From contig BTUO01000001.1 in assembly GCA_045862895.1 (NCBI GenBank), positions 998,890 through 1,062,889 on the forward strand: DNA of 64,000 bases, in the 5' to 3' direction. This document shows, piece by piece, positions 1 to 64,000 of the stretch. This DNA is from Acidobacteriota bacterium. Its GTDB lineage: Bacteria > Acidobacteriota > Thermoanaerobaculia > Multivoradales > JAGPDF01. The notes beneath the pieces are model-generated. The model was not told where the DNA came from, did not search any database, and saw only the letters and a program-made list of their open reading frames with translations. The position numbers and the translations under genes were made by a program. How positions within the stretch are numbered: the first letter of the stretch is position 1; each line of letters starts with the position of its first letter.

Positions 1-339
1 CCTTTGCCACGGCCGAGCGCATCTACCGTTGTCTGGGAGGGGGTCGGCCGGCGCGTGCGGGCGACGTATTCCAGCGGCGGGAGGAGGTGAGTCGTTCCAC
101 GATCCGTAGGTGGCAGCGGTCGGGATGGGTCGTCCTACGCGATCGCACCGTTCTCACCGCGAAGGGCTGTGCTGCCCTTCCGATCCACCAGGAGGTCGTG
201 GAGTTCGCTCGACGATCGGGTCGCAGCACGCTCTTCCTGTAGGTCCGCACCGTGCCACCCATTCCGACCCTGAGCTGCTCCGGCGTATCTGCCTGCTCCT
301 CGTTGCGCCCGCTCCCGGAGCTTCAGCGGCTCTCCGACT

Positions 340-520
340 GCTGGTTAGGAGCCAGCCATGTTTCCCGGCCCGGGAAACGCCGCCGCCGCGTCCGCGGCCG
401 TCGGGTTTCCTTCGGGCGGGAAACGGCTGGCAGCTGCTCGCTTGAGCTCGCAGGTCGATTCGGCGGCCAGGAGTTGCAAGTTTGCAACTCCACGGCGAGC
501 ACCCTCAGCTGGGGGCCGCG
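340..520. promoter_or_regulatory. candidate oriT / relaxosome binding region upstream of mobC-relaxase
   Basis: Three inverted repeats lie in non-coding DNA directly 5' of mobC. They are at 360-378 (GTTTCCCGG c CCGGGAAAC, perfect 9-bp arms), 405-424 (GTTTCC...GGAAAC, imperfect) and 470-491 (GGAGTTGCAA gt TTGCAACTCC, perfect 10-bp arms). MOBP/MOBQ oriTs typically sit in this position; the nic site itself was not identified. Confidence 0.4.
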
Positions 521-883
521 GTGAGCCGCCGTGGGCGCCCGCGCAAGGACCCAGCGCGGGCTCGCGTCGTCAAGAACGGCGCGCACTTCACCCCCGCCGA
601 GGACGGCCGGCTGCGCGAGCGTGCCCGCATCCTCGGAATTACGGTCGCCGAGCTCCTGCGCGAATCATCGCTCGGCCGACCGCTCCCCCGGCGCCACCAG
701 CCCCACCCGATCGCTTCGGATCAGTGGGTCGAGCTCGGGCGGCTCGCCGCGAACCTGAATCAGCTCCAGCGAGCGATCAACCGAGGGCAGACCGAGGACG
801 TGCCGGTCGCCCTCGTGGAAGAGCTTCGCTGCCTGCTCCACGAGGTCCGCCAGGCGCTCGTCGGCAACGCGGGTGCCGCGTGA
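482..883 (+). CDS. mobC: mobilisation accessory protein MobC
   Basis: The frame includes the RGRPRKDP N-terminus typical of MobC. It sits directly upstream of the relaxase and its stop overlaps the relaxase start (GTGA). The probable true start is GTG at 521, where the protein would begin VSRRGRPRK. Confidence 0.65.
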   Translation: MQLHGEHPQLGAAVSRRGRPRKDPARARVVKNGAHFTPAEDGRLRERARILGITVAELLRESSLGRPLPRRHQPHPIASDQWVELGRLAANLNQLQRAINRGQTEDVPVALVEELRCLLHEVRQALVGNAGAA

Positions 884-3132
884 TCCAGAGCATCCACAAG
901 GGCAAGAGCTTCCGTGGCGTCCTCAACTACGTCTTCGGCCGCGCCAAGTCGCCCGAGCTGGTCGGCGGCAACATGTATGGCGAGGACCCACGGGCGCTCG
1001 CGCAGGAGTTCGGCGAGTGGCGGGAGTTGCGGCCAGGCCTGACTCGGGTCGTCTTCCACTCCTCCCTGTCGCTCCCCCACGGACCGAGCGGGCGCGAGGA
1101 GCTCACCGACGCGCAGTGGCGCGACGTCGCCGAGCGTTACCTGGAGCATCTCGGCTACGGGCGCTCGCCGTTCGTGGTCGTGCGGCATCGCGACACCGAG
1201 CACGACCACGTCCACATCGTCGCGGCGCGCATCGGCGCTGACGGCCGCGCCGTCTCCGACTCGCACGACTACCGACGCGGCGAGGAGGTCCTGCGGGCGC
1301 TCGAGCGCGAATACGGGCTCACTCAGGTCAAGTCCGCGCATGAGGTCGACAAGTCCGCCCTGCGAACGGGCGAGATTCGACAGATCGAGCGGACGGGGGA
1401 GGTGAGCAAGCGGCTCCGGCTCCAGGATCTCCTCGACCGCGCCGCCGCCGACCGACCGTCGATGAGCGTCTTCCTCGAACGGCTGGGGGAAACGGGAGTC
1501 GAAGCGGTGCCGCGGGTCGCGACCACGGGACACGTCTCGGGCATCTCCTACGGGCTCGAGGGGGCGAGCTTCCGGGGTTCGGCACTCGGCCGCTCGTACT
1601 CCTGGCGAGGGCTCCAGGAGCGCCTCGGCGTCGACTACCAGCCAGAGCGCGACCTCTCGGCGGTCCGAGCGGCCGCGGCGGCTCGGCCGGATCGTGGCGC
1701 CGGTCGCGCGCCCTCGTCTTGGTCTCCTGCGAGCCTCGACGCGCTGCGGAAGGAGCTCGATGCACTCCCGAGCGCCGCGCGGCGCGGCGCCGTGTCGGGC
1801 GCCACGGCCGGACTCGCCCGTAGCGGCGCCGGAGCGCTCGACGGCCCGGCCGACGCCGTCCGCGTGGCCTACGCTCTTCGCTCTCCTCGTTCGGCGCTTC
1901 GCCTCGCCGTGCGCCGGACGCCCGGACTGGGCGCCGTGGCGCCGATTCTCGACCTCGCCACGGCGGCGCGCTCACCTCTCGGACTGCTCCTCTACGGCGC
2001 GCGCCTCGCGACGGCTGCGGGCCGGCTGGCGCTGCCTGCGCTCGCCCGAAGCGTCGCTCCGAGCCCGTTGTCGCGGAGCGTCGCCGCGGCCTACGTCCGA
2101 GCGGCAGCTACGGACGCACCCTCGATGAGCGTGCTCCTCGAACGCCTCGCGTCCGCCGGCGTCCGGCCGCTCCCGCTGCTCGGACGCGGTGGAGAGGTGC
2201 GCGCGATCGCCTATCGCCTGGGTGACGAGGTGATCCCCGGCCAGGCGCTCGGACCGTCCTTCACCTGGACCGGCCTGCAACGGCGACTCGGAGTGAGCTA
2301 TGAGCCGACGAGAGACCTTCCTCGAATCCGCGAGAGTCGTGAACGATCAGGCACTGAACGAGATCCCCGCTCCGGCGCGGAGCAGCTCAACGAGCGGCGA
2401 TCTGGCCGCGATCCTGGGCGCCATGACGGAGACGAACCGAAGGCTGGAGGCGGTCGAGCGAGCCGTTCAGGCAGCGCCGCAGGCGAGGCGCGATCCCACG
2501 ACCTCGAGGCCGGCGAGGGAGCGCGCGGCGGGGATCGCCGTGTGGACTCTCGCCGCGTCCCTGATCACGCTGCTGGGGATCACGCTGCTCAAACCCGACT
2601 GGGCGCTCCGGCCCCGGCAGCGGGCCGAGCTGCTACTCGGCGAGAGGCTCTACCAGCGCCTGCAGCACATGGAGGAGCCGGAGCGGCTCGAAGTGCTGGA
2701 GTCACTCTGGGTGGATCCGCCACCGACGAGCGACTAGCCGCGGCCGAGCTCCGTGCGGCTCTATGGGGAACCGGGACGCCCGAGCTTGCGACGTATCACC
2801 GGCATCGCGCCTACTCCGCCAACCTCGAGCGCGCGGACTCGGCTTGGGCGACCGCAGCGCTCCGGCGCGGCGTCGAGCCGCATGTTGTGCTGCGCGAGGT
2901 GGCGGAGAGGGGAGCCAAGGCTGCGGCTCCGAAGGAAGCCGCGCTCGCCCACGGAACGCGCGTCGTGGCGCGCGCGCTTGCGACGGTGCAGCCAGGGCGC
3001 GCCGTCGAGCAGACGGTCTCAATGACCGTGCAGGCGCTCGCCACTGCGGTCAAGGTGCCGCTCGCGGTCGTGAAGGCACTGCTGATCATCCGCACCATCG
3101 CGCGGGAGCTGTCGCAGGACCGGGGCCGATGA
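880..3132 (+). CDS. conjugative relaxase (MobA/VirD2-like, MOBP/Q-type relaxase-mobilisation nuclease domain) with repeat-containing C-terminal domain
   Basis: The N-terminus reads IQSIHKGKSFRGVLNYVFGRAKSPELVGGNMYGEDPRALAQEF and the three-His motif is HRDTEHDHVHIVAARIG, both typical of the Pfam Relaxase family. The GTG start at 880 overlaps the mobC stop. The six-frame ORF 358-3132 is an artefactual 5' extension through the oriT region. Confidence 0.85.
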   Translation: MIQSIHKGKSFRGVLNYVFGRAKSPELVGGNMYGEDPRALAQEFGEWRELRPGLTRVVFHSSLSLPHGPSGREELTDAQWRDVAERYLEHLGYGRSPFVVVRHRDTEHDHVHIVAARIGADGRAVSDSHDYRRGEEVLRALEREYGLTQVKSAHEVDKSALRTGEIRQIERTGEVSKRLRLQDLLDRAAADRPSMSVFLERLGETGVEAVPRVATTGHVSGISYGLEGASFRGSALGRSYSWRGLQERLGVDYQPERDLSAVRAAAAARPDRGAGRAPSSWSPASLDALRKELDALPSAARRGAVSGATAGLARSGAGALDGPADAVRVAYALRSPRSALRLAVRRTPGLGAVAPILDLATAARSPLGLLLYGARLATAAGRLALPALARSVAPSPLSRSVAAAYVRAAATDAPSMSVLLERLASAGVRPLPLLGRGGEVRAIAYRLGDEVIPGQALGPSFTWTGLQRRLGVSYEPTRDLPRIRESRERSGTERDPRSGAEQLNERRSGRDPGRHDGDEPKAGGGRASRSGSAAGEARSHDLEAGEGARGGDRRVDSRRVPDHAAGDHAAQTRLGAPAPAAGRAATRREALPAPAAHGGAGAARSAGVTLGGSATDERLAAAELRAALWGTGTPELATYHRHRAYSANLERADSAWATAALRRGVEPHVVLREVAERGAKAAAPKEAALAHGTRVVARALATVQPGRAVEQTVSMTVQALATAVKVPLAVVKALLIIRTIARELSQDRGR

Positions 3133-3656
3133 TTCGGCTCAAGACGAGGGCGCCCCTGGTCGCGGTCGGTGTCTTCCTCCTGATCTACGTCGTCCCGCAG
3201 GCCGTGGGTCTCCGGATCAACACCTCGACGAGCATGCCCCGGGGCCTGTACCGCTCGGTCGGTGGAAGCGCACGGCCGGGCGCGTGCGCGGCCGTCTGTC
3301 TCCCGGCGGTCGTCTCGAGGTTCGGGATGGAGCGCCACTACCTCGGCGCCGGATCCTGCCCCGACGGCGCTGAACCGGTCGTGAAGATGGTTGCGGCGGT
3401 CGGGGGCGACGTCGTCGAGGTGACGGCGGCGGCGGTCCTCGTCAACGCCATCGCCCTGCCGAACAGCCGGCCGCTCGACCGCGATCGAGGAGGCCGCGCG
3501 CTCACGCCGTACGCGCGGGGACCCCAACGCCTCGAGCCGGGGGATGTGTGGCTCCATTCACCCTACGAGGAGCGCAGCTGGGACAGCCGCTATTTCGGCC
3601 CCGTGCGCGTCGAATGCGTCACGACGCTCGTCGAGCCGGTGCTGACCTTCCGATGA
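3129..3656 (+). CDS. traF: conjugal transfer signal peptidase TraF (S26 peptidase family)
   Basis: Begins MIRLKTRAPLVAVGVFLLIYVVP and ends ...WLHSPYEERSWDSRYFGPV, matching the TraF/TrbF-peptidase family. The ATG at 3129 overlaps the relaxase stop (ATGA). Confidence 0.7.
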   Translation: MIRLKTRAPLVAVGVFLLIYVVPQAVGLRINTSTSMPRGLYRSVGGSARPGACAAVCLPAVVSRFGMERHYLGAGSCPDGAEPVVKMVAAVGGDVVEVTAAAVLVNAIALPNSRPLDRDRGGRALTPYARGPQRLEPGDVWLHSPYEERSWDSRYFGPVRVECVTTLVEPVLTFR

Positions 3657-5761
3657 GCGCCCAGCCGCCCTATCGGCATTCGTCCAACGGGGAGGTCACG
3701 GCCAAGGGCGTCGTCGTTCGCGGCATAGCGGTAGTGATCGGTGTCGGCGTGCTGGTCGCATGGGCGGTGACGCAGCACGCTGCGCTGCGTCTCGGGTTTC
3801 ACCCGTCGCTCGGGCGCCCGTGGCTCCCCGCGCTCCCCGGCCGCGAGGTGCTGTTGAACCTCGTGGCGTGGGCGCTGTGGGGTGCGGCGCTGCTGCTCCT
3901 CGTTCCGAAGCGCACGCGGTTGCTCTCCCCCATCGTCGCCGTGCTCGGGGCAGGAGCCTTCGCCTGGTCGCAGGGGCCGCTCTTCACCCCCTTCCACGTC
4001 GTCGTCTGGGCTCGGCGCCTCGGAGCAACGGCCGAGACACGGGAGTTCTGGAAATCGGGATTCCAGGTTCTTGGCGTGGTGACGGGAGCCGCGGCGGCCG
4101 TGGCGGCCATTGTCGTAGCCGTCGTGATCCGGCGACTCAGGCCGCAGTCGGACCTGCACGGCTCGGCACAATGGGCGACGGAGCGGGAGGCGAAGGATGC
4201 CGGGCTGTTCGCTGAGACTGGGCTGATCCTGGGTCAGTGGCCTGGCCAAGAGGGGCGAGGACGAACGCTCCGACACGACGGTCCGGAGCACGTCTTCGTC
4301 TTCGCCCCGACCCGGAGCGGCAAGGGCGTCTCGCTGGTCGTGCCGAACCTGCTCACCTGGCCGCACTCGGTGCTCGTCCACGACATGAAAGGGGAGAACT
4401 GGGTGCTCTCGGCGGGCTGGCGCAGCCGCGAGCTCGGCAGCCTCTGCCTCAAGTTCGATCCGACTTGCTCGGATGACTCGGGGGCGCGCTACAACCCGTT
4501 GCTCGAGATCCGGATGGGCGACCAGGAGGTGCGCGACGCGCAGAACGTGGCCGACATCCTCGTGGACCCGAACGGCGACCGGATTCGGGACCACTGGGAT
4601 CGGACGGCCCACTCCCTGCTCGTCGGCCTGATCCTGCACGTTCTCTATGCGGAGAAGGAGAAGACGCTCGCTGGCTGCGCGCACTTCCTCGCGCGCCCCG
4701 ACCGCCCGATCGACCTGAGCCTCGAGGTCCTGCTGGGCAGCGAACACGCGCCGCCCGGTCATCCTGGTTGGCGCGACCCGGTGACAGGAGACTGGCTGCG
4801 GACGCACCCCACCGTCGCCGCCGCAGCGCGCGCGCTGATGGACAAGTCGCAGAACGAGCGCTCCGGTGTCCTCTCGACAGCCCTCAGCTTCCTCGACCTC
4901 TATCGCGATCCGATCCTGGCCCAGAACACCGCCGTCTCGGATTTCGCGCTCGAGGACTTGGTGAGCCACGAGCGGCCGGTGAGCCTCTACCTGACGGTTC
5001 CGCCGTCCGACCTCAGCCGCACCCGTCCCCTCGTCCGGCTCCTCCTGAACCAGGCTTGCCGGCGCCTGACGGAGCGGATGGACTTCTCGGCGGGTCGGGG
5101 GAGAGGGGCGGGAAAGCACCCGCTCCTCCTGATGCTCGACGAGTTCCCGGCGCTCGGGAAGCTCCAGTTCTTCCAGGAGTCCCTGGCCTACCTCGCCGGC
5201 TACGACATCCGGGCGATGCTGATCACCCAAGACCTCTCGCAGCACCAGGGCGTCTACGGCAAGCAGGAGTCGATCACGGCGAACTGCCACGTCCGGATCG
5301 CCTTCGCTGCGAACAAGCCGGAGACTGCCGAGCTGCTGTCGCAGATGGCCGGCGACACCACGGTGTCGCACAAACAGGTCTCCTACCGAGGTGGGCGCTT
5401 CGACCTGGTGATGGACCACCGGAACATCACACAGCAGGAGATCCGACGCCGATTGCTCACTCCCGACGAGGCGATGCGCCTCGATCCCGACCACGCCGTC
5501 GTGTTCGTGGCGGGTCAGCAGCCGATCTACTCGGCGAAGGCGCGCTACTTCGCCGACCGCGAACTGTCGCGGCGGGCGAGCCTGCCCGCGCCGGAGAGTA
5601 CCGAACGCGTCATGCCGCACACCTCGACGTGGCAGCGCCTCGAACCGATCGCCAGCCCGGCACGGGCCAGCGCCGAAGTCGACGCGTGCGGGCGCGCGAG
5701 CGCGGCAGCGGGTCAGCGCTGCGATCGGGACCGGGCCCTGGATCGGTCGCCGAGCCTCTAG
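3653..5761 (+). CDS. traG: type IV coupling protein TraG/VirD4
   Basis: The N-terminus is membrane-anchored. The Walker A region reads FVFAPTRSGKGVSLVVPNLLTW and ...LLMLDEFPALGKL... is typical of TraG/VirD4. The ATG at 3653 overlaps the traF stop. The 785-aa antisense ORF 3590-5947 is rejected. Confidence 0.85.
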   Translation: MSAQPPYRHSSNGEVTAKGVVVRGIAVVIGVGVLVAWAVTQHAALRLGFHPSLGRPWLPALPGREVLLNLVAWALWGAALLLLVPKRTRLLSPIVAVLGAGAFAWSQGPLFTPFHVVVWARRLGATAETREFWKSGFQVLGVVTGAAAAVAAIVVAVVIRRLRPQSDLHGSAQWATEREAKDAGLFAETGLILGQWPGQEGRGRTLRHDGPEHVFVFAPTRSGKGVSLVVPNLLTWPHSVLVHDMKGENWVLSAGWRSRELGSLCLKFDPTCSDDSGARYNPLLEIRMGDQEVRDAQNVADILVDPNGDRIRDHWDRTAHSLLVGLILHVLYAEKEKTLAGCAHFLARPDRPIDLSLEVLLGSEHAPPGHPGWRDPVTGDWLRTHPTVAAAARALMDKSQNERSGVLSTALSFLDLYRDPILAQNTAVSDFALEDLVSHERPVSLYLTVPPSDLSRTRPLVRLLLNQACRRLTERMDFSAGRGRGAGKHPLLLMLDEFPALGKLQFFQESLAYLAGYDIRAMLITQDLSQHQGVYGKQESITANCHVRIAFAANKPETAELLSQMAGDTTVSHKQVSYRGGRFDLVMDHRNITQQEIRRRLLTPDEAMRLDPDHAVVFVAGQQPIYSAKARYFADRELSRRASLPAPESTERVMPHTSTWQRLEPIASPARASAEVDACGRASAAAGQRCDRDRALDRSPSL

Positions 5762-5788
5762 CCTGGCGGATGGCACGGAGAGAGGCCC

Positions 5789-5820
5789 TTGACCCTGTAC
5801 CGCACTACAGGGTTCATACT
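5789..5820 (+). promoter_or_regulatory. MerR-type operator/promoter: -35 TTGACC, 20-bp spacer containing perfect dyad CCCTGTACcgcacTACAGGG, -10 CATACT
   Basis: Read directly from the sequence: TTGACC at 5789-5794, dyad at 5793-5812, CATACT at 5815-5820. An over-long 19-20 bp spacer with an internal palindrome is the hallmark of MerR-family regulated promoters. Confidence 0.55.
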
Positions 5821-5826
5821 CTCGGC

Positions 5827-6258
5827 GTGCGAGCGGAGGCGGAGCGTCTGACGGTCGGTGAGGTGGCGAGGGGCGCGGGCGTGCGCGTCGAGACAGTGCG
5901 CTTCTATGAGCGCGAAGGCCTGATCGATCGACCGGCGCGAACACCATCGGGATACCGCCAGTACGACCACGGGGTCGTTCGGCGGATTCGCTTCATTCAG
6001 CACGCCAAGGGTCTCGGCTTCTCCCTTCGCGAGATCGGCGAGCTCCTCTCCCTCCGTGCGGCGCCCGACGGCACTTGCGCGGCTGTCAGGGCGCGCGCTC
6101 TCGCGAAGATCGGAGACATCGATTCGCGCATTGCCTCCCTCGGCGCCATGCGGCGTGCGCTGGTGCGGCTGGTGGAGGCTTGCGCGGGCGGCGGACCGGC
6201 AAGCGAGTGCCCGTTCCTCGAAGCCTTGGACCAGGAGAATGACCATGCGGTCGATTGA
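5827..6258 (+). CDS. merR: MerR-family metal-responsive regulator with Hg-MerR-like Cys spacing
   Basis: With a GTG start at 5827 the N-terminus aligns to MerR (LTVGEVARGAGVRVETVRFYEREGLI in the HTH). Three Cys are spaced 35 and 9 residues apart (C...35...C-x8-C), matching C79/C114/C123 of Tn501 MerR. The six-frame ORF 4768-6258 is a spurious extension. Confidence 0.7.
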   Translation: MRAEAERLTVGEVARGAGVRVETVRFYEREGLIDRPARTPSGYRQYDHGVVRRIRFIQHAKGLGFSLREIGELLSLRAAPDGTCAAVRARALAKIGDIDSRIASLGAMRRALVRLVEACAGGGPASECPFLEALDQENDHAVD

Positions 6259-6559
6259 GCTGATCTACTTCCCCGGCTGTCCGAATGTAGCTGCCGCCCG
6301 CGAGGCTCTCGGTCGTGCCTTCTCTGCTCTGAACCTGCCCCCGCAGTGGACCGAGTTCCAAACGGACGACCCGGCGTTGCCGGACCATGCCCGTGGGTAC
6401 GGGTCGCCGACCATCCTCGTGGATGGCCGGGACGTCTTCGGTGGAGAGGGGACGGGTTCCGCGAGCTCGTGCCGGCTGTACCTCGACGAACTTGGCCGAC
6501 CTGCCGGGTCTCCACCGCTCGAGCGTATTGTCGCTGCTCTCGCTGGAACCGCGTCATGA
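6239..6559 (+). CDS. glutaredoxin-like thioredoxin-fold protein (monothiol CPxV motif)
   Basis: MTMRSIELIYFPGCPNVAAAREAL ... SPTILVDGRDVFGGEG resembles the glutaredoxin/NrdH fold with a single active-site Cys. The ATG at 6239 overlaps the merR 3' end and the stop overlaps the merT-like start. Confidence 0.45.
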   Translation: MTMRSIELIYFPGCPNVAAAREALGRAFSALNLPPQWTEFQTDDPALPDHARGYGSPTILVDGRDVFGGEGTGSASSCRLYLDELGRPAGSPPLERIVAALAGTAS

Positions 6560-6957
6560 GGAAGCGGGGCCCCACACCACCTCCGTTCGACACCCGCAAG
6601 GTTGGCGGCGAGGTCGTGGCCGCCGGCGCGGCGGTAGCTGGCGCGGGAGGAGCCCTGATGGCGACGGCCGCGACCGCATGCTGCGCGGGGCCCGTGATTG
6701 CGCCGCTCGTCCTCGGGATTCTTGGTGCTGGAGGCGCAGCCTGGGCGGCCCGCTTCGAGCCCTACAGCGTCTGGTTTCTGGCCGGCTCCGGAGGGATGCT
6801 CGCGTTCGGTTTCTGGTCCATCTACCGGGTCCGCCTCGCGTGCGAGGTCCCGGCGGGAGGGCGGAACGCAAGGCAGCGATTGGTGCGCCTTCTCCTATGG
6901 GTGTCGGCCAGCCTCTGGGTGGCCGCGGTAGCGATCAACGTGTGGGTGCTCCCGTGA
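6556..6957 (+). CDS. merT: MerT/MerF-like membrane transporter with vicinal CC motif in first TM helix
   Basis: The first TM helix reads ...ALMATAATACCAGPVIAPLVLGILGAGG... and two or three TM segments are predicted. The ATG at 6556 overlaps the upstream stop (ATGA). Confidence 0.55.
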   Translation: MRKRGPTPPPFDTRKVGGEVVAAGAAVAGAGGALMATAATACCAGPVIAPLVLGILGAGGAAWAARFEPYSVWFLAGSGGMLAFGFWSIYRVRLACEVPAGGRNARQRLVRLLLWVSASLWVAAVAINVWVLP

Positions 6958-7134
6958 AGAGGGGCCCATGCGGGGATCGCCGAGAGCTGCCGTGACTGCG
7001 CTGTGCGAAGTGACCGAGTCCTCGCCTCGGTGCCCCGTCTCCATCTCGACGCCGAAGCCCTGAAGAAGGCTGCTGATTCGGCCTGAAAGCAGGGCGATCC
7101 GGGGCCGCGAACGCGCGGCCCAGCTCAACATCTG

Positions 7135-7163
7135 TTGACACTATCTCAACGCTTGTGTAGTGT
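7135..7163 (+). promoter_or_regulatory. sigma70-like promoter candidate for trb operon (TTGACA-17 bp-TAGTGT)
   Basis: TTGACA at 7135-7140, 17-nt spacer, TAGTGT at 7158-7163, just upstream of trbB. The -10 lies very close to the predicted trbB ATG at 7172, which implies a leaderless or very short 5'UTR, so confidence is low. Confidence 0.3.
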
Positions 7164-7171
7164 CCCCGTCC

Positions 7172-8155
7172 ATGCGGCAGGGGCCACACGACGAGCAGCG
7201 GCAGCGCTGGACTGAGGGGCTGACCCGCGAGCTGGGGGAGACCATCGTCGGCGCACTCGGAAACGACGACTTGGTCGAGGTCCTCCTCAACCCAGACGGG
7301 CGACTCTGGCTCGACTCGCGCACCGAGGGGATGTACGACTCCGGCTCGCGGCTCCTCCCTCAGGAGGCGGAGGCGATCCTTGCCTCGATCGCCGGCATGC
7401 TCGGAACGCAGATCGACTCCGAGCACCCGATCATCGAGGCCGAGCTACCGCTCGACGGGAGCCGGATCGAGGGCATGGTGCCGCCGCTCGTGGCGAGTCC
7501 GTGCTTCGCGATCCGCAAGCGGGCGACGCGGGTATTCCCTCTCTCGCACTACATCGAGACGGGCTCGATGACCCTGCTGCAGGCCGAGCTGCTGCGGGCG
7601 GCCATCGCCGAGCGGCGCAACATCCTGATTTCTGGCGGAACCGGCTCGGGCAAGACGACGCTCGTCAACGCGATCCTCGACGAGATGGTCCGGCTCGGCG
7701 AGCCGAGCGAGCGCTTCATCCTGCTCGAGGACACGGTCGAGCTCCAGTGCACCGCCGAGAACCACACGGCTCTTCGCACCACGCGCCACGTCGACCTCGC
7801 CACCCTGGTCAAGGCGACGATGCGTCTCAATCCCGACCGAATCATCATCGGCGAGGTCCGGGGGCGCGAAGCCCTCGACCTCCTCAAGGCCTGGAACACC
7901 GGCCACCCCGGCGGCTGCACCACCGTTCACGCCAACAACGCCGTCGCCGCCCTGCACCGCCTCGACCAGCTGGCGCAGGAAGCGGGCGTGCCCTCCCAGC
8001 GCGCCCTGATCGCCGACACCGTCGGCCTCGTCGTCCACATCGAGGGAGGGAGCCGCGGGCGCCGCGTCTCCGAGCTCGTTCGTGTCGCCGGCCTCGCCGG
8101 CGACGGCAGCTTTCAACTCGAGCCGACCGCGGCTCGGCCTACCGAGGAGGAGTGA
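7172..8155 (+). CDS. trbB: conjugal transfer ATPase TrbB (VirB11 family)
   Basis: Walker A ILISGGTGSGKTTLVNAIL plus RIIIGEVRGREALDLLKAWNTGHPGGCTTVHAN are typical VirB11/TrbB motifs. The ORF track begins at GTG 7160; the ATG at 7172 is preferred. Confidence 0.85.
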   Translation: MRQGPHDEQRQRWTEGLTRELGETIVGALGNDDLVEVLLNPDGRLWLDSRTEGMYDSGSRLLPQEAEAILASIAGMLGTQIDSEHPIIEAELPLDGSRIEGMVPPLVASPCFAIRKRATRVFPLSHYIETGSMTLLQAELLRAAIAERRNILISGGTGSGKTTLVNAILDEMVRLGEPSERFILLEDTVELQCTAENHTALRTTRHVDLATLVKATMRLNPDRIIIGEVRGREALDLLKAWNTGHPGGCTTVHANNAVAALHRLDQLAQEAGVPSQRALIADTVGLVVHIEGGSRGRRVSELVRVAGLAGDGSFQLEPTAARPTEEE

Positions 8156-8161
8156 CAAGTC

Positions 8162-8482
8162 ATGAAGCACTGGAGGGAGAAGGGACAGAAGCTCGGGGCG
8201 CTCGCCGCCCTCTGGATGTTGACCTCGCCGGCCGCCTTCGCGACCACGGGCGGAACGTCGATGCCGTGGGACGAACCGCTCATTCGCATCCAGGAGAACC
8301 TCACCGGCCCGGTCGCGAGCGCGATCATCATCATCGCCGTCGCGCTCGCTGGCGTGATGTGGGCGCTCTCCGACCACGGCACCGGCATGCGCCGAGTGTC
8401 CCAGGTCATCTTCGGCGCCGGCGTGGCGCTCGGCGCGGTGAGCTTCGTCACGGCACTCGGCTTCTCTGGGGCAGTTCTCTGA
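8162..8482 (+). CDS. trbC: T4SS pilin TrbC (VirB2)
   Basis: 106 aa with a signal peptide and two hydrophobic segments, in the trbB-trbC-trbD order. Confidence 0.7.
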   Translation: MKHWREKGQKLGALAALWMLTSPAAFATTGGTSMPWDEPLIRIQENLTGPVASAIIIIAVALAGVMWALSDHGTGMRRVSQVIFGAGVALGAVSFVTALGFSGAVL

Positions 8483-8817
8483 TGACCGTGAAGCGAAGGT
8501 CGCTCCGAACCGTGCCGCTGCACAGTTCGCTCACGCGGCCGATTCTCCTGGGCGGGGCCGAGCGTGACCTCGTGATCATCGAGGTGAGCGTGATCGCGGC
8601 GCTGCTCTTCGGCGTCGGCTTCCGATTCGCCAGTCTGAGCCTTGCACTGCTGATCGGCACGGTCGGTCACCGCATCCTCGTCTGGATCGGCCGCCAGGAC
8701 CCGCAGGCCACGCGCGTCTTTGCCCGTCACCGGCTATACCAGCCGTTCTACCCGGCGACGGCGGCGGTCGGCGCGCCGATCTCCCGCGTGCCTGTCTTCC
8801 GGGGGGACACGCGATGA
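8482..8817 (+). CDS. trbD: TrbD (VirB3)
   Basis: About 110 aa membrane protein lying between trbC and trbE. Its ATG overlaps the trbC stop. Confidence 0.65.
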   Translation: MTVKRRSLRTVPLHSSLTRPILLGGAERDLVIIEVSVIAALLFGVGFRFASLSLALLIGTVGHRILVWIGRQDPQATRVFARHRLYQPFYPATAAVGAPISRVPVFRGDTR

Positions 8818-11276
8818 TCCTGCGCGAGCATCGGCACAAGCCGCAGGGCCTCGCCGACCTCCTGAACTGGGCCGCCCTGGTTGGCGAGGGGATCGCCGTC
8901 AACAAGGACGGCTCGTTCCTTGCCGGCTGGAGCTACACCGGTCCCGACCTCGACGCCGCCACGGCCGAGGAGCTGGCGCTTCTCTCGCAGCACTTCAACC
9001 AGGCGCTCCTGCCGCTCGGCGACGAGTGGCTCCTGAACGCCGACGCCATCCGGCGGCCGAGCCGCGACTACCCGCCGCCGGGTCCCTTCCCGGACCCGGT
9101 CTCGGAGCTCCTCGACGAGGAGCGCCGCGAGCAGTACGAGTCGGGCCGCCGCAACTTCGAGACGACCTACACCCTCTGCGTTTCGTGGCTGCCGCCCGAC
9201 GAACTCCAGTCGAGCCTTGCGCGCTGGTTCATCAGCGGCGAGGACCGCAAGGGGCCGGACTGGCGGGCCCAGGTCGACACCTTCGTCGACCGGCTGGAGG
9301 ACATCGAGGATCGCCTCTCGGCGTCGCTGGCGCTCACCCGCCTCACGTCCGAGGCGCTGCTGACGCACCTGCACACCTGCCTGACCGGGCTCTACCACCG
9401 CGTCTCGGTGCCCGACACGCCCTGCTACCTCGACGTCCTGCTCGCGTCGCAGGACCTCTACGGCGGATTCAGTCCGCGGGTCGGCGACCGGCACCTCCGG
9501 GCGATCTCGGTCACGGGCTTCCCCCACGAGTCGCACCCCGCGATGTTCGACTTCCTCCACCGCATCCCGATGGAGTACCGGCTCTCCCATCGCTTCCTGC
9601 CGCTCGACCCCGAGTCGGCCGCCAAGCACATCCGGCTCTACCGCCGAAACTGGTGGCAGAAGCGAAAAGGCCTCGGCGGGCTGATCAAGGAGGCGATCAC
9701 CACCGAGGAGAAGGCGGCGGAGCCGAAGTTCCTGAACCGCGACGCCGTCCGCATGGCGGAAGACGCGGACGAGGCGCTCGCCGAGTGTCTCGGGGGAGCG
9801 GTCCGGTACGGCTTCTACACGACCGCCATCGTCCTGATGAACGAGGACGAGGCCGCCGTCGAGGTCGCGGCGCGCCAGGTGCTGAAGGAGATCCACAACC
9901 GCGGCTTCGCGGCGCGGATCGAGCGCGTCAACGCCCTCGAGGCGTTCCGTTCGAGCCTGCCGTCGCACGCTCATCCGAACGTCCGCCGGCCGCTCATCAG
10001 TACGCTCAACCTCGCCGACCTCCTGCCGACGACGAGCGTCTGGCCGGGCCTGCCGACCAATCCTTGCGGGTACTACCCGACGGGGAGCCCGGCGCTCCTC
10101 TGGGCGGCGACCAGCGGCTCGACTCCGTTTCGCCTGAACCTCCACGTCTCGGACGTCGGGCACACCCTGGTACTCGGGCCGACCGGAGCGGGCAAGAGCA
10201 CGCTTCTGGGTCTCATCCAGGCGCAGTTCTTCCGCTACCCGGACGCCCAGGTCTTCACCTTCGACAAGGGCTACTCGTCGTTCCCGCTGGTCGCCGCCTG
10301 CGGCGGTCATCACTACGACATCGCCGCCGAATCGCTCGACGCCCTGGCCTTCTACCCACTCGCCGAGATCGATCGGCCGGCGGAGCGGACCTGGGCCGCG
10401 GAGTGGATCGAGACCCTCATGGCTCTGCAGGGCGTCGTCGTCACGCCGGCTCACCGCGGCGCGATCGACCACGCTCTCGGCCTACTGGCCGTCTCGCCGT
10501 CCCGCACGCTCACCGACCTTCAGGTGAAGCTCCAGGACCCGAACCTCCGCCAAGCCCTCCGCCCCTACACGCTGAAGGGCAACTTCGGCGCCCTGCTCGA
10601 CGCGCAGAGCGACGGTCTTCGCGAGGGCCGCTTCCAGGTCTTCGAGATGTCGCACCTGATGGAGCTCGGCGACCGCATCGTCATCCCGGCGCTCCTCTAC
10701 CTCTTCCACCGGATCGAGCAGCGGCTCGACGGGCGGCCGACGCTGATCATTCTCGAGGAGGCCTGGACCTACCTCCTCCACGAGCTCTTCGCCGAGCGGA
10801 TCCAGCTCTGGCTCAAGGAACTTCGCAAGTACAACGCCGCCGTCGTATTCGTGACGCAGAGCCTCGCCGACATCCACGCCTCGTCGAAGCGCCACGTCAT
10901 CTACGAGAGCTGCCCGACCAAGATCCTGCTCCCGAACAGCGAGGCGGGCTCCGAGCAGGGCGCCGCGATCTACCGCGCGATCGGTCTCAACGAGCGGGAG
11001 ATCGAGATCGTCGCCCAGAGTGCCAAAAAGCGCGACTACTACTACACCTCGCCGCTCGGCAACCGCCTGATGGACCTCACCCTCGGGCCGCTCGCGCTGG
11101 CTTTCGTCGGCGCCACCGGCCGCGAGGACCTCCGCGCGATCCGCGAGCTGCGGGCGATGTACGGCCCGGAGTGGCCGCGTGCCTGGGTGCGCCAGCGCGG
11201 ACTCGACCGCTGGGCGGACCAGTTGGCCGACCGATCGAGTGACCGCAACGAAAGGAGCCTCGCATGCGCCGGCTGA
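8814..11276 (+). CDS. trbE: T4SS ATPase TrbE (VirB4)
   Basis: 820 aa with Walker A LVLGPTGAGKSTLLGLIQ and the conserved C-terminal VirB4 region. The alternative-frame ORF 8720-11242 and the antisense ORF 8748-10472 are rejected. Confidence 0.9.
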   Translation: MILREHRHKPQGLADLLNWAALVGEGIAVNKDGSFLAGWSYTGPDLDAATAEELALLSQHFNQALLPLGDEWLLNADAIRRPSRDYPPPGPFPDPVSELLDEERREQYESGRRNFETTYTLCVSWLPPDELQSSLARWFISGEDRKGPDWRAQVDTFVDRLEDIEDRLSASLALTRLTSEALLTHLHTCLTGLYHRVSVPDTPCYLDVLLASQDLYGGFSPRVGDRHLRAISVTGFPHESHPAMFDFLHRIPMEYRLSHRFLPLDPESAAKHIRLYRRNWWQKRKGLGGLIKEAITTEEKAAEPKFLNRDAVRMAEDADEALAECLGGAVRYGFYTTAIVLMNEDEAAVEVAARQVLKEIHNRGFAARIERVNALEAFRSSLPSHAHPNVRRPLISTLNLADLLPTTSVWPGLPTNPCGYYPTGSPALLWAATSGSTPFRLNLHVSDVGHTLVLGPTGAGKSTLLGLIQAQFFRYPDAQVFTFDKGYSSFPLVAACGGHHYDIAAESLDALAFYPLAEIDRPAERTWAAEWIETLMALQGVVVTPAHRGAIDHALGLLAVSPSRTLTDLQVKLQDPNLRQALRPYTLKGNFGALLDAQSDGLREGRFQVFEMSHLMELGDRIVIPALLYLFHRIEQRLDGRPTLIILEEAWTYLLHELFAERIQLWLKELRKYNAAVVFVTQSLADIHASSKRHVIYESCPTKILLPNSEAGSEQGAAIYRAIGLNEREIEIVAQSAKKRDYYYTSPLGNRLMDLTLGPLALAFVGATGREDLRAIRELRAMYGPEWPRAWVRQRGLDRWADQLADRSSDRNERSLACAG

Positions 11277-12073
11277 AGCACATCGTCGTCGCTTGTCTCT
11301 GCCTCAGTCTGGTCGCGGGCCTCGTGACCCCTCGTCCGGCGAAGGCGCAGTGGCTGGTCTACGACGCCGTCAACTGGATCGAGAACGCCACGCAGGTGAT
11401 CCAGCAGGTCTACGAGATCTACCAGCAGTACGAGCAGCTCATCAACGACTACCAGCGCTACGCGACGATGGTGAAGAACCTGGAGCGCTTCGACGAGCTC
11501 TCCTTCCGGAGCCTCGTGGGGCTGGCCGTGGCGGTGAACGACATCATCCAGTACGGCGAGTCGCTCGGCCACACCCTGGACGACATCGACGCCCAGTTCG
11601 CCGAGACGTTCCCGGGCTACGAGCCGATCCTCGAAGAGGGCTGGCTGGAGATCTTCGAGCATCGCAACCGCCGCACGCTCGACACGCTGCGCTACTCGCT
11701 CAACGCGCTTCACCGGATCTCCTGGGAGTCGGTTCCGTCGCAGCACATCCTCGAACGGCTCGCCGCCGACGCCGAGGCCGCGGACGGCAACGTCGAGGCG
11801 CTGCAGGCCGCCAACGAGTTCCTGCACCACCAAGCCGGCGAGCTCGCCGAGATCAGCCAGCAGCTCTCGCTCCAGACCAACGTCCAGACGGTCTACTGGG
11901 CCTACCAGCTCGACCGCGAGGCGTCGGACCGCGCTACGACCAGTCAGTGGATCGTCAACGGGGTCGCCGAAGTGCCGCCTTACGACGGCGCCGGCGGGTC
12001 GCGCGGCGTTCCCGCCGACTGGCCATGGGCCTGCTACGGCTGCACGCGCTCGGCAGGCAGGGGGTCGCGATGA
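11264..12073 (+). CDS. trbJ: TrbJ (VirB5-like)
   Basis: Signal peptide MRRLKHIVVACLCLSLVAGLV followed by a coiled-coil-rich region. An RBS AAAGGAG sits upstream and the gene is in the Ti-type trb order (E-J-K-L). Confidence 0.65.
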   Translation: MRRLKHIVVACLCLSLVAGLVTPRPAKAQWLVYDAVNWIENATQVIQQVYEIYQQYEQLINDYQRYATMVKNLERFDELSFRSLVGLAVAVNDIIQYGESLGHTLDDIDAQFAETFPGYEPILEEGWLEIFEHRNRRTLDTLRYSLNALHRISWESVPSQHILERLAADAEAADGNVEALQAANEFLHHQAGELAEISQQLSLQTNVQTVYWAYQLDREASDRATTSQWIVNGVAEVPPYDGAGGSRGVPADWPWACYGCTRSAGRGSR

Positions 12074-12480
12074 GGGCTTCATTCCTGTCCGGTCTCACAG
12101 CCATTGCGCTGGCGAGCCTGCTGGCTGCGGGTTGCGGTCAGGCCACCGCCGAGGAGCTCGCCAACGGAGATGACCCGCTTACCGCGCTCCGCTCGCCGGT
12201 TCGGTCGGCCCGCTACGACGGGGCCTTCTGGAACCGCGAGGCGGTCCGGTCGACCGACCTCTGGGCAGACGCGGTCGCCTACTGTCGGACGCCCGGCAAC
12301 TCCGCGGCTCCGAACTGCCAGACCGTCGGGCTCGTCCTCTCGACGATCGAGCTCGAGAAGGCAGCGAAGGAGGCGAAGCGCCAGCTCCAGATTCTCCTCG
12401 AGCAGAGCAAGCACTTGGGGCCGCTTCCCCCCGTTCGCCCCGGTCGGCGCTCCGGCGCAGCGCCCGGCGGGCAGGACTAA
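12070..12480 (+). CDS. trbK: TrbK-like lipoprotein (putative entry exclusion)
   Basis: Lipobox LLAAGCG. A small gene between trbJ and trbL, overlapping the trbJ stop (ATGA). The assignment rests on position only. Confidence 0.4.
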   Translation: MRASFLSGLTAIALASLLAAGCGQATAEELANGDDPLTALRSPVRSARYDGAFWNREAVRSTDLWADAVAYCRTPGNSAAPNCQTVGLVLSTIELEKAAKEAKRQLQILLEQSKHLGPLPPVRPGRRSGAAPGGQD

Positions 12481-12486
12481 GGCGAT

Positions 12487-13308
12487 ATGCCAGTCCTCGG
12501 CATCCTGGACGGCATCGTCCAGACCTTCGAGCTCGCCACGCAGACGTGGTTCACGACGCTTTTCCCGATCGCGCAGAACCTCTTCTTCGCGCTCATGGTC
12601 ATCCAGATCGCCTGGGTCGGGATCTGGTCGACGCTCGGCCGGCACGAAGGCGGCGAGCAGGTGCTCGTCCACATCCTCCGCCAGGTCTTCGTCCTGTCGA
12701 TTCTCTACACGGTGCTCGTCTTCTCCCCGATCTGGGTGCCCACGGTGATTGGCTCGTTCGAACAGGCCGGCGCCGCGGCCGGCGGTATCGACGGCATCAA
12801 CCCGTCGTCGGTCTTCTCCGGAGGGTTCCTGCTCGCACTCGGCCTGCTCGACGGGCTCAACAACTGGGGCCTGCTCAACCCGATCACCGGGCCGATGATT
12901 CTGTTCACCTGCCTGACGCTCATCCTCTGCTACGCCTGGATGGCCGGAATGCTTCTCGTCTACTTGGTCGAGAGCTACATCGTCCTCGGCGGCGGCGTGG
13001 TGCTCCTCGGTTTCGGCGGCTCGCGGTTCACTGCCGGGCTCGCCGACGGCTACCTCGTCTACGTCTTCCGGGTCGGCGTGAAGCTCTTCGTCGCCTATCT
13101 CATTCTCGGCATCGCCGGCTCGCTCGCCGCGCAGTGGGCGGGGATGCTCAACGCCGTCGCGCTCGACAATCCCGGGCCGCTCTTCGAGGTCCTCGGTGGC
13201 GCTGTCGTGCTCGCGCTCGTCACCACCAAGGTGCCGATGTTCGCAAGCCAGATGCTGGGCGCAGGCCCTGGCTTCAGCCTGCGCTCCCTGTTCGTGGAGG
13301 GTCAATGA
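12487..13308 (+). CDS. trbL: TrbL (VirB6) integral membrane protein
   Basis: Polytopic hydrophobic protein, 273 aa, in the VirB6 position. The antisense ORF 12079-13305 is rejected. Confidence 0.65.
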   Translation: MPVLGILDGIVQTFELATQTWFTTLFPIAQNLFFALMVIQIAWVGIWSTLGRHEGGEQVLVHILRQVFVLSILYTVLVFSPIWVPTVIGSFEQAGAAAGGIDGINPSSVFSGGFLLALGLLDGLNNWGLLNPITGPMILFTCLTLILCYAWMAGMLLVYLVESYIVLGGGVVLLGFGGSRFTAGLADGYLVYVFRVGVKLFVAYLILGIAGSLAAQWAGMLNAVALDNPGPLFEVLGGAVVLALVTTKVPMFASQMLGAGPGFSLRSLFVEGQ

Positions 13309-13997
13309 AGCTGAACCGATTTCTCCGGCGCGACCGCGCCGGCTCGGAGCCGACGCCCGAGGATCCGAGCCTCGCTCGGGGACGTCGCGAATGGGCCGAC
13401 CGTTACGCCGGCCTCTCGCGCGGGAAGCGCAACTGGCAGCTCGCGGCGATCGGCCTTCTCGCGGTGGACGGCATCCTGTCCGTCGGCTTCATCCACCTCG
13501 CGAGCCAGAGTCGTATCTCGCCGTTCGTCGTCGAGGTCGACCGGCTCGGCCAGGCCGTGGCTTTCGGGCCGGCCGAGCAGCTCCGCAAGACGGACGAGCG
13601 CCTGATCCGCTACCAACTCAACCTCTTCATCCGGGACGTGCGCTCGGTCTTCTCGGATAGCGAGGTCCAGAAGACCGTGATCAATCGCGCTTACGGCCAC
13701 GCCAAGGACGGCGCGCTCGGCTTCCTCAACGACTACTTCAAGAGGAGCAACCCGTTCCTGCGCGAGGCCGAGGGCACGGTCGCCGTGCAGGTGCAGTCCG
13801 TGCTCCGTCTCTCGGCGTCGAGCTGGCAGGTGCAGTGGCGGGAGACCCAGATCGCCCAAGGTGGCCGGATCCTCTCGGAAACCGCCTGGCAGGCGGTGCT
13901 CGGCGTCGAGCTGACACCGCCGGAGACCACCGACGTGCTGCTCGTCAACCCTCTCGGCCTCTACGTCACCGAGATCAATTGGACGCAATCCCTGTGA
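13305..13997 (+). CDS. trbF: TrbF (VirB8)
   Basis: N-terminal TM (WQLAAIGLLAVDGILSVGFI) followed by a periplasmic NTF2-like domain. The ATG overlaps the trbL stop. Confidence 0.7.
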   Translation: MKLNRFLRRDRAGSEPTPEDPSLARGRREWADRYAGLSRGKRNWQLAAIGLLAVDGILSVGFIHLASQSRISPFVVEVDRLGQAVAFGPAEQLRKTDERLIRYQLNLFIRDVRSVFSDSEVQKTVINRAYGHAKDGALGFLNDYFKRSNPFLREAEGTVAVQVQSVLRLSASSWQVQWRETQIAQGGRILSETAWQAVLGVELTPPETTDVLLVNPLGLYVTEINWTQSL

Positions 13998-14008
13998 GGA
14001 GAACTTCG

Positions 14009-14935
14009 ATGTCCCGATGCTCGACGTCTCAGCCCAAGCGCTTCGCAATCACCTGTCTCGCCGTTCTCGGAACCTTTGGTGCTCTCGGCACGGGCGCCGC
14101 GAACGCCGGGTCGCGCCCCGACGCGGCCGTCCGGGAGGCGACCCAGCAGTACGCCACGACCGGCAAGGCGCCAGTCATCGAGCGCAGCGATTCAGTGGTC
14201 TATCCCTTCGGCGAGAGCCAGCCGGTGCTCCAGTGCACGCCGCTCCGGGCCTGTGACGTCGAGCTCGAGGCGGGAGAGGTCGTCCACGGCGTGGCCCTGG
14301 GCGACACCGAGCGCTGGATCTCGAGTCCGCTCTATTCGGGCGATCCGGACGCGCTCGTACCGCATGTGGTGGTGAAGCCGCGCGACTACGGCATCAGCAC
14401 CAACATGATCGTCACCACGACCCGCCGGACCTACCACCTCAACCTGGTCGCGCCGGCGAAGGGGAAGAGCGAGGACGCCGAAGGCGCCTACCTCCGGCGG
14501 GTGCGCTTCTACTACCCGGGTGACGTCGTGGAGCAGTGGTCCGACGCCGCGCAGCTCGAGTCCGCTCGCGCCAGCCGGAAGAGCGAGGCGACGATCGCGA
14601 GCCTCACCGGCGCTATGAACCCGGGCCGCATGAACTTCGACTACGCGGTCTCCGGCGGCGTCTTCACCGGCTTCCGGCCTACCACGATCTTCGACGACGG
14701 GCATCACACCTACATTCAGCTCCCCGCGGGTGCCGCGGCCGTCGACGCGCCGGCCTTCCTCGCTCGCACGGAGTCGGGCGAGGAGGCGATCCTCAACTAC
14801 CGGATGACCGGTTCCTGGATCGTCGTCGACGGGCTCTTCGAGCGCGGAGAGCTGGTGAGCGGTGTCGGCCGGTCCCGCAAGGCGGTGAAGATCGCGAACC
14901 GAGGCTTCGCTCGCGTGGCGGCGGGGGGCCGCTGA
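14009..14935 (+). CDS. trbG: TrbG (VirB9)
   Basis: Signal peptide followed by a VirB9/CagX-like beta-rich sequence (YHLNLVAP..., ...THTYIQLP). Confidence 0.75.
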   Translation: MSRCSTSQPKRFAITCLAVLGTFGALGTGAANAGSRPDAAVREATQQYATTGKAPVIERSDSVVYPFGESQPVLQCTPLRACDVELEAGEVVHGVALGDTERWISSPLYSGDPDALVPHVVVKPRDYGISTNMIVTTTRRTYHLNLVAPAKGKSEDAEGAYLRRVRFYYPGDVVEQWSDAAQLESARASRKSEATIASLTGAMNPGRMNFDYAVSGGVFTGFRPTTIFDDGHHTYIQLPAGAAAVDAPAFLARTESGEEAILNYRMTGSWIVVDGLFERGELVSGVGRSRKAVKIANRGFARVAAGGR

Positions 14936-16206
14936 TGGAGACGACGACCCCACCGGCCGAGCCGAGGGAGGCGGAGCTCGAGCTCACGCCACGGCCCCGA
15001 ATCAAGAAGCTCAGCTCGGCGATCGTCTGGATCGCCGCCATCTTCGCGGTCGCCGTGCTCTGGCTCGTCGGCTACCTCGTGAGCTCCAAGGCGCGCCGGC
15101 CGAACCAGGAGCGGCGCGCCGCCTCCGTTCCGCCGCCGGTGGACGACCTCGCCGAGCGGATCCAGCGAGCAGCCGAACGGGAGGCGAAGCTCGCCGCAGA
15201 ACAGGCCGCGATCGCACGCGGCCGGCAGTTCGGGTCCTCCCGCGACCTGCCCCCCGGCTTCGAGCAGCTGCTCGCGGAGCAGGAGCATCCCCTGGTGGCG
15301 GGTCCGCCCGTGGACACCTACGGACGCGAGTACGCTCGCGGTGGCGCCGGGGAGACCTCCACGGCGCGTTCACCGCTCCAGCGCGCCCTCGACTCCGACC
15401 TGGTGCCGACGGCGTTTCGCTCGACCAGTCCGAGGGCGGCTTCGACACCCCATCGGCCCGACGCGGAGGGGTTGGACGGCGGCGTGGCAGGGCCTCCGGA
15501 TCTCGCGTCTCTTCGCGCCGAGCTGGTGCGAGCCGTCGAGGCCAAGGTCGCGCCACCAGCCGAGCCGCCAGGGAAGCCCGCTCCGGGCACGCTGCACCCG
15601 GCGGGCTCGCCGTTCCGAATCTCAGCCGGCGCGCTCATCCCCGCGGTCCTCACCGCCGGGATCAACTCCGACCTGCCGGGTCAGACGACCGCGCTCGTCC
15701 GTCGCAACGTCTACGACAGCCGGACCGGGCGCTACCTGCTCGTCCCGCAGGGCAGCCGCCTGGTCGGCGAGTACGACAGCCGCGTCGCGTTCGGCCAGAG
15801 CCGGGTGTTCGTCGCCTGGAACCGTCTGATCTTCCCGGACGGCCGTTCGCTCGACCTCGCGGGCATGCAGGGAGCGGACGTCGCCGCGGCGGCCGGGCTT
15901 CGCGACCGGGTGAACAACCATTTCGTCCGCACCTTCGGCAGCGCGCTTTTGATCGCCGCCGTCTCGGCTGGCGTGCAGCTCTCGCAGCCCGACGACGACG
16001 GCAACTTCCAGTCCGGCCCCACGCCCTCGCAGCTCGCGGCGGCGGCCGTCGGCCAGGAGCTCGGCCGCGTCGCCACCGAGTACCTGCGCCGCAACCTCGA
16101 CGTCCGTCCGACGATCGAGGTCCGGCCCGGCTACGAGCTGAACGTCGAGGTCACCGCCGACCTAGACCTGCCCGGCCCCTACGAGCAGGCGCTCGCGTCG
16201 AATTGA
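14935..16206 (+). CDS. trbI: TrbI (VirB10)
   Basis: TM anchor, a Pro-rich linker and a conserved C-terminal VirB10 domain (RRNVYDSRTGRYLLVPQGSRLVGEYDS...FVAWNRLIFPDGRS). The ATG overlaps the trbG stop. Confidence 0.75.
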   Translation: METTTPPAEPREAELELTPRPRIKKLSSAIVWIAAIFAVAVLWLVGYLVSSKARRPNQERRAASVPPPVDDLAERIQRAAEREAKLAAEQAAIARGRQFGSSRDLPPGFEQLLAEQEHPLVAGPPVDTYGREYARGGAGETSTARSPLQRALDSDLVPTAFRSTSPRAASTPHRPDAEGLDGGVAGPPDLASLRAELVRAVEAKVAPPAEPPGKPAPGTLHPAGSPFRISAGALIPAVLTAGINSDLPGQTTALVRRNVYDSRTGRYLLVPQGSRLVGEYDSRVAFGQSRVFVAWNRLIFPDGRSLDLAGMQGADVAAAAGLRDRVNNHFVRTFGSALLIAAVSAGVQLSQPDDDGNFQSGPTPSQLAAAAVGQELGRVATEYLRRNLDVRPTIEVRPGYELNVEVTADLDLPGPYEQALASN

Positions 16207-16943
16207 GGCACGGCATGCGCATCGTCACGGTGACCAACCAGAAGGGGGGAGTGGGGAAGACGACGCTCGTCTGCCACCTCGCTCTCGCCGGCGTGGAGCG
16301 CGGGCTGCGCACTCTGGTGGTCGACCTCGACACGCAGGGGAACGCCAGCACGATGCTGGCGCGCGACGCGGCCGTCGCCCAGCAGCCGGGTGGCGCCGCC
16401 GCGCTCTTCGCGGAGGCTCCGATCGCGCCGGCGGTCACGCCGAATGGCCTCCACCTGCTCCACGGTCACCAGCGGCTTGACGAGGTTGACCAGCGGGTCG
16501 GCCTCGCGGACGCGACGCGCGTGCGCGACCGCCTGCGGGCGCTCCCCTATGACTTGGTGGTGATCGACACGCCGCCGGCGATCGGGCTCCGCCACCTTGG
16601 GCCGCAAGTCTGGGCCGATCTGGTCGTGACGCCGCTCGAGCCGAACAGCTTCTCTCTGCTCGCGCTCGGGCAGACGCTCGCCACGATCGAAGAGATTCGG
16701 GCGATCCGCCCGGGGCTCGAGAACCGCATCCTCATCAACCGCTTCACACGATCTTCCGGCCAGCAGAACCGCTACATCGAGCTGCTCGGCGAGCACGTGC
16801 CGCTGACGCGGCCGTTTCTGACCCTGCGCGTCGCCGTTTCGGACGCGCTCGATGAAGGGGTCCCGGTCTGGCGCTTCCGCCGCGCCGACCGCGAGACCCG
16901 GGAGACTTGGATGGAACTGTGCGGAGGGCTGATCGGTGGCTGA
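16203..16943 (+). CDS. parA: ParA partition ATPase
   Basis: Deviant Walker A MRIVTVTNQKGGVGKTTLVCHLA. Confidence 0.8.
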   Translation: MRHGMRIVTVTNQKGGVGKTTLVCHLALAGVERGLRTLVVDLDTQGNASTMLARDAAVAQQPGGAAALFAEAPIAPAVTPNGLHLLHGHQRLDEVDQRVGLADATRVRDRLRALPYDLVVIDTPPAIGLRHLGPQVWADLVVTPLEPNSFSLLALGQTLATIEEIRAIRPGLENRILINRFTRSSGQQNRYIELLGEHVPLTRPFLTLRVAVSDALDEGVPVWRFRRADRETRETWMELCGGLIGG

Positions 16944-17877
16944 GAGAACAGAGGCAACCCTGGGCATGAGCTCGCTGGATCGCCTGCGCGAGCTCAAGGA
17001 GGAAACCGAGCGCCGCCAGGCGGGAGGCCGCCGGCGGGTGGTCGATCTCCCGGTCGTCGAGGTTCACCCCGACCCGCGCCAGGTCCGCAGCGACTTCGCC
17101 GCCGACGTCCTGAGCGCCGAGGATCAGGAGGACCTCGAGGGCCTCGCGCGCAATATCGCGGCCATCGGCATCCACAACCCGATCCACGTTCGACCCGACG
17201 CCGAGGGCGGCTACGTCATCATTTCCGGCGAGCGCCGCTGGCGTGCCGCAGGGATCGCCGGCCTGGAGACCGTCCCTTGCCTCGTCGCCGCCGAGGGCGA
17301 GCTCGACGCGGGGCGCAACACACTCACCCAGCTCTCGGAGAACCTCCAGCGTTCGAACCTCAAGCTCCTCGACGTCGGCAACGCGCTCAAGCGCTGCCTC
17401 GACGAGACCGGCCTCGGCCAGGCAGAGCTGGCCAAGGAGTTGGGGAAGTCGAAGTCGTGGGTGTCGAAGTACCTCGCGCTGCTGAAGGCGGAAGGGCCGT
17501 TTCGGGCGGCGCTCGATGAGGGCCTTCTCGGTAATCCGGAAACGGCCCGGATGTTCGGGCGGCTCGATAGCCGACTTCAAGAGCGACTCCTCCGAAGCGC
17601 TAGGAAGGCGAACGAGCCCATCGGCCACGCTGAAGTCGTGAAGCTCGACCGGCGAGGGAGAGACGTGGCCGAGACACCTCTGCTCTCCAAAGGCCAGGAG
17701 GCAGAACATAAGCCTGTGCAGGCCGAGGCACCAGAGGAGGAGACCGGTGGCTACCTCGTTCGGCTTTCCTCAGCGCAGCTGAATGAACTCATCAGGCGCC
17801 TCGGGGGAACGCCGCAGGCATCGGATGATCTGGTTGACGTCCTCCTGACGCTACTCGCGCCTCCAACGAGCGCTTAA
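16936..17877 (+). CDS. parB: ParB partition protein (ParB/Spo0J N-terminal domain + HTH)
   Basis: ParB box GERRWRAAGIAGLETVPCLV and HTH region ELAKELGKSKSWVSKYLAL. Confidence 0.8.
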   Translation: MAERTEATLGMSSLDRLRELKEETERRQAGGRRRVVDLPVVEVHPDPRQVRSDFAADVLSAEDQEDLEGLARNIAAIGIHNPIHVRPDAEGGYVIISGERRWRAAGIAGLETVPCLVAAEGELDAGRNTLTQLSENLQRSNLKLLDVGNALKRCLDETGLGQAELAKELGKSKSWVSKYLALLKAEGPFRAALDEGLLGNPETARMFGRLDSRLQERLLRSARKANEPIGHAEVVKLDRRGRDVAETPLLSKGQEAEHKPVQAEAPEEETGGYLVRLSSAQLNELIRRLGGTPQASDDLVDVLLTLLAPPTSA

Positions 17878-17959
17878 GCCATTCGGTGAGGTTCCAGCGA
17901 TCTGCCGAGACGGTAGGGCACAGAGGGCTAGAATCGGTTCAGCCCTGGAACGCCCACTA

Positions 17960-19525
17960 ATGTCCGCAAAGAGACGCCGGCGCCGTCGGGGGGCCGGCCA
18001 CACGCCTCTCTCGAAGCTCCAGAAGCGCGGAAGCGCTCTTCTGTCTCCGTACGCTGGTCTTCCGATGAAGTCGAGCTTTTGGGACCGCGATCTCGTCCCA
18101 GAGTTCCTCTGGGTTGGCGCCCTCCGCGAACTCGTGCCGCTCGATGACCTTCACAAGCCGCACTACGCGCTCATGGACGCGCTCGACAGCTGCTGGCGCA
18201 GCGAAGAGCCGGCTATCGGAATGATCAGCGAGTTCGGGGACGCAAGCCTGGATAGAGCAGCCTTCGTGACCAACCACGCAGCGGTACTGCGCGATGTCTT
18301 TCTTGGGCCATTTGGGCGTCTGCTTGCGTTCTATCCCGACTCGCCTGCGAGTTGGCTTGTTTCGCGCGAGTTCTTGGATGAAGGCGGCCATCTCGATCCG
18401 GGGAGAGAGATTCCCATTCTCCGCAACCTCGTAACCGATCTCCTGGACCCCCGAGGTGAGCTCGCGACGGCAGTCCGAATGGTGGCCTTGGGAAGACTCC
18501 TCAAGGGCGGTCGGATGCTCTTCCCCAGGGACTTTCCACTCGCGTCCTTGCTGCCGAAGTACCCGGACGGATGCACTGCGGATGAGCGCGCTGAGATCGA
18601 GTCGTTTGGACGGGCCGCCGTTGGTGCCCATCTTTCCGCGACCGCGGAACGGCGCACCAACGAGTGGGCAAGGTACTTCTGGCGCCACAACTACGATCTG
18701 ACTCCCTGCAGACCACGGCTGATGATCGTCGCCGGAGGACGGCCCGCCGAGGCGGGGGATCTCGAGCGACTTCAGGAGCTTGTAGGGAAGAACACCGAGG
18801 CCGCCCGGTCCTACATCGATCGCCTGGCACAGAGGATTGCATACGACCTCTATGAGCCGGAGCAAGGAGAGGTCCTGCACGGATTGTTCGCGCGGACGGT
18901 CCGGCTCTATCTCCTCGTGTGTGAGAACCCATCGCTGTGGGCCAGGGACGTGGCCGGGATTCTGCTTCGCTGCCTAGTCGAGACGGCGATCACGTTCTGC
19001 TACTTGGCGGCAAGAGGCGAAAGCGAGGACTTCCGTCGCTTTCGAGAGTATGGAGAAGCTCAGAAGAAGCTCCTCATGCTCCACCTTCAGGACTCGCACC
19101 CGGATGCCGTGACGCTCGAAGGCAGGACATCCGAAGACATCTCCGCTGAGCTTGGAGGCTTCTCCGCCGAGCTGTTACACATAGAGCTCGGGAACTGGTC
19201 GAAACTGGACGCGCGAAAGCTGGCGAAGGAAGCCGGGCTCGAGGAGTACTACAGGCTCATCTTCACTCCCACGAGCGCCGACATCCATGGAACTTGGGCG
19301 AGTCTGAAGGACTCGAACCTTTCGATCTGTAGCGAGGTCCTTCATCGGTTTCATCGGCTGCCCACCTACGCGGAGCCGCCCCTATTCGTAGCGACGCTCG
19401 AGGCTGCCCAAGCAGTTCTGCGAAGAGTCCATGCTGTGGCAGTCGAGAGGCTCCGATTCCCTCCCGATCTAGTGCTCGAAGGCCTGCTGGACGAACAGCC
19501 CGAGCCAGACGAGCCACCGGCCTAG
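17960..19525 (+). CDS. hypothetical protein (521 aa), lower-GC cargo gene
   Basis: A long ORF with protein-like composition and no recognised motifs. Its GC is visibly lower than that of its neighbours. The true start may be an internal Met near 18065. The antisense ORF 17957-18880 is rejected as non-protein-like. Confidence 0.45.
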   Translation: MSAKRRRRRRGAGHTPLSKLQKRGSALLSPYAGLPMKSSFWDRDLVPEFLWVGALRELVPLDDLHKPHYALMDALDSCWRSEEPAIGMISEFGDASLDRAAFVTNHAAVLRDVFLGPFGRLLAFYPDSPASWLVSREFLDEGGHLDPGREIPILRNLVTDLLDPRGELATAVRMVALGRLLKGGRMLFPRDFPLASLLPKYPDGCTADERAEIESFGRAAVGAHLSATAERRTNEWARYFWRHNYDLTPCRPRLMIVAGGRPAEAGDLERLQELVGKNTEAARSYIDRLAQRIAYDLYEPEQGEVLHGLFARTVRLYLLVCENPSLWARDVAGILLRCLVETAITFCYLAARGESEDFRRFREYGEAQKKLLMLHLQDSHPDAVTLEGRTSEDISAELGGFSAELLHIELGNWSKLDARKLAKEAGLEEYYRLIFTPTSADIHGTWASLKDSNLSICSEVLHRFHRLPTYAEPPLFVATLEAAQAVLRRVHAVAVERLRFPPDLVLEGLLDEQPEPDEPPA

Positions 19526-19678
19526 TCGACAACCGGTTTGCCCGCAGAACCCGCGTCCGGTGTCGTTTCATCGGCGCCCCACATTCGATTCCGCTGCTCG
19601 CGGCGCGCAAGGCCGAGCCCTCCGGGTGGCCTGCGGCCAGCCTTGTCGCGCCGCTGCGCGGCTACATCTCGGGTGGGC

Positions 19679-20212
19679 ATGCGCCGAACGACACCCAACC
19701 GCGAGAGCCAAGATCCCCAGTCCCAGAACCGCCTCAACTTCGTCGAGCCCGGCAAGCCGGGTTTCGAGCCGGAGACGATCGCCCGCTACCGCGTGGCCCT
19801 CGTCCGCGAAGAGGCCACCCCCTATGAGTCGCCCGAGCACTGCGGTGACCCCGCGGCCGCTGCCCGGTTCCTCCACACCATCCTGTCGTCCTGGGATCGG
19901 GAGGTCATGGGCGCCCTGTTCCTGGATACCCGCAACCGGGCGATCGGGCACCAGCTCGCCTACATCGGCACGCTGACCCGCGCCGCCGTCGAGCCTCGCG
20001 GCATCCTGACCGCCGCGTTGCTCGTCAACGCCGCCGGAATCCTCCTCTTCCACAACCACCCGAGCGGGGATCCGTCGCCCAGCGCCGAAGACCTCGCTTT
20101 CACCCGCCGGATGGCGGAGGCGGGCGAAGTCGTCGGGGTCCGGCTCGTCGACCACATCATCGTCGGGGAGGCACCCGCCTTTGTCTCCCTCCGCCAGCGG
20201 GGCGCGTTCTGA
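19679..20212 (+). CDS. radC: RadC-family JAB/MPN domain protein
   Basis: JAMM motif LLFHNHPSGDPSPSAED. The start is chosen at the ATG at 19679 within ORF 19538-20212. Confidence 0.8.
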   Translation: MRRTTPNRESQDPQSQNRLNFVEPGKPGFEPETIARYRVALVREEATPYESPEHCGDPAAAARFLHTILSSWDREVMGALFLDTRNRAIGHQLAYIGTLTRAAVEPRGILTAALLVNAAGILLFHNHPSGDPSPSAEDLAFTRRMAEAGEVVGVRLVDHIIVGEAPAFVSLRQRGAF

Positions 20213-20222
20213 GCTGCTCGCG

Positions 20223-20855
20223 ATGAACGATCAGCTCGCACTCTTCACAGCGCCGGTGCCGGCGACGGCCGACCATGACCCTCCAGGCAACCCCCTGAAC
20301 CGAGACCCCGCCTGGCCTCACACCACCTGGCGATTCGGGTCAGATCGGGAGATCGAGTACCGGCATCCCGAGCCGGCCTCGCCGCCGCCGGCGGCAGTCC
20401 TCGGCGGCACCTGGCAGTGGAACCCGCTGGTCCCCGGCTGGCGCCTCGACTATCCGCGCCCGCCGTTCTCCCTCGCTCCGAAGGGCATCGGCGGAGACCG
20501 GCACGGTCCGAAGCTCCTCCCGCCGTCCGGCTTCCTCGAGATCGACCGACGCCGGCTGGCCGGGCGCTGTCCGCACTGCGGCCAGCAGAGCGGCGGGTGC
20601 TGGGGAGGCCCTGGCTGGCACGGCTGGAGCGACCCCAGGGTGGCCGCCGCCTTCGAGGCGGAGGAAGCGGCCGGCCGGCACTGCTACGGCCTCACGGTCG
20701 TCGACGTGCCGGAACTGGGTCCGCTGAGCCCCCTCTCCCATTACTCGCGATGGGGCGCCGGCTACTGCAGCGCCTGCGGCGCGATCACCTGGAACGACTT
20801 CCGGGATCCCTCCAGCGCCTACTACCGGCCGCCGGTGACGGCCGACGGCCCCTGA
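20223..20855 (+). CDS. hypothetical protein with CxxC...CxxC zinc-ribbon
   Basis: CPHCGQQSGGCWG ... CSACGAITW. Lies downstream of radC, as is often seen on ICEs and plasmids. The start is uncertain (MNDQLALF at 20223). Confidence 0.4.
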   Translation: MNDQLALFTAPVPATADHDPPGNPLNRDPAWPHTTWRFGSDREIEYRHPEPASPPPAAVLGGTWQWNPLVPGWRLDYPRPPFSLAPKGIGGDRHGPKLLPPSGFLEIDRRRLAGRCPHCGQQSGGCWGGPGWHGWSDPRVAAAFEAEEAAGRHCYGLTVVDVPELGPLSPLSHYSRWGAGYCSACGAITWNDFRDPSSAYYRPPVTADGP

Positions 20856-21175
20856 AGCCCTGCGCGGGGGTTCCTACTCCGCCCGGTGCCGAAGGCGTTC
20901 GACTCAGGTCTACAAGCTAATGACCGCACGTCGCCTCGCCTGGAAGCGGCAGGCGCGCTCTCACCCTCGACCTTCACGCGGTCGCCCTTGTCGGGCGTTC
21001 GAGGAGGAATCGGTGTCCAGGCGGCGCAGCGGATCGGTGACCGCCCTCGGCAGCGCAGCTGACGGCTGAAGACCAAACCGCGCATTCGGGGGAAGCGCTG
21101 AACCGGGGACTCGCGCCGAGATCGAGCCCCGCTTCGTGACCAGCCTGCCGGGGAGGCAAGCCTGCTACCGAGGCC

Positions 21176-21960
21176 CGGGCAGGCGAGCGCCGCGCCAGCC
21201 AGAAGCCGCTGTCACGCCTCTCGCCACACGCTCCAGGGTGCCCCACCGGGCTGCGCGCGAGCCCCTCGTCTCCTCCGGGGCGTCGTGCTCGCCCAGCCAC
21301 CCACCCTGGAGCAGCCCGTGCCTCTTCGTCCTCGCGCCCTCACCGACGTCAAGAGTGCGAAGGGCGGTCTCGTCATCCTCCTCCTTTGATCGCGGTCTCC
21401 GCCCAACGTCCCGTAAACCGTGCCCGCGGTGCGCCCGGCCGCAAGGCCAAGCCTCCGGCGCGCCGACTGACGTCAAGCGGCGCGGCCTTGTCGGCCGGGC
21501 TTCGTTCACCCCGGGCTCCCACCGGGCCGTGTTGGACGGTAACCACAACCAAAGGAGAAGGCAGATGACCAACAAGACCGCAATCACCCTCTACGGCAAC
21601 GTCGGCGGAGACCCGGAGACCCGCACCATCCCCGGCAAGCAGGTCACGAAGCAGTTCTACGACCCGATCATCGACGACATGGTCGAGCGCGAGTTCACCA
21701 CCCCCGAACGCGAGGTCCGGACCTTCTCGATCGCCGTCAGCAAGAAGGACGCCGAGGGCAACGACGTCACCCGCTGGATCCGCTGCGATGACTGGAACCG
21801 CCTCTCCCGCCTGGTCGGCAAGGGCGACCGTGTGAAGGTCAAGGGTCACTTCCGCGAGCGCACCTACCAGAAGGACGGCGAGACGAAGACCGTGCGCGAC
21901 TTCGTCGTCGAGGACCTCAAGATCGAGCGCCACAAGATCCGGCAGCGGGCGGAGTAGGAA
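21176..21960 (+). repeat. direct repeat copy 1 (~780 bp; structured leader + ssb-like gene), ~90% identical to 49274-50048
   Basis: Direct comparison of the two regions in the sequence. Similarity begins at GGCAGGCGAGCGCCGCGCCAGCC and ends at the ssb-like stop codon. Substitutions and small indels are concentrated in the non-coding leader. Confidence 0.85.
21565..21957 (+). CDS. SSB-like OB-fold protein (130 aa, no acidic C-terminal tail), copy 1
   Basis: The RBS AAAGGAGAAGG lies 4 nt before the ATG. Third-position GC exceeds 90%, whereas the in-frame upstream extension 21136-21564 has markedly lower third-position bias. ITLYGNVGGDPETRT ... KGDRVKVKGHFRERTYQKDGETKTVRDFVVEDLKI matches the SSB OB-fold pattern. 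Confidence 0.65.
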   Translation: MTNKTAITLYGNVGGDPETRTIPGKQVTKQFYDPIIDDMVEREFTTPEREVRTFSIAVSKKDAEGNDVTRWIRCDDWNRLSRLVGKGDRVKVKGHFRERTYQKDGETKTVRDFVVEDLKIERHKIRQRAE

Positions 21961-21975
21961 CCGCGCGGGGCCTCG

Positions 21976-22000
21976 GGGGCCGCCCCGTCGGGGCGGCCCC
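21976..22000 (+). terminator. GC-rich hairpin GGGGCCGCCCC-gtc-GGGGCGGCCCC after ssb-like copy 1
   Basis: Perfect 11-bp stem with a 3-nt loop, 19 nt after the stop. There is no U-tract, which is common in high-GC genomes. Confidence 0.4.
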
Positions 22001-22146
22001 GCTTCGCGCGGCGTCCTTCGCTGCGGGTCACGGAGGCCCTACCCGTACGGGTGGTCGCCACACCGGGTGGATGTTGCATCGGAGAGGATCGCCGCCCCAA
22101 CCCGAAAGGTGGTGCGCAGCGCTGGAGGTCGTCGTAGCGTTTCGAC

Positions 22147-22500
22147 ATGCGACGGCTCCGGCACAGGCTCGCGTGGTTGGCGGCACTCGCCGCCTTGGCG
22201 TTTGCCGGAGTCCTTCCGCTCTGTGGCGACTGCGGATCGTGCGGCTCGTCGTGCCCGGGTCGCGACGCCTGCCACGAGGTGGCGACGTGGCTGGATGGCC
22301 CGTCGTGCTGCGCATCGGCTGGCCCGGCGGCCGCTGCCGATGCGGCGAGCCAACTCGCGGCCAAAGTCGTGGCGCCGCTGCCCGAAGTCGCCGCCACGCT
22401 CCCGCGCGTCGACGGCCACGTATTGGTCGGCCAGCGCGCGACCTGTCAGGTTTCCCGCACGCTCGATCGCTGTACCCTCTTCTCCTCCTTCCTCATTTGA
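22147..22500 (+). CDS. small secreted Cys-rich protein (CGDCGSCGSSCPGRDACHE...SCCAS)
   Basis: N-terminal signal-like hydrophobic segment. Third-position GC is about 85%. It lies upstream of the cupredoxin operon. Weak RBS and overlapping alternative ORFs keep confidence low. Confidence 0.3.
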   Translation: MRRLRHRLAWLAALAALAFAGVLPLCGDCGSCGSSCPGRDACHEVATWLDGPSCCASAGPAAAADAASQLAAKVVAPLPEVAATLPRVDGHVLVGQRATCQVSRTLDRCTLFSSFLI

Positions 22501-22634
22501 TCTGCCTGCGGTAGCCGCCGCGGCGGCCGGACAGCCCTCCGCGTGGGAGGTGCTGCTCGACCGTCGCTTCGCGCTCGCGTGCGCTCTGCGTTTTCCCGCC
22601 GAGCGCCAGCGGATCCACAGGGGGGAGAAAGTCG

Positions 22635-23153
22635 ATGTCTCGATTCGGCCTCGGTTCGATCGTCGCGCTCGCGGCGCTAGCCGTCGTCCTTGCCGGCTTG
22701 CTCGGGTTCTCCGGTGAAGCGGATACGGCGCCGGGGCCAGTGGAGCGAGAGATCCTGGTCGTTGCACGGTCCTACGCGTTCGAGCCGCCGGTGATCCGGG
22801 CGCGGCGCGGCGACACGCTGCGGCTGCGCTTTGCCTCCACCGACGTGGTCCACGGCTTCTACCTCGAGGGCCACGACCTCGACGTGACGATCCCGCCGCT
22901 GTCGCGCCGAGTTCTCGTCGCGCGCGCCGGCCGGTCGGAGGCGACCGAGGAGGTGGTTCTGGTGCTGGAGCGGTCCGGCAAGTTCCGCTTCCGCTGCTCG
23001 AAGACTTGCGGCGCGATGCACCCGTTCATGCAAGGGGAGCTGATCGTGGGGCCGAATCACCTCTTCGTCGGCTCTTCGATTGCGTCGGTCGCTCTGCTCG
23101 CGGTCGGGCTGGTGTGGGCCCTCGCCTCGCCCGGCCGTGGAGGATCGCGATGA
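22635..23153 (+). CDS. CuA-type cupredoxin domain protein (CoxB-like copper centre)
   Basis: An N-terminal TM or signal segment. The CuA-like ligand set is [11 protein letters not shown] ... [12 protein letters not shown] (compare COX II CSELCGINHAYM). RBS GGGGGAGAAAG. Confidence 0.6.
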
Positions 23154-24601
23154 GCCTCCCGATCGTCACTGACCGCCCGTCGCGAGGGATCGACCTCCTG
23201 GCGCGCCTTCCGCTCCTGCGCCGACTCTCGTTGCAGCGGTGGTTCCCGCTCGCAGGTGCTCTCTTCCTGCTCGTGCTCGGAGCGGTCCTGGTCGCGGGCG
23301 GGTTCACCGGCACTCCCGTGGGCAATCGGAGCGGAATCGTGGTGGCGGTCTGGATCCTCTGGTGGTTCCTGTTGATCGCCGTGCTGCTGCCGTTCGGCGC
23401 GCGGGCCTGGTGCGGGGTCTGTCCGGTTCCGGTGATCGGCGACTGGGTCCAGCGTCGCCGGCTCACGAGCGTCGCCGACGAAGACCCGCGCGCCACGTCG
23501 GTGGAACCCGGCAAGCTGATCGGCCGCAATCGCTATTTCGGCCTAGCGTGGCGGTGGCCACGTGCGTTGTCGAACCTCTGGCTCCAGAACCTGGGGTTCC
23601 TCCTGCTCGCCACGTTCAGCGTGGTGCTGCTCACCAGCCCGCTCGCGAGCGCGGTCGCCGTCGTCGGCATGGTGCTCGCCGCGACCGCCGTTGCCTGGGT
23701 CTTTCGGCAGCGGACCTTCTGCCGCTACCTCTGTCCGGTCGGTGGCTTTCTCGGCCTCTACTCGATGAGCTCGACGCTCGCCGTGCGCGCCCGGGAGGCG
23801 AGCGTCTGCGCGGCGTGCCGGGAGAAGAGCTGTCTCGCCGGCAGCGCCGGCGGCTGGGGCTGCCCGTGGCTCCAGTACCCGAGCCGGCTCGACCGGAACA
23901 ACGCCTGCGGCTTCTGTCTCGAGTGCGTGAAGAGCTGCTCGCACGGCAACATGACGATCTTTCTCCGCCGGCCCTTCGCCGAGCGGCGGCTCCTCGGCTG
24001 GGACGAGGCGTTCAAGGCGTACCTCATGGTCGCTCTGGCGATCGCCTACTCGGTGGTCTACCTCGGGCCCTGGGGTGAGCTCAAGGCCGCGGCGAACGTC
24101 GGCGAGGCGAGCGGCTGGCGCGCCTTCGGGCTCTACGCCGGCGCCTTGTGGATCCTGGCTCTGGTCGTCGTGCCCGGCGCCTTCGTGGCGGCGGCCTGGG
24201 GCGGTCGCCGCCTCGCCGGCGCGCGGCTCGCGTTGCGCGATGCGGCACTCGCTTCGGCGAGCGCCCTGGTCCCCTTCGGCCTGCTGGCCTGGATCGCGTT
24301 CAGCGTGCCGCTGATCCTCGCCAACGGCAGCTACGTGCCGAGCGCGTTATCGGACCCCTTCGGCTGGGGGTGGGACCTGTTCGGCGGCGCTGCGATGCCC
24401 TGGAGCCCGCTGCGGCCGCACTGGACGCCCTGGCTCCAGTCCGGTCTCGTCCTGGTCGGCCAGGGCGCGGGGTTCCGCTCGGGCTGGCTCGCTCACCGGG
24501 ATCTCGTGGGCGATCGCCGTGTCGCGGCGATCGCGTTCGCGCCGTCGGCGCTGCTGCTGACGGCGATCGCGCATGTGCTGCTGGTGCTCTATGCGGGGTG
24601 A
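23150..24601 (+). CDS. NosR/NapH/CcoG-like polyferredoxin membrane protein
   Basis: WCGVCPVP and [10 protein letters not shown] motifs plus a Cys cluster CAACREKSC...[11 protein letters not shown], with multiple TM helices. The ATG overlaps the upstream stop. Confidence 0.6.
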
Positions 24602-24605
24602 GGCG

Positions 24606-25619
24606 ATGACCGCATCGATCGGCGAGAGGGTGGCTGTCCTGGCGGTGGCCGCGGCGCTGGTTGCGGCCGTGGTGATTCCGCTGCGCATCGAGAGCGGGCG
24701 GCGCGACGCGCGGGAGAGCTCCATCCGGACGCTGGAGCTCACCGGCCTGATGCGCCAAGGCATCTGGACCGACGAGCGCGTGACGGCGGCCAACGCCTGG
24801 CGCGACGACTTCCGACCTGCATGTCCGGTGCTCGTGGTCGGCGAGCCGGTGAGGCTGCGCCTCGCGAGCGCCGACGTCGTGCACGCATTCGCGCTGCCCG
24901 ACCTCGGGGTCGCGCCGGTCGAGGTCTATCCGGGGCGGCCCGTGGAGGTCGTCGTCGTGCCGCGCGAAGCGGGAGTCTTCGCGTTCTACTGCACGACGGT
25001 CTGCGGCGACGCCCACTTCGGGATGCGCGGTGTCGTCCAGGTGGTCGAGTCGCCCGGTGTCCAGGTCGCCGAGTCGCCCGGTGTCGCCGCGGCTTCGATC
25101 CCCGCGACGCCCGGTCGCGACTACTGGCGCGCTGAGGCACCCGCCGACGACGCGGGAATGGTGGCGCGGGGAGCCTGGATCTTCCGGCGGCAGGGGTGTG
25201 TCACTTGCCACGGGGAGGGGGCGGCCGGGGGCGTCGCCAATCCCGGGGCGATGAACGCCACCGTTCCGGCGCTGGCGGACCTCGCCCGTCGCACCTTCCT
25301 GTTCACGTCGGCCGACGCGGCGTCGGTGGTGCGCGCGCTGGAGCAAGGGCCGCTCACCGCGCTCGACCAGGCACCTGAGATCCCGCTCTACGCCGTCGTG
25401 AAGAAGCAGTACCTGGCGACCCACCAGCTCGTCGCCTCCGGGCGCGTCGCCGCGCCGATGGACCCCACGAGCTCCCCTCCGCCGCTCGAGATGCCGGCGT
25501 GGGGGGCCCGCCTGACCGGCCGGGACATCGACTCCGTCCTCGCCTACCTGTTGACCCTGAGCCAGGACCGCACCGCGACCGCCGCGGCCGGGCCGGGCTC
25601 GACCACGTCGAAGGAGTGA
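24606..25619 (+). CDS. CuA-cupredoxin/cytochrome c fusion protein
   Basis: CuA-like CTTVCGDAHFGM followed by the haem motif CVTCHGEG, with an N-terminal TM segment. Confidence 0.6.
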   Translation: MTASIGERVAVLAVAAALVAAVVIPLRIESGRRDARESSIRTLELTGLMRQGIWTDERVTAANAWRDDFRPACPVLVVGEPVRLRLASADVVHAFALPDLGVAPVEVYPGRPVEVVVVPREAGVFAFYCTTVCGDAHFGMRGVVQVVESPGVQVAESPGVAAASIPATPGRDYWRAEAPADDAGMVARGAWIFRRQGCVTCHGEGAAGGVANPGAMNATVPALADLARRTFLFTSADAASVVRALEQGPLTALDQAPEIPLYAVVKKQYLATHQLVASGRVAAPMDPTSSPPPLEMPAWGARLTGRDIDSVLAYLLTLSQDRTATAAAGPGSTTSKE

Positions 25620-25623
25620 AGCC

Positions 25624-26241
25624 ATGAGATTCCACATCGTTCCCGCCATCGTCGCCCTCGGACTCGGCTTGGCCCTCACTGGCTGCGCGCGCAGCGAGGG
25701 ATCCGTGCAGGGATCCGCCCCGTCGGCATCCCCTGCGACGCACGTGTCCGCCCCCGCGGTCGACCAGCGGTCCCCATCCCACGCAGGGCACGGTTCCACC
25801 GTCACCACCGCCGCCACGGGGCAGGCGGCACCGGGTCAGATCGTGCCGACGGCGGCTTCGGGTGTCGCCCTGCCCGCCTTCAGCGGGACCCGAGAGGAGA
25901 CGACGCGGTTCATCGAGTACTTCCGGAACATCCCTCTCACTCCCGAGCAAGAGCGAACCAAAGTCGAAGCCCTGACCGCCATCCCCGCGCCCTGCTGCGC
26001 GGAGAACCCGCTCTCGACCTGCTGCTGCCCGTGCAATATGGCCAAGGCGGCGTGGGGGCTCAGCGCCTGGCTGATCACCGAGAAGGGCTTCGGCGCGGAA
26101 CAGGTCCGCGAAGCGACCCGCGCCTGGCTCGCCGCGACGAACCCGGGCGGCTTCTCCGGCGATGCCTGTCACAGCGGTGGCTGCGCCCGGAAGATCAGCC
26201 AGAACGGCTGCGGCGGAATGAACGAGGCCGAGGTGCTCTGA
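25624..26241 (+). CDS. Cys-rich lipoprotein (CCAENPLSTCCCPCNMAK)
   Basis: Lipobox LALTGCA. The Cys cluster suggests metal binding. It is the last gene of the plus-strand operon. Confidence 0.45.
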   Translation: MRFHIVPAIVALGLGLALTGCARSEGSVQGSAPSASPATHVSAPAVDQRSPSHAGHGSTVTTAATGQAAPGQIVPTAASGVALPAFSGTREETTRFIEYFRNIPLTPEQERTKVEALTAIPAPCCAENPLSTCCCPCNMAKAAWGLSAWLITEKGFGAEQVREATRAWLAATNPGGFSGDACHSGGCARKISQNGCGGMNEAEVL

Positions 26242-26295
26242 TCCGGGCTGAGTCGAAGCTCGCCGCCGCCAGAGTGGATCCGGCCGGGGCGAGCT

Positions 26296-27645
<1,350 letters not shown>

Positions 27646-27697
27646 GCCTATATCCGCAGTCCCCCGTACGTCGCTGGCTGCGTCCGCGCGATGCGTT

Positions 27698-28492
27698 CTA
27701 CCGTCCCTGGACGTGCCGGAGCGTCTCCTCGGCGTCGAGCTCGCGTGTCGCGTTGCCGGTGCGCACCAGGAGGTGCGAGCCGTGGCCGTCGCGCAGGAAG
27801 ACCGGGCTCGGCGCCGGCTCGACCGTGACGCGGCAGACGTCGCGGTCGCCGACCCGTTGGAAGAGGACGTGGACGAAGGTGCACGACGCCGTGCCGAGCT
27901 TCTGCGCCACGAGATCGAGGATCAGGCGCTCGAAAGCGTCGTGGCTCCTGCCGCGCAGGGTCGCGAGATCGGGTTCGATCCCGAGGACCTCTCCGGAGTC
28001 GGCGACGCCGATCAGCAATGTTCCCCCACCGCCGTTCAGGAAACCGGCGATCGAGCGGACGATCGGCGACTCGAGCTCACGATGGACACAGCCATTGCGG
28101 TAGTCCCAGCGGATCGACGCCTTGAACTCCAGGCTCTGTCCTTCTCCCTGGCGAATCAGAGTCGCGAGATCGCGATCGAGCAGCCGGGCCAGGCGCTCCA
28201 CTTGCCGCTGGTGGCGCCGAGCCGCCACCGTGAAGAGACCGGAGAAGAGCCCGAGGGCCGTGCCGAAGGCCGCGAAGCGGCCGGTCATCACGAGCATGCC
28301 CGGCTCGAAGGCCGCGAGCAAGCTGTCGAGCGCAAAGCGCCAGGCCCGCCCGAGCCCAGCGGTATCGGGGGCGTGCTCGAGCCAGTAGATGACCATGGTG
28401 GCTGGGTGGAGCAGCAGCACCCCGAGTGCTCCCCCGATCGCCACATGGGCTCCGACCAGCGCCCAGGCGCCGACCCGCGCGATTCGTCGCAT
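27698..28492 (-). CDS. membrane-anchored AlbA_2 (Schlafen-like) domain protein
   Basis: Two N-terminal TM helices, then GEGQSLEFKASIRWDYRNG...LLIGVADSGEVLGIEPD, typical of Pfam AlbA_2 (PF04326). Start taken at MRRIARVGAW. Confidence 0.5.
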   Translation of the reverse strand: MRRIARVGAWALVGAHVAIGGALGVLLLHPATMVIYWLEHAPDTAGLGRAWRFALDSLLAAFEPGMLVMTGRFAAFGTALGLFSGLFTVAARRHQRQVERLARLLDRDLATLIRQGEGQSLEFKASIRWDYRNGCVHRELESPIVRSIAGFLNGGGGTLLIGVADSGEVLGIEPDLATLRGRSHDAFERLILDLVAQKLGTASCTFVHVLFQRVGDRDVCRVTVEPAPSPVFLRDGHGSHLLVRTGNATRELDAEETLRHVQGR

Positions 28493-28520
28493 CACGGCCG
28501 CTGATTCCGATCCGCCGGCC

Positions 28521-29726
28521 TCAGTTGTCGGCGGCCGGAGGCGGGGCCTCCGCCGGCATCGGAACACTCGTCCCGGGACCGGGACCCGGTGGAGCCAGGA
28601 CCAACGAGAGCGTGCGGCGCTCGCCGCCGCGGTAGAGGTCCAGAGTCACGGACTCGCCAGCCTGCTTGCTCTCGAGCCAGTCCAGTAGTTCGCCCGAGGA
28701 ACGGATCGCGCGGCCATCCACCGCTTCGACCAGGTCACCGGCGAGCCACCCTCCGGGAGTCTTCCGTTGGGTGCCCGTCACGCCGAGGCGTGCCGCTTCG
28801 CTGCCCTCGTCGACCGTGAGTACCAGCGCACCCGCGAGGCCGAGCGCCTCCACCAGGGCGTCGGGCGCCAGCCCGAAGCCAAGGCTCGGGCGGACGATGC
28901 GCCCATGCCGAACGAGCTGGGGCACGGATCGCGCCACCGCCGCCGCCGGAATCGCGAAGCCCACGCCGGCGGACGAACCGGAGGTGCCGTAGATCGCTGT
29001 GTTGACGCCCACCAGCCGGCCACGGCTGTCGATCAACGGGCCGCCCGAGCTCCCGGGGTTGATCGCCGCGTCGGTCTGGATCACGTCGTGGATGCGGACG
29101 CCCGACGGGGAGTCGACGGTGCGACCGAGGGCGCTCACGACCCCGGTGGTCAGGGTGTGATCGAAGCCGAAGGGGTTGCCGACGGCGAGCACGGTCTGTC
29201 CCACCCGGACACGGGTCGAGTCGCCGACGGGCAACGGCACAAGTCGCTCTGCCGGAGCGTCGACTCTCAGCACGGCGAGGTCCAGCTCTGGCGCAATGCC
29301 GACCAGGCGCGCACGCCAATGCGAGTGGTCGGCGAGCGCCACCTCGACCTGCTCGGCTCCGTCGATGACGTGGAAGTTCGTGACGACATGGCCTTGGCGA
29401 TCCCAGACGAAACCGGAGCCCGCGCCGAGCGGCAGCTCGTGCACGGCACCGGCCGATTCCTCGACATGCCGCGAGAAGGTGCGGATGCAGACCACCGATC
29501 GAGAGGCTGTGTCGAAGAGGTCGATCGTCGCGGCCTCGGCGGCGAGCAGGGAATTGGCCGGTTCGCCTTCGGACGCCGGAGCGGCGATCGTCGGCGCCCC
29601 CGCCTTCATTGTTGCTGCCGTTCCGGGTCGTACCCCCCAAGCGGCGACCACGATCAGAATCAACCACACCGAGCCGCCGCGACAGCCCAGCCGCAAATCG
29701 GCAAGCGATTTCTCATCGCGCTTCAT
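28521..29726 (-). CDS. htrA: HtrA/DegP-family serine protease with PDZ domain
   Basis: Catalytic triad context HVVTNFHVIDGA, DLAVLRV and GNSGGPL-like PGSSGGPLID, plus a C-terminal PDZ. RBS AAAGGAGCAAGG before the ATG (end coordinate 29726). Confidence 0.85.
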   Translation of the reverse strand: MKRDEKSLADLRLGCRGGSVWLILIVVAAWGVRPGTAATMKAGAPTIAAPASEGEPANSLLAAEAATIDLFDTASRSVVCIRTFSRHVEESAGAVHELPLGAGSGFVWDRQGHVVTNFHVIDGAEQVEVALADHSHWRARLVGIAPELDLAVLRVDAPAERLVPLPVGDSTRVRVGQTVLAVGNPFGFDHTLTTGVVSALGRTVDSPSGVRIHDVIQTDAAINPGSSGGPLIDSRGRLVGVNTAIYGTSGSSAGVGFAIPAAAVARSVPQLVRHGRIVRPSLGFGLAPDALVEALGLAGALVLTVDEGSEAARLGVTGTQRKTPGGWLAGDLVEAVDGRAIRSSGELLDWLESKQAGESVTLDLYRGGERRTLSLVLAPPGPGPGTSVPMPAEAPPPAADN

Positions 29727-30768
29727 GCCTTGCTCCTTTCTCTCCAACGATCGCGGGTGCGGCCGTGGCGGCGGAAATCTCGTTGTGCCCTCCGAGATGG
29801 CCCGGAGGCCACCACCCCTTTGCGACGACGCTCTCGAGGGCCGCGAGTGCCGAGGAATCGATCCGATCGGGCGCCATGGCGCGCAGCTCTTCAATGGCGG
29901 ACTCCGGCGTCGCGGCGGGCCGGTAGCGTCGTGCTTCGGTGATCGCGACGAAGATGTCCGCGACTTTCAGGGCGCGGGCGAGAAGCGGGATCTCCGGGCC
30001 TCGAAGGCCTCGGGGATAGCCGCTGCCGTCCGGGCTCTCGTGGTGAGAAAGAACCGTCTCGGCGAGATCTTCGGCGCCGCCCACCGAGCGAACCAGCTCC
30101 GCGGCGATGCGCGGATGGTCGCGAATCCTGGCCCGCTGCTCGAGCGAGAGCTGCTGATCGGACTGAAGAACGTCGTCGCCCAGGCCGATCTTGCCGATGT
30201 CGTGGAGGCGGCCCGCGAGGTGCGCCGCGGCCCTCTGGGAGCGATCGAGGCCGAGCTCGTGAGCGACGAGCTCCGCGAGGTCCGCCACGCGGCGGGAGTG
30301 CTCGGCGAGAGCGGGGTCCCGCGCGCCCAGGGCGGTCACGAGAGCGTCGAGGGCACTGCGCACCTCGCTCCGGGCAGCGGCGAGAAGCACTCGGTCGCGC
30401 TCGTCGCGGCGGCGCTCCGCATCCGTCGTGAGCGACCCGACGAGCAGGCCGACGGTGACGAAGCCGGCCACGACGGCGAGCTCGTCGAGCAGCGAAGCCC
30501 ACGGTGACGGATCGCGAAGGGCAACGTGCCCGAGATAGAGCAGGCTCGCGGCGCCGGCGAACAGGGCACCCACGCGCGCACCGCGCGCCTTTCCCGCCAG
30601 GACGATCGGCGCCAGATAGAGAGCGGCCAGGCCCACGTGGACCGCGTGCCGAAGCCCGGTGCCCCGCGCGCCGAGCAGGAAGTGGAACACGGTGATCGCG
30701 CCGAGGAGCACCCATGCCCAGCGGAGCGTGCGGCCCCTCGCCTCCGCGAGCGCAGAGTCCTGGGCCAT
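29713..30768 (-). CDS. membrane HD-GYP domain phosphodiesterase
   Basis: HD motif HLAGRLHDIGKIG and HHESPDGSGYPRGL (HD-GYP signature). The N-terminus has about four TM helices. Confidence 0.8.
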   Translation of the reverse strand: MAQDSALAEARGRTLRWAWVLLGAITVFHFLLGARGTGLRHAVHVGLAALYLAPIVLAGKARGARVGALFAGAASLLYLGHVALRDPSPWASLLDELAVVAGFVTVGLLVGSLTTDAERRRDERDRVLLAAARSEVRSALDALVTALGARDPALAEHSRRVADLAELVAHELGLDRSQRAAAHLAGRLHDIGKIGLGDDVLQSDQQLSLEQRARIRDHPRIAAELVRSVGGAEDLAETVLSHHESPDGSGYPRGLRGPEIPLLARALKVADIFVAITEARRYRPAATPESAIEELRAMAPDRIDSSALAALESVVAKGWWPPGHLGGHNEISAATAAPAIVGEKGARHEAR

Positions 30769-31010
30769 CGATGGACCGGAGAATGCGGGGTCCTCCGGAG
30801 TGCGGAGGCTACGTCCCCGGCCTCTGCGGACGGCGCCCCGGATCCGCGCCGAAAGAGTGCGCCGCGCCGCCGAGGGGGCCGTGCGATGGAGTTCAGCTGC
30901 TTCGGTGAGCTTCGTCGGATGCGGTGTCACTGTCGCCTCCTCGACTCTCCGCGGATCTGCGCGATCGGGCCAGCCGCGGAGGGCCGGCCCGATCTGGGGT
31001 CGCCTGCGCG

Positions 31011-31472
31011 TCAGTCGATGCCGTCGACGCGCGAGCCGCACTTCGACATCGAAGATCCGTAATAGGGGTTCGCGACCGCCGTGTCGGAGGTCGGCTGCAG
31101 CCAGTAGGCCTTCACCATGGGGCAGTGATAGAGCTGGGCGCCAGTGAAACCGGTCGCCGTTGCGAGCCGTGCCATCGCGCGCGACAGCTCGGCGAACGAC
31201 GTCCGCAGGAGCTCGAGCTCCTCTCCGTCGAGCTTCTTCGCCGTCTGGGCCACCTCGACATAAGCGCCGTCCGCACCCTCGCCCGCGGCGTTAGCGAGCG
31301 CGGCGAGGCGGGACGCCGCAGCGGTCACGCCCGCCACGCGGTCGGCGGCGAGCGCATCGTGAATCTCGTCGTAGGCCGCGAAGAGCGGCGCGGTCGGCGG
31401 CGGCGCAGCTTCCGCGCGCACGGCAGTGCCCGCGAAGAGTAGGAGTGCCGGAATCAGAACCTTGCGGATCAT
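31011..31472 (-). CDS. periplasmic metal-binding protein (DUF3347-like; YHCPM...CG motif)
   Basis: Signal peptide MIRKVLIPALLLFAGTAVRAEA. C-terminal YHCPMVKAYWLQ...NPYYGSSMSKCG. Lies directly downstream of cusA. Confidence 0.45.
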   Translation of the reverse strand: MIRKVLIPALLLFAGTAVRAEAAPPPTAPLFAAYDEIHDALAADRVAGVTAAASRLAALANAAGEGADGAYVEVAQTAKKLDGEELELLRTSFAELSRAMARLATATGFTGAQLYHCPMVKAYWLQPTSDTAVANPYYGSSMSKCGSRVDGID

Positions 31473-31531
31473 CAAGGGAAGCCTCCGTTTCGTTGGTTTC
31501 GTCGTCCATCGGGGTGAAATGGGGATCGGAG

Positions 31532-34500
31532 TCATGCCACGCTCGGCTCGAGCTCCGGTTCCGAACCGGGCTGCGGCTCGGGGTTCTTTTCGATCTCGCG
31601 CCGCCGCCAGAGCTTGTAGATGGCCGGATAAACCAACAGCTCGAGGGCGAACGAGGTGATGAGGCCGCCGATCATCGGGGCGGCGATTCGTTTCATGACG
31701 TCCGACCCGGCCGAGGTCGACCACATGATCGGCAGGAGGCCCATGAAGGCCGCCGCCACCGTCATCATCTTGGGTCGGGCCCGCTTGACGGCGCCGTGGA
31801 CGATGGCCTCGTCGACCTCGCCCTCGTTCCGCAGCAGGCCGCGCCGCTTGGCGTCGTCCCAGGAGAGGTCGAGGAACAGCAGCATGAAGACGCCGGTCTC
31901 GGCGTCGAGGCCGAGGAGAGCGATCATGCCGACCCAGGCGGCGATCGAGACGTTGTAGTCGAGCAGCCAGAACAGCCAGATCGCGCCGATTGCGGAGAAC
32001 GGGACCGCCAGCATCACCACCGTGGCCTTGAAGCTGGAGCGGGTGTTCGCGTAGAGGAGGGCGAAGATCAACACCAGCGTGATCGGCACGACCACCTTGA
32101 GGCGCTCGCGGACGCGGATCATGTTCTCGTACTGCCCGCTCCAGGTGAGCGAATACCCAGCCGGGAGCGTTACTGCGCTTTCGACCCGTCGCTTGGCCTC
32201 CTCGACATAGCTGCCGACGTCGCGCCCGGCGATGTCCACGTAGACGTAGCCGGCGAGGAACCCGTTCTCGTCACGAAGCATGGACGGCCCCTGGAGCAGC
32301 CGGACGTCGGCGAGTTGGGCGAGAGGTACCTGGGCCATCGTGGGGGTCGGCACCAGCACGCGACCGAGCCTCTCGGGGTCGTCCCGCAGCTCGCGTGGAT
32401 ACCGGACATTCACCGGATAGCGGGCGCGGCCCTCGATGGTGGTGGTGACGTTCTCGCCGCCGATCGCCGCCGCGATCACCATGTGCAGGTCGTCGATGAC
32501 GAGACCGTAGCGAGCGAGCTGGTCGCGGCGCGGAGAAATGTCGAGGAAGTAGCCGCCGGCGACTCGTTCGGCGTAGGCCGACCGCGTGCCGGGTACGTCG
32601 CGGACGGCCTGTTCGATCTCGGCGCCGAGACGTTCGATCTCGGCCAGGTCGGCGCCGAAAACCTTGATCCCCACGGGAGTGCGGACTCCCGTCGTCAACA
32701 TGTCGATGCGGGCCTTGATCGGCATCGTCCAGGCGCTGGTCACGCCGGGGCTCGCCAGGGCGCGGTTCATCTCGTCGACGAGCTCGTCCCAGGAGATGTG
32801 GTCGGGCCAGAAGGGGCGGAATGCAGGCTTCGTCCAATCGGGCCAGTCCGAGTACCACCGCGGCTTGGCTCGCCACTCGTCCTCGGGTTTCAGCACTACC
32901 GTGGTCTCGAACATCGAAAACGGAGCCGGGTCGGTGGACGTGTCGGCGCGCCCCGCCTTGCCGAAGACCCTCTCCACCTCCGGGAAGGCGCGCAGCACCT
33001 TGTCCTGGGCAATCAACAGCTCCTGCGCCTGGGCCACGGAGATGCCCGGAAGCGTCGTAGGCATGTGAAGAATGGTGCCTTCGTTGAGTGGCGGCATGAA
33101 CTCGGAGCCGAGGGTGAAATAGGCCGGTACGGAGATCGCGACCAGAAGCAGCGCCGCACCGATGACCTTCTTGGGGTGGCGGAGGACGAAGCGACAGGCC
33201 GGCTCGTAGACGCGGAAGATCGAGCGGCTGATCGGATGACGCTCTTCGGCATGGTAGGTACCGACGAGGGCGCCCGTCGCCAGCCGAGCCAGCCACCGCG
33301 GCCGGAAGCTGAACGGATCGATCCGGGCGAACATCATGCGCAGCGCGGGGTCGAGGGTGATGGCTAGGAGCGCGGCAATGGCCATCGCCAGGTTCTTCGA
33401 GAAGGCGAGGGGCTTGAAGAGGCGCCCCTCCTGGTCGACGAGGGCGAACACCGGCAGGAAAGCGACGGCGATGACCAGGAGCGAAAAGAAGACTGATGGA
33501 CCCACCTCCATCAGGGCCTCCAGGCGGACCTGATGAAAGCTCCCCTTGCGACCACCGACCTGCCAGTGGTGAATCTTGTTGTAGGCGTTCTCGACCTCGA
33601 CGATCGCTCCATCCACGAGGACGCCGATCGAGATGGCGATTCCTGCGAGCGACATGATGTTGACCGTCAGGCCCATGAGGTACATGGGGATGAAGGCGAG
33701 CAGCACCGAGATCGGAATGGTCAGAATGGGAACGACCGCGGAAGGCACGTGCCAGAGGAAGAAGAGGATCACCAACGAGACGATGATCATCTCGATCACC
33801 AGCTCGTGCTTCAGCGTGCCGATCGCGCGTTCGATCAGCGTCGAGCGGTCGTAGGTGGTGACCACTTCGACGCCCGCGGGGAGAGACTGCTTCAGGTCCG
33901 CCAGCTTCGCCTCGACAAGGCGGATGACGTTGAGCGCGTTCTCCCCGTGACGCATCACCACGATGCCCCCGACGGTGTCGCCTTCACCGTCGAGGTCCGA
34001 AACGCCACGGCGGATCTCGGGACCGAGCTCGATGTTCGCTACGTCGCGCAGCAGCACCGGGACGCCCCCGGGAGCGACCTTGACCACGATCTGCCCGAGG
34101 TCGTCCGTGCTCTTGGCGTAGCCACGGCCGCGCACCATGAACTCCCGCCCCGACAGCTCCAACAGGCGTCCGCCGATCTCGTTGTTCGAACGCCGCACGG
34201 CGTTGACGACCGTGTCGATCGGAAGTCCATAGGCCGCCAGCCGGTTAGGGTCGACCGTCACCTGGTACTGCCTCTGGTAGCCACCGATCGAGGCGACTTC
34301 GGCGACCCCGGGAACGGACTGCAGGGCGTAGCGCAGCGTCCAGTCCTGGTAGGAGCGCAGCTCGTCGAGCGAGTGCTTCTTCTCGCGGTCGACGAGGGCG
34401 TACTGGTAGACCCAGCCGACGCCGGTCGCGTCCGGACCGAGCTCGGTCTGGACGCCCTCGGGGAGCCGCGACTGGATCTTGGACAGATACTCGAGGACCC

Positions 34501-34822
34501 TGGAGCGTGCCCAGTAAAGGTCGGTGCCGTCCTGGAAGATCACGTAGACGTACGAGAACCCGAAGTCGGAGTAGCCGCGGATCGCTTTGACCTTCGGCGC
34601 TCCGAGCAGGTTGGCGATGATCGGGTAAGTGACCTGGTCCTCGAGGATGTCGGGAGAACGGTCCCATCGCGAGTAGACGATGACCTGGGTGTCGGAGAGA
34701 TCCGGCAGAGCGTCCAGTCGGATCTGCCGCAAGGTGTAGCCGGCGAGGACGATCAGGACAGCGACGGCCCCGAGCACGAGGAATCGGTTTTCGGCGGAGA
34801 AGCGGATGATGCGCTTGATCAT
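31532..34822 (-). CDS. cusA: heavy-metal efflux RND pump CusA/CzcA family
   Basis: 1096 aa. The N-terminus MIKRIIRFSAENRFLVLGAVAVLIV and overall HME-RND architecture match. The antisense ORFs 31445-33367 and 33533-34849 are rejected. Confidence 0.9.
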   Translation of the reverse strand: MIKRIIRFSAENRFLVLGAVAVLIVLAGYTLRQIRLDALPDLSDTQVIVYSRWDRSPDILEDQVTYPIIANLLGAPKVKAIRGYSDFGFSYVYVIFQDGTDLYWARSRVLEYLSKIQSRLPEGVQTELGPDATGVGWVYQYALVDREKKHSLDELRSYQDWTLRYALQSVPGVAEVASIGGYQRQYQVTVDPNRLAAYGLPIDTVVNAVRRSNNEIGGRLLELSGREFMVRGRGYAKSTDDLGQIVVKVAPGGVPVLLRDVANIELGPEIRRGVSDLDGEGDTVGGIVVMRHGENALNVIRLVEAKLADLKQSLPAGVEVVTTYDRSTLIERAIGTLKHELVIEMIIVSLVILFFLWHVPSAVVPILTIPISVLLAFIPMYLMGLTVNIMSLAGIAISIGVLVDGAIVEVENAYNKIHHWQVGGRKGSFHQVRLEALMEVGPSVFFSLLVIAVAFLPVFALVDQEGRLFKPLAFSKNLAMAIAALLAITLDPALRMMFARIDPFSFRPRWLARLATGALVGTYHAEERHPISRSIFRVYEPACRFVLRHPKKVIGAALLLVAISVPAYFTLGSEFMPPLNEGTILHMPTTLPGISVAQAQELLIAQDKVLRAFPEVERVFGKAGRADTSTDPAPFSMFETTVVLKPEDEWRAKPRWYSDWPDWTKPAFRPFWPDHISWDELVDEMNRALASPGVTSAWTMPIKARIDMLTTGVRTPVGIKVFGADLAEIERLGAEIEQAVRDVPGTRSAYAERVAGGYFLDISPRRDQLARYGLVIDDLHMVIAAAIGGENVTTTIEGRARYPVNVRYPRELRDDPERLGRVLVPTPTMAQVPLAQLADVRLLQGPSMLRDENGFLAGYVYVDIAGRDVGSYVEEAKRRVESAVTLPAGYSLTWSGQYENMIRVRERLKVVVPITLVLIFALLYANTRSSFKATVVMLAVPFSAIGAIWLFWLLDYNVSIAAWVGMIALLGLDAETGVFMLLFLDLSWDDAKRRGLLRNEGEVDEAIVHGAVKRARPKMMTVAAAFMGLLPIMWSTSAGSDVMKRIAAPMIGGLITSFALELLVYPAIYKLWRRREIEKNPEPQPGSEPELEPSVA

Positions 34823-34839
34823 GGCGATCTCCCCTCGGC

Positions 34840-36312
34840 TCAGTGCTGATGGCCGGTGTTGGCGGGCGTCGGGGCGGTGGCTCCGGCGGACGGTGCGGGT
34901 GCCTGCGCCGCCTGCAAAGCGGCGCGCAGTTTCGATTCGGAGTCGAGAAGGAAGTTGGCACGGGTCGCTACGCGTTCGCCTTCACGAACTCCCGACGAAA
35001 TGACGACCCTGCCGGCGCCACGAAGTCCGACCTGGACATCGCGCGGCTCGAAGGTTCCGGGCTCGAGCTCGACGAAGACCACCTGCCTCAGTCCGGTGTC
35101 GATCACCGCGTCCTCGGGGACGGCGATGCCATCGGCCGCCTCCAGGTCGGCCGTGACGTCGACGAACATGCCGGGCTTCAGGTGACCGTCGAGATTGCCC
35201 AGCTCGAGGCGCACCTTGAGAGTCCGGCTCTCGGCCGAGAGCGTCGGGTAGATGAAGGTGACCTCGGCAGGCATGACGTGTCCGGCCTCGTAGGGCAGGT
35301 GGACATCCGCCCGCTGTCCGACGCGCAAGAGCCGCGCTTCGTTCTCGTAGAACTCGGCCTCCACCCAGACATGGGAGAGGTCGGTGAGCGTGAAGAGCTC
35401 CATACCGGGCTGAACCTCCATTCCTTCGAGAACCTCCTTGGTGCTCACGAAGCCGGAGGCCGGTGCGACCAGCGTGACCGTGCGTTGCGCCTTGCCCGTG
35501 CGCTCGATGGTCTCGAGGAAGCTCTGTGGCACGTCGAACAGCTCCAGACGTCGGCGCGACGATGCGGCGAGCTCTTCGCCGCCTTCTCTGACTTCGGGAA
35601 TGTTGGAGCTCGCGAAGCGGGCGGCCGACTGCCGGGCGCGCAGGTACTCTTCCTGCGAGGCGAGCAACTCCGGCGAGTAGATGGCGAGAACCGGCTGGCC
35701 TCGGCGCACCAGTTGCCCGGTGAAGTTGACGTGGAGTTTCTCCACCCAACCGGCGATCTTGGTGTGGACGTGGCGAACCAGCCGCTCATCCGGCAGCACC
35801 AGACCCACGGTCCGGGTGGAGCTGGCGAGATGCTCGCGCGCCGCGACCGCGGTGCGGACGCCGGCGAGCTGGATGCCGCCGGCGTTTACGGAGACGGTCG
35901 CCAGCCCCGGAACCGAGCTCGCCGGGCGCGAGGCTTCGTCTGCATAGACCGGCACGTACTCCATCCCCATCGAGTCTTTCGCCGGCACCGGCGAGGTCAC
36001 CGACGGGTCCATCGGGCTGCGGTAGAAGAGGATGCGACGCTGTTCGGCGCCCGCGGCGCTGCCGGACCGGTCCGCGGCGTGCTCGCTCTTAGGAATCGGC
36101 ACCAGCTTCATGCCGCAGATCGGGCAGTCGCCCGGCTTGTCGGAGGTGTAGGTCGGGTGCATCGGGCAGTGCCAGCCGGCCCCCTCCTCCGAGTGCTCGG
36201 CGCCGCAGCCGAGAAACGGCAGGGCGACGAGGAGCAACCCGAGCACGAGCAGCGTGCGCCGGGCCGCGGCGGAGCGGGCGAGAGAATGGAACGGGTTGCG
36301 GAACATGGTCAC
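34840..36312 (-). CDS. cusB: RND efflux membrane fusion protein CusB/CzcB with N-terminal CPMHP...CPICGM metal-binding domain
   Basis: Signal/lipobox region, then WHCPMHPTYTSDKPGDCPICGMKL and a periplasmic adaptor beta-barrel region. Confidence 0.8.
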   Translation of the reverse strand: MTMFRNPFHSLARSAAARRTLLVLGLLLVALPFLGCGAEHSEEGAGWHCPMHPTYTSDKPGDCPICGMKLVPIPKSEHAADRSGSAAGAEQRRILFYRSPMDPSVTSPVPAKDSMGMEYVPVYADEASRPASSVPGLATVSVNAGGIQLAGVRTAVAAREHLASSTRTVGLVLPDERLVRHVHTKIAGWVEKLHVNFTGQLVRRGQPVLAIYSPELLASQEEYLRARQSAARFASSNIPEVREGGEELAASSRRRLELFDVPQSFLETIERTGKAQRTVTLVAPASGFVSTKEVLEGMEVQPGMELFTLTDLSHVWVEAEFYENEARLLRVGQRADVHLPYEAGHVMPAEVTFIYPTLSAESRTLKVRLELGNLDGHLKPGMFVDVTADLEAADGIAVPEDAVIDTGLRQVVFVELEPGTFEPRDVQVGLRGAGRVVISSGVREGERVATRANFLLDSESKLRAALQAAQAPAPSAGATAPTPANTGHQH

Positions 36313-37640
36313 TCCTTCACGCCGGCCAGGAGTGACCCGGTACCGGCCATGCGGTCGAATGCGACGGAAGCGATGAATCGGTCGGCCTCGCGGCGCGCGA
36401 GCGCGACGCGGGCTTCGAGCCAGAGGTTGAAGTCCTCGATGACGGTGGAGAAATCTCCCCGGCCGGTGAGGTAGCCGGCACGGGCGGCGGCGAGGGCGGC
36501 GCTCGTCTGGGGCAGGATGCCCTGGCGATAACGGTTCGCCTGCTCGTCGGCGTTCTGCCAGGCGGCGAGGAGGCTCGCGGCCTCGCCGCGCACCATTGCC
36601 TCGGCGTCCGCCTGCTCTCGGCGCGCGGCCTCGAGCTCGTACTCGGCAGCGCGCAGCATCGGCAGCTGCTTCTGGCGGCGCCAGATCGGCAGCTCGACGC
36701 CGATGCCGAGCAGGACGACGGGGTCGTAGCCCCCGCGCGCGGCGAGCCCGGCATTGGCCGAGAAGTTGGGCTTGAGCTCGAGCCGGGCGAGCGCGACCCG
36801 ACGCTCGGCGGCGATCACGGTCGCCTGCGCCCGCCGGACCTCGGCGGAGCCGGCGAGAGCGAGCCGCTCGGCATCGGAGCCGATCGGCCGGCTGCCCGGC
36901 AGGAGCCGGGTGTCCGCGAGGGGTGCGTCGCCGGGGCGATCGAGCCAGCGGTTGAGCTCGGCGACCAGGGTTCGCCGCTCCATGGCCAGGTCGCTCACCA
37001 ACTCAGCGATGCGCAGCTCCTGGACCTGGATCTTGAGCACCCCTTCCTGGTCTCCCTCGCCCGCGGAGTAGCGACTGTGGGCGATCTCTTCGAGCAGGTC
37101 GACCAACTCGTCGGCCGCGGCGAGCGCCTCGCGCTCGCGATCGAGTGCCCAGACCCGCGCGTAGAGAGAGCGAACCTCGGCGGCGACCTGCCGCTCGAGC
37201 GCGGCGAGATCGGCCCGCGCCCGCTCGGTTTCGGCCCGCGCGACGTCGCGCGCGGCGGCGCGTTTGCCGGGGTACGGGAGGCCCTGTCGGGCCCGGACGC
37301 CGAGCATCGACATCTCCTCCGAGCCGACAGTCGGCTCGAAGCCAATGTTCTGGAGCTCTGCCTCGACCATCGGGTCGGGCAGGGCGCCGGCGGGCGCCTC
37401 CATCTCGCGCCGCGCCTCGATCTCGGCCCGCTTCGCGGCGAGCGCCGGGGCTCGCGACAGCGCCTCGGCGACGAGCGCCTCGAGCTCCGCGACAGGCTCA
37501 TCGGAGAGTAGCCCCGGCGCCGAGGTGAGGTCGGCCGTCCGAGATTCGGTTGGGGTTGCTGCGGGCGCGGGCTCGGCCTGCCCGAAGGCCGGCGCCTGGA
37601 GCGCCACCAAGAGGGTGAGCGCTGGGAGAATGCGGTCCAT
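36309..37640 (-). CDS. cusC: outer membrane factor CusC/CzcC (TolC family)
   Basis: Signal peptide MDRILPALTLLVALQAPAFG and the two-repeat OEP architecture. Confidence 0.75.
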   Translation of the reverse strand: MDRILPALTLLVALQAPAFGQAEPAPAATPTESRTADLTSAPGLLSDEPVAELEALVAEALSRAPALAAKRAEIEARREMEAPAGALPDPMVEAELQNIGFEPTVGSEEMSMLGVRARQGLPYPGKRAAARDVARAETERARADLAALERQVAAEVRSLYARVWALDREREALAAADELVDLLEEIAHSRYSAGEGDQEGVLKIQVQELRIAELVSDLAMERRTLVAELNRWLDRPGDAPLADTRLLPGSRPIGSDAERLALAGSAEVRRAQATVIAAERRVALARLELKPNFSANAGLAARGGYDPVVLLGIGVELPIWRRQKQLPMLRAAEYELEAARREQADAEAMVRGEAASLLAAWQNADEQANRYRQGILPQTSAALAAARAGYLTGRGDFSTVIEDFNLWLEARVALARREADRFIASVAFDRMAGTGSLLAGVKE

Positions 37641-37710
37641 GAGGTCCTCCTCGACCATTCCGGATGGAGCCCGCCTCTATTGGCGGGGTCCGCTCAGGCG
37701 TGGAGGGGCC

Positions 37711-38079
37711 TCAATTCCTCAGGACACAGGTCCTCGCCAGGCAGTCGAGAGGAGGGTGCGGTTGCCTCCGGTCGGGCAGGAATGGAATGGCGACCGGCAG
37801 CAGGGCGATCGCAGCGGTGGAGCCGCCGACGATTGCCACGATCGTCAATGGGTCCCGCTCCGGCACCACGGGCGCCGCGGCTCGCGCCGTGGGTGCGTGC
37901 TCACAGCAGTCCATCGAGACCGTCGCCGGGGCCGGCGGGCAGCAGTCGTGCCCGCCCGCTCCGCCCCCGTCCATCATCGGGCAGTCGGCCATGGCACATG
38001 CCTCGAACGCCGCCGCGAGGCCCGGCAGGAGCAGGGCCACGGCGACGGCGAGTGCGAGGAGCTTGGCGAACGGCCTCAT
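37711..38079 (-). CDS. small secreted Cys-rich protein, paralog A (leader gene of cusCBA)
   Basis: Signal peptide, then CAMADCPMMDGGGAGGHDCCPPAPATVSMDCCEH...LDCLARTCVLRN. Paralogous to 39253-39624, with conserved Cys positions and a shared LDCLxxxCVLR C-terminus. Confidence 0.5.
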   Translation of the reverse strand: MRPFAKLLALAVAVALLLPGLAAAFEACAMADCPMMDGGGAGGHDCCPPAPATVSMDCCEHAPTARAAAPVVPERDPLTIVAIVGGSTAAIALLPVAIPFLPDRRQPHPPLDCLARTCVLRN

Positions 38080-38117
38080 GGACGGTTCCGGAAGCGGGTC
38101 TCGGTGGCGAGTTCGTG

Positions 38118-38606
38118 TCAGCCGACGGTCACGGTGACCAGCATGTGGTTGGTCTCGCCATTGGAGTGATCCATGCCGAAGAAGTCGTAGTCGTGCCGGC
38201 CCATCGGCGCGTTCGCACCGTGGCAGCCGTACTCGCCGCCGAAGTCTTCGAAGCAGTAGATCCCGTCGTTGGGCGTCCGGTCACCGTGCGTGCCGTCGTC
38301 GTACAGGGTCATGCGGCCACCGTTCATCATCGAGCCGTGGCCGTTGGGCCGCATGTAGTCGATGCGAGCCGTGTGGCCCAACGCGGGCCGACCCGCGAGG
38401 TCGACGAGGTGCGCCTCGAAGCGCGTGCTGGCCCCCGTCCCGTGATCGCGCGAGACGGTCGTGCCGTTGACGACCGTGCCGGCGACCGACACGGTGGCCT
38501 TCTGCAGCACGATCGAGCTGCTCGTAGGCTGGGTGGGGCTCGAGCCATCGCAGGCCGAAACGGCGAGGCCGGCGACGAGAGAGAGGGTGAGGAGCTTGGT
38601 GTGCAC
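38118..38606 (-). CDS. His/Met-rich lipoprotein, putative periplasmic metal binding
   Basis: Lipobox LAVSAC, with many His, Met and Asp residues (HGSMMNGGRM, HGDRTPNDG, HGANAPMGRHDYDFFGMDHSNGETNHM). Confidence 0.45.
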   Translation of the reverse strand: MHTKLLTLSLVAGLAVSACDGSSPTQPTSSSIVLQKATVSVAGTVVNGTTVSRDHGTGASTRFEAHLVDLAGRPALGHTARIDYMRPNGHGSMMNGGRMTLYDDGTHGDRTPNDGIYCFEDFGGEYGCHGANAPMGRHDYDFFGMDHSNGETNHMLVTVTVG

Positions 38607-38660
38607 GATCGGTCCTTTCTTCGCGGATTCCGCGGGCGCGACGGCGAGAGAGCTCGCCGA

Positions 38661-39053
38661 TCAGTTGTTCATCGAATCGTCGGGGTCGGCGAGCCGGACG
38701 ATGTCGCCCTTCTCGACCTTGCCGTCGAGCACGGTCGCCTGCGCGAAGTGCTCGTCGACGATCGCGTCGACCCTCACCTTGCCGACCTTCTCGCGATGGA
38801 AGCGGACCCCTTGCTTGGGATTGCCGCTCCGGGCGCGGGTTACCCGGACGACGTCGAGCACCTGGCCCGGGGCGGCGCCCTCGGCGGTCCCGATGCAGAG
38901 GTAGATCCCTTCGGCCGATGCTTCGATGACGCTGCCGGCCATGAAGACGGTGTGCCGGATGCCCGGGTTCTCGGCGCGGGCGGTCGAAACGGCGAGAAGG
39001 GTCGAAACAGCGAACAGAGAGGCGGCGAATGCGAGCTTCGAGATCTTGGTCAT
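38661..39053 (-). CDS. secreted hypothetical protein
   Basis: Signal peptide MTKISKLAFAASLFAVSTLLAVSTARA. No recognisable motif. Confidence 0.35.
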   Translation of the reverse strand: MTKISKLAFAASLFAVSTLLAVSTARAENPGIRHTVFMAGSVIEASAEGIYLCIGTAEGAAPGQVLDVVRVTRARSGNPKQGVRFHREKVGKVRVDAIVDEHFAQATVLDGKVEKGDIVRLADPDDSMNN

Positions 39054-39252
39054 GATGAGCTCCTCCGCGAGCGGGCGGACGGCGTGCGTTGTCGGTCGCT
39101 CCCCGTGGGGTGCGATCCCTGGTCCTCGATGGGTGGCGCGGGTGGCGCCGGTCGTCGTCTTGCGAGTCAGGCTCGTCCAGAACATGAGACACCTCGTCGA
39201 ACACCGCAGGCATGCACCACCATGGTGCAGCCCTACAGGCGCGACGTGGCGC

Positions 39253-39624
39253 TCAGATCCGCAGGACGCAGCTTTGACTGAGGCAGTCGAGGGCGCGGGA
39301 AGGGCGGGCCTTGGCCGGCCAGGAGATCTCCGCTTCCAGAGACCCTCCCGGATCCGGCGCGTCGACGCTCGCGAGCGCAGGGGCGGCGGGCTTCTCGGCC
39401 ACCCGGGTCGGCGTAGCCGGTGCTTCGACCCGTTGCTCGCAGCACGGTGCCGTCAGGCTGGTATCGGCGGCCGGGCAGCAGTCGTGGCCGGCCTGCTCCG
39501 CTGGGGCTCCGCACTCGACCATCGGGCAGTCGGGCATACCGCACGGCGAGAGCGAGCTGGCCAGGGCCGGCAGCAGCAGCGCGATCGAAAGCGCGGATGC
39601 GAGAGTGCGGAAGAGACTTCTCAT
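39253..39624 (-). CDS. small secreted Cys-rich protein, paralog B
   Basis: MRSLFRTLASALSIALLLPALASS...CGMPDCPMVECGAPAEQAGHDCCPAADTSLTAPCCEQ...LDCLSQSCVLRI. The ATG is verified at 39622-39624. Confidence 0.5.
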   Translation of the reverse strand: MRSLFRTLASALSIALLLPALASSLSPCGMPDCPMVECGAPAEQAGHDCCPAADTSLTAPCCEQRVEAPATPTRVAEKPAAPALASVDAPDPGGSLEAEISWPAKARPSRALDCLSQSCVLRI

Positions 39625-39713
39625 CTCGTCGAGACGATACGAGCCGGTCAACCGGCCAGGCCATACCCGAAAAGGTGGGTGTCGCTGGACTACGCGGGTG
39701 GCTCCCGGCACGG

Positions 39714-40370
39714 CTACGCCCTGTCCGCCCGGTGGAGGGCCATGGTGCCGAGCGGCGTGGGGATCCGGCGGGTGACCCCGACCCCCTCGAATCCTGCCTG
39801 GCGGAAGGCGTCGGCCAGGCCACCGGCGAGCTGGGGCGACGTGTTCGCGAACCCGTCGAGCCACTGGACCGGGAGGAAGAGCAGCCGCTGCAGGCAGCTC
39901 GTCGGCGGGCCCCAGTCGGCGACGTGGAGCTGCCCGCCCGGTCGGAGGACCCGATGGAGCTCGCGAGCGGCCGAGACCTTGTCCTCGACCGCCAGGTGGT
40001 GGAAGAAGAGGGTCGAGACGGCCCGATCGAAGCTGGCGTCGGGATACGGCAGTCTTGTCGCTAGACCCAGCTGCCAGGTGATCTCGACGCCGGCTTGTGT
40101 CGCCTTCTGCTCCGCCTTGGCCAGGACCTCGGCATCGCCGTCGACGCCGAAGAGCTGGAGCCCCGGGCAGCGCCGCGCCATCTCGATTGCCAGGGTCCCC
40201 GTGCCGCAGCCAAGGTCGAGCACGCGTTGGCCGGGCCGCAGCCCCGCCTGCTCGATGGTCGCGACACGGAACGTCCGCTCCCGGGTGGTCGCGGCGACCA
40301 CGCCGTCGTAGAGCGGCGTCAGCCACCGGTAGCGGAGGGCGTGGACGTAGGAAACGTCTTCTCGCGCGGT
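39714..40370 (-). CDS. class I SAM-dependent methyltransferase
   Basis: Motif I VLDLGCGTGTLAIEMA and a typical post-I acidic residue (LFGVDGD). Confidence 0.7.
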   Translation of the reverse strand, partial: TAREDVSYVHALRYRWLTPLYDGVVAATTRERTFRVATIEQAGLRPGQRVLDLGCGTGTLAIEMARRCPGLQLFGVDGDAEVLAKAEQKATQAGVEITWQLGLATRLPYPDASFDRAVSTLFFHHLAVEDKVSAARELHRVLRPGGQLHVADWGPPTSCLQRLLFLPVQWLDGFANTSPQLAGGLADAFRQAGFEGVGVTRRIPTPLGTMALHRADRA

Positions 40371-40381
40371 CATGGCGCGCC

Positions 40382-40807
40382 TCAGCTCGATCGACCCGAC
40401 GACCAGTGGACGTGGACGATGAGCCAGCGCTCGCCTCGGCGCTCGAGAACGAGGGTCTCGGTGCCGCGGGACGCCACCGGTTTTCCGTTGGACTGGCCGC
40501 TCGACTCGGTGCGCGTCAGCACGATCGCGCGGTCCGCGCCGCCGAGGACCTTGCGGTCGACGACGCGCACGTCGATCTCCGCGAGGTAGGCGAGATCGCC
40601 GTCGAGGTGATGGCTCGCGTATTCCTCGCGCGACAGCTCGGCACCGCCATGCTCGAAGATCACGACCTCGGGCGCGAGGCAATCGAGCACCGCGACCCGG
40701 TCCCCGGACTCGAGAGCCTTGCCGAAGCGCGCCGCGGCCTCGACTGCCGCTTCTTCGCCGTACGCGGCCGGTGCCAGCGCGATCAGGAGGGTCGCCGCGA
40801 CGGCGAT
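40382..40807 (-). CDS. secreted SnoaL/NTF2-like fold protein
   Basis: Signal peptide MFIAVAATLLIALAPAAYG. Length and pattern are consistent with the DUF4440/SnoaL-like family. Weak call. Confidence 0.35.
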   Translation of the reverse strand: MAVAATLLIALAPAAYGEEAAVEAAARFGKALESGDRVAVLDCLAPEVVIFEHGGAELSREEYASHHLDGDLAYLAEIDVRVVDRKVLGGADRAIVLTRTESSGQSNGKPVASRGTETLVLERRGERWLIVHVHWSSGRSS

Positions 40808-40887
40808 AAACATCCAGCGCGTCCGTGGGCCGCGCGCGAGGTGATGCCTCGCGGTCTGGCCAGCAGCCGTCCCACCGATGGGCGACG

Positions 40888-41592
40888 TCATGACGGCTGC
40901 CGCCCGGCGAGCATCGCCCGGTGCGCGGCGAGGTTCGCCTCGCTCTCGAAGTAGACGACCGCGCCGGTGGGGAGCACGCCGATCACGGCCACCGCCTTGT
41001 CGACCATGCGTCCACTCACCGGGTCCATCGCCTGGCGCGCTTCGGCGTCGGTCGCGAGGCGCTCCTTGCACATCGGGCAGCAGCCGAAGTAGGTCTTGCC
41101 GCCGACTTCGACCGGAATCTGCGGGCTGTCGAAGAGCGAGTTGTTGACCATGCAGACGAAGCGCGGATCAACCTGGCGCAGGGCCGCGGCCTCGTCGGCC
41201 GCGATCGGCGCGCCCGCCGAGGTCGGGACCGGCATCGCCGCCATTCCCCCGCCGTGGCTGCCGTGCCCCTCGTGGCCCTCGTGCTCGGACTTGGCGAGCT
41301 TCACTTCGATCGCCACGTTCTTGCCGTCCTTGGCCTCGTACATCACGACCGCGCGCGCGCCGACCGCGACGTCATCGCGCCGGGCCGCGGCGTCGCCGCG
41401 CTTGTAGGACGTCGCGTCGGTGAGCACGAACGTCTCGAGCTTCCCGTCCTTCGTTTCGAGCTGGAGCTCCGCCGCCCCGACGGCGCGCACGGTGCCCATG
41501 GCGTTATGGTGGTGTCCTTCGTGCGCGACGGCGGGGGCCCCGACGAGCGCCACGGCGGCGGCGAGTGTCCAACCGAGGGTGCTGCGGTTCAT
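40888..41592 (-). CDS. periplasmic His-rich YHS-domain copper-binding protein
   Basis: Signal peptide; HEGHHHN and HEGHEGHGSHGGG tracts; C-terminal YHS/TRASH-like KTYFGCCPMCKERL. Confidence 0.55.
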   Translation of the reverse strand: MNRSTLGWTLAAAVALVGAPAVAHEGHHHNAMGTVRAVGAAELQLETKDGKLETFVLTDATSYKRGDAAARRDDVAVGARAVVMYEAKDGKNVAIEVKLAKSEHEGHEGHGSHGGGMAAMPVPTSAGAPIAADEAAALRQVDPRFVCMVNNSLFDSPQIPVEVGGKTYFGCCPMCKERLATDAEARQAMDPVSGRMVDKAVAVIGVLPTGAVVYFESEANLAAHRAMLAGRQPS

Positions 41593-41641
41593 TCTCATTT
41601 CGACTTCTCCTTGTCTGGCTTTGGTCTACGGTCGGTTGCGG

Positions 41642-42253
41642 TCAGTGGTGAGGCGCGGTCGGAGGGGAGGAAGCGTCGTCGCCGGCAAGGAAGCGCTCCA
41701 TCTCGAGCTCCTGCTCCAGCTCGGCCCGCGAGATCGGGTTGTGACGCTTCATTTCGGCGAGCTCCGCTTCGGTGAGCGCGGGGAGCAGGCGAATGAGTTG
41801 CACGAGCTCCCAGGTCTCGGCGTCGTCCTCGGGCGAAGCGGTGCCCCAGGCCGGCATGCCGGTCAGCTTGATGCCGTTCTCGATGATCCAGAAGAGCTCG
41901 CCGTCGCTGAGCTCCTGGGTCGCGGGCGCCGTCATGTCCGGCGCCCGTGGGTAGAGGTTGCGGCCCATCTTGGTGTCGCCCTTGCCGTCGTTGCCGTGGC
42001 AGGACGCGCAATGGTCTGCCCAGTGGGTGCGGGCCGAGCGCAGCCCTTCGGGCGTCGGCAGGAGCGGGTTCCGTGCCCGCGCCGTGCTGGCGGGAATCAG
42101 CAGGCCGCGAGCGGCTCTCGCCATCACGACTTCGGCGCGGGGTGGATCTTTGCGCGCCGAGATCCCGGTGAGCGCGAACCCGATCGCAGCGACGGACGCC
42201 ACTCCGCCGACCACGGCGAAGAGGCGGACGATCCACTTACCCACCGTGCTCAT
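41642..42253 (-). CDS. membrane-anchored c-type cytochrome
   Basis: TM anchor, then the haem-binding motif CASCHG. Confidence 0.7.
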   Translation of the reverse strand: MSTVGKWIVRLFAVVGGVASVAAIGFALTGISARKDPPRAEVVMARAARGLLIPASTARARNPLLPTPEGLRSARTHWADHCASCHGNDGKGDTKMGRNLYPRAPDMTAPATQELSDGELFWIIENGIKLTGMPAWGTASPEDDAETWELVQLIRLLPALTEAELAEMKRHNPISRAELEQELEMERFLAGDDASSPPTAPHH

Positions 42254-43601
42254 GGCTCGGCTCCTTTTCCGGCGCCGCCGGGTCGACCCGCCACGACACC
42301 GTGCCCGGCGGGTAGTCGTACCAGCCCGGATCCTCGTAGCTGGTGATCCCTTCGCGGATCTTCAGCACCGTGAACATGCCGCCCATCTCGATCGGTCCGA
42401 ACGGCCCCGTGCCGGTCATCATCGGCAGCGTGTTGGGCAGGCCGGGCATGTGCTCGCTGTGCGCCGCGTGCTCGGCCATGCCGGAGGAGCCCATCGCCAT
42501 GTAGCCCTCTACCAGGCGCGAGATCTCACGCGAGACGCCCTGCTGATCGACGCCGATCATGTTCGGGATGTCGTGGCCCATCGCGTTCATCGTGTGGTGC
42601 GTCTTGTGGCAGTGGAGCGCCCAGTCGCCGGGGTTGTCGGCGACGAACTCGAAGGCGCGGGTGGTGCCCGGCATGACGTTGATCGTCGTCTCCGGCCACC
42701 AGGCCGAGCGCGGGATCTGGCCGCCGTCGGTCTCCGTGACCCACATCTGGTGACCGTGGAGGTGGATCGGGTGGCTCGTCATGCTGATGTTGGCGAGCCG
42801 GATGCGGGTCCGATCGCCGAGCCGGCAGACCAGCGCGTCGGTGCCGGGGAACGCCTTGCCGTTGAAGGTGAAGAGATTGAAGTCGAGCATCACGGACGGG
42901 TCGGGCGTCTTCGTTCCCGGTCGAATGAAGAACATGTGCGGGAAGATGCAAAAGTCGCGGTCGATCTGCCGCTCGGGGCGCTTCGGGTGGATGATGAAGA
43001 AGCCCATCATCCCCATCGCCATCTGGACCATCTCGTCGGCGTGCGGGTGGTACATGTGCGTCCCGTGCTGTCGCAGCGTGAACTCGTAGACGTAGGTCTC
43101 GCCCGGTTGGATCTGCGGCTGGTTCAACCCGCCGACGCCGTCCATGCCCGCCGGCAGCAGGATGCCGTGCCAGTGGATCGTGGTGTGTTCCGGCAGCCGG
43201 TTCTCGACGAACAGGCGGACGCGATCGCCCTCGACCGCCTCGATCGTGGGGCCCGGCGACGTGCCGTTGTAGCCCCAGGCGTTGACCTTCATGCCGGGCG
43301 CGAACTCGACCTCGACGGGCTCGGCAACGAGATGGAACTCCTTCACTCCGCCATTCATGCGGAAGGGGAGGGTCGGTACGTTTGGCGTTATGACCGGTGT
43401 ATAGGGCAGGCCGCGCGCGGCGCGTCTCGCCGCCGGAGCGGGGGGCGGCGTCGCGGGCGGATCGGCGGGCTGGCCGTGCCCCGCGTGCGGAGACTGAGCG
43501 AGGGCCTCGCCTCCGCCCAGGGAGAGGCGGGCGCGATCGAGCAGGGCCGCGCCCGCCGCGAGCAGGGCGGCACGAGAGAGCCAGGTGCGGCGCGAAATCA
43601 T
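42237..43601 (-). CDS. multicopper oxidase (CueO/CopA/CuoB-like), Tat-secreted
   Basis: Tat motif SRRTWLSRAALLAAGA. Copper ligands HWHG, HPHADEMVQMAMGMMG, HPIHLHGH and HCHKTHHTMNAM. Confidence 0.85.
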   Translation of the reverse strand: MISRRTWLSRAALLAAGAALLDRARLSLGGGEALAQSPHAGHGQPADPPATPPPAPAARRAARGLPYTPVITPNVPTLPFRMNGGVKEFHLVAEPVEVEFAPGMKVNAWGYNGTSPGPTIEAVEGDRVRLFVENRLPEHTTIHWHGILLPAGMDGVGGLNQPQIQPGETYVYEFTLRQHGTHMYHPHADEMVQMAMGMMGFFIIHPKRPERQIDRDFCIFPHMFFIRPGTKTPDPSVMLDFNLFTFNGKAFPGTDALVCRLGDRTRIRLANISMTSHPIHLHGHQMWVTETDGGQIPRSAWWPETTINVMPGTTRAFEFVADNPGDWALHCHKTHHTMNAMGHDIPNMIGVDQQGVSREISRLVEGYMAMGSSGMAEHAAHSEHMPGLPNTLPMMTGTGPFGPIEMGGMFTVLKIREGITSYEDPGWYDYPPGTVSWRVDPAAPEKEPSHEHGG

Positions 43602-45037
43602 CGGTTGCCTCCGGTCGAGGGGTGCTTGTGCTCAGCGATTGGGGCCGGCGAGCCGTCTCCTGGCGGTGCCAGGGCGGACGTTGCCCTCTCGGCGAGCGCG
43701 CCGCCGACGGCGCGCTCGAGCCGTGCGCGAGCGATCCAGTAGTCGCGGCGCGCGGCGGTCGCCGCTTGTTCGGCTTCGGTCTCCTCGCGGCGCGCGAGCA
43801 GGAGGTCGTAGACGCCGAGCAGCATCATGTTGTAGTGCAGAAGGGTCTGCTCGAGGACTTCCCGGCGCTTCGGCAGTAGGGTCCCCTCGTGCGCTTCTAC
43901 GAGTGCCCGGGCGCCGATCAGGCGATCCCTCGCCAGCCGGACCTCGGAGCGGATCTCGATGGCGAGCTGTTCGAGCAGGCGCTGCGCTCGCCGCTGCTCG
44001 GCCTCGAGGCGAGCGATCGAGGCTGCCCCGGTGTCGAAGATGGGCAGTGCGATCGCGAGCTGCGGCCCGCGCAGCCGCGTCCCGTCGGTGTCCTTCTCCT
44101 GGTTGAGGCCGACCTCGATGCCGACCGGGAAGTAGCGCGTGCCGCGCTTGAGCGCGAGGGCGCGGCCGACGAGGTCGACGCCGAAGCGTGCCGCGCCGAG
44201 GTCGAGCCGCTGTTCGATCGCGCGGCGCTCGAGCCCGGCCGAATCGGGATCCGCGGCCGGCAGGGGCGGCAGGTGGCGCGCCGCCGTCCATTCGGTCGCC
44301 GCCCCAGAGAGGCCGAGGAGCACGTTCAGCCGCTCCCGCGCCTCGCCTTCGTCGAGCTCTGCCCGGGTGAGATCCACCAGCGCCTGGGCGTCGGCGGCCT
44401 CGAACAGCGCGATCTCGCGCACCTCGAGGTTTCCGGCGTCGCGCTGCCGGCGCGCCAGCTCGGCCGCCGCCGCCGTCAGGTCGCGCACGGTCGTCGCGCG
44501 GTCGGATGTCTCCTCGGCGGCGACGAGCTCGAAGAACGCGACGCGCGTTTCGGCGACAAGGTCGAGCATCGTCTGGCCGAGGCGGAGCTTCGCGGCCTCG
44601 AGCTCGACCGCGGCCAGTCGCTTGCGGGCTGGCTGCACGAGAATGTCGAGGATGTCCTGCACTATTTCGACCTCGATGTTCGTGCCCGATCCCTCGCTCG
44701 GCGTCCGGCGGAAGGCAGACAGACCGGGATTGGCCAGCCGGGTTGCTTGCGCGTAGTCGGCGCGGGCGATGCCCAGCTCCTCGATCTCGGCGAGCAGCTC
44801 ACGGTTGCGGAGCAGGGCGATCTGCGCCGCGGAGCGATCATCGAGCGGGTCGGCCAGCAGGCGCGCGGCGGCCTGCTCGGCGGCGTCCTCTTCGGTCTCC
44901 GTGCGAGCCCACGACGCCTGGGCGCCGGACCTTTCGTTGACGGTCTCGGCGACGCTGTCGAACGTCGGCCGCGGATCGACCGAGGCGCAGCCGGCGAAAA
45001 GCAGGAGACCGAGGGGGGCGAGAGCGGCGCGGGTCAT
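43598..45037 (-). CDS. TolC-family outer membrane efflux lipoprotein
   Basis: Lipobox LLLFAGCAS and the two-repeat coiled OEP pattern. Confidence 0.65.
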   Translation of the reverse strand: MTRAALAPLGLLLFAGCASVDPRPTFDSVAETVNERSGAQASWARTETEEDAAEQAAARLLADPLDDRSAAQIALLRNRELLAEIEELGIARADYAQATRLANPGLSAFRRTPSEGSGTNIEVEIVQDILDILVQPARKRLAAVELEAAKLRLGQTMLDLVAETRVAFFELVAAEETSDRATTVRDLTAAAAELARRQRDAGNLEVREIALFEAADAQALVDLTRAELDEGEARERLNVLLGLSGAATEWTAARHLPPLPAADPDSAGLERRAIEQRLDLGAARFGVDLVGRALALKRGTRYFPVGIEVGLNQEKDTDGTRLRGPQLAIALPIFDTGAASIARLEAEQRRAQRLLEQLAIEIRSEVRLARDRLIGARALVEAHEGTLLPKRREVLEQTLLHYNMMLLGVYDLLLARREETEAEQAATAARRDYWIARARLERAVGGALAERATSALAPPGDGSPAPIAEHKHPSTGGNR

Positions 45038-45453
45038 GGCGCGCCGTGCTCCTTCTCGACCGGGACGAGCGCCATCCCGCACTTCGGGCAGGCTCCAGGT
45101 TCGGAGGAGCGCACCTCGGGGTGCATCGGGCAGGTGTAGGCGACCGCCTGGGACTCAGCGCCGGGTGCGGATTCGTGATGCTCATGCCCGGATGGCGCCG
45201 CCTCGGGCGCTTCCGAGTTGGCCGTGGCGCGCGGCGGTACGTACGGCGACCGGGGAGATTCGGCGGCGTCAGGGTTCGCCGGATTCTGGGCGCGACCCGC
45301 CGTGGGTGGCGGGGTGACGGTGCATCCGGCGAGCAGCAGCAGCGACGCCAAGGCGAAAACGGGGGCGGTCGGCACGGGGCGGCCTCCTCGATCGTGGAGT
45401 GCGGAGCAACCCCACCGGCAGCGCCGGCGGGGCACGGAGACAACTGTCGCCAC
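45034..45453 (-). CDS. lipoprotein with CusB-N-terminal-like CPMHPE...CPKCGM metal-binding domain
   Basis: Lipobox [39 protein letters not shown]. The start codon is uncertain (probably an internal GTG). Confidence 0.45.
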   Translation of the reverse strand: MATVVSVPRRRCRWGCSALHDRGGRPVPTAPVFALASLLLLAGCTVTPPPTAGRAQNPANPDAAESPRSPYVPPRATANSEAPEAAPSGHEHHESAPGAESQAVAYTCPMHPEVRSSEPGACPKCGMALVPVEKEHGAP

Positions 45454-45482
45454 GCCCTACGAGGGCGCGGCGACGCTCCGTC

Positions 45483-45905
45483 TCACACGCGAAGCGGCAG
45501 GACGAACGCGGGGGGGGGTGCGTGCGGTGGCGAGGCCGCCACCAGCCAAGGTGGAGCCGGCGTGAGGCTGGCCAGGTCGAGCGCGGGGGAGCGCGTGGCG
45601 AAGGCGCTGGCGGCGGCGAGCAGGCTCGCTCCGCGCTGCGCCTCCGGTGCTCGCGCCTCGAGTGTCCCCGGGGGGAGCCGGGGATCGCCGGCGCAGCAGC
45701 AGTCGCTGCTCCAGGCCCCGTCGGGGCTCGGCTGCGCAGGCGCCTCGACCGACTCGTGGCATTCGCCTGCCACATCGGTTGCGTGCGTGGCCCGCGGCAT
45801 GGGCATCTCGCAGATGCAGAAGCCGAGGGCCAGCGCCGCGATCGCTGCGAGGGCGGTCGTTGCCGCGAGGCGGCGTACGGTGGGCGAGGCGGCGAACAAG
45901 CTCAT
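45483..45905 (-). CDS. putative secreted Cys-rich protein (CICEMPMP...ECHE...DCCCAGD)
   Basis: Signal-like N-terminus and a Cys cluster reminiscent of the small Cys-rich paralogs. Weak evidence only. Confidence 0.25.
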   Translation of the reverse strand: MSLFAASPTVRRLAATTALAAIAALALGFCICEMPMPRATHATDVAGECHESVEAPAQPSPDGAWSSDCCCAGDPRLPPGTLEARAPEAQRGASLLAAASAFATRSPALDLASLTPAPPWLVAASPPHAPPPAFVLPLRV

Positions 45906-45940
45906 GCCGGCGCAGAGTCTGAGCCCGGGGGCGCCGCTTG

Positions 45941-48583
45941 TCAATTCGACCCTGACGAAACCGAGGGGCCGCTCGCCGGGCTCGCAGGCGGCGCTCCGAG
46001 CGCTCCGCCGCCGACTTCGACGCGGAAGGCGCGCAGACGCAGCGCGTTGGCGATGACCGACACGGAGCTCAGGCTCATCGCAGCAGCCGCCAGCATGGGC
46101 GACAGTAGCCAGCCGGTGAAGGGATAGAGCAGCCCGGCCGCGATGGGCACTCCGGCGGCGTTGTAGGCGAAGGCCCAGAAGAGGTTCTGCCGGATGTTGC
46201 GCATCGTGGCGCGCGAGAGCTTGCGGGCGCGGGCGATGCCCCGCAGATCGCCGCGCACCAGCGTCACGCCTGCGCTCTCCATCGCGACGTCGGTGCCGGT
46301 GCCCATCGCGATGCCGACCTCGGCGCGGGCGAGCGCGGGGGCGTCGTTGATGCCGTCTCCGGCCATGGCGACGAAGCGACCTTCGGCCTGGAGCCGCTCG
46401 ACCTCGCGCACCTTCTGGTCGGGAAGTACCTCGGCGACGATCGTGTCGATGCCGAGGGTCCTACCCACCGCCTCCGCCGTCTTTCGGCTGTCGCCGGTCA
46501 GCATGACGATGCGGATCCCTTCGCCGTGCAGGGAGCGAAGTGCCTCGACCGTCGTGGCCTTGATCGGGTCCGCGACCCCCAACAGGCCGGCGAGGCGGTC
46601 TCCAACCGAGAGGTACATCACCGTCTGGGCTTCGCCCCGGAGTCGTTCCGCCTCGTCACGAAGCGAGGTGACGTCGACGCCGCTTTCCTCCATGAGCTTG
46701 AGGTTGCCCAGCGCGACACGCTTGCCGGCGACGAGCCCGGCCACGCCCTTGCCAGTCAGTGACTCGAAATCGACGACCTCGGCGGCCTCCAGACCGCGTT
46801 CACTCGCTCCCGCGAGGATCGCCGCCGCCAGCGGATGCTCGCTGCCGCGCTCGATCGCCGCCGCGAGCCGCAGGACCTCGTTCTCGTCGAATCCGGTTGC
46901 CGGTCGCAGGGTGACGAGCCTGGGCTTGCCCTCGGTGAGGGTGCCGGTCTTGTCGACCACCAGCGTGTCGACCTTGCGCAACAGCTCGATCGCTTCGGCG
47001 TTACGGAACAGGACCCCCATCGAGGCCGCCTTGCCCGTCGCCACCATGATCGACATCGGCGTCGCGAGCCCGAGAGCGCACGGGCAGGCGATGATGAGCA
47101 CGGCGACCGCATTCACCAGGGCGTGGGCCAGACGTGGCTCAGGTCCCAGAACCGCCCACGCCGCGAAGGTCAGGGCCGCGATCGCCAGGACGGCGAGGAC
47201 GAACCAGCCGGAGATCTGGTCGGCGAGCTTCTGGATCGGCGCGCGGCTGCGCTGCGCCGCGGCGACCATGGCGACGATTCGCGCGAGCAGGGTCTCGGAG
47301 CCGACCTTCTCGGCGCGCATGACGAAGCCGCCGGCGCCGTTGATTGTGGCGCCGACGACAGGGTCGCCAGGTCCCTTCGAGACCGGCATCGGCTCGCCCG
47401 AGACCATCGACTCGTCGATCGCGCTGGTGCCCTCGAGCACGACGCCGTCGACCGGAACCTTCTCTCCGGGGCGAACGCGCAACCGGTCGCCTACCGCGAC
47501 GAGCTCGAGCGCCACGTCCTCTTCGACGCCATCCTCGCGCAGCCGGCGGGCGCTCTTGGCTGCGAGTCCCAGCAGCTTGCGGATCGCCGCGCCGGTCGCG
47601 CCCCGTGCCTTGAGCTCGAGCACCTGCCCGAGCAGGACGAGCGCCGTGATCACCGCCGCCGCCTCGAAGTAGACGGGTACGTGGCCGTTGGCGTCGCGGA
47701 AGGTCGCCGGGAAGATCCCGGGCACCAGGGTCGCCACCAGGCTGAAGCCGAATGCCACGCCGACGCCGAGACCGATCAGCGTGAACATGTTGAGGCTGCG
47801 GTGGCGCACCGAGGCCACCGCGCGTTCGTAGAACGGCCAGGCGGCCCAGGTACAGACGGGGATCGCCAAGAGCATCTCGAGCCAGAGCCGGGTCGATGCC
47901 GACAGGGTGCTCGCGACCGGCGTGCCCGGGAGGAAGGCGTCGCCCATGACCAGCACGAGCGTGCCCAGGGCGAGCGGCACGGAGACCCAGAAGCGGCGCC
48001 GCATGTCGAGGTACTCCGCGCTCGGCCCCTCCTCGAGCGTGGCTACGCGCGGCTCGAGCGCCATGCCGCAGATCGGGCAGCTGCCCGGCGCGTCGCGCAC
48101 GATCTCCGGGTGCATCGGGCAGGTCCACTCGGTCCTGGTGGCGAGCGGCGCCGGCATCACCGGCTCCAGGGCCATGCCGCACTTCGGGCAGGCTCCGGGC
48201 CGGTCGCTTTCGACCTCGGGGTGCATGGGGCAAGTCCACTTCGTGCCGCCCGGCGAGGCTTCCGCCGGTGCGGCCTTGGGTTGCGGGGCGTCGCCGGAAC
48301 CGGCAGGCTGCAGGTGAGGCTCGGTCGCTGCCTTTGCCGAGGTCGTCGCCGCCGGCTTCCCCGCGAGCGGGTAGCGCGTCGGATCGGCGTCGAACTTCGC
48401 CTTGCAACCCGCCGAGCAGAAGTGGACGACCTCGCCACCGCGCTCGGAACGGTGCTTCGAGGTCGCGGGATCCACCGTCATGCCGCAAACCGGGTCCAGG
48501 GCGCCCGTGGCGGTCGGCTGCGTGGTCGTCGAATGCGTCGGGTGAGAATGCTCGTGGCGGTTGGGGTCGTCGTGTGCGCTCAT
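45941..48583 (-). CDS. copA: Cu(I)/Ag(I)-translocating P1B-type ATPase with N-terminal YHS domain and two CPMHPE/CPxCGM metal-binding modules
   Basis: YHS motif CGMTVDP...HFCSAGC. Modules [21 protein letters not shown] and [21 protein letters not shown]. Transport motif CPC ([14 protein letters not shown]), phosphorylation site DKTGTLT, and a C-terminal [10 protein letters not shown]. The alternative-frame and antisense ORFs across this region are rejected. Confidence 0.9.
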
Positions 48584-48620
48584 GGCTTCGATCTTCCCTC
48601 CTCGACTGAAGCAGACGGTC

Positions 48621-49208
48621 CTAGCGCGAAACCCTTACACCGCAACTGCAGTCGAGACAGCCGTGGTCGGCGCAGGTGCGGCAAGAGCGTTGGAGATCGG
48701 CCCGCAGCGCCGTGCGCGCCCGGTGGAGCCGGACCATGGCGTTGTTGGCGGTGAGGCCCGCCCCGCGGGCGAAATCGGCCGGCCGGCTTCCTTCGAGGTC
48801 GACCCGGCGCAGGATCTCGCTGTATTCCGGACGGAGCGCCGGGAGCAGCGCCTCGAAGCAGTGGCAGAGGGCGGCCTCGATCTCCGGCGGCGGCTCGCTC
48901 GCGTCCCCGAGCTCGCGCGCCAGCGCTTCGAGGCCACGCGCCTCCGCGCCGCGTCGGCGATAGTGGTCGACCACCGCGTTTCGCAGCAGCCGGTAGAACC
49001 AGGCCACCGCCCGCTCCTCATCGCGAATCTCTCCCGCCTGCTCGAGTCCGCGCACGAACGCCTCCTGCAGGATCTCCTCCGCGGCAGCCCGACTCTCGAC
49101 TCGGCGCTCGAGAAACGCGAGGAACCGCCGGTGATTCTCGACCCAGGCGGCGACGACCGCGGGCTGGGGTAGTTCCGGCGCTGGCTGCTCGTGTTCGAGA
49201 CTCTCCAT
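48621..49208 (-). CDS. ECF sigma factor with C-terminal Cys-rich extension (CorE-like, copper-responsive type)
   Basis: Sigma-70 region 2 and 4 patterns ([12 protein letters not shown]..., ...[35 protein letters not shown]), then the tail [15 protein letters not shown]. Start chosen at MESLEHEQ. It sits directly upstream of copA and the multicopper oxidase, as does CorE in Myxococcus xanthus. Confidence 0.65.
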
Positions 49209-49273
49209 CACGCGACGATACTCCCCTGGCGAAGACCGTCCGCCGCAGGACTGCCTGAGGCAGGGCAGGCGAG

Positions 49274-50048
49274 CGCCGCGCCAGCCAAAGACCGCTGTCA
49301 CGCCGCTCGCCCCTCGCTCCAGGGTGCCCCCAACCGGTCTGCGCGCGAGCCCCTCGTCTCCTCCGGGGCGTCGTGCTCGCCCAGCCAGTCACCCTGGAGC
49401 GGCCCGTGCCTCTTCGTCCTCGAATCTCCACCGACGTCTAGAGCGCGAAGTGCGGGCTCGTCATCCCTCTCCTTCCGTCGCGGTCCCCGTCCAACGTCCC
49501 GGAAATCGTCCCCGAGGTGCGCCCGGCCGCAAGGCCAAGCCTGCGGCGCGCCGACTGACGTCAAGCGGCGCGGCCTTGCCGTCCGGGCTTCGTTCACCCC
49601 GGGCTCCCACCGGTCCGTGTTGGACGGAAACCACAACCAAAGGAGAAAGCAGATGACCAGCCAGACCGCAATCACCCTCTACGGCAACGTCGGCGGAGAC
49701 CCGGAGACCCGCACCATCCCCGGCAAGCAGGTCACGAAGCAGTTCTACGACCCGATCATCGACGACATGGTCGAGCGCGAGTTCACCACCCCCGAACGCG
49801 AGGTCCGGACCTTCTCGATCGCCGTCAGCAAGAAGGACGCCGAGGGCAACGACGTCACCCGCTGGATCCGCTGCGATGACTGGAACCGCCTCTCCCGCCT
49901 GGTCGGCAAGGGCGACCGTGTGAAGGTCAAGGGTCACTTCCGCGAGCGCACCTACCAGAAGGACGGCGAGACGAAGACCGTGCGCGACTTCGTCGTCGAG
50001 GACCTCAAGATCGAGCGGCACAAGATCCGGCAGCAGGCGGAGTAGGCG
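49274..50048 (+). repeat. direct repeat copy 2 (~780 bp; structured leader + ssb-like gene)
   Basis: See copy 1. The ssb-like proteins differ at two residues (N3S and R to Q near the C-terminus). Confidence 0.85.
49653..50045 (+). CDS. SSB-like OB-fold protein, copy 2
   Basis: RBS AAAGGAGAAAG, then ATG at 49653. About 98% identical in amino acids to copy 1. Confidence 0.65.
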   Translation: MTSQTAITLYGNVGGDPETRTIPGKQVTKQFYDPIIDDMVEREFTTPEREVRTFSIAVSKKDAEGNDVTRWIRCDDWNRLSRLVGKGDRVKVKGHFRERTYQKDGETKTVRDFVVEDLKIERHKIRQQAE

Positions 50049-50056
50049 GCAGGAAG

Positions 50057-50084
50057 CCGGGGCGCCCTCGGATTGGCGCCCCGG
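50057..50084. terminator. hairpin CCGGGGCGCC-ctcggatt-GGCGCCCCGG between convergent ssb-like copy 2 and the giant minus-strand gene
   Basis: Perfect 10-bp stem followed by a T-containing tract. It sits between two convergent stop codons (50045 and 50114). Confidence 0.4.
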
Positions 50085-50113
50085 CTCACATTCTTGAGGG
50101 CTGCGGTTCTTGG

Positions 50114-53100
50114 CTACCTGATTGCGGTCTTGGTGGCTCCACCGTGCTCGGTGGCGCGAGGTCGACAGCGCACTTTGACTGCCCCCTTGGTGAAGGCATC
50201 GTCGGTAGCCTTGCTGGACCACACAAAGGCCTCACCGGGCCGTAGGTGGGCCATCTTCTCCGGCGTCAGACCGCCGAGGGCCGCGTTGGCCTTCTGGATG
50301 TGCTTCAGCCACGCCGGCGAGTTGAACTTGTGGAGAATGATCTGGGTCGAGAGCTCGATGAGCTGCACTGGGACGGAAGGTGGGTCCTGGCTCGCGACCA
50401 TGATGCTCGTGCCCTTATGCCGCATCTCGCGGACGACCTCGACGAGGCCGGCAACGAGGTCGGGGCTCTCAATGTACTTATGCGCTTCGTCGAACACGAC
50501 GAGCTTGTTGAACTTCCGCCCTTCGAAGGTGACCTCGGCGAAAAGCTGGAGCAGCACGACGAAGAGCCCGAGGGCTTGGTCCTTCTCCATGAACTCGTCG
50601 CGAAGGTCGACGATGACTAAGCGGCCCGGCCTGATCACCTCGCCGAGGTGCGTGTTGTCGTCGATGAACTCCTCGGCGAGCTCGAGGCGTCCGTGCGCGA
50701 GCTCCTTGATGTGCTCGGGCATGCGCGAGTCGTCGATGCCCTTCCTGAGCCCCGCGAGCGTCAGGTCGTCGCGCAGCTGCTTCATGATGCGGTTGAGCTG
50801 CCGGATGTACGTCGCCTGGTTGCCGACGGCACCCATCAGGAAGCGCCAGTGGCTAGCCTGGAGCTCCGCGGCGGCGAACTGCAGGGGTCGGATCTCGATC
50901 GCCGGATACTCGGCGCGGCGCTCCTCGAGCTTGTCGGCGGGCACGAGCAGCAGAACATCTTCGAGCGCACGAGGCTCAGCCCCGTACCTCTCTCGAAGCG
51001 TGGCGACCTGAGCCGCGTCGCTGTTCGGGGCCACCATCGAGGTGAACTCCGGCGCGTAGTCCATAGTCGGGCTGTAGTGGAAGATGACAGTCGCGAGCGG
51101 CTGGGGAAGCCGGTTGATGCCGTCGATGGGCAACGACGCCATCTCCGCCACCGTGCCCAGCGTGTAGCTCTTGCCTCCTCCCTGGACCCCGAAGAGGCTG
51201 ATCGTGTGGGTTTGGTTGAGGTCGAGCGCGACGGTTCGGCCGGCGACCTCTCCAAGGATGCCGTACTGCGGCGAAGCCCCGGCGACACCGAGCATGATGT
51301 CGTAGGCGGGGCCATCTCCAGCCGTCCGGGCGGCCTCGCGGTGCGCGCCGAAGCCCTCCTCGTCGGTCGGAGGCGCGGACACGGGCTTGCTCGGCACCAG
51401 GTCGGCGGTTGCCGCCGGAACGAGCGGCTCCGAGGGCGTGCCGGGGCGCGGCGACGCAGGCGTCACCGAATCAGGCAAGAGCTCGCCGTCGCGGCCGGGC
51501 GTAGATGAAGTCGGCGACGGGTTCTCTGCCCGAGCTCTATCGACCTCCCCTTCCTTGGGCGCCAGCGCCTCGTCGCGCCCGCGGGGCGACACAAGCTCGT
51601 CCCAGGACACCGTGCGCTCGCGGCTGCCTCCGAGAAACGCCGCGGCCTCGAGAGTCGGAATGCTCGGAGCGCGGTGACGACGACGGGTAAGCTCCGCTTC
51701 GCCGCGTTCTGCTGGCGGTGTCTCTGACTGGGCATCTTCGACGCCCGCAGCCATCTCCTCTGGCGTTGGTACGGCCGCGTCAACGAGCTCGCGGATCAGG
51801 CTCACACCCACCCGATGAAATTCGACACCGTTTTCGTGCTCGATCTCGGTTCCGTCTTTCTCGAAATCAAAGACGATGGCACTTCGCGTGAAAACGAGGC
51901 GATACCCATCTTCGAGCGAGCGCAATAGGAAGCGCGCCTCTTCGGCAGCGCGCCCGTCCATGACTCCGTAGCGCACGCCGCGGTCGAGGTAGAACTCCAG
52001 CAGCGCGACGAGCTCCCGCGTCTTGATGAGGCGGTCCGCTCGATCGACCGGACCTCGAAGCGGATCGAAGTGCGTGGAAAGGACTTCCTGACTCTGCGCG
52101 ATTTGGATCGTGATCCGATCCTTCAGCGCGGTGTAGGCGGCCAGGTCGCCGACGGCGGTGTAGCACTTCACCTCGACTAGGCGGCAGGTGATAGTGCGCT
52201 CAGCGGCGTTGAGGTCGAAGAGGCCCAAGTCTGTCCGCTTGAAGCTGACGTCGTTCCCAAGCTCGTCGGCGATCTGCTTCAGCGACCGGTAGAGCTCGAG
52301 GTGAGCGTCCAGCGGGACCGCGATCTGGCTCTGGAACGCCCCTTGGTGCTCCAGGTACATGCGCGACAGCGCGAGGCCCAGCGCTTCCGCGCGTTGCGAC
52401 GGCGCCGAGATGAGCTTGAGCGCGAGCCGGCCTGAAAGCGAACGAAGCTGGTCGAGCACGGCAACTGCGTGTTGGCCGTCTGCCTGGAGGCCATAGGCCT
52501 CCAGGACCGGAACCAGCATCGCCTCAAGCTCTGCGACCGAGCGAGACGTGATCGTTAGGCGATGCCCGAGTGATGCGCCGACGTCGGGGGAGTGGTCGAT
52601 GAGGTAATCGGGGCGGTCCCGTCGGCCACCGTGATCGAAAAACTCGATTCCCATGTTGCGGTCAAGGGTGAGCACCCAGTCGCTCACCTCGTGGACCTGG
52701 TACAGCAGCGCGCGGTCCGTGGCGTCGAGGGCGAGGGCGATGACCGGCCGCATGTCGATTCCCGCCTGACCCGTGGCCACTGCGGACGTTGCATTCGAGA
52801 TCATCGCCGGGAGCGTCGACAGCAGATCGGTCAGCTCCTCGCTGCCAGCGAGCGGTAACGCGATGCCGTGGCGCGGCGTGCGCCGCCAGGCGATCGTCGC
52901 GTCGTCCTCCTGGTAGTCGACGTGGTAGTCCTGCAGGAGTCCGTGGACGGGGGCCGCCGACTCACGCATCGATGCGTTGGTCGCGCCAACCTCCCCTGCG
53001 GGGAAGAGGTCGAAGAGGAACGTGAGGTGGGCGGAGAACCGGTCCGGGTTGGCGCGGAAGTCCGACGTGCTGCGAACGCCCAGCGCGAGCTTCGGCCGAA

Positions 53101-55705
53101 GGTGATCGCTACCGGGCGTTGCGAACGCGTCCGCCTCCCGGCCGCTCTGGCTTCCCGACGGTGAGAGCAGCTCGGCGAGCCCTTCGCCGACTCCTGGGGC
53201 GTCGGCATCGGGAACGAACAGCCGAACGTCGTACCGGATGTCATTGAAAACCGGCTGGCGTTGCAGCGCGAGCAACATCTCCGCAAGGACGCCGGCGCGG
53301 CCCGGATTGAACGCGTTGATGATGAGCGTGGTGATGTACGGGTGCTGGACCAGATAGCGTTGCACACGGGCAGCGAGGGTTTCACCGTCGATCGCAGCAC
53401 CGCCAATTCCCGGCTCCGGGAGACCAAATGCGGAACAAACCTCCCCGAGGAGACCACGCGGGTCCGGCTCGTGGGCAGGCGCGTAGAGGGTCCAGTGCGG
53501 TGCCAGGTTGTCGATTGGGGTCATCAGTCGCCCGCTCACAGACTGCCCGCCCGGAGTGGCGAGAACCGGCGGGTGAGCGACTGGAGCGAGCTGCTTTAGA
53601 AGCGCATCTCTCGTGGCCATCACGAACTCGGCCGGGCCCTTGCGGGCCGCCTCGAGCCACTGCGCTCCGGTCTCTGCCCACGCTGCGAACCAAAGAACAC
53701 GGAGCGGATGCGTCGGCGCCACGAGGGCGGCCTCGCGCCGACGGCCGCGATGGTCGATGACCGCGACGGTCACCGTGTCCAAAGTGAGCATGCGCCAGAG
53801 GTCTGCGAGAGCAGCCTTCCCTTCGAGGCTGTCACTCGCTTCGGCGCGCCGGAGGAGCGCCGCGATGAGGCTCTGGTACGCGCCCGCGTACGCCACCGCC
53901 AGCGGCCGGAGCGCCAGGAGATCGGCGGCCTGCGTGACGAGCTCGCTCGCGCCAGAACGGACCGCCTCGAACCATGCCGTTCGGGCTTCGAGGAAGTCGC
54001 GGCACTCATCCGCGGACGGCCATCGTGCTTCCTCGACCGTCGGCTTGTCGGGCTGCCCCATCCGAACGGCGATGCGCCAGGCGACAGGCCCGGTCGGGGC
54101 CGCCAGGATCGCCTGTTCGAGCCTCTTCAGAGCTCGAGAGACGGACACCTGGACTGTCCCATCCCGACCGAACTGCACCTCCAGCATCTCAGAGCCGGAC
54201 GCCTGGCCGTGCCGTCGCTCTGCCCAGGCAGCACTCTGAGGCGCGATGGAAGATGGATCCCGGCCGTCCACGACGGCGCTGAACTCCAGGCGGAGTCGCG
54301 CGTGCTCCAAACTGTCGTCGTTCGGCACGGCTCGCTGCGGTGGCGGGGGTGGCTCGTCAACCTCCGTAACGACGTAGAAGAGGTCGCTCTCGTTGGGCCG
54401 CGGAACGGAGGCGTCTTCGTCGTCGACAGCCCACGGCAGCGCGTGACCACTCTCGTCGATCAGGGGGATGAGCTCGCCATCCTCGGTCTGTGCGAGCACC
54501 CGAACGAAGTGCCAGCCTTCTTCCCAATCGACCTTATGAAGACTATTCAGGTCGATCGTCGCGGTGAGCCGGGAGGAGGTCCACGCCTTCCTGCTGCGAA
54601 CGAGCCCGACAGGGCCGGTCTCTTTAGAGATCACTTGCGCGACGAATTTTGTGAGGCCCTCGACCCGTGACGGGTGCGGATCAACGCGGAATCCCACGTT
54701 GAACTTGCGGAGCCCGCCCTTGCCCACGACGAGGATCTTCTCGTCGGCCTTGAGCTCCTGAAGCTTCGAGTCGGAGGGGCTGTCGCCGACCGTTGGCAGC
54801 TCCACCACGACATCGCCAATGAAGACGTGACCCTGCTCGTTGGCATTCTCCTCGAACTCCCAACGATGGAAAGCGAACCTCCAGCAAGCTCGGTCCAGAA
54901 CGATTCGGCGCGTCCACTCGCGCGGGTCCTCGACGCCCGCGTCGCTTAGGAACTCGCCAAGCTGGCCCTGCAATGACCCCTTCTTCAGCCCCAGCTCCAG
55001 CACGCGACCGCGCTCGGAGCGTCCGGACCAGGTCAGCGTGCGTACCGCGTCGCGGTTCAGTGCGATGCGGGCAGGCGCCTTGGTCGGATCGGCCAAGAGC
55101 TCGAAGTCCGGTACCAAGGCGAGCTCGAACAGCCCGGCACCTACAGCCTCCGGATCCCCGCCATTCATCTTCGCTGTCAGAAGAAAGCGCACTACTGACA
55201 AGGGCTCGGCGAAGGGCCAGGGCGTGTCGCCTTCGAGCCTGCGAAGGCCCTCGGCGACGGCACCTCGAATCGCCGCTGGTAGGTCCCCAATCAGGCGGTT
55301 GCGGAGGCGCGTGTAGACGTCACCCAACGAAACGTCCTCGAAGGTCGCGATACCGAAACTGTCCTCGGCGGCAGCCCGAACGTCGTTCGGGATGAACACG
55401 AGGAGTGGTGGTCGCTGCGCGCCATCCGGCAGCGGGTTGCGAAGCTCGACGAGCTTCGTTGAGGTAACCGTCAGCGTTGGAGGCGTCGAGCTGTGCCCGT
55501 TGCCGAGGATGACGACCTGAGCCTCGGGGACCTCGGCACGCAAGCGGCCGCATAGCCGCACCATGAGATCGCGGTCCAGATCGGTGAGGCGCATGCAGTG
55601 CCCTCGGCCGCGCAAGCGCAGGAGCTCGGCGAGGCGTGGGAAGAGCTCGACCTCGAGCTCGGCGGCCAGATCGTGAGGCTGGATCGTGCGGAGGCCCTGG
55701 CTCAT
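50114..55705 (-). CDS. giant (1863 aa) protein with C-terminal HerA/FtsK-like DUF87 ATPase (DptH/DndH-like architecture)
   Basis: The C-terminus has Walker A ISLFGVQGGGKSYTLGTVAEM and Walker B/DEAH-like LVVFDEAHKYIESPD...SIMVASQDPPSVP. The start overlaps the upstream gene's stop. Confidence 0.7.
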   Translation of the reverse strand: MSQGLRTIQPHDLAAELEVELFPRLAELLRLRGRGHCMRLTDLDRDLMVRLCGRLRAEVPEAQVVILGNGHSSTPPTLTVTSTKLVELRNPLPDGAQRPPLLVFIPNDVRAAAEDSFGIATFEDVSLGDVYTRLRNRLIGDLPAAIRGAVAEGLRRLEGDTPWPFAEPLSVVRFLLTAKMNGGDPEAVGAGLFELALVPDFELLADPTKAPARIALNRDAVRTLTWSGRSERGRVLELGLKKGSLQGQLGEFLSDAGVEDPREWTRRIVLDRACWRFAFHRWEFEENANEQGHVFIGDVVVELPTVGDSPSDSKLQELKADEKILVVGKGGLRKFNVGFRVDPHPSRVEGLTKFVAQVISKETGPVGLVRSRKAWTSSRLTATIDLNSLHKVDWEEGWHFVRVLAQTEDGELIPLIDESGHALPWAVDDEDASVPRPNESDLFYVVTEVDEPPPPPQRAVPNDDSLEHARLRLEFSAVVDGRDPSSIAPQSAAWAERRHGQASGSEMLEVQFGRDGTVQVSVSRALKRLEQAILAAPTGPVAWRIAVRMGQPDKPTVEEARWPSADECRDFLEARTAWFEAVRSGASELVTQAADLLALRPLAVAYAGAYQSLIAALLRRAEASDSLEGKAALADLWRMLTLDTVTVAVIDHRGRRREAALVAPTHPLRVLWFAAWAETGAQWLEAARKGPAEFVMATRDALLKQLAPVAHPPVLATPGGQSVSGRLMTPIDNLAPHWTLYAPAHEPDPRGLLGEVCSAFGLPEPGIGGAAIDGETLAARVQRYLVQHPYITTLIINAFNPGRAGVLAEMLLALQRQPVFNDIRYDVRLFVPDADAPGVGEGLAELLSPSGSQSGREADAFATPGSDHLRPKLALGVRSTSDFRANPDRFSAHLTFLFDLFPAGEVGATNASMRESAAPVHGLLQDYHVDYQEDDATIAWRRTPRHGIALPLAGSEELTDLLSTLPAMISNATSAVATGQAGIDMRPVIALALDATDRALLYQVHEVSDWVLTLDRNMGIEFFDHGGRRDRPDYLIDHSPDVGASLGHRLTITSRSVAELEAMLVPVLEAYGLQADGQHAVAVLDQLRSLSGRLALKLISAPSQRAEALGLALSRMYLEHQGAFQSQIAVPLDAHLELYRSLKQIADELGNDVSFKRTDLGLFDLNAAERTITCRLVEVKCYTAVGDLAAYTALKDRITIQIAQSQEVLSTHFDPLRGPVDRADRLIKTRELVALLEFYLDRGVRYGVMDGRAAEEARFLLRSLEDGYRLVFTRSAIVFDFEKDGTEIEHENGVEFHRVGVSLIRELVDAAVPTPEEMAAGVEDAQSETPPAERGEAELTRRRHRAPSIPTLEAAAFLGGSRERTVSWDELVSPRGRDEALAPKEGEVDRARAENPSPTSSTPGRDGELLPDSVTPASPRPGTPSEPLVPAATADLVPSKPVSAPPTDEEGFGAHREAARTAGDGPAYDIMLGVAGASPQYGILGEVAGRTVALDLNQTHTISLFGVQGGGKSYTLGTVAEMASLPIDGINRLPQPLATVIFHYSPTMDYAPEFTSMVAPNSDAAQVATLRERYGAEPRALEDVLLLVPADKLEERRAEYPAIEIRPLQFAAAELQASHWRFLMGAVGNQATYIRQLNRIMKQLRDDLTLAGLRKGIDDSRMPEHIKELAHGRLELAEEFIDDNTHLGEVIRPGRLVIVDLRDEFMEKDQALGLFVVLLQLFAEVTFEGRKFNKLVVFDEAHKYIESPDLVAGLVEVVREMRHKGTSIMVASQDPPSVPVQLIELSTQIILHKFNSPAWLKHIQKANAALGGLTPEKMAHLRPGEAFVWSSKATDDAFTKGAVKVRCRPRATEHGGATKTAIR

Positions 55706-57387
55706 GGCATCCCCCCGTTGGTGCCATTCGGGGGCTCGATGCGATAGCGCGGCGTTACCGTCTGGGAGACGTAGGCGTCGGAGAGGTCGCGATAGAACCC
55801 GACCTCACGCAGGCGGGCTGTGAAGGCGGCCGCGTTCCCGCGCAGCGCGGCTCGGTCCTCGATGCTGGGGGCGCCAAAGCCATCTCCCCGAGGCAAGCGG
55901 TCGATGTGCAGTCCGTAGCGTTCGCGCAGCCAGGTCAGCAGTGCCTCGATCCGCATCTCGCCGGTGTAGAAGGGCCCGCTCGGCGTGTCCTGATGCAGCA
56001 CCGCGATCTGCAGCAAGACCTCGAGAAGGCGGCTGTCGAGCACGAAGCGCCGTGCAGCTCCTTTCGTCCGCCCCTGCGCGATGAGCGCTCCAGGGCGGTT
56101 CTTCATGAGCAATGAGTCGATGCACTCGGTGATGTACTGGCGATGGAACCTGCCACGTAGCGCCACGAGCATTTCGACGTAGGTGTCGAATTCCGAGAGC
56201 TTGAGGTCGAGGACCGCTTTGAGCTCCGGGTCGAGGTCGGACTCGGTGTTGCCCGCGGAGTCCTGGACGAGCGCGTAAACTCGTGCGCCGAAAAACTTCG
56301 CACGCTCGTCTTTGTGCAGCGGTTCGAGCAGCTGAAGCACCTCAGGGACGCCGAGCTCCTCGCCCTTGGGCCGATGAAGTTTGCCCGTCCTGACCATCGA
56401 CTCGCCGAACTCGTCAAGCTTCTTGAATGAGAAGTAGGCCTTCACGAACGAAGGGATGCGCCGGTAGTGCAAGTCGGCGCTCCGCACGGCCAATTGCGCC
56501 GCGGCTCTTTCGGGCTGGCCCGCGACATCGACGAACAGCCCCACGCGATACGGGCAGTCGCCGTGCGGATTGTCAGCGCTCCGCGGGTCTACTGGGCAGG
56601 CACTCGGCGCGCAGATCGGGTCCGCCCCCTTCCGCTTTACCAAGGCCGGGAGGAGCTTGAACAGGCGCAGATGGTAGAGCGCCAGGTGGAAGGCGAGCAG
56701 AACCTTTAGGTAGTCGACCATCACCGAACGTGGGATATGCCGCTCGTAGAAGAGCAAGCGCTTGATGTCCTCGGCGAGGAGGTCGGCCGCCCCGATGCAC
56801 AGCGGCGTGAAGCTGTCGCGGCCGCTGCGGGTGTCCGGTGCGTCTTCTACCTGCTCCGTGAGACGCAAGAGCGCCTGCGTCTCGACGTCGAGGACAGCCG
56901 CACCATCCGTCCTTCCCGTGACCTTGTCGTGTCCCTGGAAGAAGAACCGGTTCAGCTGCTCGATCGCAGCCTGCCCAGCGCCTTTTCGCGAGTGGTAGAG
57001 CGTCTCGTAGAGATGCTGCGCCGCCCCGTAGTCGCGCGAGTGCTTCGGGTTGCGGAAGCGGTATGTGAACCCGTGGAGCGGGCGAGGCGCGGCCACCGCC
57101 TGGTTCGATTTCCCCCGGTTCACGACGTCCATGAGGTGGGTTTCGACCCACCGCTCGAGGACTTCCCGGTACTGCGTGAAGCCCGTAAACCACTCCGGGT
57201 GCTCGAGGAACTCGTCCACGAAAGCTTCCACCGAGAGCTCGAAGCGGCGCTTGAGACGGCTCGGAAAGCCGTTGTGTGCGAGGCGGGCGAACAGCGCCGT
57301 CAGCACGCGGTCCATCTCGAGCTGTTTGAAGTCGAGGTAGGACACCTTTTTGGAGTTGAACGCGCGGTCCTTGCTCGACAAGCCCAT
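55702..57387 (-). CDS. hypothetical protein (561 aa), middle gene of putative defence operon
   Basis: Protein-like composition, translationally coupled on both sides, no recognised motif. Confidence 0.5.
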   Translation of the reverse strand: MGLSSKDRAFNSKKVSYLDFKQLEMDRVLTALFARLAHNGFPSRLKRRFELSVEAFVDEFLEHPEWFTGFTQYREVLERWVETHLMDVVNRGKSNQAVAAPRPLHGFTYRFRNPKHSRDYGAAQHLYETLYHSRKGAGQAAIEQLNRFFFQGHDKVTGRTDGAAVLDVETQALLRLTEQVEDAPDTRSGRDSFTPLCIGAADLLAEDIKRLLFYERHIPRSVMVDYLKVLLAFHLALYHLRLFKLLPALVKRKGADPICAPSACPVDPRSADNPHGDCPYRVGLFVDVAGQPERAAAQLAVRSADLHYRRIPSFVKAYFSFKKLDEFGESMVRTGKLHRPKGEELGVPEVLQLLEPLHKDERAKFFGARVYALVQDSAGNTESDLDPELKAVLDLKLSEFDTYVEMLVALRGRFHRQYITECIDSLLMKNRPGALIAQGRTKGAARRFVLDSRLLEVLLQIAVLHQDTPSGPFYTGEMRIEALLTWLRERYGLHIDRLPRGDGFGAPSIEDRAALRGNAAAFTARLREVGFYRDLSDAYVSQTVTPRYRIEPPNGTNGGMP

Positions 57388-60300
57388 CAGCGCATCTCCT
57401 CGGCCACCCCGGGAGGTGCATCCATCGCTCCGCGCGTCAGCGCCGCGGGCGCCTGGAGTGGTAAGTGGGCCATCTCGAGGCGCCCATCTTCATGGCGCTC
57501 TACACGGTAGAAGTCGTGGCCGGTAGTCGTCAGCAGCACCTCCTGGTAGGGCGCCGATCCGAGGACGTTCTTGAAGACTGCCAGACTCAGGTAGTAGCCC
57601 TGTTCCTCCTCGAGGCTCGGCCGGTAGCCGTGGTTGAGACGCTCCAGCATCTCGAACACGTCGAGATTGATGACGAGCTCCGCCTGGTTGTCCTGATCGT
57701 CGTAGCGGAGCACGAGCGCGCCCGGCATGTGCTCGACGAACCGTGCCCGGCTCGCGGCGTCGCGAACGCCGAGCTGGAAGCGGCTGACGTCGTAGAGCCG
57801 ATACGACCGGATCGTGCCGTGCTCGACCTGGCGGACCTGGAGCGCGAGGCTGCCCGAGAGGCGCGTAGGGTCGAACAGCCCCTCGCCCCGGTTGATGGCC
57901 TGCAGCACCTCGGGGAGCGCGAGCTCGGGCATGGCTTCCCGGCTCACCATCTTCAGCATTCGATCGCCTGAGCGGTACGAGAGCATCGCGCGCCAGCCGC
58001 CGTCGCGTCGCTCGAAGAACGCCCGCCTGCGCGCCATGGCGACGTAGCGCCGATGAGTTTCCGTCCGGTGGGGCGTGGGTTTGCCGGAACAGTCTCGCGG
58101 AAGATTCTCGTAGAGCGCTCGCAACACCTCGTGGTCATAGCGGCCGCGGTCGGCAAAGCCGAAGCGGCTCCTGTCTTGGGACGGGCTCACGAAATCGAGG
58201 CCGCGGTCGAGGCGTGGGTCACCCGCTGCACTAACATCCACATCCCGAAGCAAAGTGAGTAGCCGGTCGACTGTCGCCGACTCCGCGCCCATCCACGCGT
58301 TGAAGTAGAAGGCAGCCGCGATCTCATCACGCCGGCCGTCCGCGTAGAGCTTGTGAATCTCGGCGCAGTCGCGGGCGGATGTGAGCATGAATGCGAGCGC
58401 AGAGCGAAGATCCCGCAGCGTGATGTGCAGCCTCCCGCGAAGGTGCGTGAGGGTGTAGAGCGTCTTTAGCCGCTCCAGCACCTGCGGCCCGGCCGTGCGA
58501 TCTTGAAACGTTTGCACGTTGTGGAGGGCATAGCAGCGCTCCTTGAGATCGCAGCTGTGGCAAGCGCCCCAGAACTTCGGATGGGTCAGGAGCAGCGTCT
58601 GACGCACGAGGATCGAGTCGACCTCCCCGCGTGGGCCGTCCCCGTTGGCCACCACGCTGCGGAGGTTCAGGTTGACCACCGCGACGCCATTGGCGCCGGC
58701 GCCGGTCAGGAGGCCCTCCTCGGCAATGCGCAGCAATGCCGGGAAGGCGGCCCGCTCCGTCTGCAGGAAGTCGACCAGCCGGCCCTCGTTGATTGCGACC
58801 AGGCGCGTCTCCTTGTCGGGCCAGGCCAACGGGTCGTCCCCCTTGAAGGGAGCGAAAAACTCGCGAAGCACCTCATCGTTGCCCCGGGTGTCTTCGTCCT
58901 GAGAGCCGTCGTAGTTCGTCAGGAAGGTCCGCTGAACGGTCCTGAAGCGTCGGCCATTCAGCAGCGCCTCGCTCGACACGAGCTGTGCCTGCTCGCCGGC
59001 CTGCACCTCAAGCTGCTGCAAGAAGGCGGTCTTGCCGTCCCCGGCGTTGCCGGTGATCAGAACGAGCTTAAACCTGCCGGCGATGACATCGGGCATCAGC
59101 CGGTCGTCAAGCAGGGTGGGCACATAGGTGCGGCGTCCGAGGTCATCGAGGCCGCGGGTGCCTGCGTTGGTCTGAGGGCTCTGGCTATACAGCGTGAGCA
59201 GGTAGTTTACGAACGGATTGGTGTTCGGCGGGATGTTGCCGCCGATCTCCGGGACGAGCAGCGAGTCTGAGCTATCGGCCGTCGGCTCTCGTCGTGCGCG
59301 CGTGACATCTTCCAGTGCCTCGAGCAGCGCCGAGGCTGAGGCAAAGCGGTCGGCGCGCTTGGGCGCGATGGCCTTCAGCACCACGCCCGTCAGCTCGGGG
59401 GCCAGGTTCGAGAGACCGGGAAGTTCGCGTGGGTCGTGCGCGTTCGTGGCCGGCGGAGGCGACATCGACTTCCAGGGATAGACACCGGTCAGCGCCTCGT
59501 AGACCGTGAGGCCCAGTGCATAAAGATCGCGGTCCACCAGCTCACTCGGCGACGGAGTCGCGGAGAGATCGAGGTCGGGCGGGAGGTACCGGCGGGAGCC
59601 GCCACCGTGCCCGTTGTCCTCGGTCCGCACGGCGACGTTGAAGTCGATGATCTTGGCTCCCCGCACCGTCCAGAGCAGGTTCGAGGGCTTGATGTCGCAG
59701 TGGTAGACGCCCTCACGGTGGAGGTGGACGAGCCCCTGTGTTACCTGCCGAAAGAGCACGAGGGCGTCTTCGGGCGCGAACCGCGCATCTCGGATGAGGT
59801 CGCCGACGTCCTCGCCGTCCACGTACTCGAACAGCAGGTACGGCGGACCGTCGCCCGGAAGCACGTTCGCGTCGATGACGCGCACGACGTGCGGATGCTC
59901 GGGCAGGTGGACGAGGGTCTTGTACTCCTTCTTGAGCCGCTCGAGGGTCGAGTGACGATCGCGAAGGATGATCTTGAGCGCCCGCGTCACGTCGCCCAGC
60001 GTGTCGACGACCTTGTAGACCACGCCGAAGGTGCCGCGTCCCAGCTTGGCCTGGACTTCGAGCTTGCCGGCGAGAAGCGTGCCCCTCGCGACGTCGGTCC
60101 AGTCGATGGCCGGCGGCTGCGTGGAAGGCGGCTGTGGGGGTGGAAGTTCGGCCGGTGGCGGCGCGACGTCGGGCTCGCTGGGGACTGAGGCGGCCAACGC
60201 TTGGTCGAGGGCCTGAAGCGCCGCGACCGAGGTGAGCCGCTGGCCCGGGTCGAAGGTACAGAGCCGCTGCAGCCAGGCGTCGAGAGGCGGCGCGATCTCG

Positions 60301-61583
60301 GCCCGGTGCGTCGACGGCTTCACCGGGAACACGCCGCCCTGATCGAAGAGCTCCGTCGGCGAGCCGAACGGCCGGTGCCCGGTGAACAGCTCGAAGAGCA
60401 CCAGACCGGCACCGAAGACGTCCGAGGAGGGGCTCGCGTTGGCCGGCTCCTTCCACGTCTCGGGAGCCGCGTAGTTCGCGTCGATCTTCTCAGCGATCTC
60501 TGCGGCGATCGTGAGGCTCCGGTCTGTCCCGGCGCGAGCGTGATCGAAGCCCGTGAGCCGGATGTGCCCGTCGCTGCCGAGCAGGATGGTGCTCGGTGAG
60601 AGGTCGCGGTGGACGACTTCGTGGGCGTGGCAGAACGCAAGCGCCTCGAGCAGCTCCCTGGCGACCCGTAGCTTCTGGTCGAGGGTCAGCGCCAGCGCGG
60701 GCTTGTCGATGTGCAGGCGCAGCGCCTGACCCGAAACGTCCTCGGTGACCAGCACGTAACGGTCTTCACTCTCGGTCGCGAAGAAGCTCTTGGCACCGGC
60801 GATGAACGGGTGCCCGGGGAGGCGGTTGAGCGCGAAGAAGGCGTTGGCGATCCGGGCCTTCTGCCGCTCGCGCTGGTCCGGGTCCGTCACGTAGGGGTCG
60901 GCTTGGTAGGCTCGCAGCAACGCCGTGCCGCCCCGCTTGCCCGCGAAAGTGTTGATGGCGCGGTACTCGGTGAAAGTGTCGCTGGCGCCGAGTCGCTCCA
61001 CCACCTCCCAATCACCAAGCACCAGGGGGCCCGAGCGAGACCTGGCGACACCGACCAGGGCGCTGCGCACCATGCCGTGCAGGCGCGAGATGTTCTTCTC
61101 GAAGCGCGCCGGGAGTCGACTCGCATTTTGGAAGAACGACGCGGCCTTCTTGAGGGTGGTGACGTTTTCGCTGTCGCGGCTGCCCTGGTCGACCAGGTGT
61201 GCGTCTGGGGCGGTCAGGAGCACCACCGCTTCGACGAACACGCCATCAAGGTCGCGGCGGCCGGGTTGGCTCTCGGTGAGAATGCCCTTCACCGTTCGCG
61301 CGTGCCCCCGCAGCTTCAGGAGTGGCGAAGTGAAGGGCTGGCGCCCCTCCGGATACCACTTGGGCCCATAGACATCGATGAGCCCGCGTGTGCCCTTGAC
61401 GTCGACAAGGTACAAGCCGTGCGGTGTCAGTACGGCGATATCCACTTCGAAGGACTCGCCGCCACGACGGATCTCGAAGTTGTGGAAGATGAGGTAGCTT
61501 CCGGGAAGTTGATCCCGAAGGTGCGCGATCGCCAGACGCTCGGCGTCGTTCACGGGTTCGCCGATAGGGACCACCGCTGCCAT
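57387..61583 (-). CDS. multidomain protein: N-terminal NERD nuclease-related domain, tandem Ser/Thr protein kinase domains, C-terminal P-loop NTPase
   Basis: NERD domain ERLAIAHLRDQLPGSYLIFHNFEIRRGGESFEVDIAVLTPHGLYLVDVKGTRG. Kinase 1 has VVHRDLSPSTILL, GFDHA and AAPE. Kinase 2 has FGVVYKVVD, ALKII, YHCDIKPSNLLW and IIDFNVAV. Walker A LVLITGNAGDGKTAFLQQL. Confidence 0.75.
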   Translation of the reverse strand: MAAVVPIGEPVNDAERLAIAHLRDQLPGSYLIFHNFEIRRGGESFEVDIAVLTPHGLYLVDVKGTRGLIDVYGPKWYPEGRQPFTSPLLKLRGHARTVKGILTESQPGRRDLDGVFVEAVVLLTAPDAHLVDQGSRDSENVTTLKKAASFFQNASRLPARFEKNISRLHGMVRSALVGVARSRSGPLVLGDWEVVERLGASDTFTEYRAINTFAGKRGGTALLRAYQADPYVTDPDQRERQKARIANAFFALNRLPGHPFIAGAKSFFATESEDRYVLVTEDVSGQALRLHIDKPALALTLDQKLRVARELLEALAFCHAHEVVHRDLSPSTILLGSDGHIRLTGFDHARAGTDRSLTIAAEIAEKIDANYAAPETWKEPANASPSSDVFGAGLVLFELFTGHRPFGSPTELFDQGGVFPVKPSTHRAEIAPPLDAWLQRLCTFDPGQRLTSVAALQALDQALAASVPSEPDVAPPPAELPPPQPPSTQPPAIDWTDVARGTLLAGKLEVQAKLGRGTFGVVYKVVDTLGDVTRALKIILRDRHSTLERLKKEYKTLVHLPEHPHVVRVIDANVLPGDGPPYLLFEYVDGEDVGDLIRDARFAPEDALVLFRQVTQGLVHLHREGVYHCDIKPSNLLWTVRGAKIIDFNVAVRTEDNGHGGGSRRYLPPDLDLSATPSPSELVDRDLYALGLTVYEALTGVYPWKSMSPPPATNAHDPRELPGLSNLAPELTGVVLKAIAPKRADRFASASALLEALEDVTRARREPTADSSDSLLVPEIGGNIPPNTNPFVNYLLTLYSQSPQTNAGTRGLDDLGRRTYVPTLLDDRLMPDVIAGRFKLVLITGNAGDGKTAFLQQLEVQAGEQAQLVSSEALLNGRRFRTVQRTFLTNYDGSQDEDTRGNDEVLREFFAPFKGDDPLAWPDKETRLVAINEGRLVDFLQTERAAFPALLRIAEEGLLTGAGANGVAVVNLNLRSVVANGDGPRGEVDSILVRQTLLLTHPKFWGACHSCDLKERCYALHNVQTFQDRTAGPQVLERLKTLYTLTHLRGRLHITLRDLRSALAFMLTSARDCAEIHKLYADGRRDEIAAAFYFNAWMGAESATVDRLLTLLRDVDVSAAGDPRLDRGLDFVSPSQDRSRFGFADRGRYDHEVLRALYENLPRDCSGKPTPHRTETHRRYVAMARRRAFFERRDGGWRAMLSYRSGDRMLKMVSREAMPELALPEVLQAINRGEGLFDPTRLSGSLALQVRQVEHGTIRSYRLYDVSRFQLGVRDAASRARFVEHMPGALVLRYDDQDNQAELVINLDVFEMLERLNHGYRPSLEEEQGYYLSLAVFKNVLGSAPYQEVLLTTTGHDFYRVERHEDGRLEMAHLPLQAPAALTRGAMDAPPGVAEEMR

Positions 61584-63010
61584 CAGGCCGCCTCCTCGAT
61601 GGCTCGCTCGACGAGTGAGACTCCCTGCCGCTCAGAACCGATCGCTCGCGAGAGCGCTTCGACCATATGGCCGACGAGAGTAACGACCTCTTCGCGCTTC
61701 TTGCCGGTCCACCACGGGATTCGCAGATCCGCCAGGAGCGAGCAGTCGAGGCTCGGTATGGAAGAACCAAAGGCTGTCCCGATTGCCGCGTAGTAGCCGG
61801 GCTCGGTCGCGAACACTGCCCAAGCGAACAATGCGTCCTCGCGCGACTTGCACCGGATTCGCACGAGGTGCTCGGATGCAGCGGATCCGTAATAGGAGGG
61901 CATCGGGAGAACGGCCCGGCCGATGATGCCGCCGAGCTGGCCACTACGAGGTAGGAGGAGGTCCCTCTCGGTGACGAGCTGTCGCTCGAGATCGGGAGTC
62001 CGGGATCTGGAAATGAGGTAGTCGCCGACTGGGTCGAGACGGAAGACCTCGGACGACGATAGAAACGGTACGCCATACGCCTTGTCTTCCACTTTGCGAC
62101 GGGCGCCGCGGTTTGGTTCGAAGACCTCATCGACGACGTCGCCCAGGCGCTGAGTGGGGCCCGAGGCCAGGCATTCGCGGGCGGCGCGGATCCCCGATGC
62201 GTGGTGGAACGCATCAAGTCGCCTCTGGAGAATCAACGACCTCGAAGTGGTCCAGAGGTCGCTGGTGGTCCGATGGCTCCAGCTCAGGCTCTTGGTCACC
62301 TTCTGAACAATCGTGGCCCGTAGCGATGCGGCTTCGGACCTGCGGACGGCGGAGATCTCGACGAGTTCATGCGCCGTCCGCTCCACATCACGGCCGAGTC
62401 GCGGCACCGGGAGGTCCGCGATGTGCTCCGGTTCGATGGACTGGATGATCGAACCGTAGGTGCCCGAGGTCACCAGCGGCACGCCGAACTTGCTGCTCAG
62501 GAAGGCGTAGACGTAGCCCGGGTTAACCTTCCTCGAGTCCGGGACCACCTTCATGACGTGCTGCGACGTCCACATGCCGTTCATATCCGGCCGCGCGTAG
62601 ACCATTCGGCCGATCGTGCCAGAGCACGAGATCAGGGTCATTCCAGGTTCGATGCGGAGGTAGGAGAGCTTCGCTGACTCAGCATCCCGCCGTCGGAGGT
62701 ACGGCAGAGTGCTGAGGTCTGCCTGGAGCATCGCGGCGCTCCCGAGGAACGGAACGCCGTGCTCGGGACCTTCGACGAATCTGCGGGAGAAGTGCGGGCC
62801 GTTGAAGATGCCACCCTCGTGACCAGCTGTCAGATCCGCCAGCCTCTCCTTCCGGCAAGTCAGCTCCTCCAACCGGATCCTGGCCTCGAGGGCACCGGAC
62901 ATGTACGGGCCGCAGTCGAGGCGTCGTCCGTCTCGGCGCATCCAGGCGCTGGGAATGGCCTTGACCTTCATGCGTCGGGCTCCGAGTGCTCGGCGCGGAC
63001 CGTGCGGCAA
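61583..63010 (-). CDS. HsdS-like specificity protein with two target-recognition-domain halves
   Basis: Repeated halves each carry GVPFL...(D/M)xLISxSG(T/R)...GxxGIIGRxV and LADL(P/R)(V/I)P-like segments typical of type I S subunits (Methylase_S). The stop overlaps the NERD-kinase start (ATGA). The N-terminal start is uncertain, possibly MKVKAIP at 62971. Confidence 0.55.
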   Translation of the reverse strand: MPHGPRRALGARRMKVKAIPSAWMRRDGRRLDCGPYMSGALEARIRLEELTCRKERLADLTAGHEGGIFNGPHFSRRFVEGPEHGVPFLGSAAMLQADLSTLPYLRRRDAESAKLSYLRIEPGMTLISCSGTIGRMVYARPDMNGMWTSQHVMKVVPDSRKVNPGYVYAFLSSKFGVPLVTSGTYGSIIQSIEPEHIADLPVPRLGRDVERTAHELVEISAVRRSEAASLRATIVQKVTKSLSWSHRTTSDLWTTSRSLILQRRLDAFHHASGIRAARECLASGPTQRLGDVVDEVFEPNRGARRKVEDKAYGVPFLSSSEVFRLDPVGDYLISRSRTPDLERQLVTERDLLLPRSGQLGGIIGRAVLPMPSYYGSAASEHLVRIRCKSREDALFAWAVFATEPGYYAAIGTAFGSSIPSLDCSLLADLRIPWWTGKKREEVVTLVGHMVEALSRAIGSERQGVSLVERAIEEAA

Positions 63011-63165
63011 GGGTCAGCGGTGGGCAGAAAGTCGCCGGCGACGGTCCTCTCCTTCCGCCGGAGCACGGGCACGGCTGGGTGTCCTTTGACGCGGCGGGCG
63101 CCGTCAGAAGAGACACCAAACCCGTCACAGATGGAGCGGCTGCAGGGCTTGAGGTCCCGCCGGCA

Positions 63166-63225
63166 CGCGACTGCCAGACGCTCGGCGTCGTTGACGGGCT
63201 CGCCGATGGCGACCACCATTGCCAT
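63166..63225 (-). pseudogene. duplicated N-terminal fragment (about 19 codons) of the NERD-kinase gene fused after HsdS-like gene 2
   Basis: MAMVVAIGEPVNDAERLAV versus MAAVVPIGEPVNDAERLAIAHL. The 63166-63260 block is about 85% identical in nucleotides to 61536-61610. The ORF then diverges into non-coding-like sequence (62968-63165). Confidence 0.45.
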
Positions 63226-63983
63226 CAGGCCGCCTCTTCGATGGCGCCCTCGACGAGCGTGCGCGCCTCGCGTTCCTTCGCCACGGCAGCGTGACGGAGC
63301 TCGGCGACCATCGCCCCTTCCTTGCCGATGCGCTTTCGGACCGGATCTCCGGGGTCGGGCACGACGACACGGCCAATCTGATGAACGTCGAGATGCGGGA
63401 TGGACGAGCCGTAGGCTCGAGCTTTGAGCTGCCGCAGCCCGAAATTGGACGTAAGGGCGACGAACACGAAGCCCGCAGTAGCTGCATCAGGACAGTTGAT
63501 CCGAATTGCATCCTCGGACACTGCGCCGCCCAGGATGTCGCCGTACGGCAAGACGGCCGTGCCGATGATCCCGGAGAGCTGGCCAGAACGAGGGATCAAG
63601 ACGGTCCTCTCCGTAACGACGTACTCCTGAACGCCCTGCTGATTCTTTGGTAGGAAGTACATCTCAGTAGGCTCACTCCACATCAGCGCTGCTGTTCCGA
63701 AGAACCGCACTCCGAAATCCGGATCGTCGAGGCGAATACGCTTGAATCGGTTCGGCTCGATGATTGAACTCGCAAGCTTGCCTACCGTCGTGGTTCCAAT
63801 AGGCGCGCTCTTCAGTTGAGCGACTACCTGATTGCCGTAGGGGCTGTGGAAGAACGCGTCGAAGCGCTCCTGGATTGTAGATGCGGGAACAGATACGCAC
63901 GAATACGGCATCGGGCTGCTCGCTGGGGTGAGCGGCTCCAAGTGCGCCAGAGTCTCCAGCTCGCGAACAGCGTCGGCAAGCAA
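63225..63983 (-). CDS. HsdS-like specificity protein 2 (single TRD half visible; 5' end may extend beyond window)
   Basis: Aligns to the C-terminal half of HsdS-like 1 (PRSGQLSGIIGTAVLP..., ...AYGSSIPHLD..., C-terminus LVEGAIEEAA versus LVERAIEEAA). The window ends 17 nt past the first Met. Confidence 0.5.
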   Translation of the reverse strand: MLADAVRELETLAHLEPLTPASSPMPYSCVSVPASTIQERFDAFFHSPYGNQVVAQLKSAPIGTTTVGKLASSIIEPNRFKRIRLDDPDFGVRFFGTAALMWSEPTEMYFLPKNQQGVQEYVVTERTVLIPRSGQLSGIIGTAVLPYGDILGGAVSEDAIRINCPDAATAGFVFVALTSNFGLRQLKARAYGSSIPHLDVHQIGRVVVPDPGDPVRKRIGKEGAMVAELRHAAVAKEREARTLVEGAIEEAA

Positions 63984-64000
63984 CTTGGAGGCGTTCGCGC

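What the first reader, a model, noticed from the sequence alone, without database searches (positions are those of the whole stretch)
5789..6957. Minimal mer-like operon (MerR operator-promoter, merR, glutaredoxin-like, merT-like) lacking merA/merP, embedded between traG and trbB
The regulator reproduces the Hg-MerR Cys spacing (35 and 9) and the promoter has the diagnostic 20-bp spacer with a perfect dyad. However, merR is co-directional with and first in the operon rather than divergent. No mercuric reductase is nearby. A monothiol glutaredoxin-like protein replaces MerP. The operon could confer uptake without reduction (hypersensitivity or a sensor module). It could be a remnant of a larger mer operon, or it could respond to another thiophilic metal.
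Basis: partly seen in the sequence, partly recalled or inferred. Interest (0 to 1): 0.5.

Follow-up and report, generated by a model that had tools for sequence, protein, structure and literature searches.

The report
Self-contained mercury-type operon without reductase
A three-gene, self-regulated mercury-type module (metal sensor, small cytoplasmic thiol protein, membrane transporter) sits in a conjugative element of an Acidobacteriota genome; it is intact, under selection, and one version of a very widespread reductase-less gene set that nobody seems to have characterised.

Summary
At 5789-6957 there is a MerR-type promoter (TTGACC, 20-bp spacer, CATACT) with a perfect 8+8 dyad. Three overlapping co-directional genes follow: a MerR-family metal sensor (Cys84/119/128), a 104-aa thioredoxin-fold protein, and a MerT-family membrane protein. 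They lie between traG and trbB, and no merA or merP is in the 64 kb.

The "remnant" reading is wrong. The module sits at the same site in related elements and also outside conjugative elements, with dN/dS of 0.12-0.24.

The small protein does not replace periplasmic MerP. It has no signal peptide and belongs to a large family (about 5,400 cluster representatives). That family is usually fused N-terminally to a MerC-like transporter, and to the organomercurial lyase MerB in actinobacterial plasmids. It nearly always follows this same regulator and the same conserved operator (55 of 59 distinct sites). Only 1 of the first 90 loci fetched has MerA nearby.

Mercury(II) is the most likely inducer:
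- The three-Cys geometry matches MerR.
- The domain is linked to MerT, MerC, MerB and once to MerA.
- The closest annotated regulator lies beside merA.

This is not proven, because subfamily HMMs and the tree are undecided. What the module does with the metal is inferred, not shown.

The parts
5789..5794 (+). -35 hexamer TTGACC of the MerR-type promoter
   Evidence: Sequence. TTGAC[CT] is present at this position in 55 of 59 distinct homologous upstream sites.
5792..5813 (.). Operator: perfect inverted repeat ACCCTGTA-n6-TACAGGGT, overlapping the -35 hexamer and lying inside the spacer
   Evidence: One match in the window and none in 100 shuffles. The dyad centre is fixed relative to TTGAC in 56 of 59 distinct sites. 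Consensus ACyCTrTAs-n4-sTAyAGGGT.
5815..5820 (+). -10 hexamer CATACT, 20 bp after the -35 hexamer
   Evidence: Sequence. A 20-bp spacer with TAnAnT-like -10 is found in 55 of 59 distinct sites. No 16-18-bp promoter is found in 5600-7300.
5827..6258 (+). merR-like metal-sensing activator, 143 aa, GTG start 6 nt after the -10 hexamer (probably leaderless); Cys84, Cys119, Cys128
   Evidence: Pfam MerR, MerR_1 and MerR-DNA-bind. NCBIfam CueR 118, ZntR 117.5 and MerR 116 bits, all below their cut-offs. PDB best hits are Bacillus MerR at 86 bits and Tn501 MerR at 85 bits. Three Cys and an 8-residue loop are conserved in the 64 homologous regulators aligned with it.
6245..6559 (+). Cytoplasmic thioredoxin-fold two-Cys protein, 104 aa (C12-P-N, GSPTILVDG, C76-R-x-Y, P90); related to the NCBIfam 'DF family (seleno)protein'
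   Evidence: No Pfam hit. NF049942 scores 50.7 bits over its full length, against a cut-off of 70. AF2 pLDDT 87.8. Fold matches to Mrx3, Grx and Trx are weak. Invariant residues. Identical to GMU64569.1, a hypothetical protein of an Acidobacteriota MAG.
6556..6957 (+). MerT-family inner-membrane protein, 133 aa, with the Cys42-Cys43 pair in the first hydrophobic segment and a single loop Cys (Cys96)
   Evidence: Pfam MerT 33.5 bits against a cut-off of 32.9. NCBIfam MerT 31.5 bits against a cut-off of 150. Most of the 74 homologues carry PF02411, and some are named 'mercuric transporter MerT family protein'. Aligned with the MerT proteins of L059 and L088, where the CC pair is invariant.
3548..5761 (+). 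traG/virD4 coupling protein (upstream flank)
   Evidence: Pfam T4SS-DNA_transf 347 bits, TraG-D_C and TrwB_AAD_bind.
7160..8155 (+). trbB/virB11-type ATPase (downstream flank)
   Evidence: Pfam T2SSE 139 bits. 94-96% amino-acid identity to the trbB of L001 and L003.

Best explanation
This is an intact, autoregulated, MerA-independent mercury-type module carried as accessory cargo at the traG|trbB junction of an integrative conjugative element in an Acidobacteriota chromosome.

Proposed mechanism:
1. The MerR-family dimer sits on the ACCCTGTA-n6-TACAGGGT dyad inside a 20-bp-spacer promoter.
2. It binds a soft metal, most probably Hg(II), through Cys84 of one subunit and Cys119/Cys128 of the other.
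3. It then remodels the over-long spacer, so that RNA polymerase transcribes merR, ORF2 and ORF3 as one, probably leaderless, translationally coupled mRNA.
4. ORF3 (MerT family) carries the metal across the inner membrane on its intramembrane Cys-Cys pair.
5. ORF2, a cytoplasmic thioredoxin-fold protein with two conserved Cys, is the partner that takes the metal from, or delivers it to, the transporter. This is the role the N-terminal domain of MerA plays in classical operons.

The window carries the split MerT version of a much commoner arrangement. In that arrangement the same domain is fused to a MerC-like transporter and followed by a Cys-rich thioredoxin_3 protein.

Shown: the anatomy, the conservation, the selection, the family links, and the absence of merA in 64 kb.
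Inferred: Hg(II) as inducer, the direction of transport, the hand-off, and the fate of the metal (buffering on thiols, or reduction by a MerA encoded elsewhere).
For: Regulator and promoter:
- The promoter/operator is unique in the window and conserved in 55 of 59 distinct sites.
- The three Cys and the 8-residue loop C-x-G-x-G-P-x-S-E-C-P-[IF]-L are kept in the 64 linked regulators aligned with the window's. They align without gaps to Bacillus MerR. The CueR loop is one residue shorter and has Ser at the first position. The CadR loop is two residues shorter.
- The closest annotated plasmid relative (57% identity) is a PGAP-named Hg(II)-responsive MerR divergent from merA in Ca. Manganitrophus.
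- Regulators of the same set that head a real mer operon (L059), a MerT-HMA (MerTP) fusion operon (L088) or a fusion of the ORF2-type domain to MerB (L092) score best on TIGR02051 MerR, by 11-26 bits.

Links of the ORF2 domain to mercury genes:
- Fused to a MerC-like domain in about 55 of 80 species loci.
- Fused to MerB in actinobacterial plasmids: Pfam MerB 6e-42, with merR directly upstream and overlapping in Rhodococcus pRZP1.
- Adjacent to MerT or MerTP.
- Inside a merR-merT-merP-X-...-merA operon, where MerA scores 554 bits on TIGR02053 against a cut-off of 454.
- The same invariant residues occur in all these contexts.

Intact and selected:
- dN/dS is 0.12-0.24 for all three genes, similar to traG at 0.15.
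- The genes overlap by 14 nt and by ATGA.
- The exact proteins recur on about 200 contigs.

No second operator lies near the Cu/Ag cargo.
Against: - The window regulator itself is not assignable. CueR 118.2, ZntR 117.5 and MerR 116.4 bits are all about 30 bits below their cut-offs. Among 10 other linked regulators the top model is MerR in 4, ZntR in 4 and CueR in 2.
- NJ bootstrap for grouping with Hg-MerRs is only 37-54%.
- The 35/9 Cys spacing is, to my knowledge, shared with PbrR. A 20-bp spacer is that of PzntA rather than the 19 bp of Tn501 Pmer.
- ORF3 lacks the second cytoplasmic-loop Cys of MerT and passes Pfam by only 0.6 bits.
- The element's other cargo is Cu/Ag resistance. About 8 of the 80 species loci have a CopA-like ATPase within 8 kb.
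- Importing Hg(II) without a reductase is known from the literature to sensitise cells, so the physiological benefit is unexplained.
- A true member of the DF family sits in an arsenic island.
- Proximity of Cys12 and Cys76 in the fold could not be measured.
Confidence: 0.6

Rival explanations
1. The anatomy is the same, but the physiological inducer and cargo is another thiophilic metal (Pb, Cd or Zn; or Cu, Ag or Au in keeping with the element's other cargo). The module would then buffer or move that metal.
For: - HMM scores tie between CueR, ZntR and MerR. One linked regulator (L015) passes a ZntR model.
- The 20-bp spacer matches PzntA (my knowledge).
- The Cys spacing is, to my knowledge, shared with PbrR.
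- The element carries CusCBA-like genes, a multicopper oxidase and a P1B-ATPase.
- CopA-like ATPases lie near about 8 of the 80 species loci, and CusRS lies next to the module in L006.
Against: - Cys rather than Ser at the position that marks +1-ion sensors, and a loop longer than in CueR or CadR.
- The domain is fused or linked to MerB, MerC, MerT and MerA, never to CopZ- or CzcD-type partners.
- The closest annotated relative lies beside merA.
- No operator is found in front of the Cu/Ag genes.
Confidence: 0.2
2. The module is a thiol/disulfide or metalloid (As/Se/Te) redox relay rather than a metal transporter. The thioredoxin-fold protein would pass reducing equivalents to, or through, the Cys-bearing membrane protein under thiol-reactive stress, in the manner of CcdA/DsbD.
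For: - ORF2 has a thioredoxin fold. The N-terminal domain of the Streptomyces MerB fusion passes Pfam Thioredoxin_3.
- The NCBIfam family includes selenoprotein forms, by its name.
- A bona fide DF member lies in an ars island.
- A related regulator heads a CcdA operon in Leisingera.
- The common form is followed by a CxxC thioredoxin_3 protein.
Against: - There is no CxxC in ORF2; the motif is C-P-N-V.
- The regulator has a metal-type Cys triad, not a redox-type site such as the [2Fe-2S] cluster of SoxR.
- The partners are specifically mer-family proteins.
- All soluble parts appear to be cytoplasmic, so no periplasmic acceptor is evident.
Confidence: 0.12
3. The module is a decaying leftover of a full mer operon that lost merP and merA on insertion into the element.
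For: No merA or merP in 64 kb. ORF3 scores weakly on the MerT models and lacks one loop Cys.
Against: - dN/dS is 0.12-0.24 in three independent lineages.
- The reading frames are intact and overlapping.
- The same triad is found in at least five other places, including non-ICE sites.
- MerA-less architecture is the norm for the family.
Confidence: 0.03

Closest known systems
Gram-positive-type mer operons (Bacillus sp. RC607, S. aureus pI258), where merR is the first gene of the operon
   Same: merR is co-directional and co-transcribed with the structural genes. There is a dyad operator inside an over-long spacer. The regulator has a three-Cys site that aligns without gaps to Bacillus MerR.
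   Different: Those operons contain merA (and merP/merB). Here there is none. The spacer is 20 bp rather than 19 bp. The regulator scores below the TIGR02051 cut-off.
Tn21/Tn501 merRTP(C)AD
   Same: A MerR-type sensor and a MerT-family transporter with an intramembrane Cys-Cys pair. The operator half-sites are of the same kind; some family members read TTGACTCCGTAC-n4-GTACGG, almost the Tn501 operator as I recall it.
   Different: merR is not divergent. There is no periplasmic MerP and no MerA or MerD. MerT has one rather than two loop Cys. There is an extra cytoplasmic thioredoxin-fold protein.
N-terminal HMA domain of MerA (NmerA) as cytoplasmic Hg(II) acceptor from MerT
   Same: The proposed role is the same: a small cytoplasmic two-Cys domain next to, or fused to, the transporter or enzyme.
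   Different: The fold is different (thioredoxin-like, not ferredoxin-like HMA). The Cys are 64 residues apart, not in a CxxC. Function is untested.
NCBIfam NF049942 'DF family (seleno)protein' and Pfam Thioredoxin_3 (PF13192)
   Same: ORF2 aligns over the full length of NF049942, positions 1-96. The N-terminal domain of the Streptomyces MerB fusion passes PF13192. The invariant C-P, GSPT and C-R-x-Y motifs are shared with a true member, L093.
   Different: ORF2 scores 50.7 bits against a cut-off of 70. It has no CxxC. The family has no described function.
'MerC family mercury resistance protein' as PGAP names the 245-aa fused form
   Same: The N-terminal domain, the upstream regulator and the operator are all the same.
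   Different: In the window the domain is a separate gene, the membrane partner is MerT-like rather than MerC-like, and the downstream thioredoxin_3 gene is absent.

Membership tests
Hg(II)-responsive MerR (TIGR02051 equivalog) | N-terminal MerR-type HTH plus coiled-coil dimerisation helix | tested here: met
   Pfam MerR, MerR_1 and MerR-DNA-bind, E 1e-14 to 1e-19.
Hg(II)-responsive MerR (TIGR02051 equivalog) | Three metal-binding Cys equivalent to Tn501 C82/C117/C126 (Bacillus C79/C114/C123) | tested here: met
   Cys84/119/128. Gapless alignment to 4ua1. Conserved in the 64 linked regulators aligned with it.
Hg(II)-responsive MerR (TIGR02051 equivalog) | Score above the curated equivalog cut-off and better than for other metal subfamilies | tested here: not met
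   116.4 bits against a cut-off of 150.85. CueR scores 118.2 and ZntR 117.5.
Hg(II)-responsive MerR (TIGR02051 equivalog) | Phylogenetic placement with characterised Hg-MerRs | tested here: inconclusive
   The NJ tree places the clade next to Tn501 and Bacillus MerR, but bootstrap is 37-54%.
Hg(II)-responsive MerR (TIGR02051 equivalog) | Dyad operator within a 19-20-bp-spacer promoter | tested here: met
Hg(II)-responsive MerR (TIGR02051 equivalog) | Activation by Hg(II) | not testable with these tools
   Needs a reporter assay.
MerT (PF02411 / NF010314) | Pfam gathering threshold | tested here: met
   33.5 bits against 32.9, covering profile positions 12-112 of 116. Most homologues carry PF02411.
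MerT (PF02411 / NF010314) | NCBIfam equivalog cut-off | tested here: not met
   31.5 bits against 150.
MerT (PF02411 / NF010314) | Cys-Cys pair in the first transmembrane helix | tested here: met
   A-C42-C43-A-G-P, invariant in the alignment with the L059 and L088 MerT proteins.
MerT (PF02411 / NF010314) | Cys pair in the cytoplasmic loop between helices 2 and 3 | tested here: not met
   There is a single Cys (L-A-C96-E-V), as in L001 and L003. L059 and L088 have two.
Glutaredoxin, monothiol or dithiol (PF00462) | Family HMM match and a CGFS or CPYC active site | tested here: not met
   No Pfam hit at E <= 1. The motif is C-P-N-V.
Thioredoxin-fold superfamily | beta-alpha-beta ... beta-beta-alpha fold, with Cys at the N-terminus of helix 1 and a cis-Pro loop | tested here: inconclusive
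   AF2 pLDDT 87.8, with strands at 4-8, 36-39 and 56-59 and helices at 15-28 and 92-101. Foldseek top hits are Mrx3, Grx2 and Trx, but the best E is 0.011. The N-terminal domain of the Streptomyces MerB fusion passes PF13192.
NCBIfam NF049942 DF family (seleno)protein | Score at or above 70 bits | tested here: not met
   50.7 bits over the full length. L093, a true member, scores 70.4 bits and shares the invariant residues.
MerP | Signal peptide and an HMA fold with GMTCxxC | tested here: not met
   No HMA motif in the window. ORF2 starts directly with strand 1.
Complete mer operon | Presence of merA | tested here: not met
   No reductase motif in six frames. No Pyr_redox hit among the ORFs scanned. 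The rest of the genome could not be examined.

The most novel reading that the evidence does not exclude
The ORF2-type thioredoxin-fold two-Cys domain is an unrecognised core component of a widespread MerA-independent mercury pathway. It would be a cytoplasmic thiol relay that couples to MerT or MerC transporters and, in actinobacteria, is built onto MerB. It could be the missing acceptor that clears Hg(II) from MerB and from transporters in the many organisms that lack mercuric reductase.
Probability: 0.35. Interest if true: 0.75.

Novelty: new variant of a known kind. Interest (0 to 1): 0.55.

Why it matters
Mercury resistance is taught as transport plus reduction by MerA. A genome survey (PMC8261052) shows that many organisms have MerB without MerA, and nobody knows how they cope with the Hg(II).

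Here one small uncharacterised domain ties these cases together:
- About 5,400 cluster representatives.
- Nearly always under a dedicated MerR-type sensor with one conserved operator.
- Fused to MerC or MerB, or adjacent to MerT.
- Almost never near MerA.

This gives a concrete, cloneable three-gene unit, already mobile on a conjugative element. With it one can test whether bacteria have a reductase-free way of handling mercury, or whether such modules serve a MerA encoded elsewhere. The promoter-regulator pair is also a candidate biosensor part.

Tried and rejected
- DNA similarity of 5700-7100 to plasmids: no match.
- Pfam on ORF2: nothing.
- Foldseek against the PDB: only weak thioredoxin-superfamily hits, so the fold is assigned but no family.
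- Sigma-70 and terminator scan: none, which is uninformative for a 20-bp-spacer promoter.
- Subfamily assignment of the regulator by NCBIfam HMMs: undecided.
- Subfamily assignment by PDB phmmer ranking: MerR 86 and 85 bits, CueR 83, CadR 82, which does not discriminate.
- Subfamily assignment by NJ bootstrap: 14-54%.
- A second operator near the Cu/Ag cargo, which would have pointed to a copper regulon: none.
- Literature searches for a thioredoxin-like partner of MerT, MerC or MerB: nothing specific. The nearest idea is Haft's SaoT, a thioredoxin-like protein proposed to handle a mercury-like species.
- I could not test whether Cys12 and Cys76 are adjacent in the model, because no coordinates are returned.
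- I could not test whether the host genome has merA elsewhere.
- The 'remnant' and 'MerP substitute' readings were considered and rejected, as explained above.
Full report
**What is there**

- A -35 hexamer TTGACC (5789-5794) and a -10 hexamer CATACT (5815-5820) are separated by 20 bp.
- Inside lies a perfect inverted repeat, ACCCTGTA-n6-TACAGGGT (5792-5813).
- That repeat occurs once in the 64-kb window, with none in 100 shuffles. A degenerate family consensus finds only this site.
- A normal 16-18-bp promoter scan finds nothing, and there is no intrinsic terminator.

Three genes follow on the + strand:
- A MerR-family regulator: GTG 5827-6258, 143 aa.
- ORF2: 6245-6559, 104 aa, overlapping merR by 14 nt.
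- ORF3: 6556-6957, 133 aa, ATGA overlap with ORF2.

The regulator's start codon lies 6 nt after the -10 hexamer. The same is true in related loci with ATG starts. The mRNA is therefore probably leaderless; this is an inference.

**Context**

- The window has 68.7% G+C.
- It carries a MobA/VirD2-type relaxase, TraF, TraG, then the module, then TrbB, TrbC, TrbE, TrbL, TrbG, TrbI, ParA and ParB.
- A 28-kb Cu/Ag cargo follows: a CusCBA-like pump, a multicopper oxidase, a P1B-ATPase with HMBD and YHS domains, and cytochromes.
- ORF2 and ORF3 are identical to GMU64569.1 and GMU64570.1, hypothetical proteins of an Acidobacteriota MAG. They sit on a 1.2-Mb contig and recur on about 200 contigs. The element is therefore an ICE in a chromosome.
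- No mercuric-reductase active-site motif and no HMA motif exists in any frame of the window.
- None of the ORFs scanned hit Pyr_redox or MerB.

**The three proteins**

The regulator:
- It has the MerR HTH and dimerisation helix.
- Cys84, Cys119 and Cys128 align without gaps to Cys79/114/123 of Bacillus MerR.
- Subfamily models do not decide. CueR scores 118.2, ZntR 117.5 and MerR 116.4 bits, all below their cut-offs.

ORF3:
- It passes Pfam MerT narrowly (33.5 against 32.9 bits).
- Its homologues nearly all carry PF02411.
- It keeps the intramembrane Cys-Cys pair but has only one loop Cys.

ORF2:
- It has no Pfam hit.
- It matches NCBIfam NF049942, 'DF family (seleno)protein', over the full length but below the cut-off.
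- A confident AF2 model (pLDDT 87.8) has a thioredoxin-type topology, with the first strand at residues 4-8. There is therefore no signal peptide.
- Foldseek gives only weak hits to mycoredoxin, glutaredoxin and thioredoxin.
- The family invariants are C12-P13, G-S-P-T (53-56), D63, C76-R-x-Y and P90.

**Relatives elsewhere**

- Close homologues (70-82% identity) form the same triad at the same traG|trbB junction in other elements, L001 and L003.
- More distant triads sit in ordinary chromosomal neighbourhoods, L097 and L101.
- dN/dS between the three ICE copies is 0.13-0.17 for merR, 0.12-0.19 for ORF2 and 0.20-0.24 for ORF3. For comparison, traG gives 0.15. The module is under purifying selection and is not a remnant.

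A scan of one genome per species found 194 loci that encode the ORF2 domain, in many phyla. Among the 80 fetched:
- About 60 have the homologous regulator immediately upstream and co-directional.
- In about 55 the domain is the N-terminus of a protein of about 245 aa. Its C-terminal part is MerC-like: motif L-P-K-L-A-C-P-A-C-W-P-A-Y-A-G, Pfam MerC 30.6 bits against a cut-off of 27.6.
- That fused gene is usually followed by an 88-aa Cys-rich thioredoxin_3 protein. PGAP calls the pair 'MerC family mercury resistance protein' and 'thioredoxin family protein'.
- A profile search finds 5,411 cluster representatives at E <= 1e-3.

**Links to mercury**

- In actinobacterial plasmids the same domain is the N-terminus of MerB, the organomercurial lyase. 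In Rhodococcus pRZP1 the arrangement is merR followed by the domain fused to MerB. In Streptomyces xanthophaeus the gene is annotated merB. Pfam MerB scores 6e-42 and 1e-39.
- In a Gemmatimonadota MAG (L059) the domain is a separate gene inside merR-merT-merP-X-DUF302-membrane-merA. The MerA passes TIGR02053 at 554 bits.
- In L088 the order is merR, the domain, then a MerT-HMA fusion.
- Only that one locus among the first 90 has a MerA within reach.
- The three Cys and an 8-residue loop are conserved in the 64 linked regulators aligned with the window's. CueR has a shorter loop and Ser at the first position, and CadR has a still shorter loop.
- The best annotated plasmid relative of the window regulator (57% identity) is a PGAP 'Hg(II)-responsive' MerR divergent from merA in Ca. 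Manganitrophus.
- The regulators of L059, L088 and L092 score best on the MerR model by 11-26 bits.

Against this:
- Ten other linked regulators split 4 MerR, 4 ZntR and 2 CueR.
- NJ bootstrap for joining the Hg-MerRs is 37-54%.
- A true DF-family member lies in an arsenic island.
- Some loci sit near copper ATPases or CusRS.

**The operator**

Upstream of the regulator, 55 of 59 distinct sites share three features:
- TTGAC[CT].
- A dyad centred at the same base, with consensus ACyCTrTAs-n4-sTAyAGGGT.
- A TAnAnT -10 hexamer after exactly 20 bp.

Some read TTGACTCCGTAC-n4-GTACGG. From my own knowledge, that is nearly the Tn501 mer operator, with one extra spacer base.

**Most likely mechanism**

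A MerR-type activator autoregulates a three-gene operon in response to a soft metal, most probably Hg(II). The MerT-family protein moves the metal on its Cys-Cys pair. The cytoplasmic thioredoxin-fold protein is its thiol partner.

The fusion and split relationship with MerC and MerB argues that the two act together physically. A fused 1:1 domain cannot be a bulk sink, so a relay role is more plausible than sequestration.

Three things remain unknown:
- Whether the flow is inward.
- Where the metal goes next: cell thiols, the Cys-rich thioredoxin_3 protein in the common form, or a MerA elsewhere.
- What benefit the module brings.

**Comparison and novelty**

- The regulatory layout, with merR first, is known from Gram-positive mer operons.
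- MerT and MerC are known transporters.
- The NCBIfam family exists, but without a described function.
- I found no paper that describes this domain as a mer component.
- A genome survey explicitly asks how MerB-only organisms dispose of Hg(II) (PMC8261052).

I file the finding as a new variant of a known kind. It is of moderate interest in itself. It would be of higher interest if the domain proves to define a reductase-independent mercury route.

Noticed in passing
window 21136-21957 and 49191-50045: Two direct repeats of about 0.8 kb, 90% identical. Each is an ORF ending in an SSB domain. Together they bracket the 28-kb Cu/Ag resistance cargo. This may mark cargo acquisition by recombination, or two fused elements.
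   Followed up: partly
window 22635-48583: Copper/silver cargo. It includes cupredoxin, COX2-like and cytochrome c genes, a CusA/CusB(HMBD)/OMP pump (31535-37658), a multicopper oxidase (42240-43601), a second OMP, and a P1B-ATPase with two HMBD domains and one YHS domain (45944-48583). An ECF sigma factor lies next to it. No MerR-type operator lies in front of any of these genes.
   Followed up: partly
window 50117-61583 (- strand): ORFs of 1863 aa and 561 aa with no Pfam match lie next to a 1398-aa protein with a NERD nuclease-related domain and a Ser/Thr kinase domain. This could be a defence or accessory island.
   Followed up: no
L059 7554-7976: A MerP-like HMA protein in a Gemmatimonadota mer operon has an in-frame TGA exactly at the first Cys of GMTCxxC (VTGMT*PTCAV). 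It is a candidate selenocysteine MerP.
   Followed up: partly
L092 5998-6999; L091 5995-6966: Actinobacterial plasmid MerB proteins (Rhodococcus pRZP1, Streptomyces xanthophaeus) carry the ORF2-type thioredoxin-fold domain at their N-terminus. In pRZP1, merR is directly upstream and overlaps the gene. The tblastn search matched 79 plasmid records, nearly all actinobacterial.
   Followed up: partly
window 5815-5829 and L001, L003, L011, L021, L087: The regulator's start codon lies 6-7 nt after the -10 hexamer in this subclade, which suggests a leaderless operon mRNA. Other clades have a leader with GGAGG.
   Followed up: partly
L094 5315-7827: In the Ca. Manganitrophus plasmid, the gene after merR is an HMA-bearing P-type ATPase split over two frames (5315-7093 and 6967-7827). 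This is either a frameshift or an assembly error.
   Followed up: no
window 61487-61615 and 63129-63257: A 129-nt direct repeat, 79% identical, with copies 1.6 kb apart near the right end of the window.
   Followed up: no

Follow-up and report, generated by a model that had tools for sequence, protein, structure and literature searches.

A duplicated hairpin-plus-SSB module with cargo blocks in a putative integrative conjugative element of Thermoanaerobaculia

The repeats and the element that carries them

We analyzed a 64,000-nt stretch of an acidobacterial genome (the window) in which a 27-kb copper/metal island lies between two direct repeats (21173-21957 and 49259-50045). Are these repeats the ends of a copper-specific composite module, as the initial annotation proposed, or do they belong to the element that carries the island? 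As that annotation stated, these are genuine direct repeats that enclose the copper block, and there is no transposase in or beside either of them. However, we think that they are very probably copies of a duplicated backbone module of an integrative conjugative element (ICE), with slots for cargo.

Judging from its genes, the window probably belongs to an ICE of Thermoanaerobaculia whose integrase and ends lie outside the window. Pfam identified, all on the plus strand, a relaxase (358-3132), a TraG/VirD4 coupling protein (3548-5761), a Trb type IV secretion system (T4SS; TrbB, 7160-8155; TrbC pilin, 8162-8482; TrbE/VirB4, 8814-11276; TrbL, 12487-13308; TrbG/CagX, 13835-14935; and TrbI, 14536-16206), ParA (16203-16943), and a ParB/KorB-like protein (16936-17877). 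The ssb-like genes in the repeats are on the same strand as the conjugation genes (358-16206). Also on the plus strand are a DUF5677/DitA-like protein (17960-19525; identified by Pfam and by PADLOC as DitA, E = 4e-20) and a RadC-like JAB protein (PF04002, E = 9e-36). The longest open reading frame for RadC is 19538-20212, but the Pfam domain spans residues 104-222, so the true start is probably near 19680; the RadC of a related element (L027) has 177 amino acids. Between RadC and the left repeat is a plus-strand ORF of 224 amino acids (20181-20855) with high GC3, which is conserved in four related elements (L004, L005, L012, and L013) and had no match in Pfam or PADLOC. Relatives of the element lie on contigs of 2.5-5.5 Mb. 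We did not identify an element-encoded recombinase in the window, nor did we locate oriT there: the YATCCTGY motif occurs at chance level only, inside genes. The repeats are downstream of the T4SS genes, and whether this is a "leading" position hinges on parts of the element outside the window.

Both a repeat finder and pairwise alignment gave one long direct repeat in the window, and the sole further repeat is a pair of 103-129 nt at 61.5/63.1 kb. Each copy consists of a non-coding leader of about 390 nt and a plus-strand gene for a tail-less, SSB-like protein of 130 amino acids (21565-21957 and 49653-50045), which confirms the initial annotation on this point. The homology ends at the stop codon of the ssb-like gene, and each copy is followed by its own, different GC-rich terminator-like hairpin on the plus strand (21962-22010, which is not homologous to its counterpart on the right, and about 50056-50086). 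On the other side, the conserved structure starts about 4-6 nt to the left of the boundary in the initial annotation, with stem bases at 21173 and 49259.

The similarity of the two copies had been put at about 90%, but it is very uneven. BLAST aligned 21177-21958 to 49263-50046 with 94.6% identity over 784 columns. Most of the substitutions are indeed in the leader, where 38 of 390 columns differ (9.7%, counting a 2-nt indel), versus just 4 differences in 393 nt of coding sequence (1.0%). A tract of 355 nt (21575-21929) has no differences at all, although the relatives are all metagenome-assembled genomes (MAGs) and the polishing of repeats could inflate the identity of the coding tract. The four coding differences comprise three amino acid changes (N3S, K4Q, and R127Q), instead of the two conservative changes reported before, and one synonymous change. 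The initial annotation had inferred purifying selection on the protein from this pair. However, pN (0.010) is about the same as pS (0.011), and divergence at synonymous sites is about one-ninth of that in the leader. Thus, the mosaic identity indicates recombination or gene conversion between the copies, not purifying selection.

The encoded protein has the OB fold of the SSB family (PF00436, E = 2e-12). Its AlphaFold model (pLDDT of 88.9) had bacterial SSB cores as its top Foldseek matches (probability of 1.00); the best structural matches were SsbB and SsbA from Staphylococcus aureus and mycobacterial SSB cores, with TM scores of 0.6-0.75. In sequence, the protein is only weakly similar to solved SSBs (E around 1e-5). 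A typical bacterial SSB has a disordered linker and an acidic C-terminal tip (of the D-D-D-I-P-F type) that recruits partners. The SSB-like protein shares the OB-fold core and the N-terminal motif (LxGNVGxDPE) with bacterial SSBs, including short paralogs such as SsbB from Firmicutes, but it lacks both the linker and the acidic tip and ends with ...ERHKIRQRAE at residue 130. It also differs in having an extra beta-hairpin insertion (at about residues 26-45). The family is essentially confined to metagenomic contigs that resemble Acidobacteriota, and an exact match to the right-hand protein is also found on a Logan contig.

The module in related genomes and its cargo

Using Pfam and PADLOC, we identified two blocks of cargo in the window. 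The copper/metal island (slot 1, 22011-49258) is mostly on the minus strand from 26296 on. It encodes a cupredoxin-like protein, a Fer4_5 protein, and COX2/cytochrome c (22515-25619, plus strand); CusA (31532-34822), along with CusB and CusC; an outer-membrane efflux protein; a multicopper oxidase (42237-43601); a P-type ATPase with HMBD/YHS domains (45941-48583); and an ECF sigma factor (48621-49301). It also contains non-metal genes, namely HtrA, HD-GYP, a Schlafen/AlbA_2 protein, and a restriction-enzyme-like gene. Slot 2 (50114-63983, minus strand) holds a MADS-type defense system, with mad8-like (50114-55705), mad7 (55702-57387), mad6 NERD-kinase (57387-61583), and two mad5/specificity-subunit genes (61583-63010 and 63225-63983), all on the minus strand.

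In related MAGs of Thermoanaerobaculia, we found the module at 25 genome loci and from 1 to 4 times per genome (2 copies in ACID-4, 3 in MAG_60, and 4 each in TPBS_167 and MAG_190). Its upstream contexts are of 3 kinds, and at least 9 classes of cargo are found downstream, including metal, redox, restriction-modification, and MADS blocks. The arrangement in the window, from the RadC side through a module, the copper island, and the ECF sigma factor to another module, is also found in ACID-4, with the two copies 29,000 nt apart, and in TPBS_167, which has a third copy 30 kb further on. A contig from MAG_190 (L016) shows the right-hand junction of this bracket. The order of RadC, the 224-aa ORF, and the module is kept in elements without the copper island (L004, L005, and L015). 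Another locus (L010) has a variant of the copper island, and a single module copy was detected in its 4.5-Mb contig.

These contexts bear on the proposal that the repeats are the terminal ends of a copper unit, in which case the block would move, be excised, or be amplified by homologous recombination and the ssb-like gene would be a bystander or belong to the island alone. The exact bracket, the absence of a transposase, the recurrence of the bracket in ACID-4 and TPBS_167 and of its right-hand junction in MAG_190, and the signs of exchange between the copies all fit this idea. Yet the left copy lies in a conserved backbone even where the island is missing, at least 9 unrelated blocks of cargo have the module in front of them, TPBS_167 has its third copy, and the variant island of L010 comes with one detected copy. 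The initial annotation had itself named copies in unrelated contexts as evidence against its proposal, and such copies are what we found among the related MAGs; the contexts largely refute a copper-specific unit, and we consider it unlikely. A single ssb-like copy was also expected at an empty site in relatives. However, we found no strict empty site among the relatives, with the RadC-side copy joined to the right flank of the window: in L005, L004, and L015, other cargo comes after the RadC-side copy. We also did not observe a circular junction or a deletion or amplification product of the island. The mosaic pattern supports exchange between the copies, but no product of excision or amplification was seen. 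Could the duplication or the identical coding tract instead be an artifact of assembling or polishing metagenomic sequence? Such repeats do break short-read assemblies (many module copies sit at contig ends, and many related contigs stop inside the ssb-like gene), and polishing with mis-mapped reads can homogenize repeats. But at least two copies with the same flanks are present in independent assemblies (ACID-4 and TPBS_167), the leaders differ at 38 positions, and each copy has distinct flanks and a distinct terminator, so an artifact is highly improbable.

We also considered a composite transposon or another IS-bounded unit, which would have a transposase or an IS in its terminal repeats as well as target-site duplications, and rejected it: the repeats hold only the leader and the ssb-like gene, and the left boundaries vary between contexts.

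A strand-specific hairpin in the leader

The initial annotation described a long leader, and it is present, but it is also a structured element in itself, conserved and specific to one strand. The leader is about 70% GC and is non-coding: its in-frame translation is rich in Arg, Pro, and Ser, and its indels are not multiples of three. It contains two conserved hairpin domains. In the RNAalifold consensus, domain 1 (21173-21321 and 49259-49409) is a branched hairpin domain whose closing stem has 3 compensatory pairs; a comparison of its two strands gave an ambiguous result, with no clear preference. Domain 2 (21372-21583 and 49460-49671) is an imperfect hairpin of about 200 nt that folds on the minus strand, which is complementary to the mRNA. 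At its base in the left copy, the Shine-Dalgarno sequence (SD, 21552-21557) and the start codon are paired with 21372-21386.

Across 31 copies of domain 2, 97.5% of the cells are paired, and 9 pairs show compensatory (both-sided) changes. None of 500 shuffles reached this level of pairing, and slid controls gave 32-50%. The minus strand gives the more stable fold in all 31 copies, with a mean advantage of 19 kcal/mol. When folded as single-stranded DNA (ssDNA), the minus strand had an energy of -137.2 kcal/mol (z of -8.6), versus -108.6 (z of -4.1) for the plus strand. The non-Watson-Crick cells of the helix point the same way, with 39 G.T versus 3 A.C on the minus strand, as do the minimum free energy structures, with 243 wobble pairs on the minus strand versus 65 on the plus strand. 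The apical loop varies freely (there is a 13-nt indel, there are triloop changes, and the hairpin is replaced in L016). On the template strand, the core motif of the hairpin family is stem-CAAGGCC-(variable apex)-CCGGAGGCTTGG-CCTTG-stem. The leader is retained in front of ssb-like genes whose proteins are as little as about 45-70% identical.

Related hairpins precede other genes as well. A mini-hairpin of the domain-2-apex family (19599-19655, minus strand, with the motif stem-CAAGGC...CCGGAGGGCTCGGCCTTG-stem) lies just upstream of the JAB domain of RadC; it was matched by covariance model R1 (29.5 bits, E = 1.8e-5), as was the same site before RadC in L004. Four more mini-hairpins are found in L021, from Holophagales. 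L027 has three copies of domain 2, which lie before an ssb-like gene, an 81-aa gene, and a SLOG-SSB gene, and in L029, a full-length copy lies just before the ORF that is followed by a DUF6094 methylase gene. All 14 of the additional hairpin matches are co-oriented with genes.

Searches for known elements gave little. Rfam had no match at the gathering score anywhere in the window, and the leader had only chance-level hits (E ≥ 0.23). A "distant" blastn search of the leader against the 72,556 plasmids in PLSDB returned one 40-nt chance match. Neither a scan of the duplex nor inspection of both hairpin arms identified a pair of sigma-70-type -35 and -10 boxes in the leader region: the arms contain only weak TTGNCR, TTGGCC, or TTGCGG motifs, with no -10 partner. 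attC-type sites of integrons have a RYYYAAC...GTTRRRY core in which the GTT is invariant, and they come with an integrase next to them and short cassettes. The stem of domain 2 does contain GTCCAAC/GTTGGAC, but we rejected an attC site: the GTT varies (it is GTC in about 7 copies), there is no integrase, and the cargo, at 27-30 kb, follows the terminator rather than being joined at the hairpin.

The hairpin might act in RNA instead. In a riboregulator in the plus-strand 5' UTR, the long helix would sequester the SD and the AUG of the ssb-like gene and its neighbors until it was opened by a ligand, by temperature, or by autoregulation by the SSB-like protein. This would account for the pairing of the SD and the start codon in nearly all 31 copies, for compensatory changes in the basal helix (such as TTTCGGGG/CCCCGAAA versus TTTTGGGG/CCCCAAAA), and for the position of the element, which always immediately precedes an ORF and points the same way. 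We nevertheless think that it is fairly unlikely: the plus strand folds worse in every copy, its non-canonical pairs are A.C (39 cells) and not G.U (2-3 cells), no upstream promoter was detected, and the left boundary of the right copy is the first base of the stem, which leaves no conserved promoter region. Alternatively, a minus-strand antisense RNA could act as a repressor of the ssb-like mRNA, whose 5' UTR, SD, and start it would cover, as in FinP/traJ or CopA/CopT. Selection for structure on the minus strand, complementarity to the SD and the AUG, and a proportion of G.U pairs (about 10%) that is typical of RNA are all expected for such a regulator. But its promoter would have to sit in the opening codons of four or more unrelated genes (ssb-like, SLOG-SSB, 81-aa, and 308-aa), conservation stops at the start codon, we saw no minus-strand promoter or T-rich terminator at the expected places, and the apical loop is freely variable, all of which makes an antisense RNA quite unlikely.

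Comparison with known systems and a proposed explanation

The closest parallels to the module that we considered are the Frpo/ssi elements of F, ColIb-P9, and their relatives (Masai and Arai 1997; PMC9849209; PMC11541004). Frpo lies directly upstream of SSB genes, and the T-strand carries the SSB, methylase, and anti-defense genes alike (PMC11541004). The ssb and psiB genes of F point in the same direction as traM/traJ, and ssb is preceded by a hairpin of about 320 nt. Likewise, the module has a long imperfect hairpin directly 5' of ssb, its genes run in the same direction as the relaxase and transfer genes, and several homologous direct-repeat copies per element each precede co-oriented establishment genes (ssb, methylase, or radC-type). 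In both systems, the folded strand is the template strand. By the geometry of F and RP4, we infer that the domain-2 hairpin is selected on the strand that is transferred. Also, Frpo1 and Frpo2 of F are direct repeats (92% identical and 5 kb apart) that have been noted as a substrate for recombination (PMC9849209), and the copies of the module, at about 90% identity, are a potential one.

The differences are substantial. The module has no recognizable -35 (TTGACA) or -10 (TATAAT) boxes and no sequence homology to Frpo/ssi of IncF or IncI plasmids. Its leader, at about 70% GC, has two domains, and domain 2 is about 200 nt instead of about 320 nt in F. The F hairpin stops about 30 nt before the ribosome-binding site, whereas the base of the module's hairpin takes in the SD and the start codon. 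As a control, the F hairpin showed only a small strand asymmetry (z of -6.5 versus -5.7). Here, the duplication takes in the entire unit with its ssb gene, and the copies are 28 kb apart with a cargo island between them. Finally, the SSB is tail-less, the host belongs to Acidobacteriota, the element is probably integrated in the chromosome, and activity in ssDNA is a prediction.

The sso elements of rolling-circle plasmids and of ICEBs1 are also strand- and orientation-specific structured elements in ssDNA (PMC4595007), and like them, the hairpin would act only while single-stranded. However, sso elements are not tied to the 5' ends of ssb genes and are usually single copy, and we did not recognize RSB or CS-6 type sso motifs in the leader.

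In ICEs such as SXT/R391, cargo at hotspots is exchanged by recombination between conserved backbone segments. Those ICEs and the element studied here each have a conserved backbone with defined positions for unrelated metal-resistance and defense cargo, and mosaicism between copies and elements is evident in both. Unlike at the SXT/R391 hotspots, the flanking homology is duplicated within one element, with one module per cargo block.

On balance, we think it somewhat probable that the locus is best explained by a duplicated hairpin-plus-SSB module that resembles Frpo/ssi and has interchangeable cargo blocks. One part of this explanation, that the leader acts in ssDNA as Frpo, ssi, and sso do, we rate at a little under an even chance. 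As the element enters a recipient as ssDNA, the hairpin would serve as a double-stranded entry point for transcription, for priming, or for both, and early expression of the ssb-like gene, along with other establishment genes in the same orientation (radC, the DUF6094 methylase, and SLOG-SSB), would follow. Once the element is double-stranded, read-through RNA would fold into the same helix and hide the ribosome-binding site. Cargo blocks lie directly after the ssb terminator, and multi-cargo elements have one module copy before each block; the copper island is the block between copies 1 and 2, and the MADS system is the block after copy 2. The identical coding tract of 355 nt implies that the copies exchange sequence, and they could in principle delete, duplicate, or swap the intervening block by homologous recombination. 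Given the mosaic pattern, deletion or amplification of the island by recombination between the copies is mechanistically plausible, and the same point was made for Frpo1 and Frpo2 of F (PMC9849209).

Two other properties of the hairpin should be mentioned. About 10% of its pairs are wobble pairs, which are commoner in RNA hairpins than in DNA hairpins; this speaks against a role in ssDNA and makes a minus-strand RNA conceivable. Also, its base covers the SD and the start codon, which a promoter that acts purely at the level of DNA does not require.

A more specific proposal, which we regard as possible but rather doubtful, is that the hairpin represents a previously undescribed family of ssDNA-active elements from conjugative elements of Acidobacteriota, which lacks sigma-70-type boxes, co-evolves with a dedicated tail-less SSB, and has copies that double as start sites and as portable homology. 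If so, the repeated copies would mark points along a large transferred strand at which early expression or priming begins, and they would also be portable homology for assembling, swapping, deleting, or amplifying 30-kb islands for metal resistance and phage defense.

To our knowledge, next to nothing has been established about early gene expression and the conversion to double-stranded DNA in conjugative elements from phyla other than Proteobacteria and Firmicutes. Searches for Frpo to date depend on sequence similarity and on the promoter boxes of Escherichia coli. This locus offers a well-conserved, strand-specific candidate that is backed by covariation, with a clear partner protein, in an uncultured and environmentally abundant phylum, and it leads to a testable prediction: initiation would occur on minus-strand ssDNA only. 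It also shows a simple architecture for stacking metal-resistance and defense islands in one element. With one module per cargo slot, this architecture predicts that the copper island would be lost, swapped, or amplified by recombination under selection.

The conjugative element and its repeat pair

Pfam and PADLOC scans placed a relaxase, the coupling protein TraG, and TrbB/C/E/L/G/I on the plus strand of the window, along with ParA, ParB, and a DUF5677/DitA-like protein. This last protein (17960-19525) lies between ParB and RadC and matches the DitA model of PADLOC (E = 4e-20). RadC and a conserved 224-residue reading frame (orf224), also on the plus strand, are followed by the left copy of a module (21173-21957) that comprises a leader of about 390 nt, a gene for a tail-less, SSB-like protein of 130 amino acids, and a private terminator. 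Between this copy and the right copy (49259-50045) is a 27-kb block, the copper island, with genes for a cupredoxin-like protein, a Fer4_5 protein, and COX2/cytochrome c; a restriction-enzyme-like gene, AlbA_2, HtrA, and HD-GYP; CusCBA, a multicopper oxidase, and an outer-membrane efflux protein; and a P-type ATPase and an ECF sigma factor. The restriction-enzyme-like gene (type II, PADLOC REase_II, E = 3e-11) and the Schlafen/AlbA_2 gene, at 26296-28567 on the minus strand, have nothing to do with metal homeostasis. The first genes of the island (22000-25000) have a strongly negative AT skew (-0.30), and the cumulative GC skew of the window has its minimum near 22-23 kb.

After the right copy comes a MADS-type defense system (50114-63983, minus strand), in which PADLOC identified mad8 (1,863 amino acids; C-terminal part only, E = 2e-44), mad7 (E = 3e-153), mad6 (E = 1e-130, with NERD and two kinase domains), and two mad5-like genes that resemble type I specificity subunits. 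Within these two adjacent genes is a direct repeat of 103-129 nt (61487-61615 and 63129-63257, 79-85% identity), which suggests duplicated target-recognition modules whose recombination could change specificity.

Close relatives of the element sit within contigs of 2.5-5.5 Mb from Thermoanaerobaculia/Acidobacteriota MAGs, so that an integrative conjugative element is more likely than a plasmid. Nothing resembling it was found among the plasmids of PLSDB by a near DNA search, with the SSB-like protein, or by a distant search with the leader. A search of the window for an origin of transfer with YATCCTGY gave chance-level matches inside genes, and the 357 nt 5' of the relaxase held nothing diagnostic of oriT.

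As the initial annotation had described, two direct repeats bracket the copper island: BLAST aligned 21177-21958 with 49263-50046 at 94.6% identity over 784 columns, and the only other repeat in the 64 kb is the short pair at 61.5 and 63.1 kb. Most substitutions are indeed in the leader. In the stretch of about 390 nt before the ATG, 38 of 390 columns differ (9.7%, including a 2-nt indel), versus just four positions of the 393-nt coding sequence (21572, 21574, 21930, and 21947). The copies are thus identical from 21575 to 21929 (355 nt), and homology ends at the stop codon; beyond it, each copy has its own GC-rich, terminator-like hairpin.

That annotation had counted two conservative amino acid changes and proposed purifying selection. 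We count three changes (N3S, K4Q, and R127Q), and this pair does not indicate purifying selection: pN is 0.010 and pS is 0.011, with one synonymous difference where at least 8 would be expected from the divergence of the leaders (Poisson P ~ 0.002). The two leaders are closer to leaders from other genomes (6.4-7.4%) than to each other. With leaders 9.7% diverged next to a coding tract that does not differ for 355 nt, the pair is a mosaic, which indicates gene conversion or recombination between the copies. The argument for gene conversion as the sole cause is weakened by the general conservation of the coding sequence (median divergence among copies of 3.3%, and 0.8% for some pairs from different genomes), but the contrast between coding sequence and leader within the window pair is still significant. 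Repeat polishing could also contribute to the identical tract.

Probable cargo slots behind a duplicated module

In a scan of one genome per species, we found 25 module loci. Several MAGs carry more than one copy: ACID-4 has two, 29,000 nt apart; TPBS_167 has four, two of them 30 kb apart on one contig; MAG_60 has three; and MAG_190 has four, one of which is degenerate. Contigs often end inside the ssb-like gene, as expected for a repeat. To the left of the module we found three kinds of sequence, namely the RadC/orf224 backbone, the ECF-sigma end of the copper island, and a block with two-component, cytochrome b561, and hemerythrin genes. Because the left boundary shifts by up to ~50 nt between these contexts, the module is not a precisely cut mobile unit.

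Directly 3' of the ssb terminator, at least nine unrelated sequences occur. The copper island is there in the window (left copy), L007, L012, and L013, with a variant in L010 and L022; a molybdopterin-oxidoreductase/SLAC1 block in L009, L018, and L023; HEPN with type I restriction-modification in L006 and L011; type I restriction-modification with an AAA_13 ATPase in L003; OLD-family and SMC-like proteins in L005; a DEAD/MZB helicase in L015; a class shared by L017 and L019; another in L004; and MADS at the right copy of the window. The idea of a composite copper island does not fit these three left-flank contexts and at least nine downstream sequences. Instead, the repeats are very probably a backbone module that has been duplicated and provides cargo slots; these slots form a series in which each begins with a copy of the module, and the copper island is the cargo block of one of them.

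The same kind of bracket is present in ACID-4 (L013 and L003) and TPBS_167 (L012 and L009), at 82-95% identity, and the junction at its right end is seen in L016 of MAG_190. The arrangement, then, is inherited rather than a one-off, and since at least three MAGs have kept the bracket, it is reasonably stable. By homologous recombination between the copies, the island could be deleted, duplicated, or swapped. The sign of exchange between copies makes the excision or amplification proposed by the initial annotation plausible, but we found no direct product of a deletion, duplication, or swap of the island. L005 has an intact copy on the RadC side and, 270 nt further, the final ~100 nt of another ssb-like gene (10670-10766), with about 33 codons, the stop codon, and its own terminator hairpin. 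This looks like a deletion scar, in which the second module and whatever lay between were lost.

Two other copies are decayed or altered. The copy at L015 3293-4075 starts with GTG, is frameshifted, and has many disrupted pairs; in the copy at L016 2195-2939, a different hairpin takes the place of the GCAA-capped segment, and the right arm and the coding sequence carry inserts of 12 and 9 nt, respectively. Near-identical modules (93-97% protein identity) are also found on contigs of 1.6-17 kb (L001, L002, L008, L019-L020, and L023-L025) that were binned as Gemmatimonadota, Myxococcota, "delta proteobacterium," or Phycisphaerae; either the repeat was mis-binned or the element has a broad host range.

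A hairpin family on the template strand

The leader matched no Rfam family in gathering-score or E-value searches. Translated in frame, it is rich in Arg, Pro, and Ser, and indels among copies are of 1, 2, 11, and 13 nt; we ruled out a coding leader, as the frame is open only because of high GC content. Folding 17 near copies gave two domains. Domain 1 (21173-21321) has a closing stem with three compensatory pairs between contexts, and it takes in bases just left of the repeat boundary in the initial annotation. Domain 2 (21372-21569) is a long imperfect hairpin, at whose base CTCCTT pairs with the AAGGAG ribosome-binding site and GTCATC pairs with GATGAC at the start codon. The leader also has a GGAGGCTTGG loop, and the linker between domains carries CCGACGTCAAG, which is related to TGACGTCA. 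This palindrome is part of a 13-nt apex insert (approximately 21464-21476 and 49552-49564) that is present in the window and some near copies and absent from others.

An nhmmer profile found the whole leader 5' of ssb-like genes that are just 68% identical (L027 and L028), and domain 2 alone in L029. When a 24-nt core of domain 2 was searched against metagenome contigs, 17 further loci came up, nearly all with an ssb-like gene directly 3' (tblastn identity to the window protein, ~26-97%). Across 31 diverse copies, the core helices of domain 2 are 97.5% paired and both sides changed in nine pairs; these values were matched in none of 500 shuffles, and the slid controls came to 32-50%. The apex varies freely: the triloop changes, and in L016 a hairpin is exchanged.

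Domain 2 is predicted to fold on the strand complementary to the mRNA. The minimum free energy was lower for the minus (template) strand in 31 of 31 copies, by 19 kcal/mol on average, and the left leader of the window, folded as DNA, reached -137.2 kcal/mol on the minus strand (z = -8.6) versus -108.6 on the plus strand (z = -4.1). In helices common to both predictions, the non-Watson-Crick cells on the minus strand are 39 G.T versus 3 A.C. Examples of the pairs are U.G 17/U-A 14; A-U 23/G.U 5/G-C 1; and C-G 20/U.G 8. The minimum-free-energy structures of domain 2 contain 243 wobble pairs on the minus strand versus 65 on the plus strand. In the left copy, the basal stem of 28 bp has six G.T pairs, all of which would be A.C mismatches in the mRNA sense. 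Domain 1 has no clear strand preference, as its shared helices contain A.C and G.U cells in about equal number.

The hairpin also precedes other genes. In L027, domain 2 occurs three times running, before an ssb-like gene, an 81-amino-acid gene, and a SLOG(DprA-like)-SSB fusion, and L042 has a second copy before a 308-amino-acid gene. A covariance model of domain 2 found it at full length in L029, just 5' of a 212-amino-acid reading frame that precedes a DUF6094 methylase gene. Mini-hairpins that match the apex were found before RadC in the window (19599-19655) and in L004; at several places in L030, L032, L038, L039, L042, and L046; and four times in L021 (Holophagales), once just 5' of a 44%-identical ssb-like gene. 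All 14 of these matches are in gene orientation and share the template-strand motif stem-CAAGGCC-(variable apex)-CCGGAGGCTTGG-CCTTG-stem. A fragment of domain 1 lies after RadC in L005, ahead of orf276-DUF6094 methylase genes, and L010 and L012 have shorter fragments 5' of the leader.

The lower stem of domain 2 (21403-21411/21527-21535) reads GCCCAAC...GTTGGAC, with GTCCAAC in distant copies, and fits the integron attC core consensus RYYYAAC/GTTRRRY. We judged this coincidental: the GTT varies, no integrase is present, and the junctions lie at other positions.

The SSB-like protein and a possible role of the leader

The SSB-like protein matches Pfam SSB (E = 2e-12) and, weakly, the sequences of solved SSBs (E ~ 1e-5). 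Its AlphaFold model is confident (pLDDT 88.9), and the best structural matches are bacterial SSB cores (Staphylococcus aureus SsbB and SsbA and mycobacterial SSB, TM 0.6-0.75). The model has an extra beta-hairpin at about residues 26-45, and the C terminus is a basic stretch with neither a linker nor an acidic tip. With a pN/pS of 0.30 among 14 near copies, the protein is in general under purifying selection. An exact look-up of both window proteins returned one contig of 944 nt and nothing else. The 90%-identity cluster of this protein (P0001) has 406 member sequences and its homologs are nearly all metagenomic, so the module is abundant in environmental data.

What might the leader do? In conjugative plasmids, Frpo, a single-stranded-DNA promoter, lies immediately 5' of SSB genes, and the transferred strand is the template for SSB, methylase, and antidefense genes (PMC11541004). 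The module has the signature of such Frpo/ssi elements in that its long hairpin is on the template strand and directly 5' of ssb, and in that hairpin copies are repeated before co-oriented radC, methylase, and SSB-type genes of a conjugative element. The ssb-like genes of the window are co-oriented with the relaxase and type IV secretion genes, much as ssb and psiB of the F plasmid (NC_002483) are co-oriented with traM and traJ; F also has a hairpin of ~320 nt before ssb, with a slight template-strand advantage (z = -6.5 versus -5.7). Furthermore, F has two Frpo copies, 92% identical and 5 kb apart, which were flagged as a recombination substrate that would delete the intervening segment (PMC9849209). 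On these grounds we suggest, with moderate confidence, that the module works like a Frpo-ssb unit. Unlike the Frpo family, however, the leader has no boxes and, in a distant search, no sequence similarity to plasmids, so it does not belong to that family as usually defined. A scan of the leader duplex and inspection of both hairpin arms found no -35/-10 pair, and a sigma-54 or ECF-type reading of TTGGCCTTGC was rejected for its spacing. An sso/ssi-type priming site like that of ICEBs1 (PMC4595007) is an equally good reading of the module.

The many wobble pairs of the hairpin fit RNA better than DNA, and two readings take the leader to act as RNA. That it is a riboregulator in the plus-strand transcript is disfavored by the strand asymmetry of domain 2. 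A minus-strand antisense RNA would have the favored strand, but it too is disfavored: conservation stops at the start codons of four unrelated downstream genes, which leaves no room for a shared promoter. We speculate that the basal helix containing the ribosome-binding site adds a second layer of control. Read-through RNA from the double-stranded element would hide this site, and a transcript that starts inside the hairpin would leave it exposed.

Overall, the leader is the most interesting element of this locus: it represents a new and well-supported family of strand-specific hairpins that is tied to a tail-less SSB in conjugative elements of Acidobacteriota.

Follow-up and report, generated by a model that had tools for sequence, protein, structure and literature searches.

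To our knowledge, single-stranded DNA (ssDNA) promoters have been demonstrated in only a few enterobacterial plasmids, and elsewhere the claim is mostly one of BLAST similarity or of a hairpin combined with hexamers. Masai and Arai are said to have described the class 1 ssDNA promoters (Frpo) in 1997. A structured motif catalogued in Rfam, the radC motif, precedes radC as well as other genes related to DNA. In the F plasmid, Frpo1 and Frpo2 are reported to be 92% identical and to be located 5 kb apart (PMC9849209). Frpo has been described both as a promoter and as a site where primer RNA is made, and the sso of ICEBs1 is functional (PMC12672017, PMC4595007). On plasmids, ssb is immediately preceded by Frpo, and relaxase genes are normally the last to enter the recipient (PMC11541004). 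STAXI, another conserved structure, has ssb, antirestriction and integrase genes in its vicinity, and a possible role in ssDNA form has been discussed for it (Weinberg et al. 2010, PMC2864571).

The stretch of DNA analyzed here, designated the “window” (64 kb), contains an integrative, Trb-type conjugative element of an Acidobacteriota host. Genes for a relaxase, T4CP, TrbB/E/L/G/I, ParA and ParB are present, all co-directional with radC and with two ssb-like genes. Each ssb-like gene follows a long leader, and the leader+ssb units flank a cargo block. They form a direct repeat (21177-21957 and 49263-50045, both on the + strand) that begins with GGGCAGGCGAGCG and whose last base is that of the ssb stop codon. 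The two ssb copies have 4 differences in 393 nt, and each encodes a protein of the SSB family with an OB-fold SSB domain (E 2e-12, residues 40-119). This protein ends in ...KIRQRAE and is without the acidic C-terminal tip. Its 56 homologues derive chiefly from metagenomes and Thermoanaerobaculia genome bins. Coordinates are collected in Table 1.

Table 1. Positions in the window of the leaders, their predicted structures and the adjoining genes.
Feature	Position	Strand	Basis or detail
Leader A, entire non-coding unit 5' of ssb copy A	21177..21564	- (structure read)	direct repeat, substitution pattern, fold
ssb-like gene copy A, 130 aa	21565..21957	+	PF00436
Leader B, second copy of entire unit	49263..49652	-	direct repeat, fold
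ssb-like gene copy B	49653..50045	+	99% identity to copy A
Core hairpin A	21377..21561	-	base pairs anti-SD CTCCTT (21381-21386) with SD AAGGAG (21552-21557)
Core hairpin B	49468..49646	-	anti-SD box 49469-49474; SD box 49640-49645
-35-like TTGCGG, core hairpin A	21439..21444	-	3' (non-template) arm, within CCTTG/CAAGG duplex
-10-position CACGGT, core hairpin A	21417..21422	-	unpaired internal loop, 16 nt past -35-like box
-35-like TTGCGG, core hairpin B	49527-49532		reverse complement of these positions
-10-position GACGAT, core hairpin B	49505-49510		reverse complement of these positions
GC-clamped tip hairpin	21458..21485 and 49546-49573		GCGCGCCG-ACTGACGTCAAG-CGGCGCGG
Tip insertion, core hairpin B	49551-49568		
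Upstream domain II, Y-shaped	21177..21320	-	close-group copies only, nearly invariant in 16
Third, shorter hairpin, 5' of radC	19571..19687	-	CGCAAGGC...GCCTTG stem, forked tip; partial model match

The original prediction held that both ssb-like genes are preceded by a conserved, structured, non-coding leader that might act as a single-strand promoter of the Frpo kind. Conservation of the leader is real: the two copies (388 and 390 nt) are 90% identical, with 36 substitutions and one 2-nt indel. Because the substitutions are spread evenly over the codon phases (13/11/12) and GC content by phase is flat in the leader (0.65-0.79; 0.59/0.39/0.95 in the ssb gene), the leader is non-coding. A protein-coding leader was discarded on these two grounds and on the presence of indels of 2, 8 and 13 nt, and no small protein is encoded. 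Note that the leader has no stop codon in the reading frame of ssb (ORF 21136-21957), as expected at 69% GC.

Secondary structure was predicted for both strands of both leaders, and z-scores were calculated relative to dinucleotide shuffles. Stable, extended structure was obtained, with z-scores down to -6.9. For leader A, the DNA fold is -126 kcal/mol on the - strand (z -6.6) vs -100.7 kcal/mol on the + strand (z -3.8), and the + strand RNA has a z-score of -6.6. Leader B gives -121.4 kcal/mol as - strand DNA (z -6.3), and its + strand RNA has a z-score of -5.6. The conserved unit is an imperfect hairpin of ~185 nt with a forked tip, spanning the region from the anti-Shine-Dalgarno (anti-SD) box to the Shine-Dalgarno (SD) box. 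As DNA, core hairpin A folds with -66.8 kcal/mol (z -6.9) on the - strand, and the z-score of its + strand is -4.0. Domain II, upstream of the core, also folds better as - strand DNA (mean -60 vs -48.5 kcal/mol for the + strand). Its 16-copy alignment is too conserved for covariation analysis, with compensatory changes at 5 pairs only.

The GC-clamped hairpin at the tip, which had been singled out originally, is exact in both copies as claimed, but it is not the conserved part of the structure. Its palindrome TGACGTCA occurs just twice in the 64 kb, at 21468-21475 and at 49556-49563. It is carried by a lineage-specific, 13-nt tip insertion, CCGACTGACGTCAAGCGG (21463-21480), which is present in only some near-identical copies and absent from three loci of >90% identity (L003, L005 and L009) and from all distant loci. 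An operator, bound by some regulator, had been put forward as an alternative role for the palindrome. In favor of this, the 8-bp palindrome is perfect, does not vary between the two copies and has no other occurrence in the window, and a related motif, GACGTCAAG, occurs at 21345-21353. The absence of the insertion from these three loci and from every distant homologue argues against an operator, and copy B and several relatives have mutations in GACGTCAAG. As a conserved feature the operator was therefore rejected, and an operator role is scarcely likely.

To evaluate covariation, 25 homologues from Acidobacteriota (Thermoanaerobaculia) genomes were aligned using sequence only and read on the - strand. 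The 53 pairs of the model are 95% paired in these homologues, vs 39-47% when partners are slid, and 25 pairs exhibit compensatory changes. The covariation score is 0.37 vs 0.17 in shuffles, and none of 500 shuffles reached 0.37. Pairs counted on the - strand comprise 1123 Watson-Crick, 130 G·U (G·T in DNA) and 5 A·C, a wobble ratio of 26:1, and columns in symmetric internal loops provide a further 22 G·U vs 4 A·C. The excess of G·T over A·C (130 to 5) identifies the template strand of ssb, and not the mRNA, as the folding strand. The predicted energies agree in direction. In 33 of 33 copies the - strand fold is better, the mean difference being 21 kcal/mol when RNA parameters are used and 8 kcal/mol for DNA parameters, and the consensus fold has 53 pairs and -72.9 kcal/mol on the - strand vs 28 pairs and -27.7 kcal/mol on the + strand. 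The alignment thus demonstrates that a hairpin structure exists, that it was selected for, and that the - strand is the one that folds.

The non-template (3') arm of the hairpin displays a promoter-like layout, TTG-N3 followed by a 16-nt spacer and TA(C/A)AA(A/T), with the latter in a conserved unpaired loop. In predicted folds the -35 box falls within paired bases and the -10 box is left unpaired. The CCTTG/CAAGG pairs that hold the -35-like box are invariant in 25 of 25 sequences, and neighboring pairs covary. Among 39 distant copies, CCTTG is found in 37-39, followed after 16 nt by T(33) A(36) C/A A(32) A(33) A/T, and the A at hexamer position 2 is invariant in a family alignment. The most divergent copies, which have other spacer sequences, carry better hexamers (TTGACA-16-TACGAT, TTGACA-16-CACAAT, TTTACA-15-TACAAT and TTGACG-16-GAAAAT). 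The mirror arm on the + strand is without a -10 box (mean match 2.0 vs 3.2). Conservation of the hexamer pattern across the hairpin family is thereby established. Note that the window copies, TTGCGG-16-CACGGT and TTGCGG-16-GACGAT, are weak at -10 when scored with a promoter consensus that may not be that of the host. For copy A, CACGGT is a weak match, and most family members have TA(C/A)AA(A/T) at this position. The -35 box of the family is usually TTGCGG in place of TTGACA, and Thermoanaerobaculia may differ in promoter preference.

A covariance model was built from the 131-position inner part of the hairpin. With filters off, the model identified only three copies in the 64-kb window, located before radC, ssbA and ssbB, and no copy in its T4SS genes or cargo. 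Matches were to core hairpin A at 21397-21539 (- strand, 98.9 bits, E 3e-24), to core hairpin B at 49485-49627 (- strand, 94.9 bits), and in part to the hairpin upstream of radC at 19600-19654 (- strand, 41.4 bits, E 1e-8). The start of radC is probably the ATG at 19679, and its product contains a RadC domain (PF04002, E 9e-36). The same partial element precedes radC in five further loci (L004, L013, L014, L032 and L071). Related loci contain 58 copies, all on the - strand, with as many as five arrayed within 8 kb, and there was no independent model match in the opposite orientation among these loci. Copies end ~20-65 nt (typically ~25) before a start codon, and in nearly all cases an AAGGAG-type SD box then follows. 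The genes after the copies encode SSB paralogues, RadC, a Mg-chelatase/ComM-like ATPase, a 592-aa ParB_N protein, a Macro-domain protein, a DprA-like protein and several unknowns. An ArdC-like identity considered for a 307-aa protein after one copy (in L037) was dropped when Pfam gave no confirmation. The copies therefore keep, as these sequences show, a fixed orientation and a position before particular genes.

At the level of sequence analysis, the covarying hairpin on the template strand, the one-orientation copies before DNA-acting genes, which are of kinds known also from plasmid leading regions, and the promoter-like hexamers support the promoter reading offered originally. The last ~185 nt of each leader, along with the shorter radC copy, are probably an ssDNA promoter of the Frpo kind, and the element is best read as a new class of such promoters. 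Most likely, the hairpins let the incoming single-stranded element express ssb, radC and similar genes before second-strand synthesis. In conjugation one strand enters the recipient, and by analogy with F and RP4-type elements we infer that this is the - strand, the template for ssb and radC. After entry, the - strand would fold into the long imperfect hairpin, whose stem would mimic duplex promoter DNA. The 3' arm would supply a -35-like TTG box in the invariant duplex and, 16 nt on, a -10-like A/T hexamer kept unpaired in the conserved internal loop. Host RNA polymerase would bind, use the 5' arm as template, and read from tip to base and then into the gene, yielding an mRNA with a 5' leader of ~45-50 nt and a free SD box. 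Once the second strand has been made the hairpin would be gone, and the rightward duplex, which has a -35-like box but no -10 box, would cease to give expression. We likewise infer RNA polymerase binding, the transcription start site and activity in single-stranded form only. As with Frpo, the hairpins may also prime second-strand synthesis.

A more elaborate version, to be regarded as tentative and rather doubtful, is a double lock in a phylum-specific promoter class: a -10 box in an unpaired loop would exist only in the folded transferred strand, and SD/anti-SD pairing would silence translation of read-through mRNA. If true, SSB, RadC, ComM-like, ParB-like and Macro-domain proteins would be made only in the first minutes that follow entry. 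A scan for RP4-type and RSF1010-type nic motifs around the relaxase gene, as indications of oriT, gave nothing usable. If oriT is located 5' of the relaxase gene, then ssbA and radC are outside the region that enters first and would follow ~30 kb or more of other DNA, which counts against the promoter reading. On three further homologous contigs, mobile-element genes were found and no relaxase was present within 10 kb of the hairpin arrays.

Some observations count against the promoter reading, among them the weak -10-position hexamers of the window copies and the usual TTGCGG at -35 in the family. The radC copy folds without strand asymmetry, and the upstream 200 nt (domain II) lie outside the promoter model. 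In addition, frequent G·T pairs are more typical of RNA than of DNA, and the wobble data would be equally compatible with an RNA from the - strand. An RNA of this kind could be a cis-antisense RNA, transcribed from the - strand, that represses ssb, radC and the other genes by pairing with their ribosome-binding regions, as in the FinP/traJ system. Wobble asymmetry tells the strand and not whether it is RNA or DNA, G·U is well tolerated in RNA, and the element covers the SD box. Conservation ends at the start codon and the downstream genes are from unrelated families, so that no conserved promoter is available for such an RNA; inspection of the sequences revealed no T-run terminator after the hairpin on the - strand, and the segment complementary to the anti-SD box would be locked in the stem. 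Verified ssDNA promoters, moreover, have the same wobble asymmetry, and we consider antisense repression quite improbable. An RNA from the + strand is less probable still. Here the leader would be a 5' UTR regulatory RNA that hides the SD box, for instance a thermosensor, a site of SSB autoregulation or of processing. The z-scores of + strand RNA are favorable for both leaders, both strands keep Watson-Crick pairing between the anti-SD and SD boxes, and the SD box would be sequestered in read-through transcripts. The 130 G·U pairs of the - strand become C·A mismatches in mRNA, however, with only 5 of the reverse kind, and the + strand consensus retains just its 28 weak-fold pairs. The wobble counts thus rule out a + strand 5' UTR structure as the selected fold, and the occurrence of the same element before unrelated genes argues against autoregulation specific to SSB. 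Sequestration of the SD box in read-through mRNA may be a secondary effect.

Two further alternatives accept a strand-specific DNA fold. The hairpin could be an sso/ssi priming signal, with the folded transferred strand recruiting RNA polymerase or primase to make a second-strand primer and with mRNA not the main product. This is supported by the same strand-specific folding evidence, by the several copies, which could be several priming sites, and by the precedents of the double role of Frpo and the functional ICEBs1 sso (PMC12672017, PMC4595007). Priming alone leaves unexplained the short fixed distance to the start codon, the SD box in the stem base and the restriction to certain genes, and as the sole function it is unlikely. 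Priming and promoter functions are compatible and not mutually exclusive. The hairpin could also be a palindromic repeat associated with mobility or recombination (MITE/REP/ERIC-type or attC-like) and have no role in expression. Copies are numerous, intergenic and palindromic, they occur in one-orientation arrays, they fold strand-specifically like attC bottom strands, and two of them lie in the units on either side of the cargo block. MITE and REP insertions occur in both orientations and at variable distances from genes. Here there is a single orientation, a short and similar distance to the start codon and an SD box in the stem; the stem base (CTCCTTTCG/CGAAAGGAG) is unlike attC core sites, and the window copies are found only before radC and ssb. 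We regard a mobile repeat as highly improbable.

The hairpin family of these integrative elements of uncultured Acidobacteriota, which does not resemble Frpo in sequence, provides comparative support of three kinds for the promoter reading: stem pairs with compensatory changes, a wobble asymmetry that marks the folded strand, and promoter-like boxes that are conserved on the expected arm. If this is confirmed, conjugative elements of different phyla would share early “zygotic” expression from the incoming strand as a general strategy, and the short SSB, RadC, ComM-like, ParB-like, Macro and DprA-like proteins, together with several unknowns, would become candidates for establishment or anti-defence functions. 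Such promoters could then be found from sequence alone, and the G·T vs A·C asymmetry could be used to infer the transferred strand in elements from uncultured organisms or metagenomes.

Searches of Rfam with the whole window yielded no family match at the gathering score, and relaxing the E-value gave none either. For radC (RF01754) and STAXI (RF01728), there was no match at E<=10 around either element and none at E<=1 on three array-bearing loci. These motifs are from other taxa (Proteobacteria, Enterobacteriales) and have other architectures, STAXI consisting of tandem pseudoknots. Integron attC sites are likewise imperfect, strand-specific folded hairpins in co-oriented arrays between genes. 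They follow their cassettes and carry R''/R' core sites, whereas the present elements precede genes and hold an SD box and promoter-like hexamers. Core sites of the form RYYYAAC/GTTRRRY are absent from the stem base, where in all aligned copies CTCCTTTCG/CGAAAGGAG is the SD box of the next gene.

The sso family (ssoA-related sites of rolling-circle plasmids, and ICEBs1) is also composed of strand-specific, folded ssDNA that is recognized by RNA polymerase and functions in one orientation only (PMC4595007). An sso yields a short primer RNA and is untied to a downstream gene, whereas every copy described here is coupled to a start codon. The class 2 (ardA/klcA) and class 3 (M.EcoGIX) promoters of pESBL and F illustrate that hairpins of unrelated sequence can be ssDNA promoters upstream of anti-defence genes (PMC12672017). 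These are enterobacterial, were found by hairpin mining with confirmation by 5' RACE (PMC12672017), and are set beside the present hairpins by description.

The closest parallel is with class 1. Homology with Frpo of the F plasmid, the BLAST criterion applied in PMC11541004, was rejected, as a blastn comparison of both leaders and the region upstream of radC with the F leading region (Frpo1 and Frpo2) gave a best E of 0.06 over 35 nt, and the covariance model had no match in the F leading region. The Acidobacteriota hairpin is also smaller (~185 nt with a forked tip, vs ~330 nt for Frpo), and it includes the SD box in its stem base, whereas the F hairpin stops ~45 nt before the start codon. 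When the verified F regions were folded with DNA parameters, the template strand was favored both for the region with Frpo2, upstream of ssb (-119.1 vs -111.6 kcal/mol), and for that with Frpo1, upstream of ygeA (-123.7 vs -113.9 kcal/mol). With RNA parameters this advantage is ~27 kcal/mol. The verified promoters thus share the strand asymmetry of the present family, in keeping with the original comparison to Frpo. In our calculation Frpo1 and Frpo2 are 88.6% identical over 457 nt. This pair parallels the two leaders of the window, so that in both cases several similar copies are found in one element. The ssb and psiB genes of F run in the same direction as traM and traJ, just as ssb does relative to the transfer genes here. 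Frpo of F and ssi1-3 of ColIb-P9/pESBL are likewise long imperfect hairpins of the template strand (PMC9849209; PMC11541004; PMC12672017), located directly 5' of ssb and other DNA-acting genes, with -35 and -10 boxes proposed to be rebuilt in the stem.

Both copies of the leader+ssb repeat begin at GGGCAGGCGAGCG and end at the ssb stop codon. That a conserved non-coding leader precedes each ssb-like gene, as the original prediction held, is borne out by the repeat limits, the phases of the substitutions and the GC content by codon position. Leaders A and B, which precede ssb copies A and B, differ by 36 substitutions (13/11/12 across the three phases) and one 2-nt indel, and neither shows codon-position GC bias. 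The two genes differ at 4 of 393 nt, and each encodes a 130-aa protein of the SSB family (PF00436). The genes are thus 99% identical versus 90% for the leaders, a gap that suggests gene conversion or selection limited to the coding part. The SSB-like protein (21565-21957) is short and, unlike canonical SSBs, has no acidic C-terminal tip; the cluster to which it belongs at 90% identity numbers 406 sequences in public data.

Homologues were collected using one genome per species, which yielded 69 loci encoding relatives of the SSB-like protein, mostly in genome bins of Thermoanaerobaculia (Acidobacteriota). On several of these contigs there are two copies, separated by 12-48 kb, the same layout as in the window. 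The whole ~390-nt leader, at 86-97% identity, accompanies proteins that are at least 90% identical (close relatives); where the protein is 45-59% identical (distant relatives), only the final ~190 nt of the leader are retained. The upstream leader domain of ~145 nt (21177-21320 and 49263-49408) is nearly invariant in 16 copies of the close group, was not found in distant relatives, and is predicted to adopt a Y-shaped fold that is stabler on the minus strand.

The GC-clamped hairpin (21458-21485) and its palindrome (21468-21475), highlighted by the original prediction, are present, but alignment of the homologues shows a long imperfect hairpin to be the conserved unit instead. This hairpin, which is forked at its tip and includes a conserved internal loop, extends from an anti-Shine-Dalgarno box, CTCCTT (21381-21386), to the Shine-Dalgarno box, AAGGAG (21552-21557). 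The alignment shows CCGACTGACGTCAAGCGG to be inserted into the tip of the small GC hairpin in both window copies and a few others. Because it is missing from loci L003, L005 and L009 and from every distant locus, the palindrome is not a conserved feature. This 13-nt tip insertion, which carries TGACGTCA (21463-21480, 49551-49568), occurs in some near-identical element copies and not in others; a related sequence, GACGTCAAG, lies at 21345-21353.

Covariation was assessed for 25 copies, aligned by sequence alone and read on the minus strand. In the consensus fold of 53 pairs, 95% of cells are standard pairs, versus 39-47% after sliding the partners by 1-3 columns. Changes on both sides were found in 25 of the pairs, and the covariation score was 0.37 versus 0.17 in shuffles, a value reached by 0 of 500. 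The covariation sought in homologous leaders is therefore present, and it indicates that the hairpin structure is under selection. On the minus strand the 53 pairs comprise 1123 Watson-Crick and 130 G·U cells, with only 5 A·C cells (wobble pairs on the plus strand). Neutral transitions would produce both kinds of mismatch equally often. A hidden pool of A·C is excluded, since the symmetric internal-loop columns of RNAalifold contribute a further 22 G·U versus 4 A·C. The minus strand folded better in all 33 copies, with a mean gain of 21 kcal/mol using RNA parameters and 8 kcal/mol using DNA parameters; the consensus fold gave −72.9 kcal/mol, versus −27.7 kcal/mol with only 28 pairs for the plus strand. 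Wobble counts and fold energies together indicate that the selected structure is on the ssb template strand and not in the mRNA leader. A riboswitch, thermosensor or autoregulatory site in the 5′ UTR was excluded as the main function by this minus-strand location.

For promoter boxes, the minus strand was taken as template, with the gene-contiguous 5′ arm as stem template and the 3′ arm as non-template, read from tip to base. The non-template arm carries C-C-T-T-G, each position in 37-39 of 39 distant copies, and the CCTTG/CAAGG duplex is invariant in all 25 aligned SSB-linked copies while adjacent pairs covary freely. Sixteen nucleotides further, the distant copies share T(33) A(36) C/A A(32) A(33) A/T, where the helix opens into the conserved internal loop. 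The most divergent copies have wholly different spacers and better boxes (TTGACA-16-TACGAT, TTGACA-16-CACAAT, TTTACA-15-TACAAT and TTGACG-16-GAAAAT). The mirror arm on the plus strand often has TTGACA and no −10-like box (mean match 2.0 versus 3.2), so a rightward promoter would be absent in double-stranded DNA. For the window copies (TTGCGG-16-CACGGT and TTGCGG-16-GACGAT) the argument is weaker because only A2 and T6 are retained.

A covariance model was built from the inner 131 positions of the hairpin. With filters off, a search of the window matched both leaders (98.9 and 94.9 bits) and a partial third copy (41 bits) within a similarly built hairpin immediately upstream of radC, and found no copy among the T4SS genes or the cargo. 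The folding energy of the radC-upstream hairpin favours neither strand; radC probably starts at the ATG at 19679 and not at the longest-ORF TTG at 19538. Related loci yielded 58 minus-strand copies and no independent copy in the opposite orientation. Arrays reach five copies per 8 kb (L034 and L036), and the 20-kb locus L071 has five spread along it; L036 has three SSB paralogues with one hairpin each. Each hairpin ends ~20-65 nt (typically ~25) upstream of a start codon, and an AAGGAG-type ribosome-binding site follows nearly all copies. The genes behind them encode SSB paralogues, RadC, Mg-chelatase/ComM-like ATPase, a 592-aa ParB_N protein, and Macro-domain and DprA-like proteins, as well as several small function-unassigned proteins. 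Small proteins without a Pfam match lie directly behind hairpins at L034 6775, L026 191, L022 5665, L038 2948 and L035 3922, a position that makes them candidates for a part in establishment or anti-defence.

These distributions bear on what else the hairpins might be. Single-strand origins or priming signals (sso/ssi) acting in priming only would agree with the folding evidence and leave the fixed coupling to start codons unaccounted for; we consider this improbable, although priming may coexist with promoter function, as for Frpo. An antisense RNA from the minus strand would likewise agree with the wobble data. It would, however, lack a conserved promoter, since conservation does not extend beyond the start codons, where unrelated genes follow, and it has no terminator, which leaves it with a slimmer chance. 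MITE/REP-type or attC-like repeats are very unlikely given the single orientation of the copies, their short, similar spacing to start codons, the location of the Shine-Dalgarno box within the stem, and their lack of attC core sites. No known RNA family, whether the radC motif, the STAXI motif or any other, matched the elements; in Enterobacteriales the STAXI motif is found close to ssb and antirestriction genes (PMC2864571).

Features of the window, which carries part of a conjugative element
Feature	Position	Strand	Remarks
MobA/VirD2-type relaxase gene	358-3132	+	
T4CP	3548-5761	+	
TrbB, TrbE, TrbL, TrbG, TrbI homologues		+	
ParA, ParB		+	
DUF5677 protein	17960-19525	+	
radC-upstream hairpin	19571-19687		partial third copy at 19600-19654
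RadC		+	before leader A
Leader A + ssb-like gene	21177-21957		after RadC
Cargo, ~27 kb	21958-49262		copper/heavy-metal resistance genes, ECF sigma factor
46-nt repeats	36097-36142, 45061-45106, 48050-48095, 48161-48206	−	four copies
OEP-family gene	43598-45082		
Leader B + ssb-like gene	49263-50045		after cargo
Two large genes	50114-55705, 57387-61583	−	past ssb copy B
129-nt direct repeat	61487-61615, 63129-63257		79% identity, inside minus-strand gene block

The cargo is flanked by the leader+ssb units in direct repeat and includes a CusA-type RND pump, HlyD, OEP, multicopper oxidase and P-type ATPase. The 46-nt repeats sit within the HlyD-like, P-type ATPase and OEP-family genes. In the first two they probably encode a repeated heavy-metal-binding domain (PF19335) and would thus be coding repeats and not DNA elements; in the OEP-family gene, Pfam detected no domain of the metal-binding kind. 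Of the two very large minus-strand genes, one is an ORF of 1863 aa that matches nothing in Pfam and the other encodes a 1398-aa protein with NERD nuclease-related and Ser/Thr kinase domains. They could form a defence or counter-defence module.

An oriT was sought near the relaxase gene and was not located. The relaxase and T4SS genes point the same way as radC and ssb, as traM/traJ do relative to ssb/psiB in the F plasmid, and relaxase genes are usually the last to enter (PMC11541004). From these arrangements we infer that the minus strand, the template for ssb, would be the strand transferred, in line with what the promoter model demands. ssb copy B would therefore enter before the cargo, and radC and ssb copy A after it, thus outside the very first entering DNA.

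The F plasmid leading region was retrieved, and the regions of its single-strand promoters Frpo2 (upstream of ssb) and Frpo1 (upstream of ygeA) were folded. The template strand folded better than its complement in both (−119.1 versus −111.6 and −123.7 versus −113.9 kcal/mol with DNA parameters; ~27 kcal/mol better with RNA parameters), an asymmetry of the same sign and size as in the window hairpins. A high frequency of G·T pairs is therefore consistent with the structure acting as DNA. The F leading region contains an antirestriction gene, ssb, a ParB-family gene and psiB, and several hairpin-linked gene types in the related loci also occur in plasmid leading regions, where SSB, anti-defence genes and an Frpo directly upstream of ssb have been described (PMC11541004). 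The proposal of an Frpo-like single-strand promoter thus holds at the sequence level, above all for fold strand and covariation, and fails as regards identity with Frpo in sequence. The hairpins appear to make up a novel class of putative single-strand DNA promoters in Acidobacteriota conjugative elements, resembling Frpo in proposed function but not in sequence.
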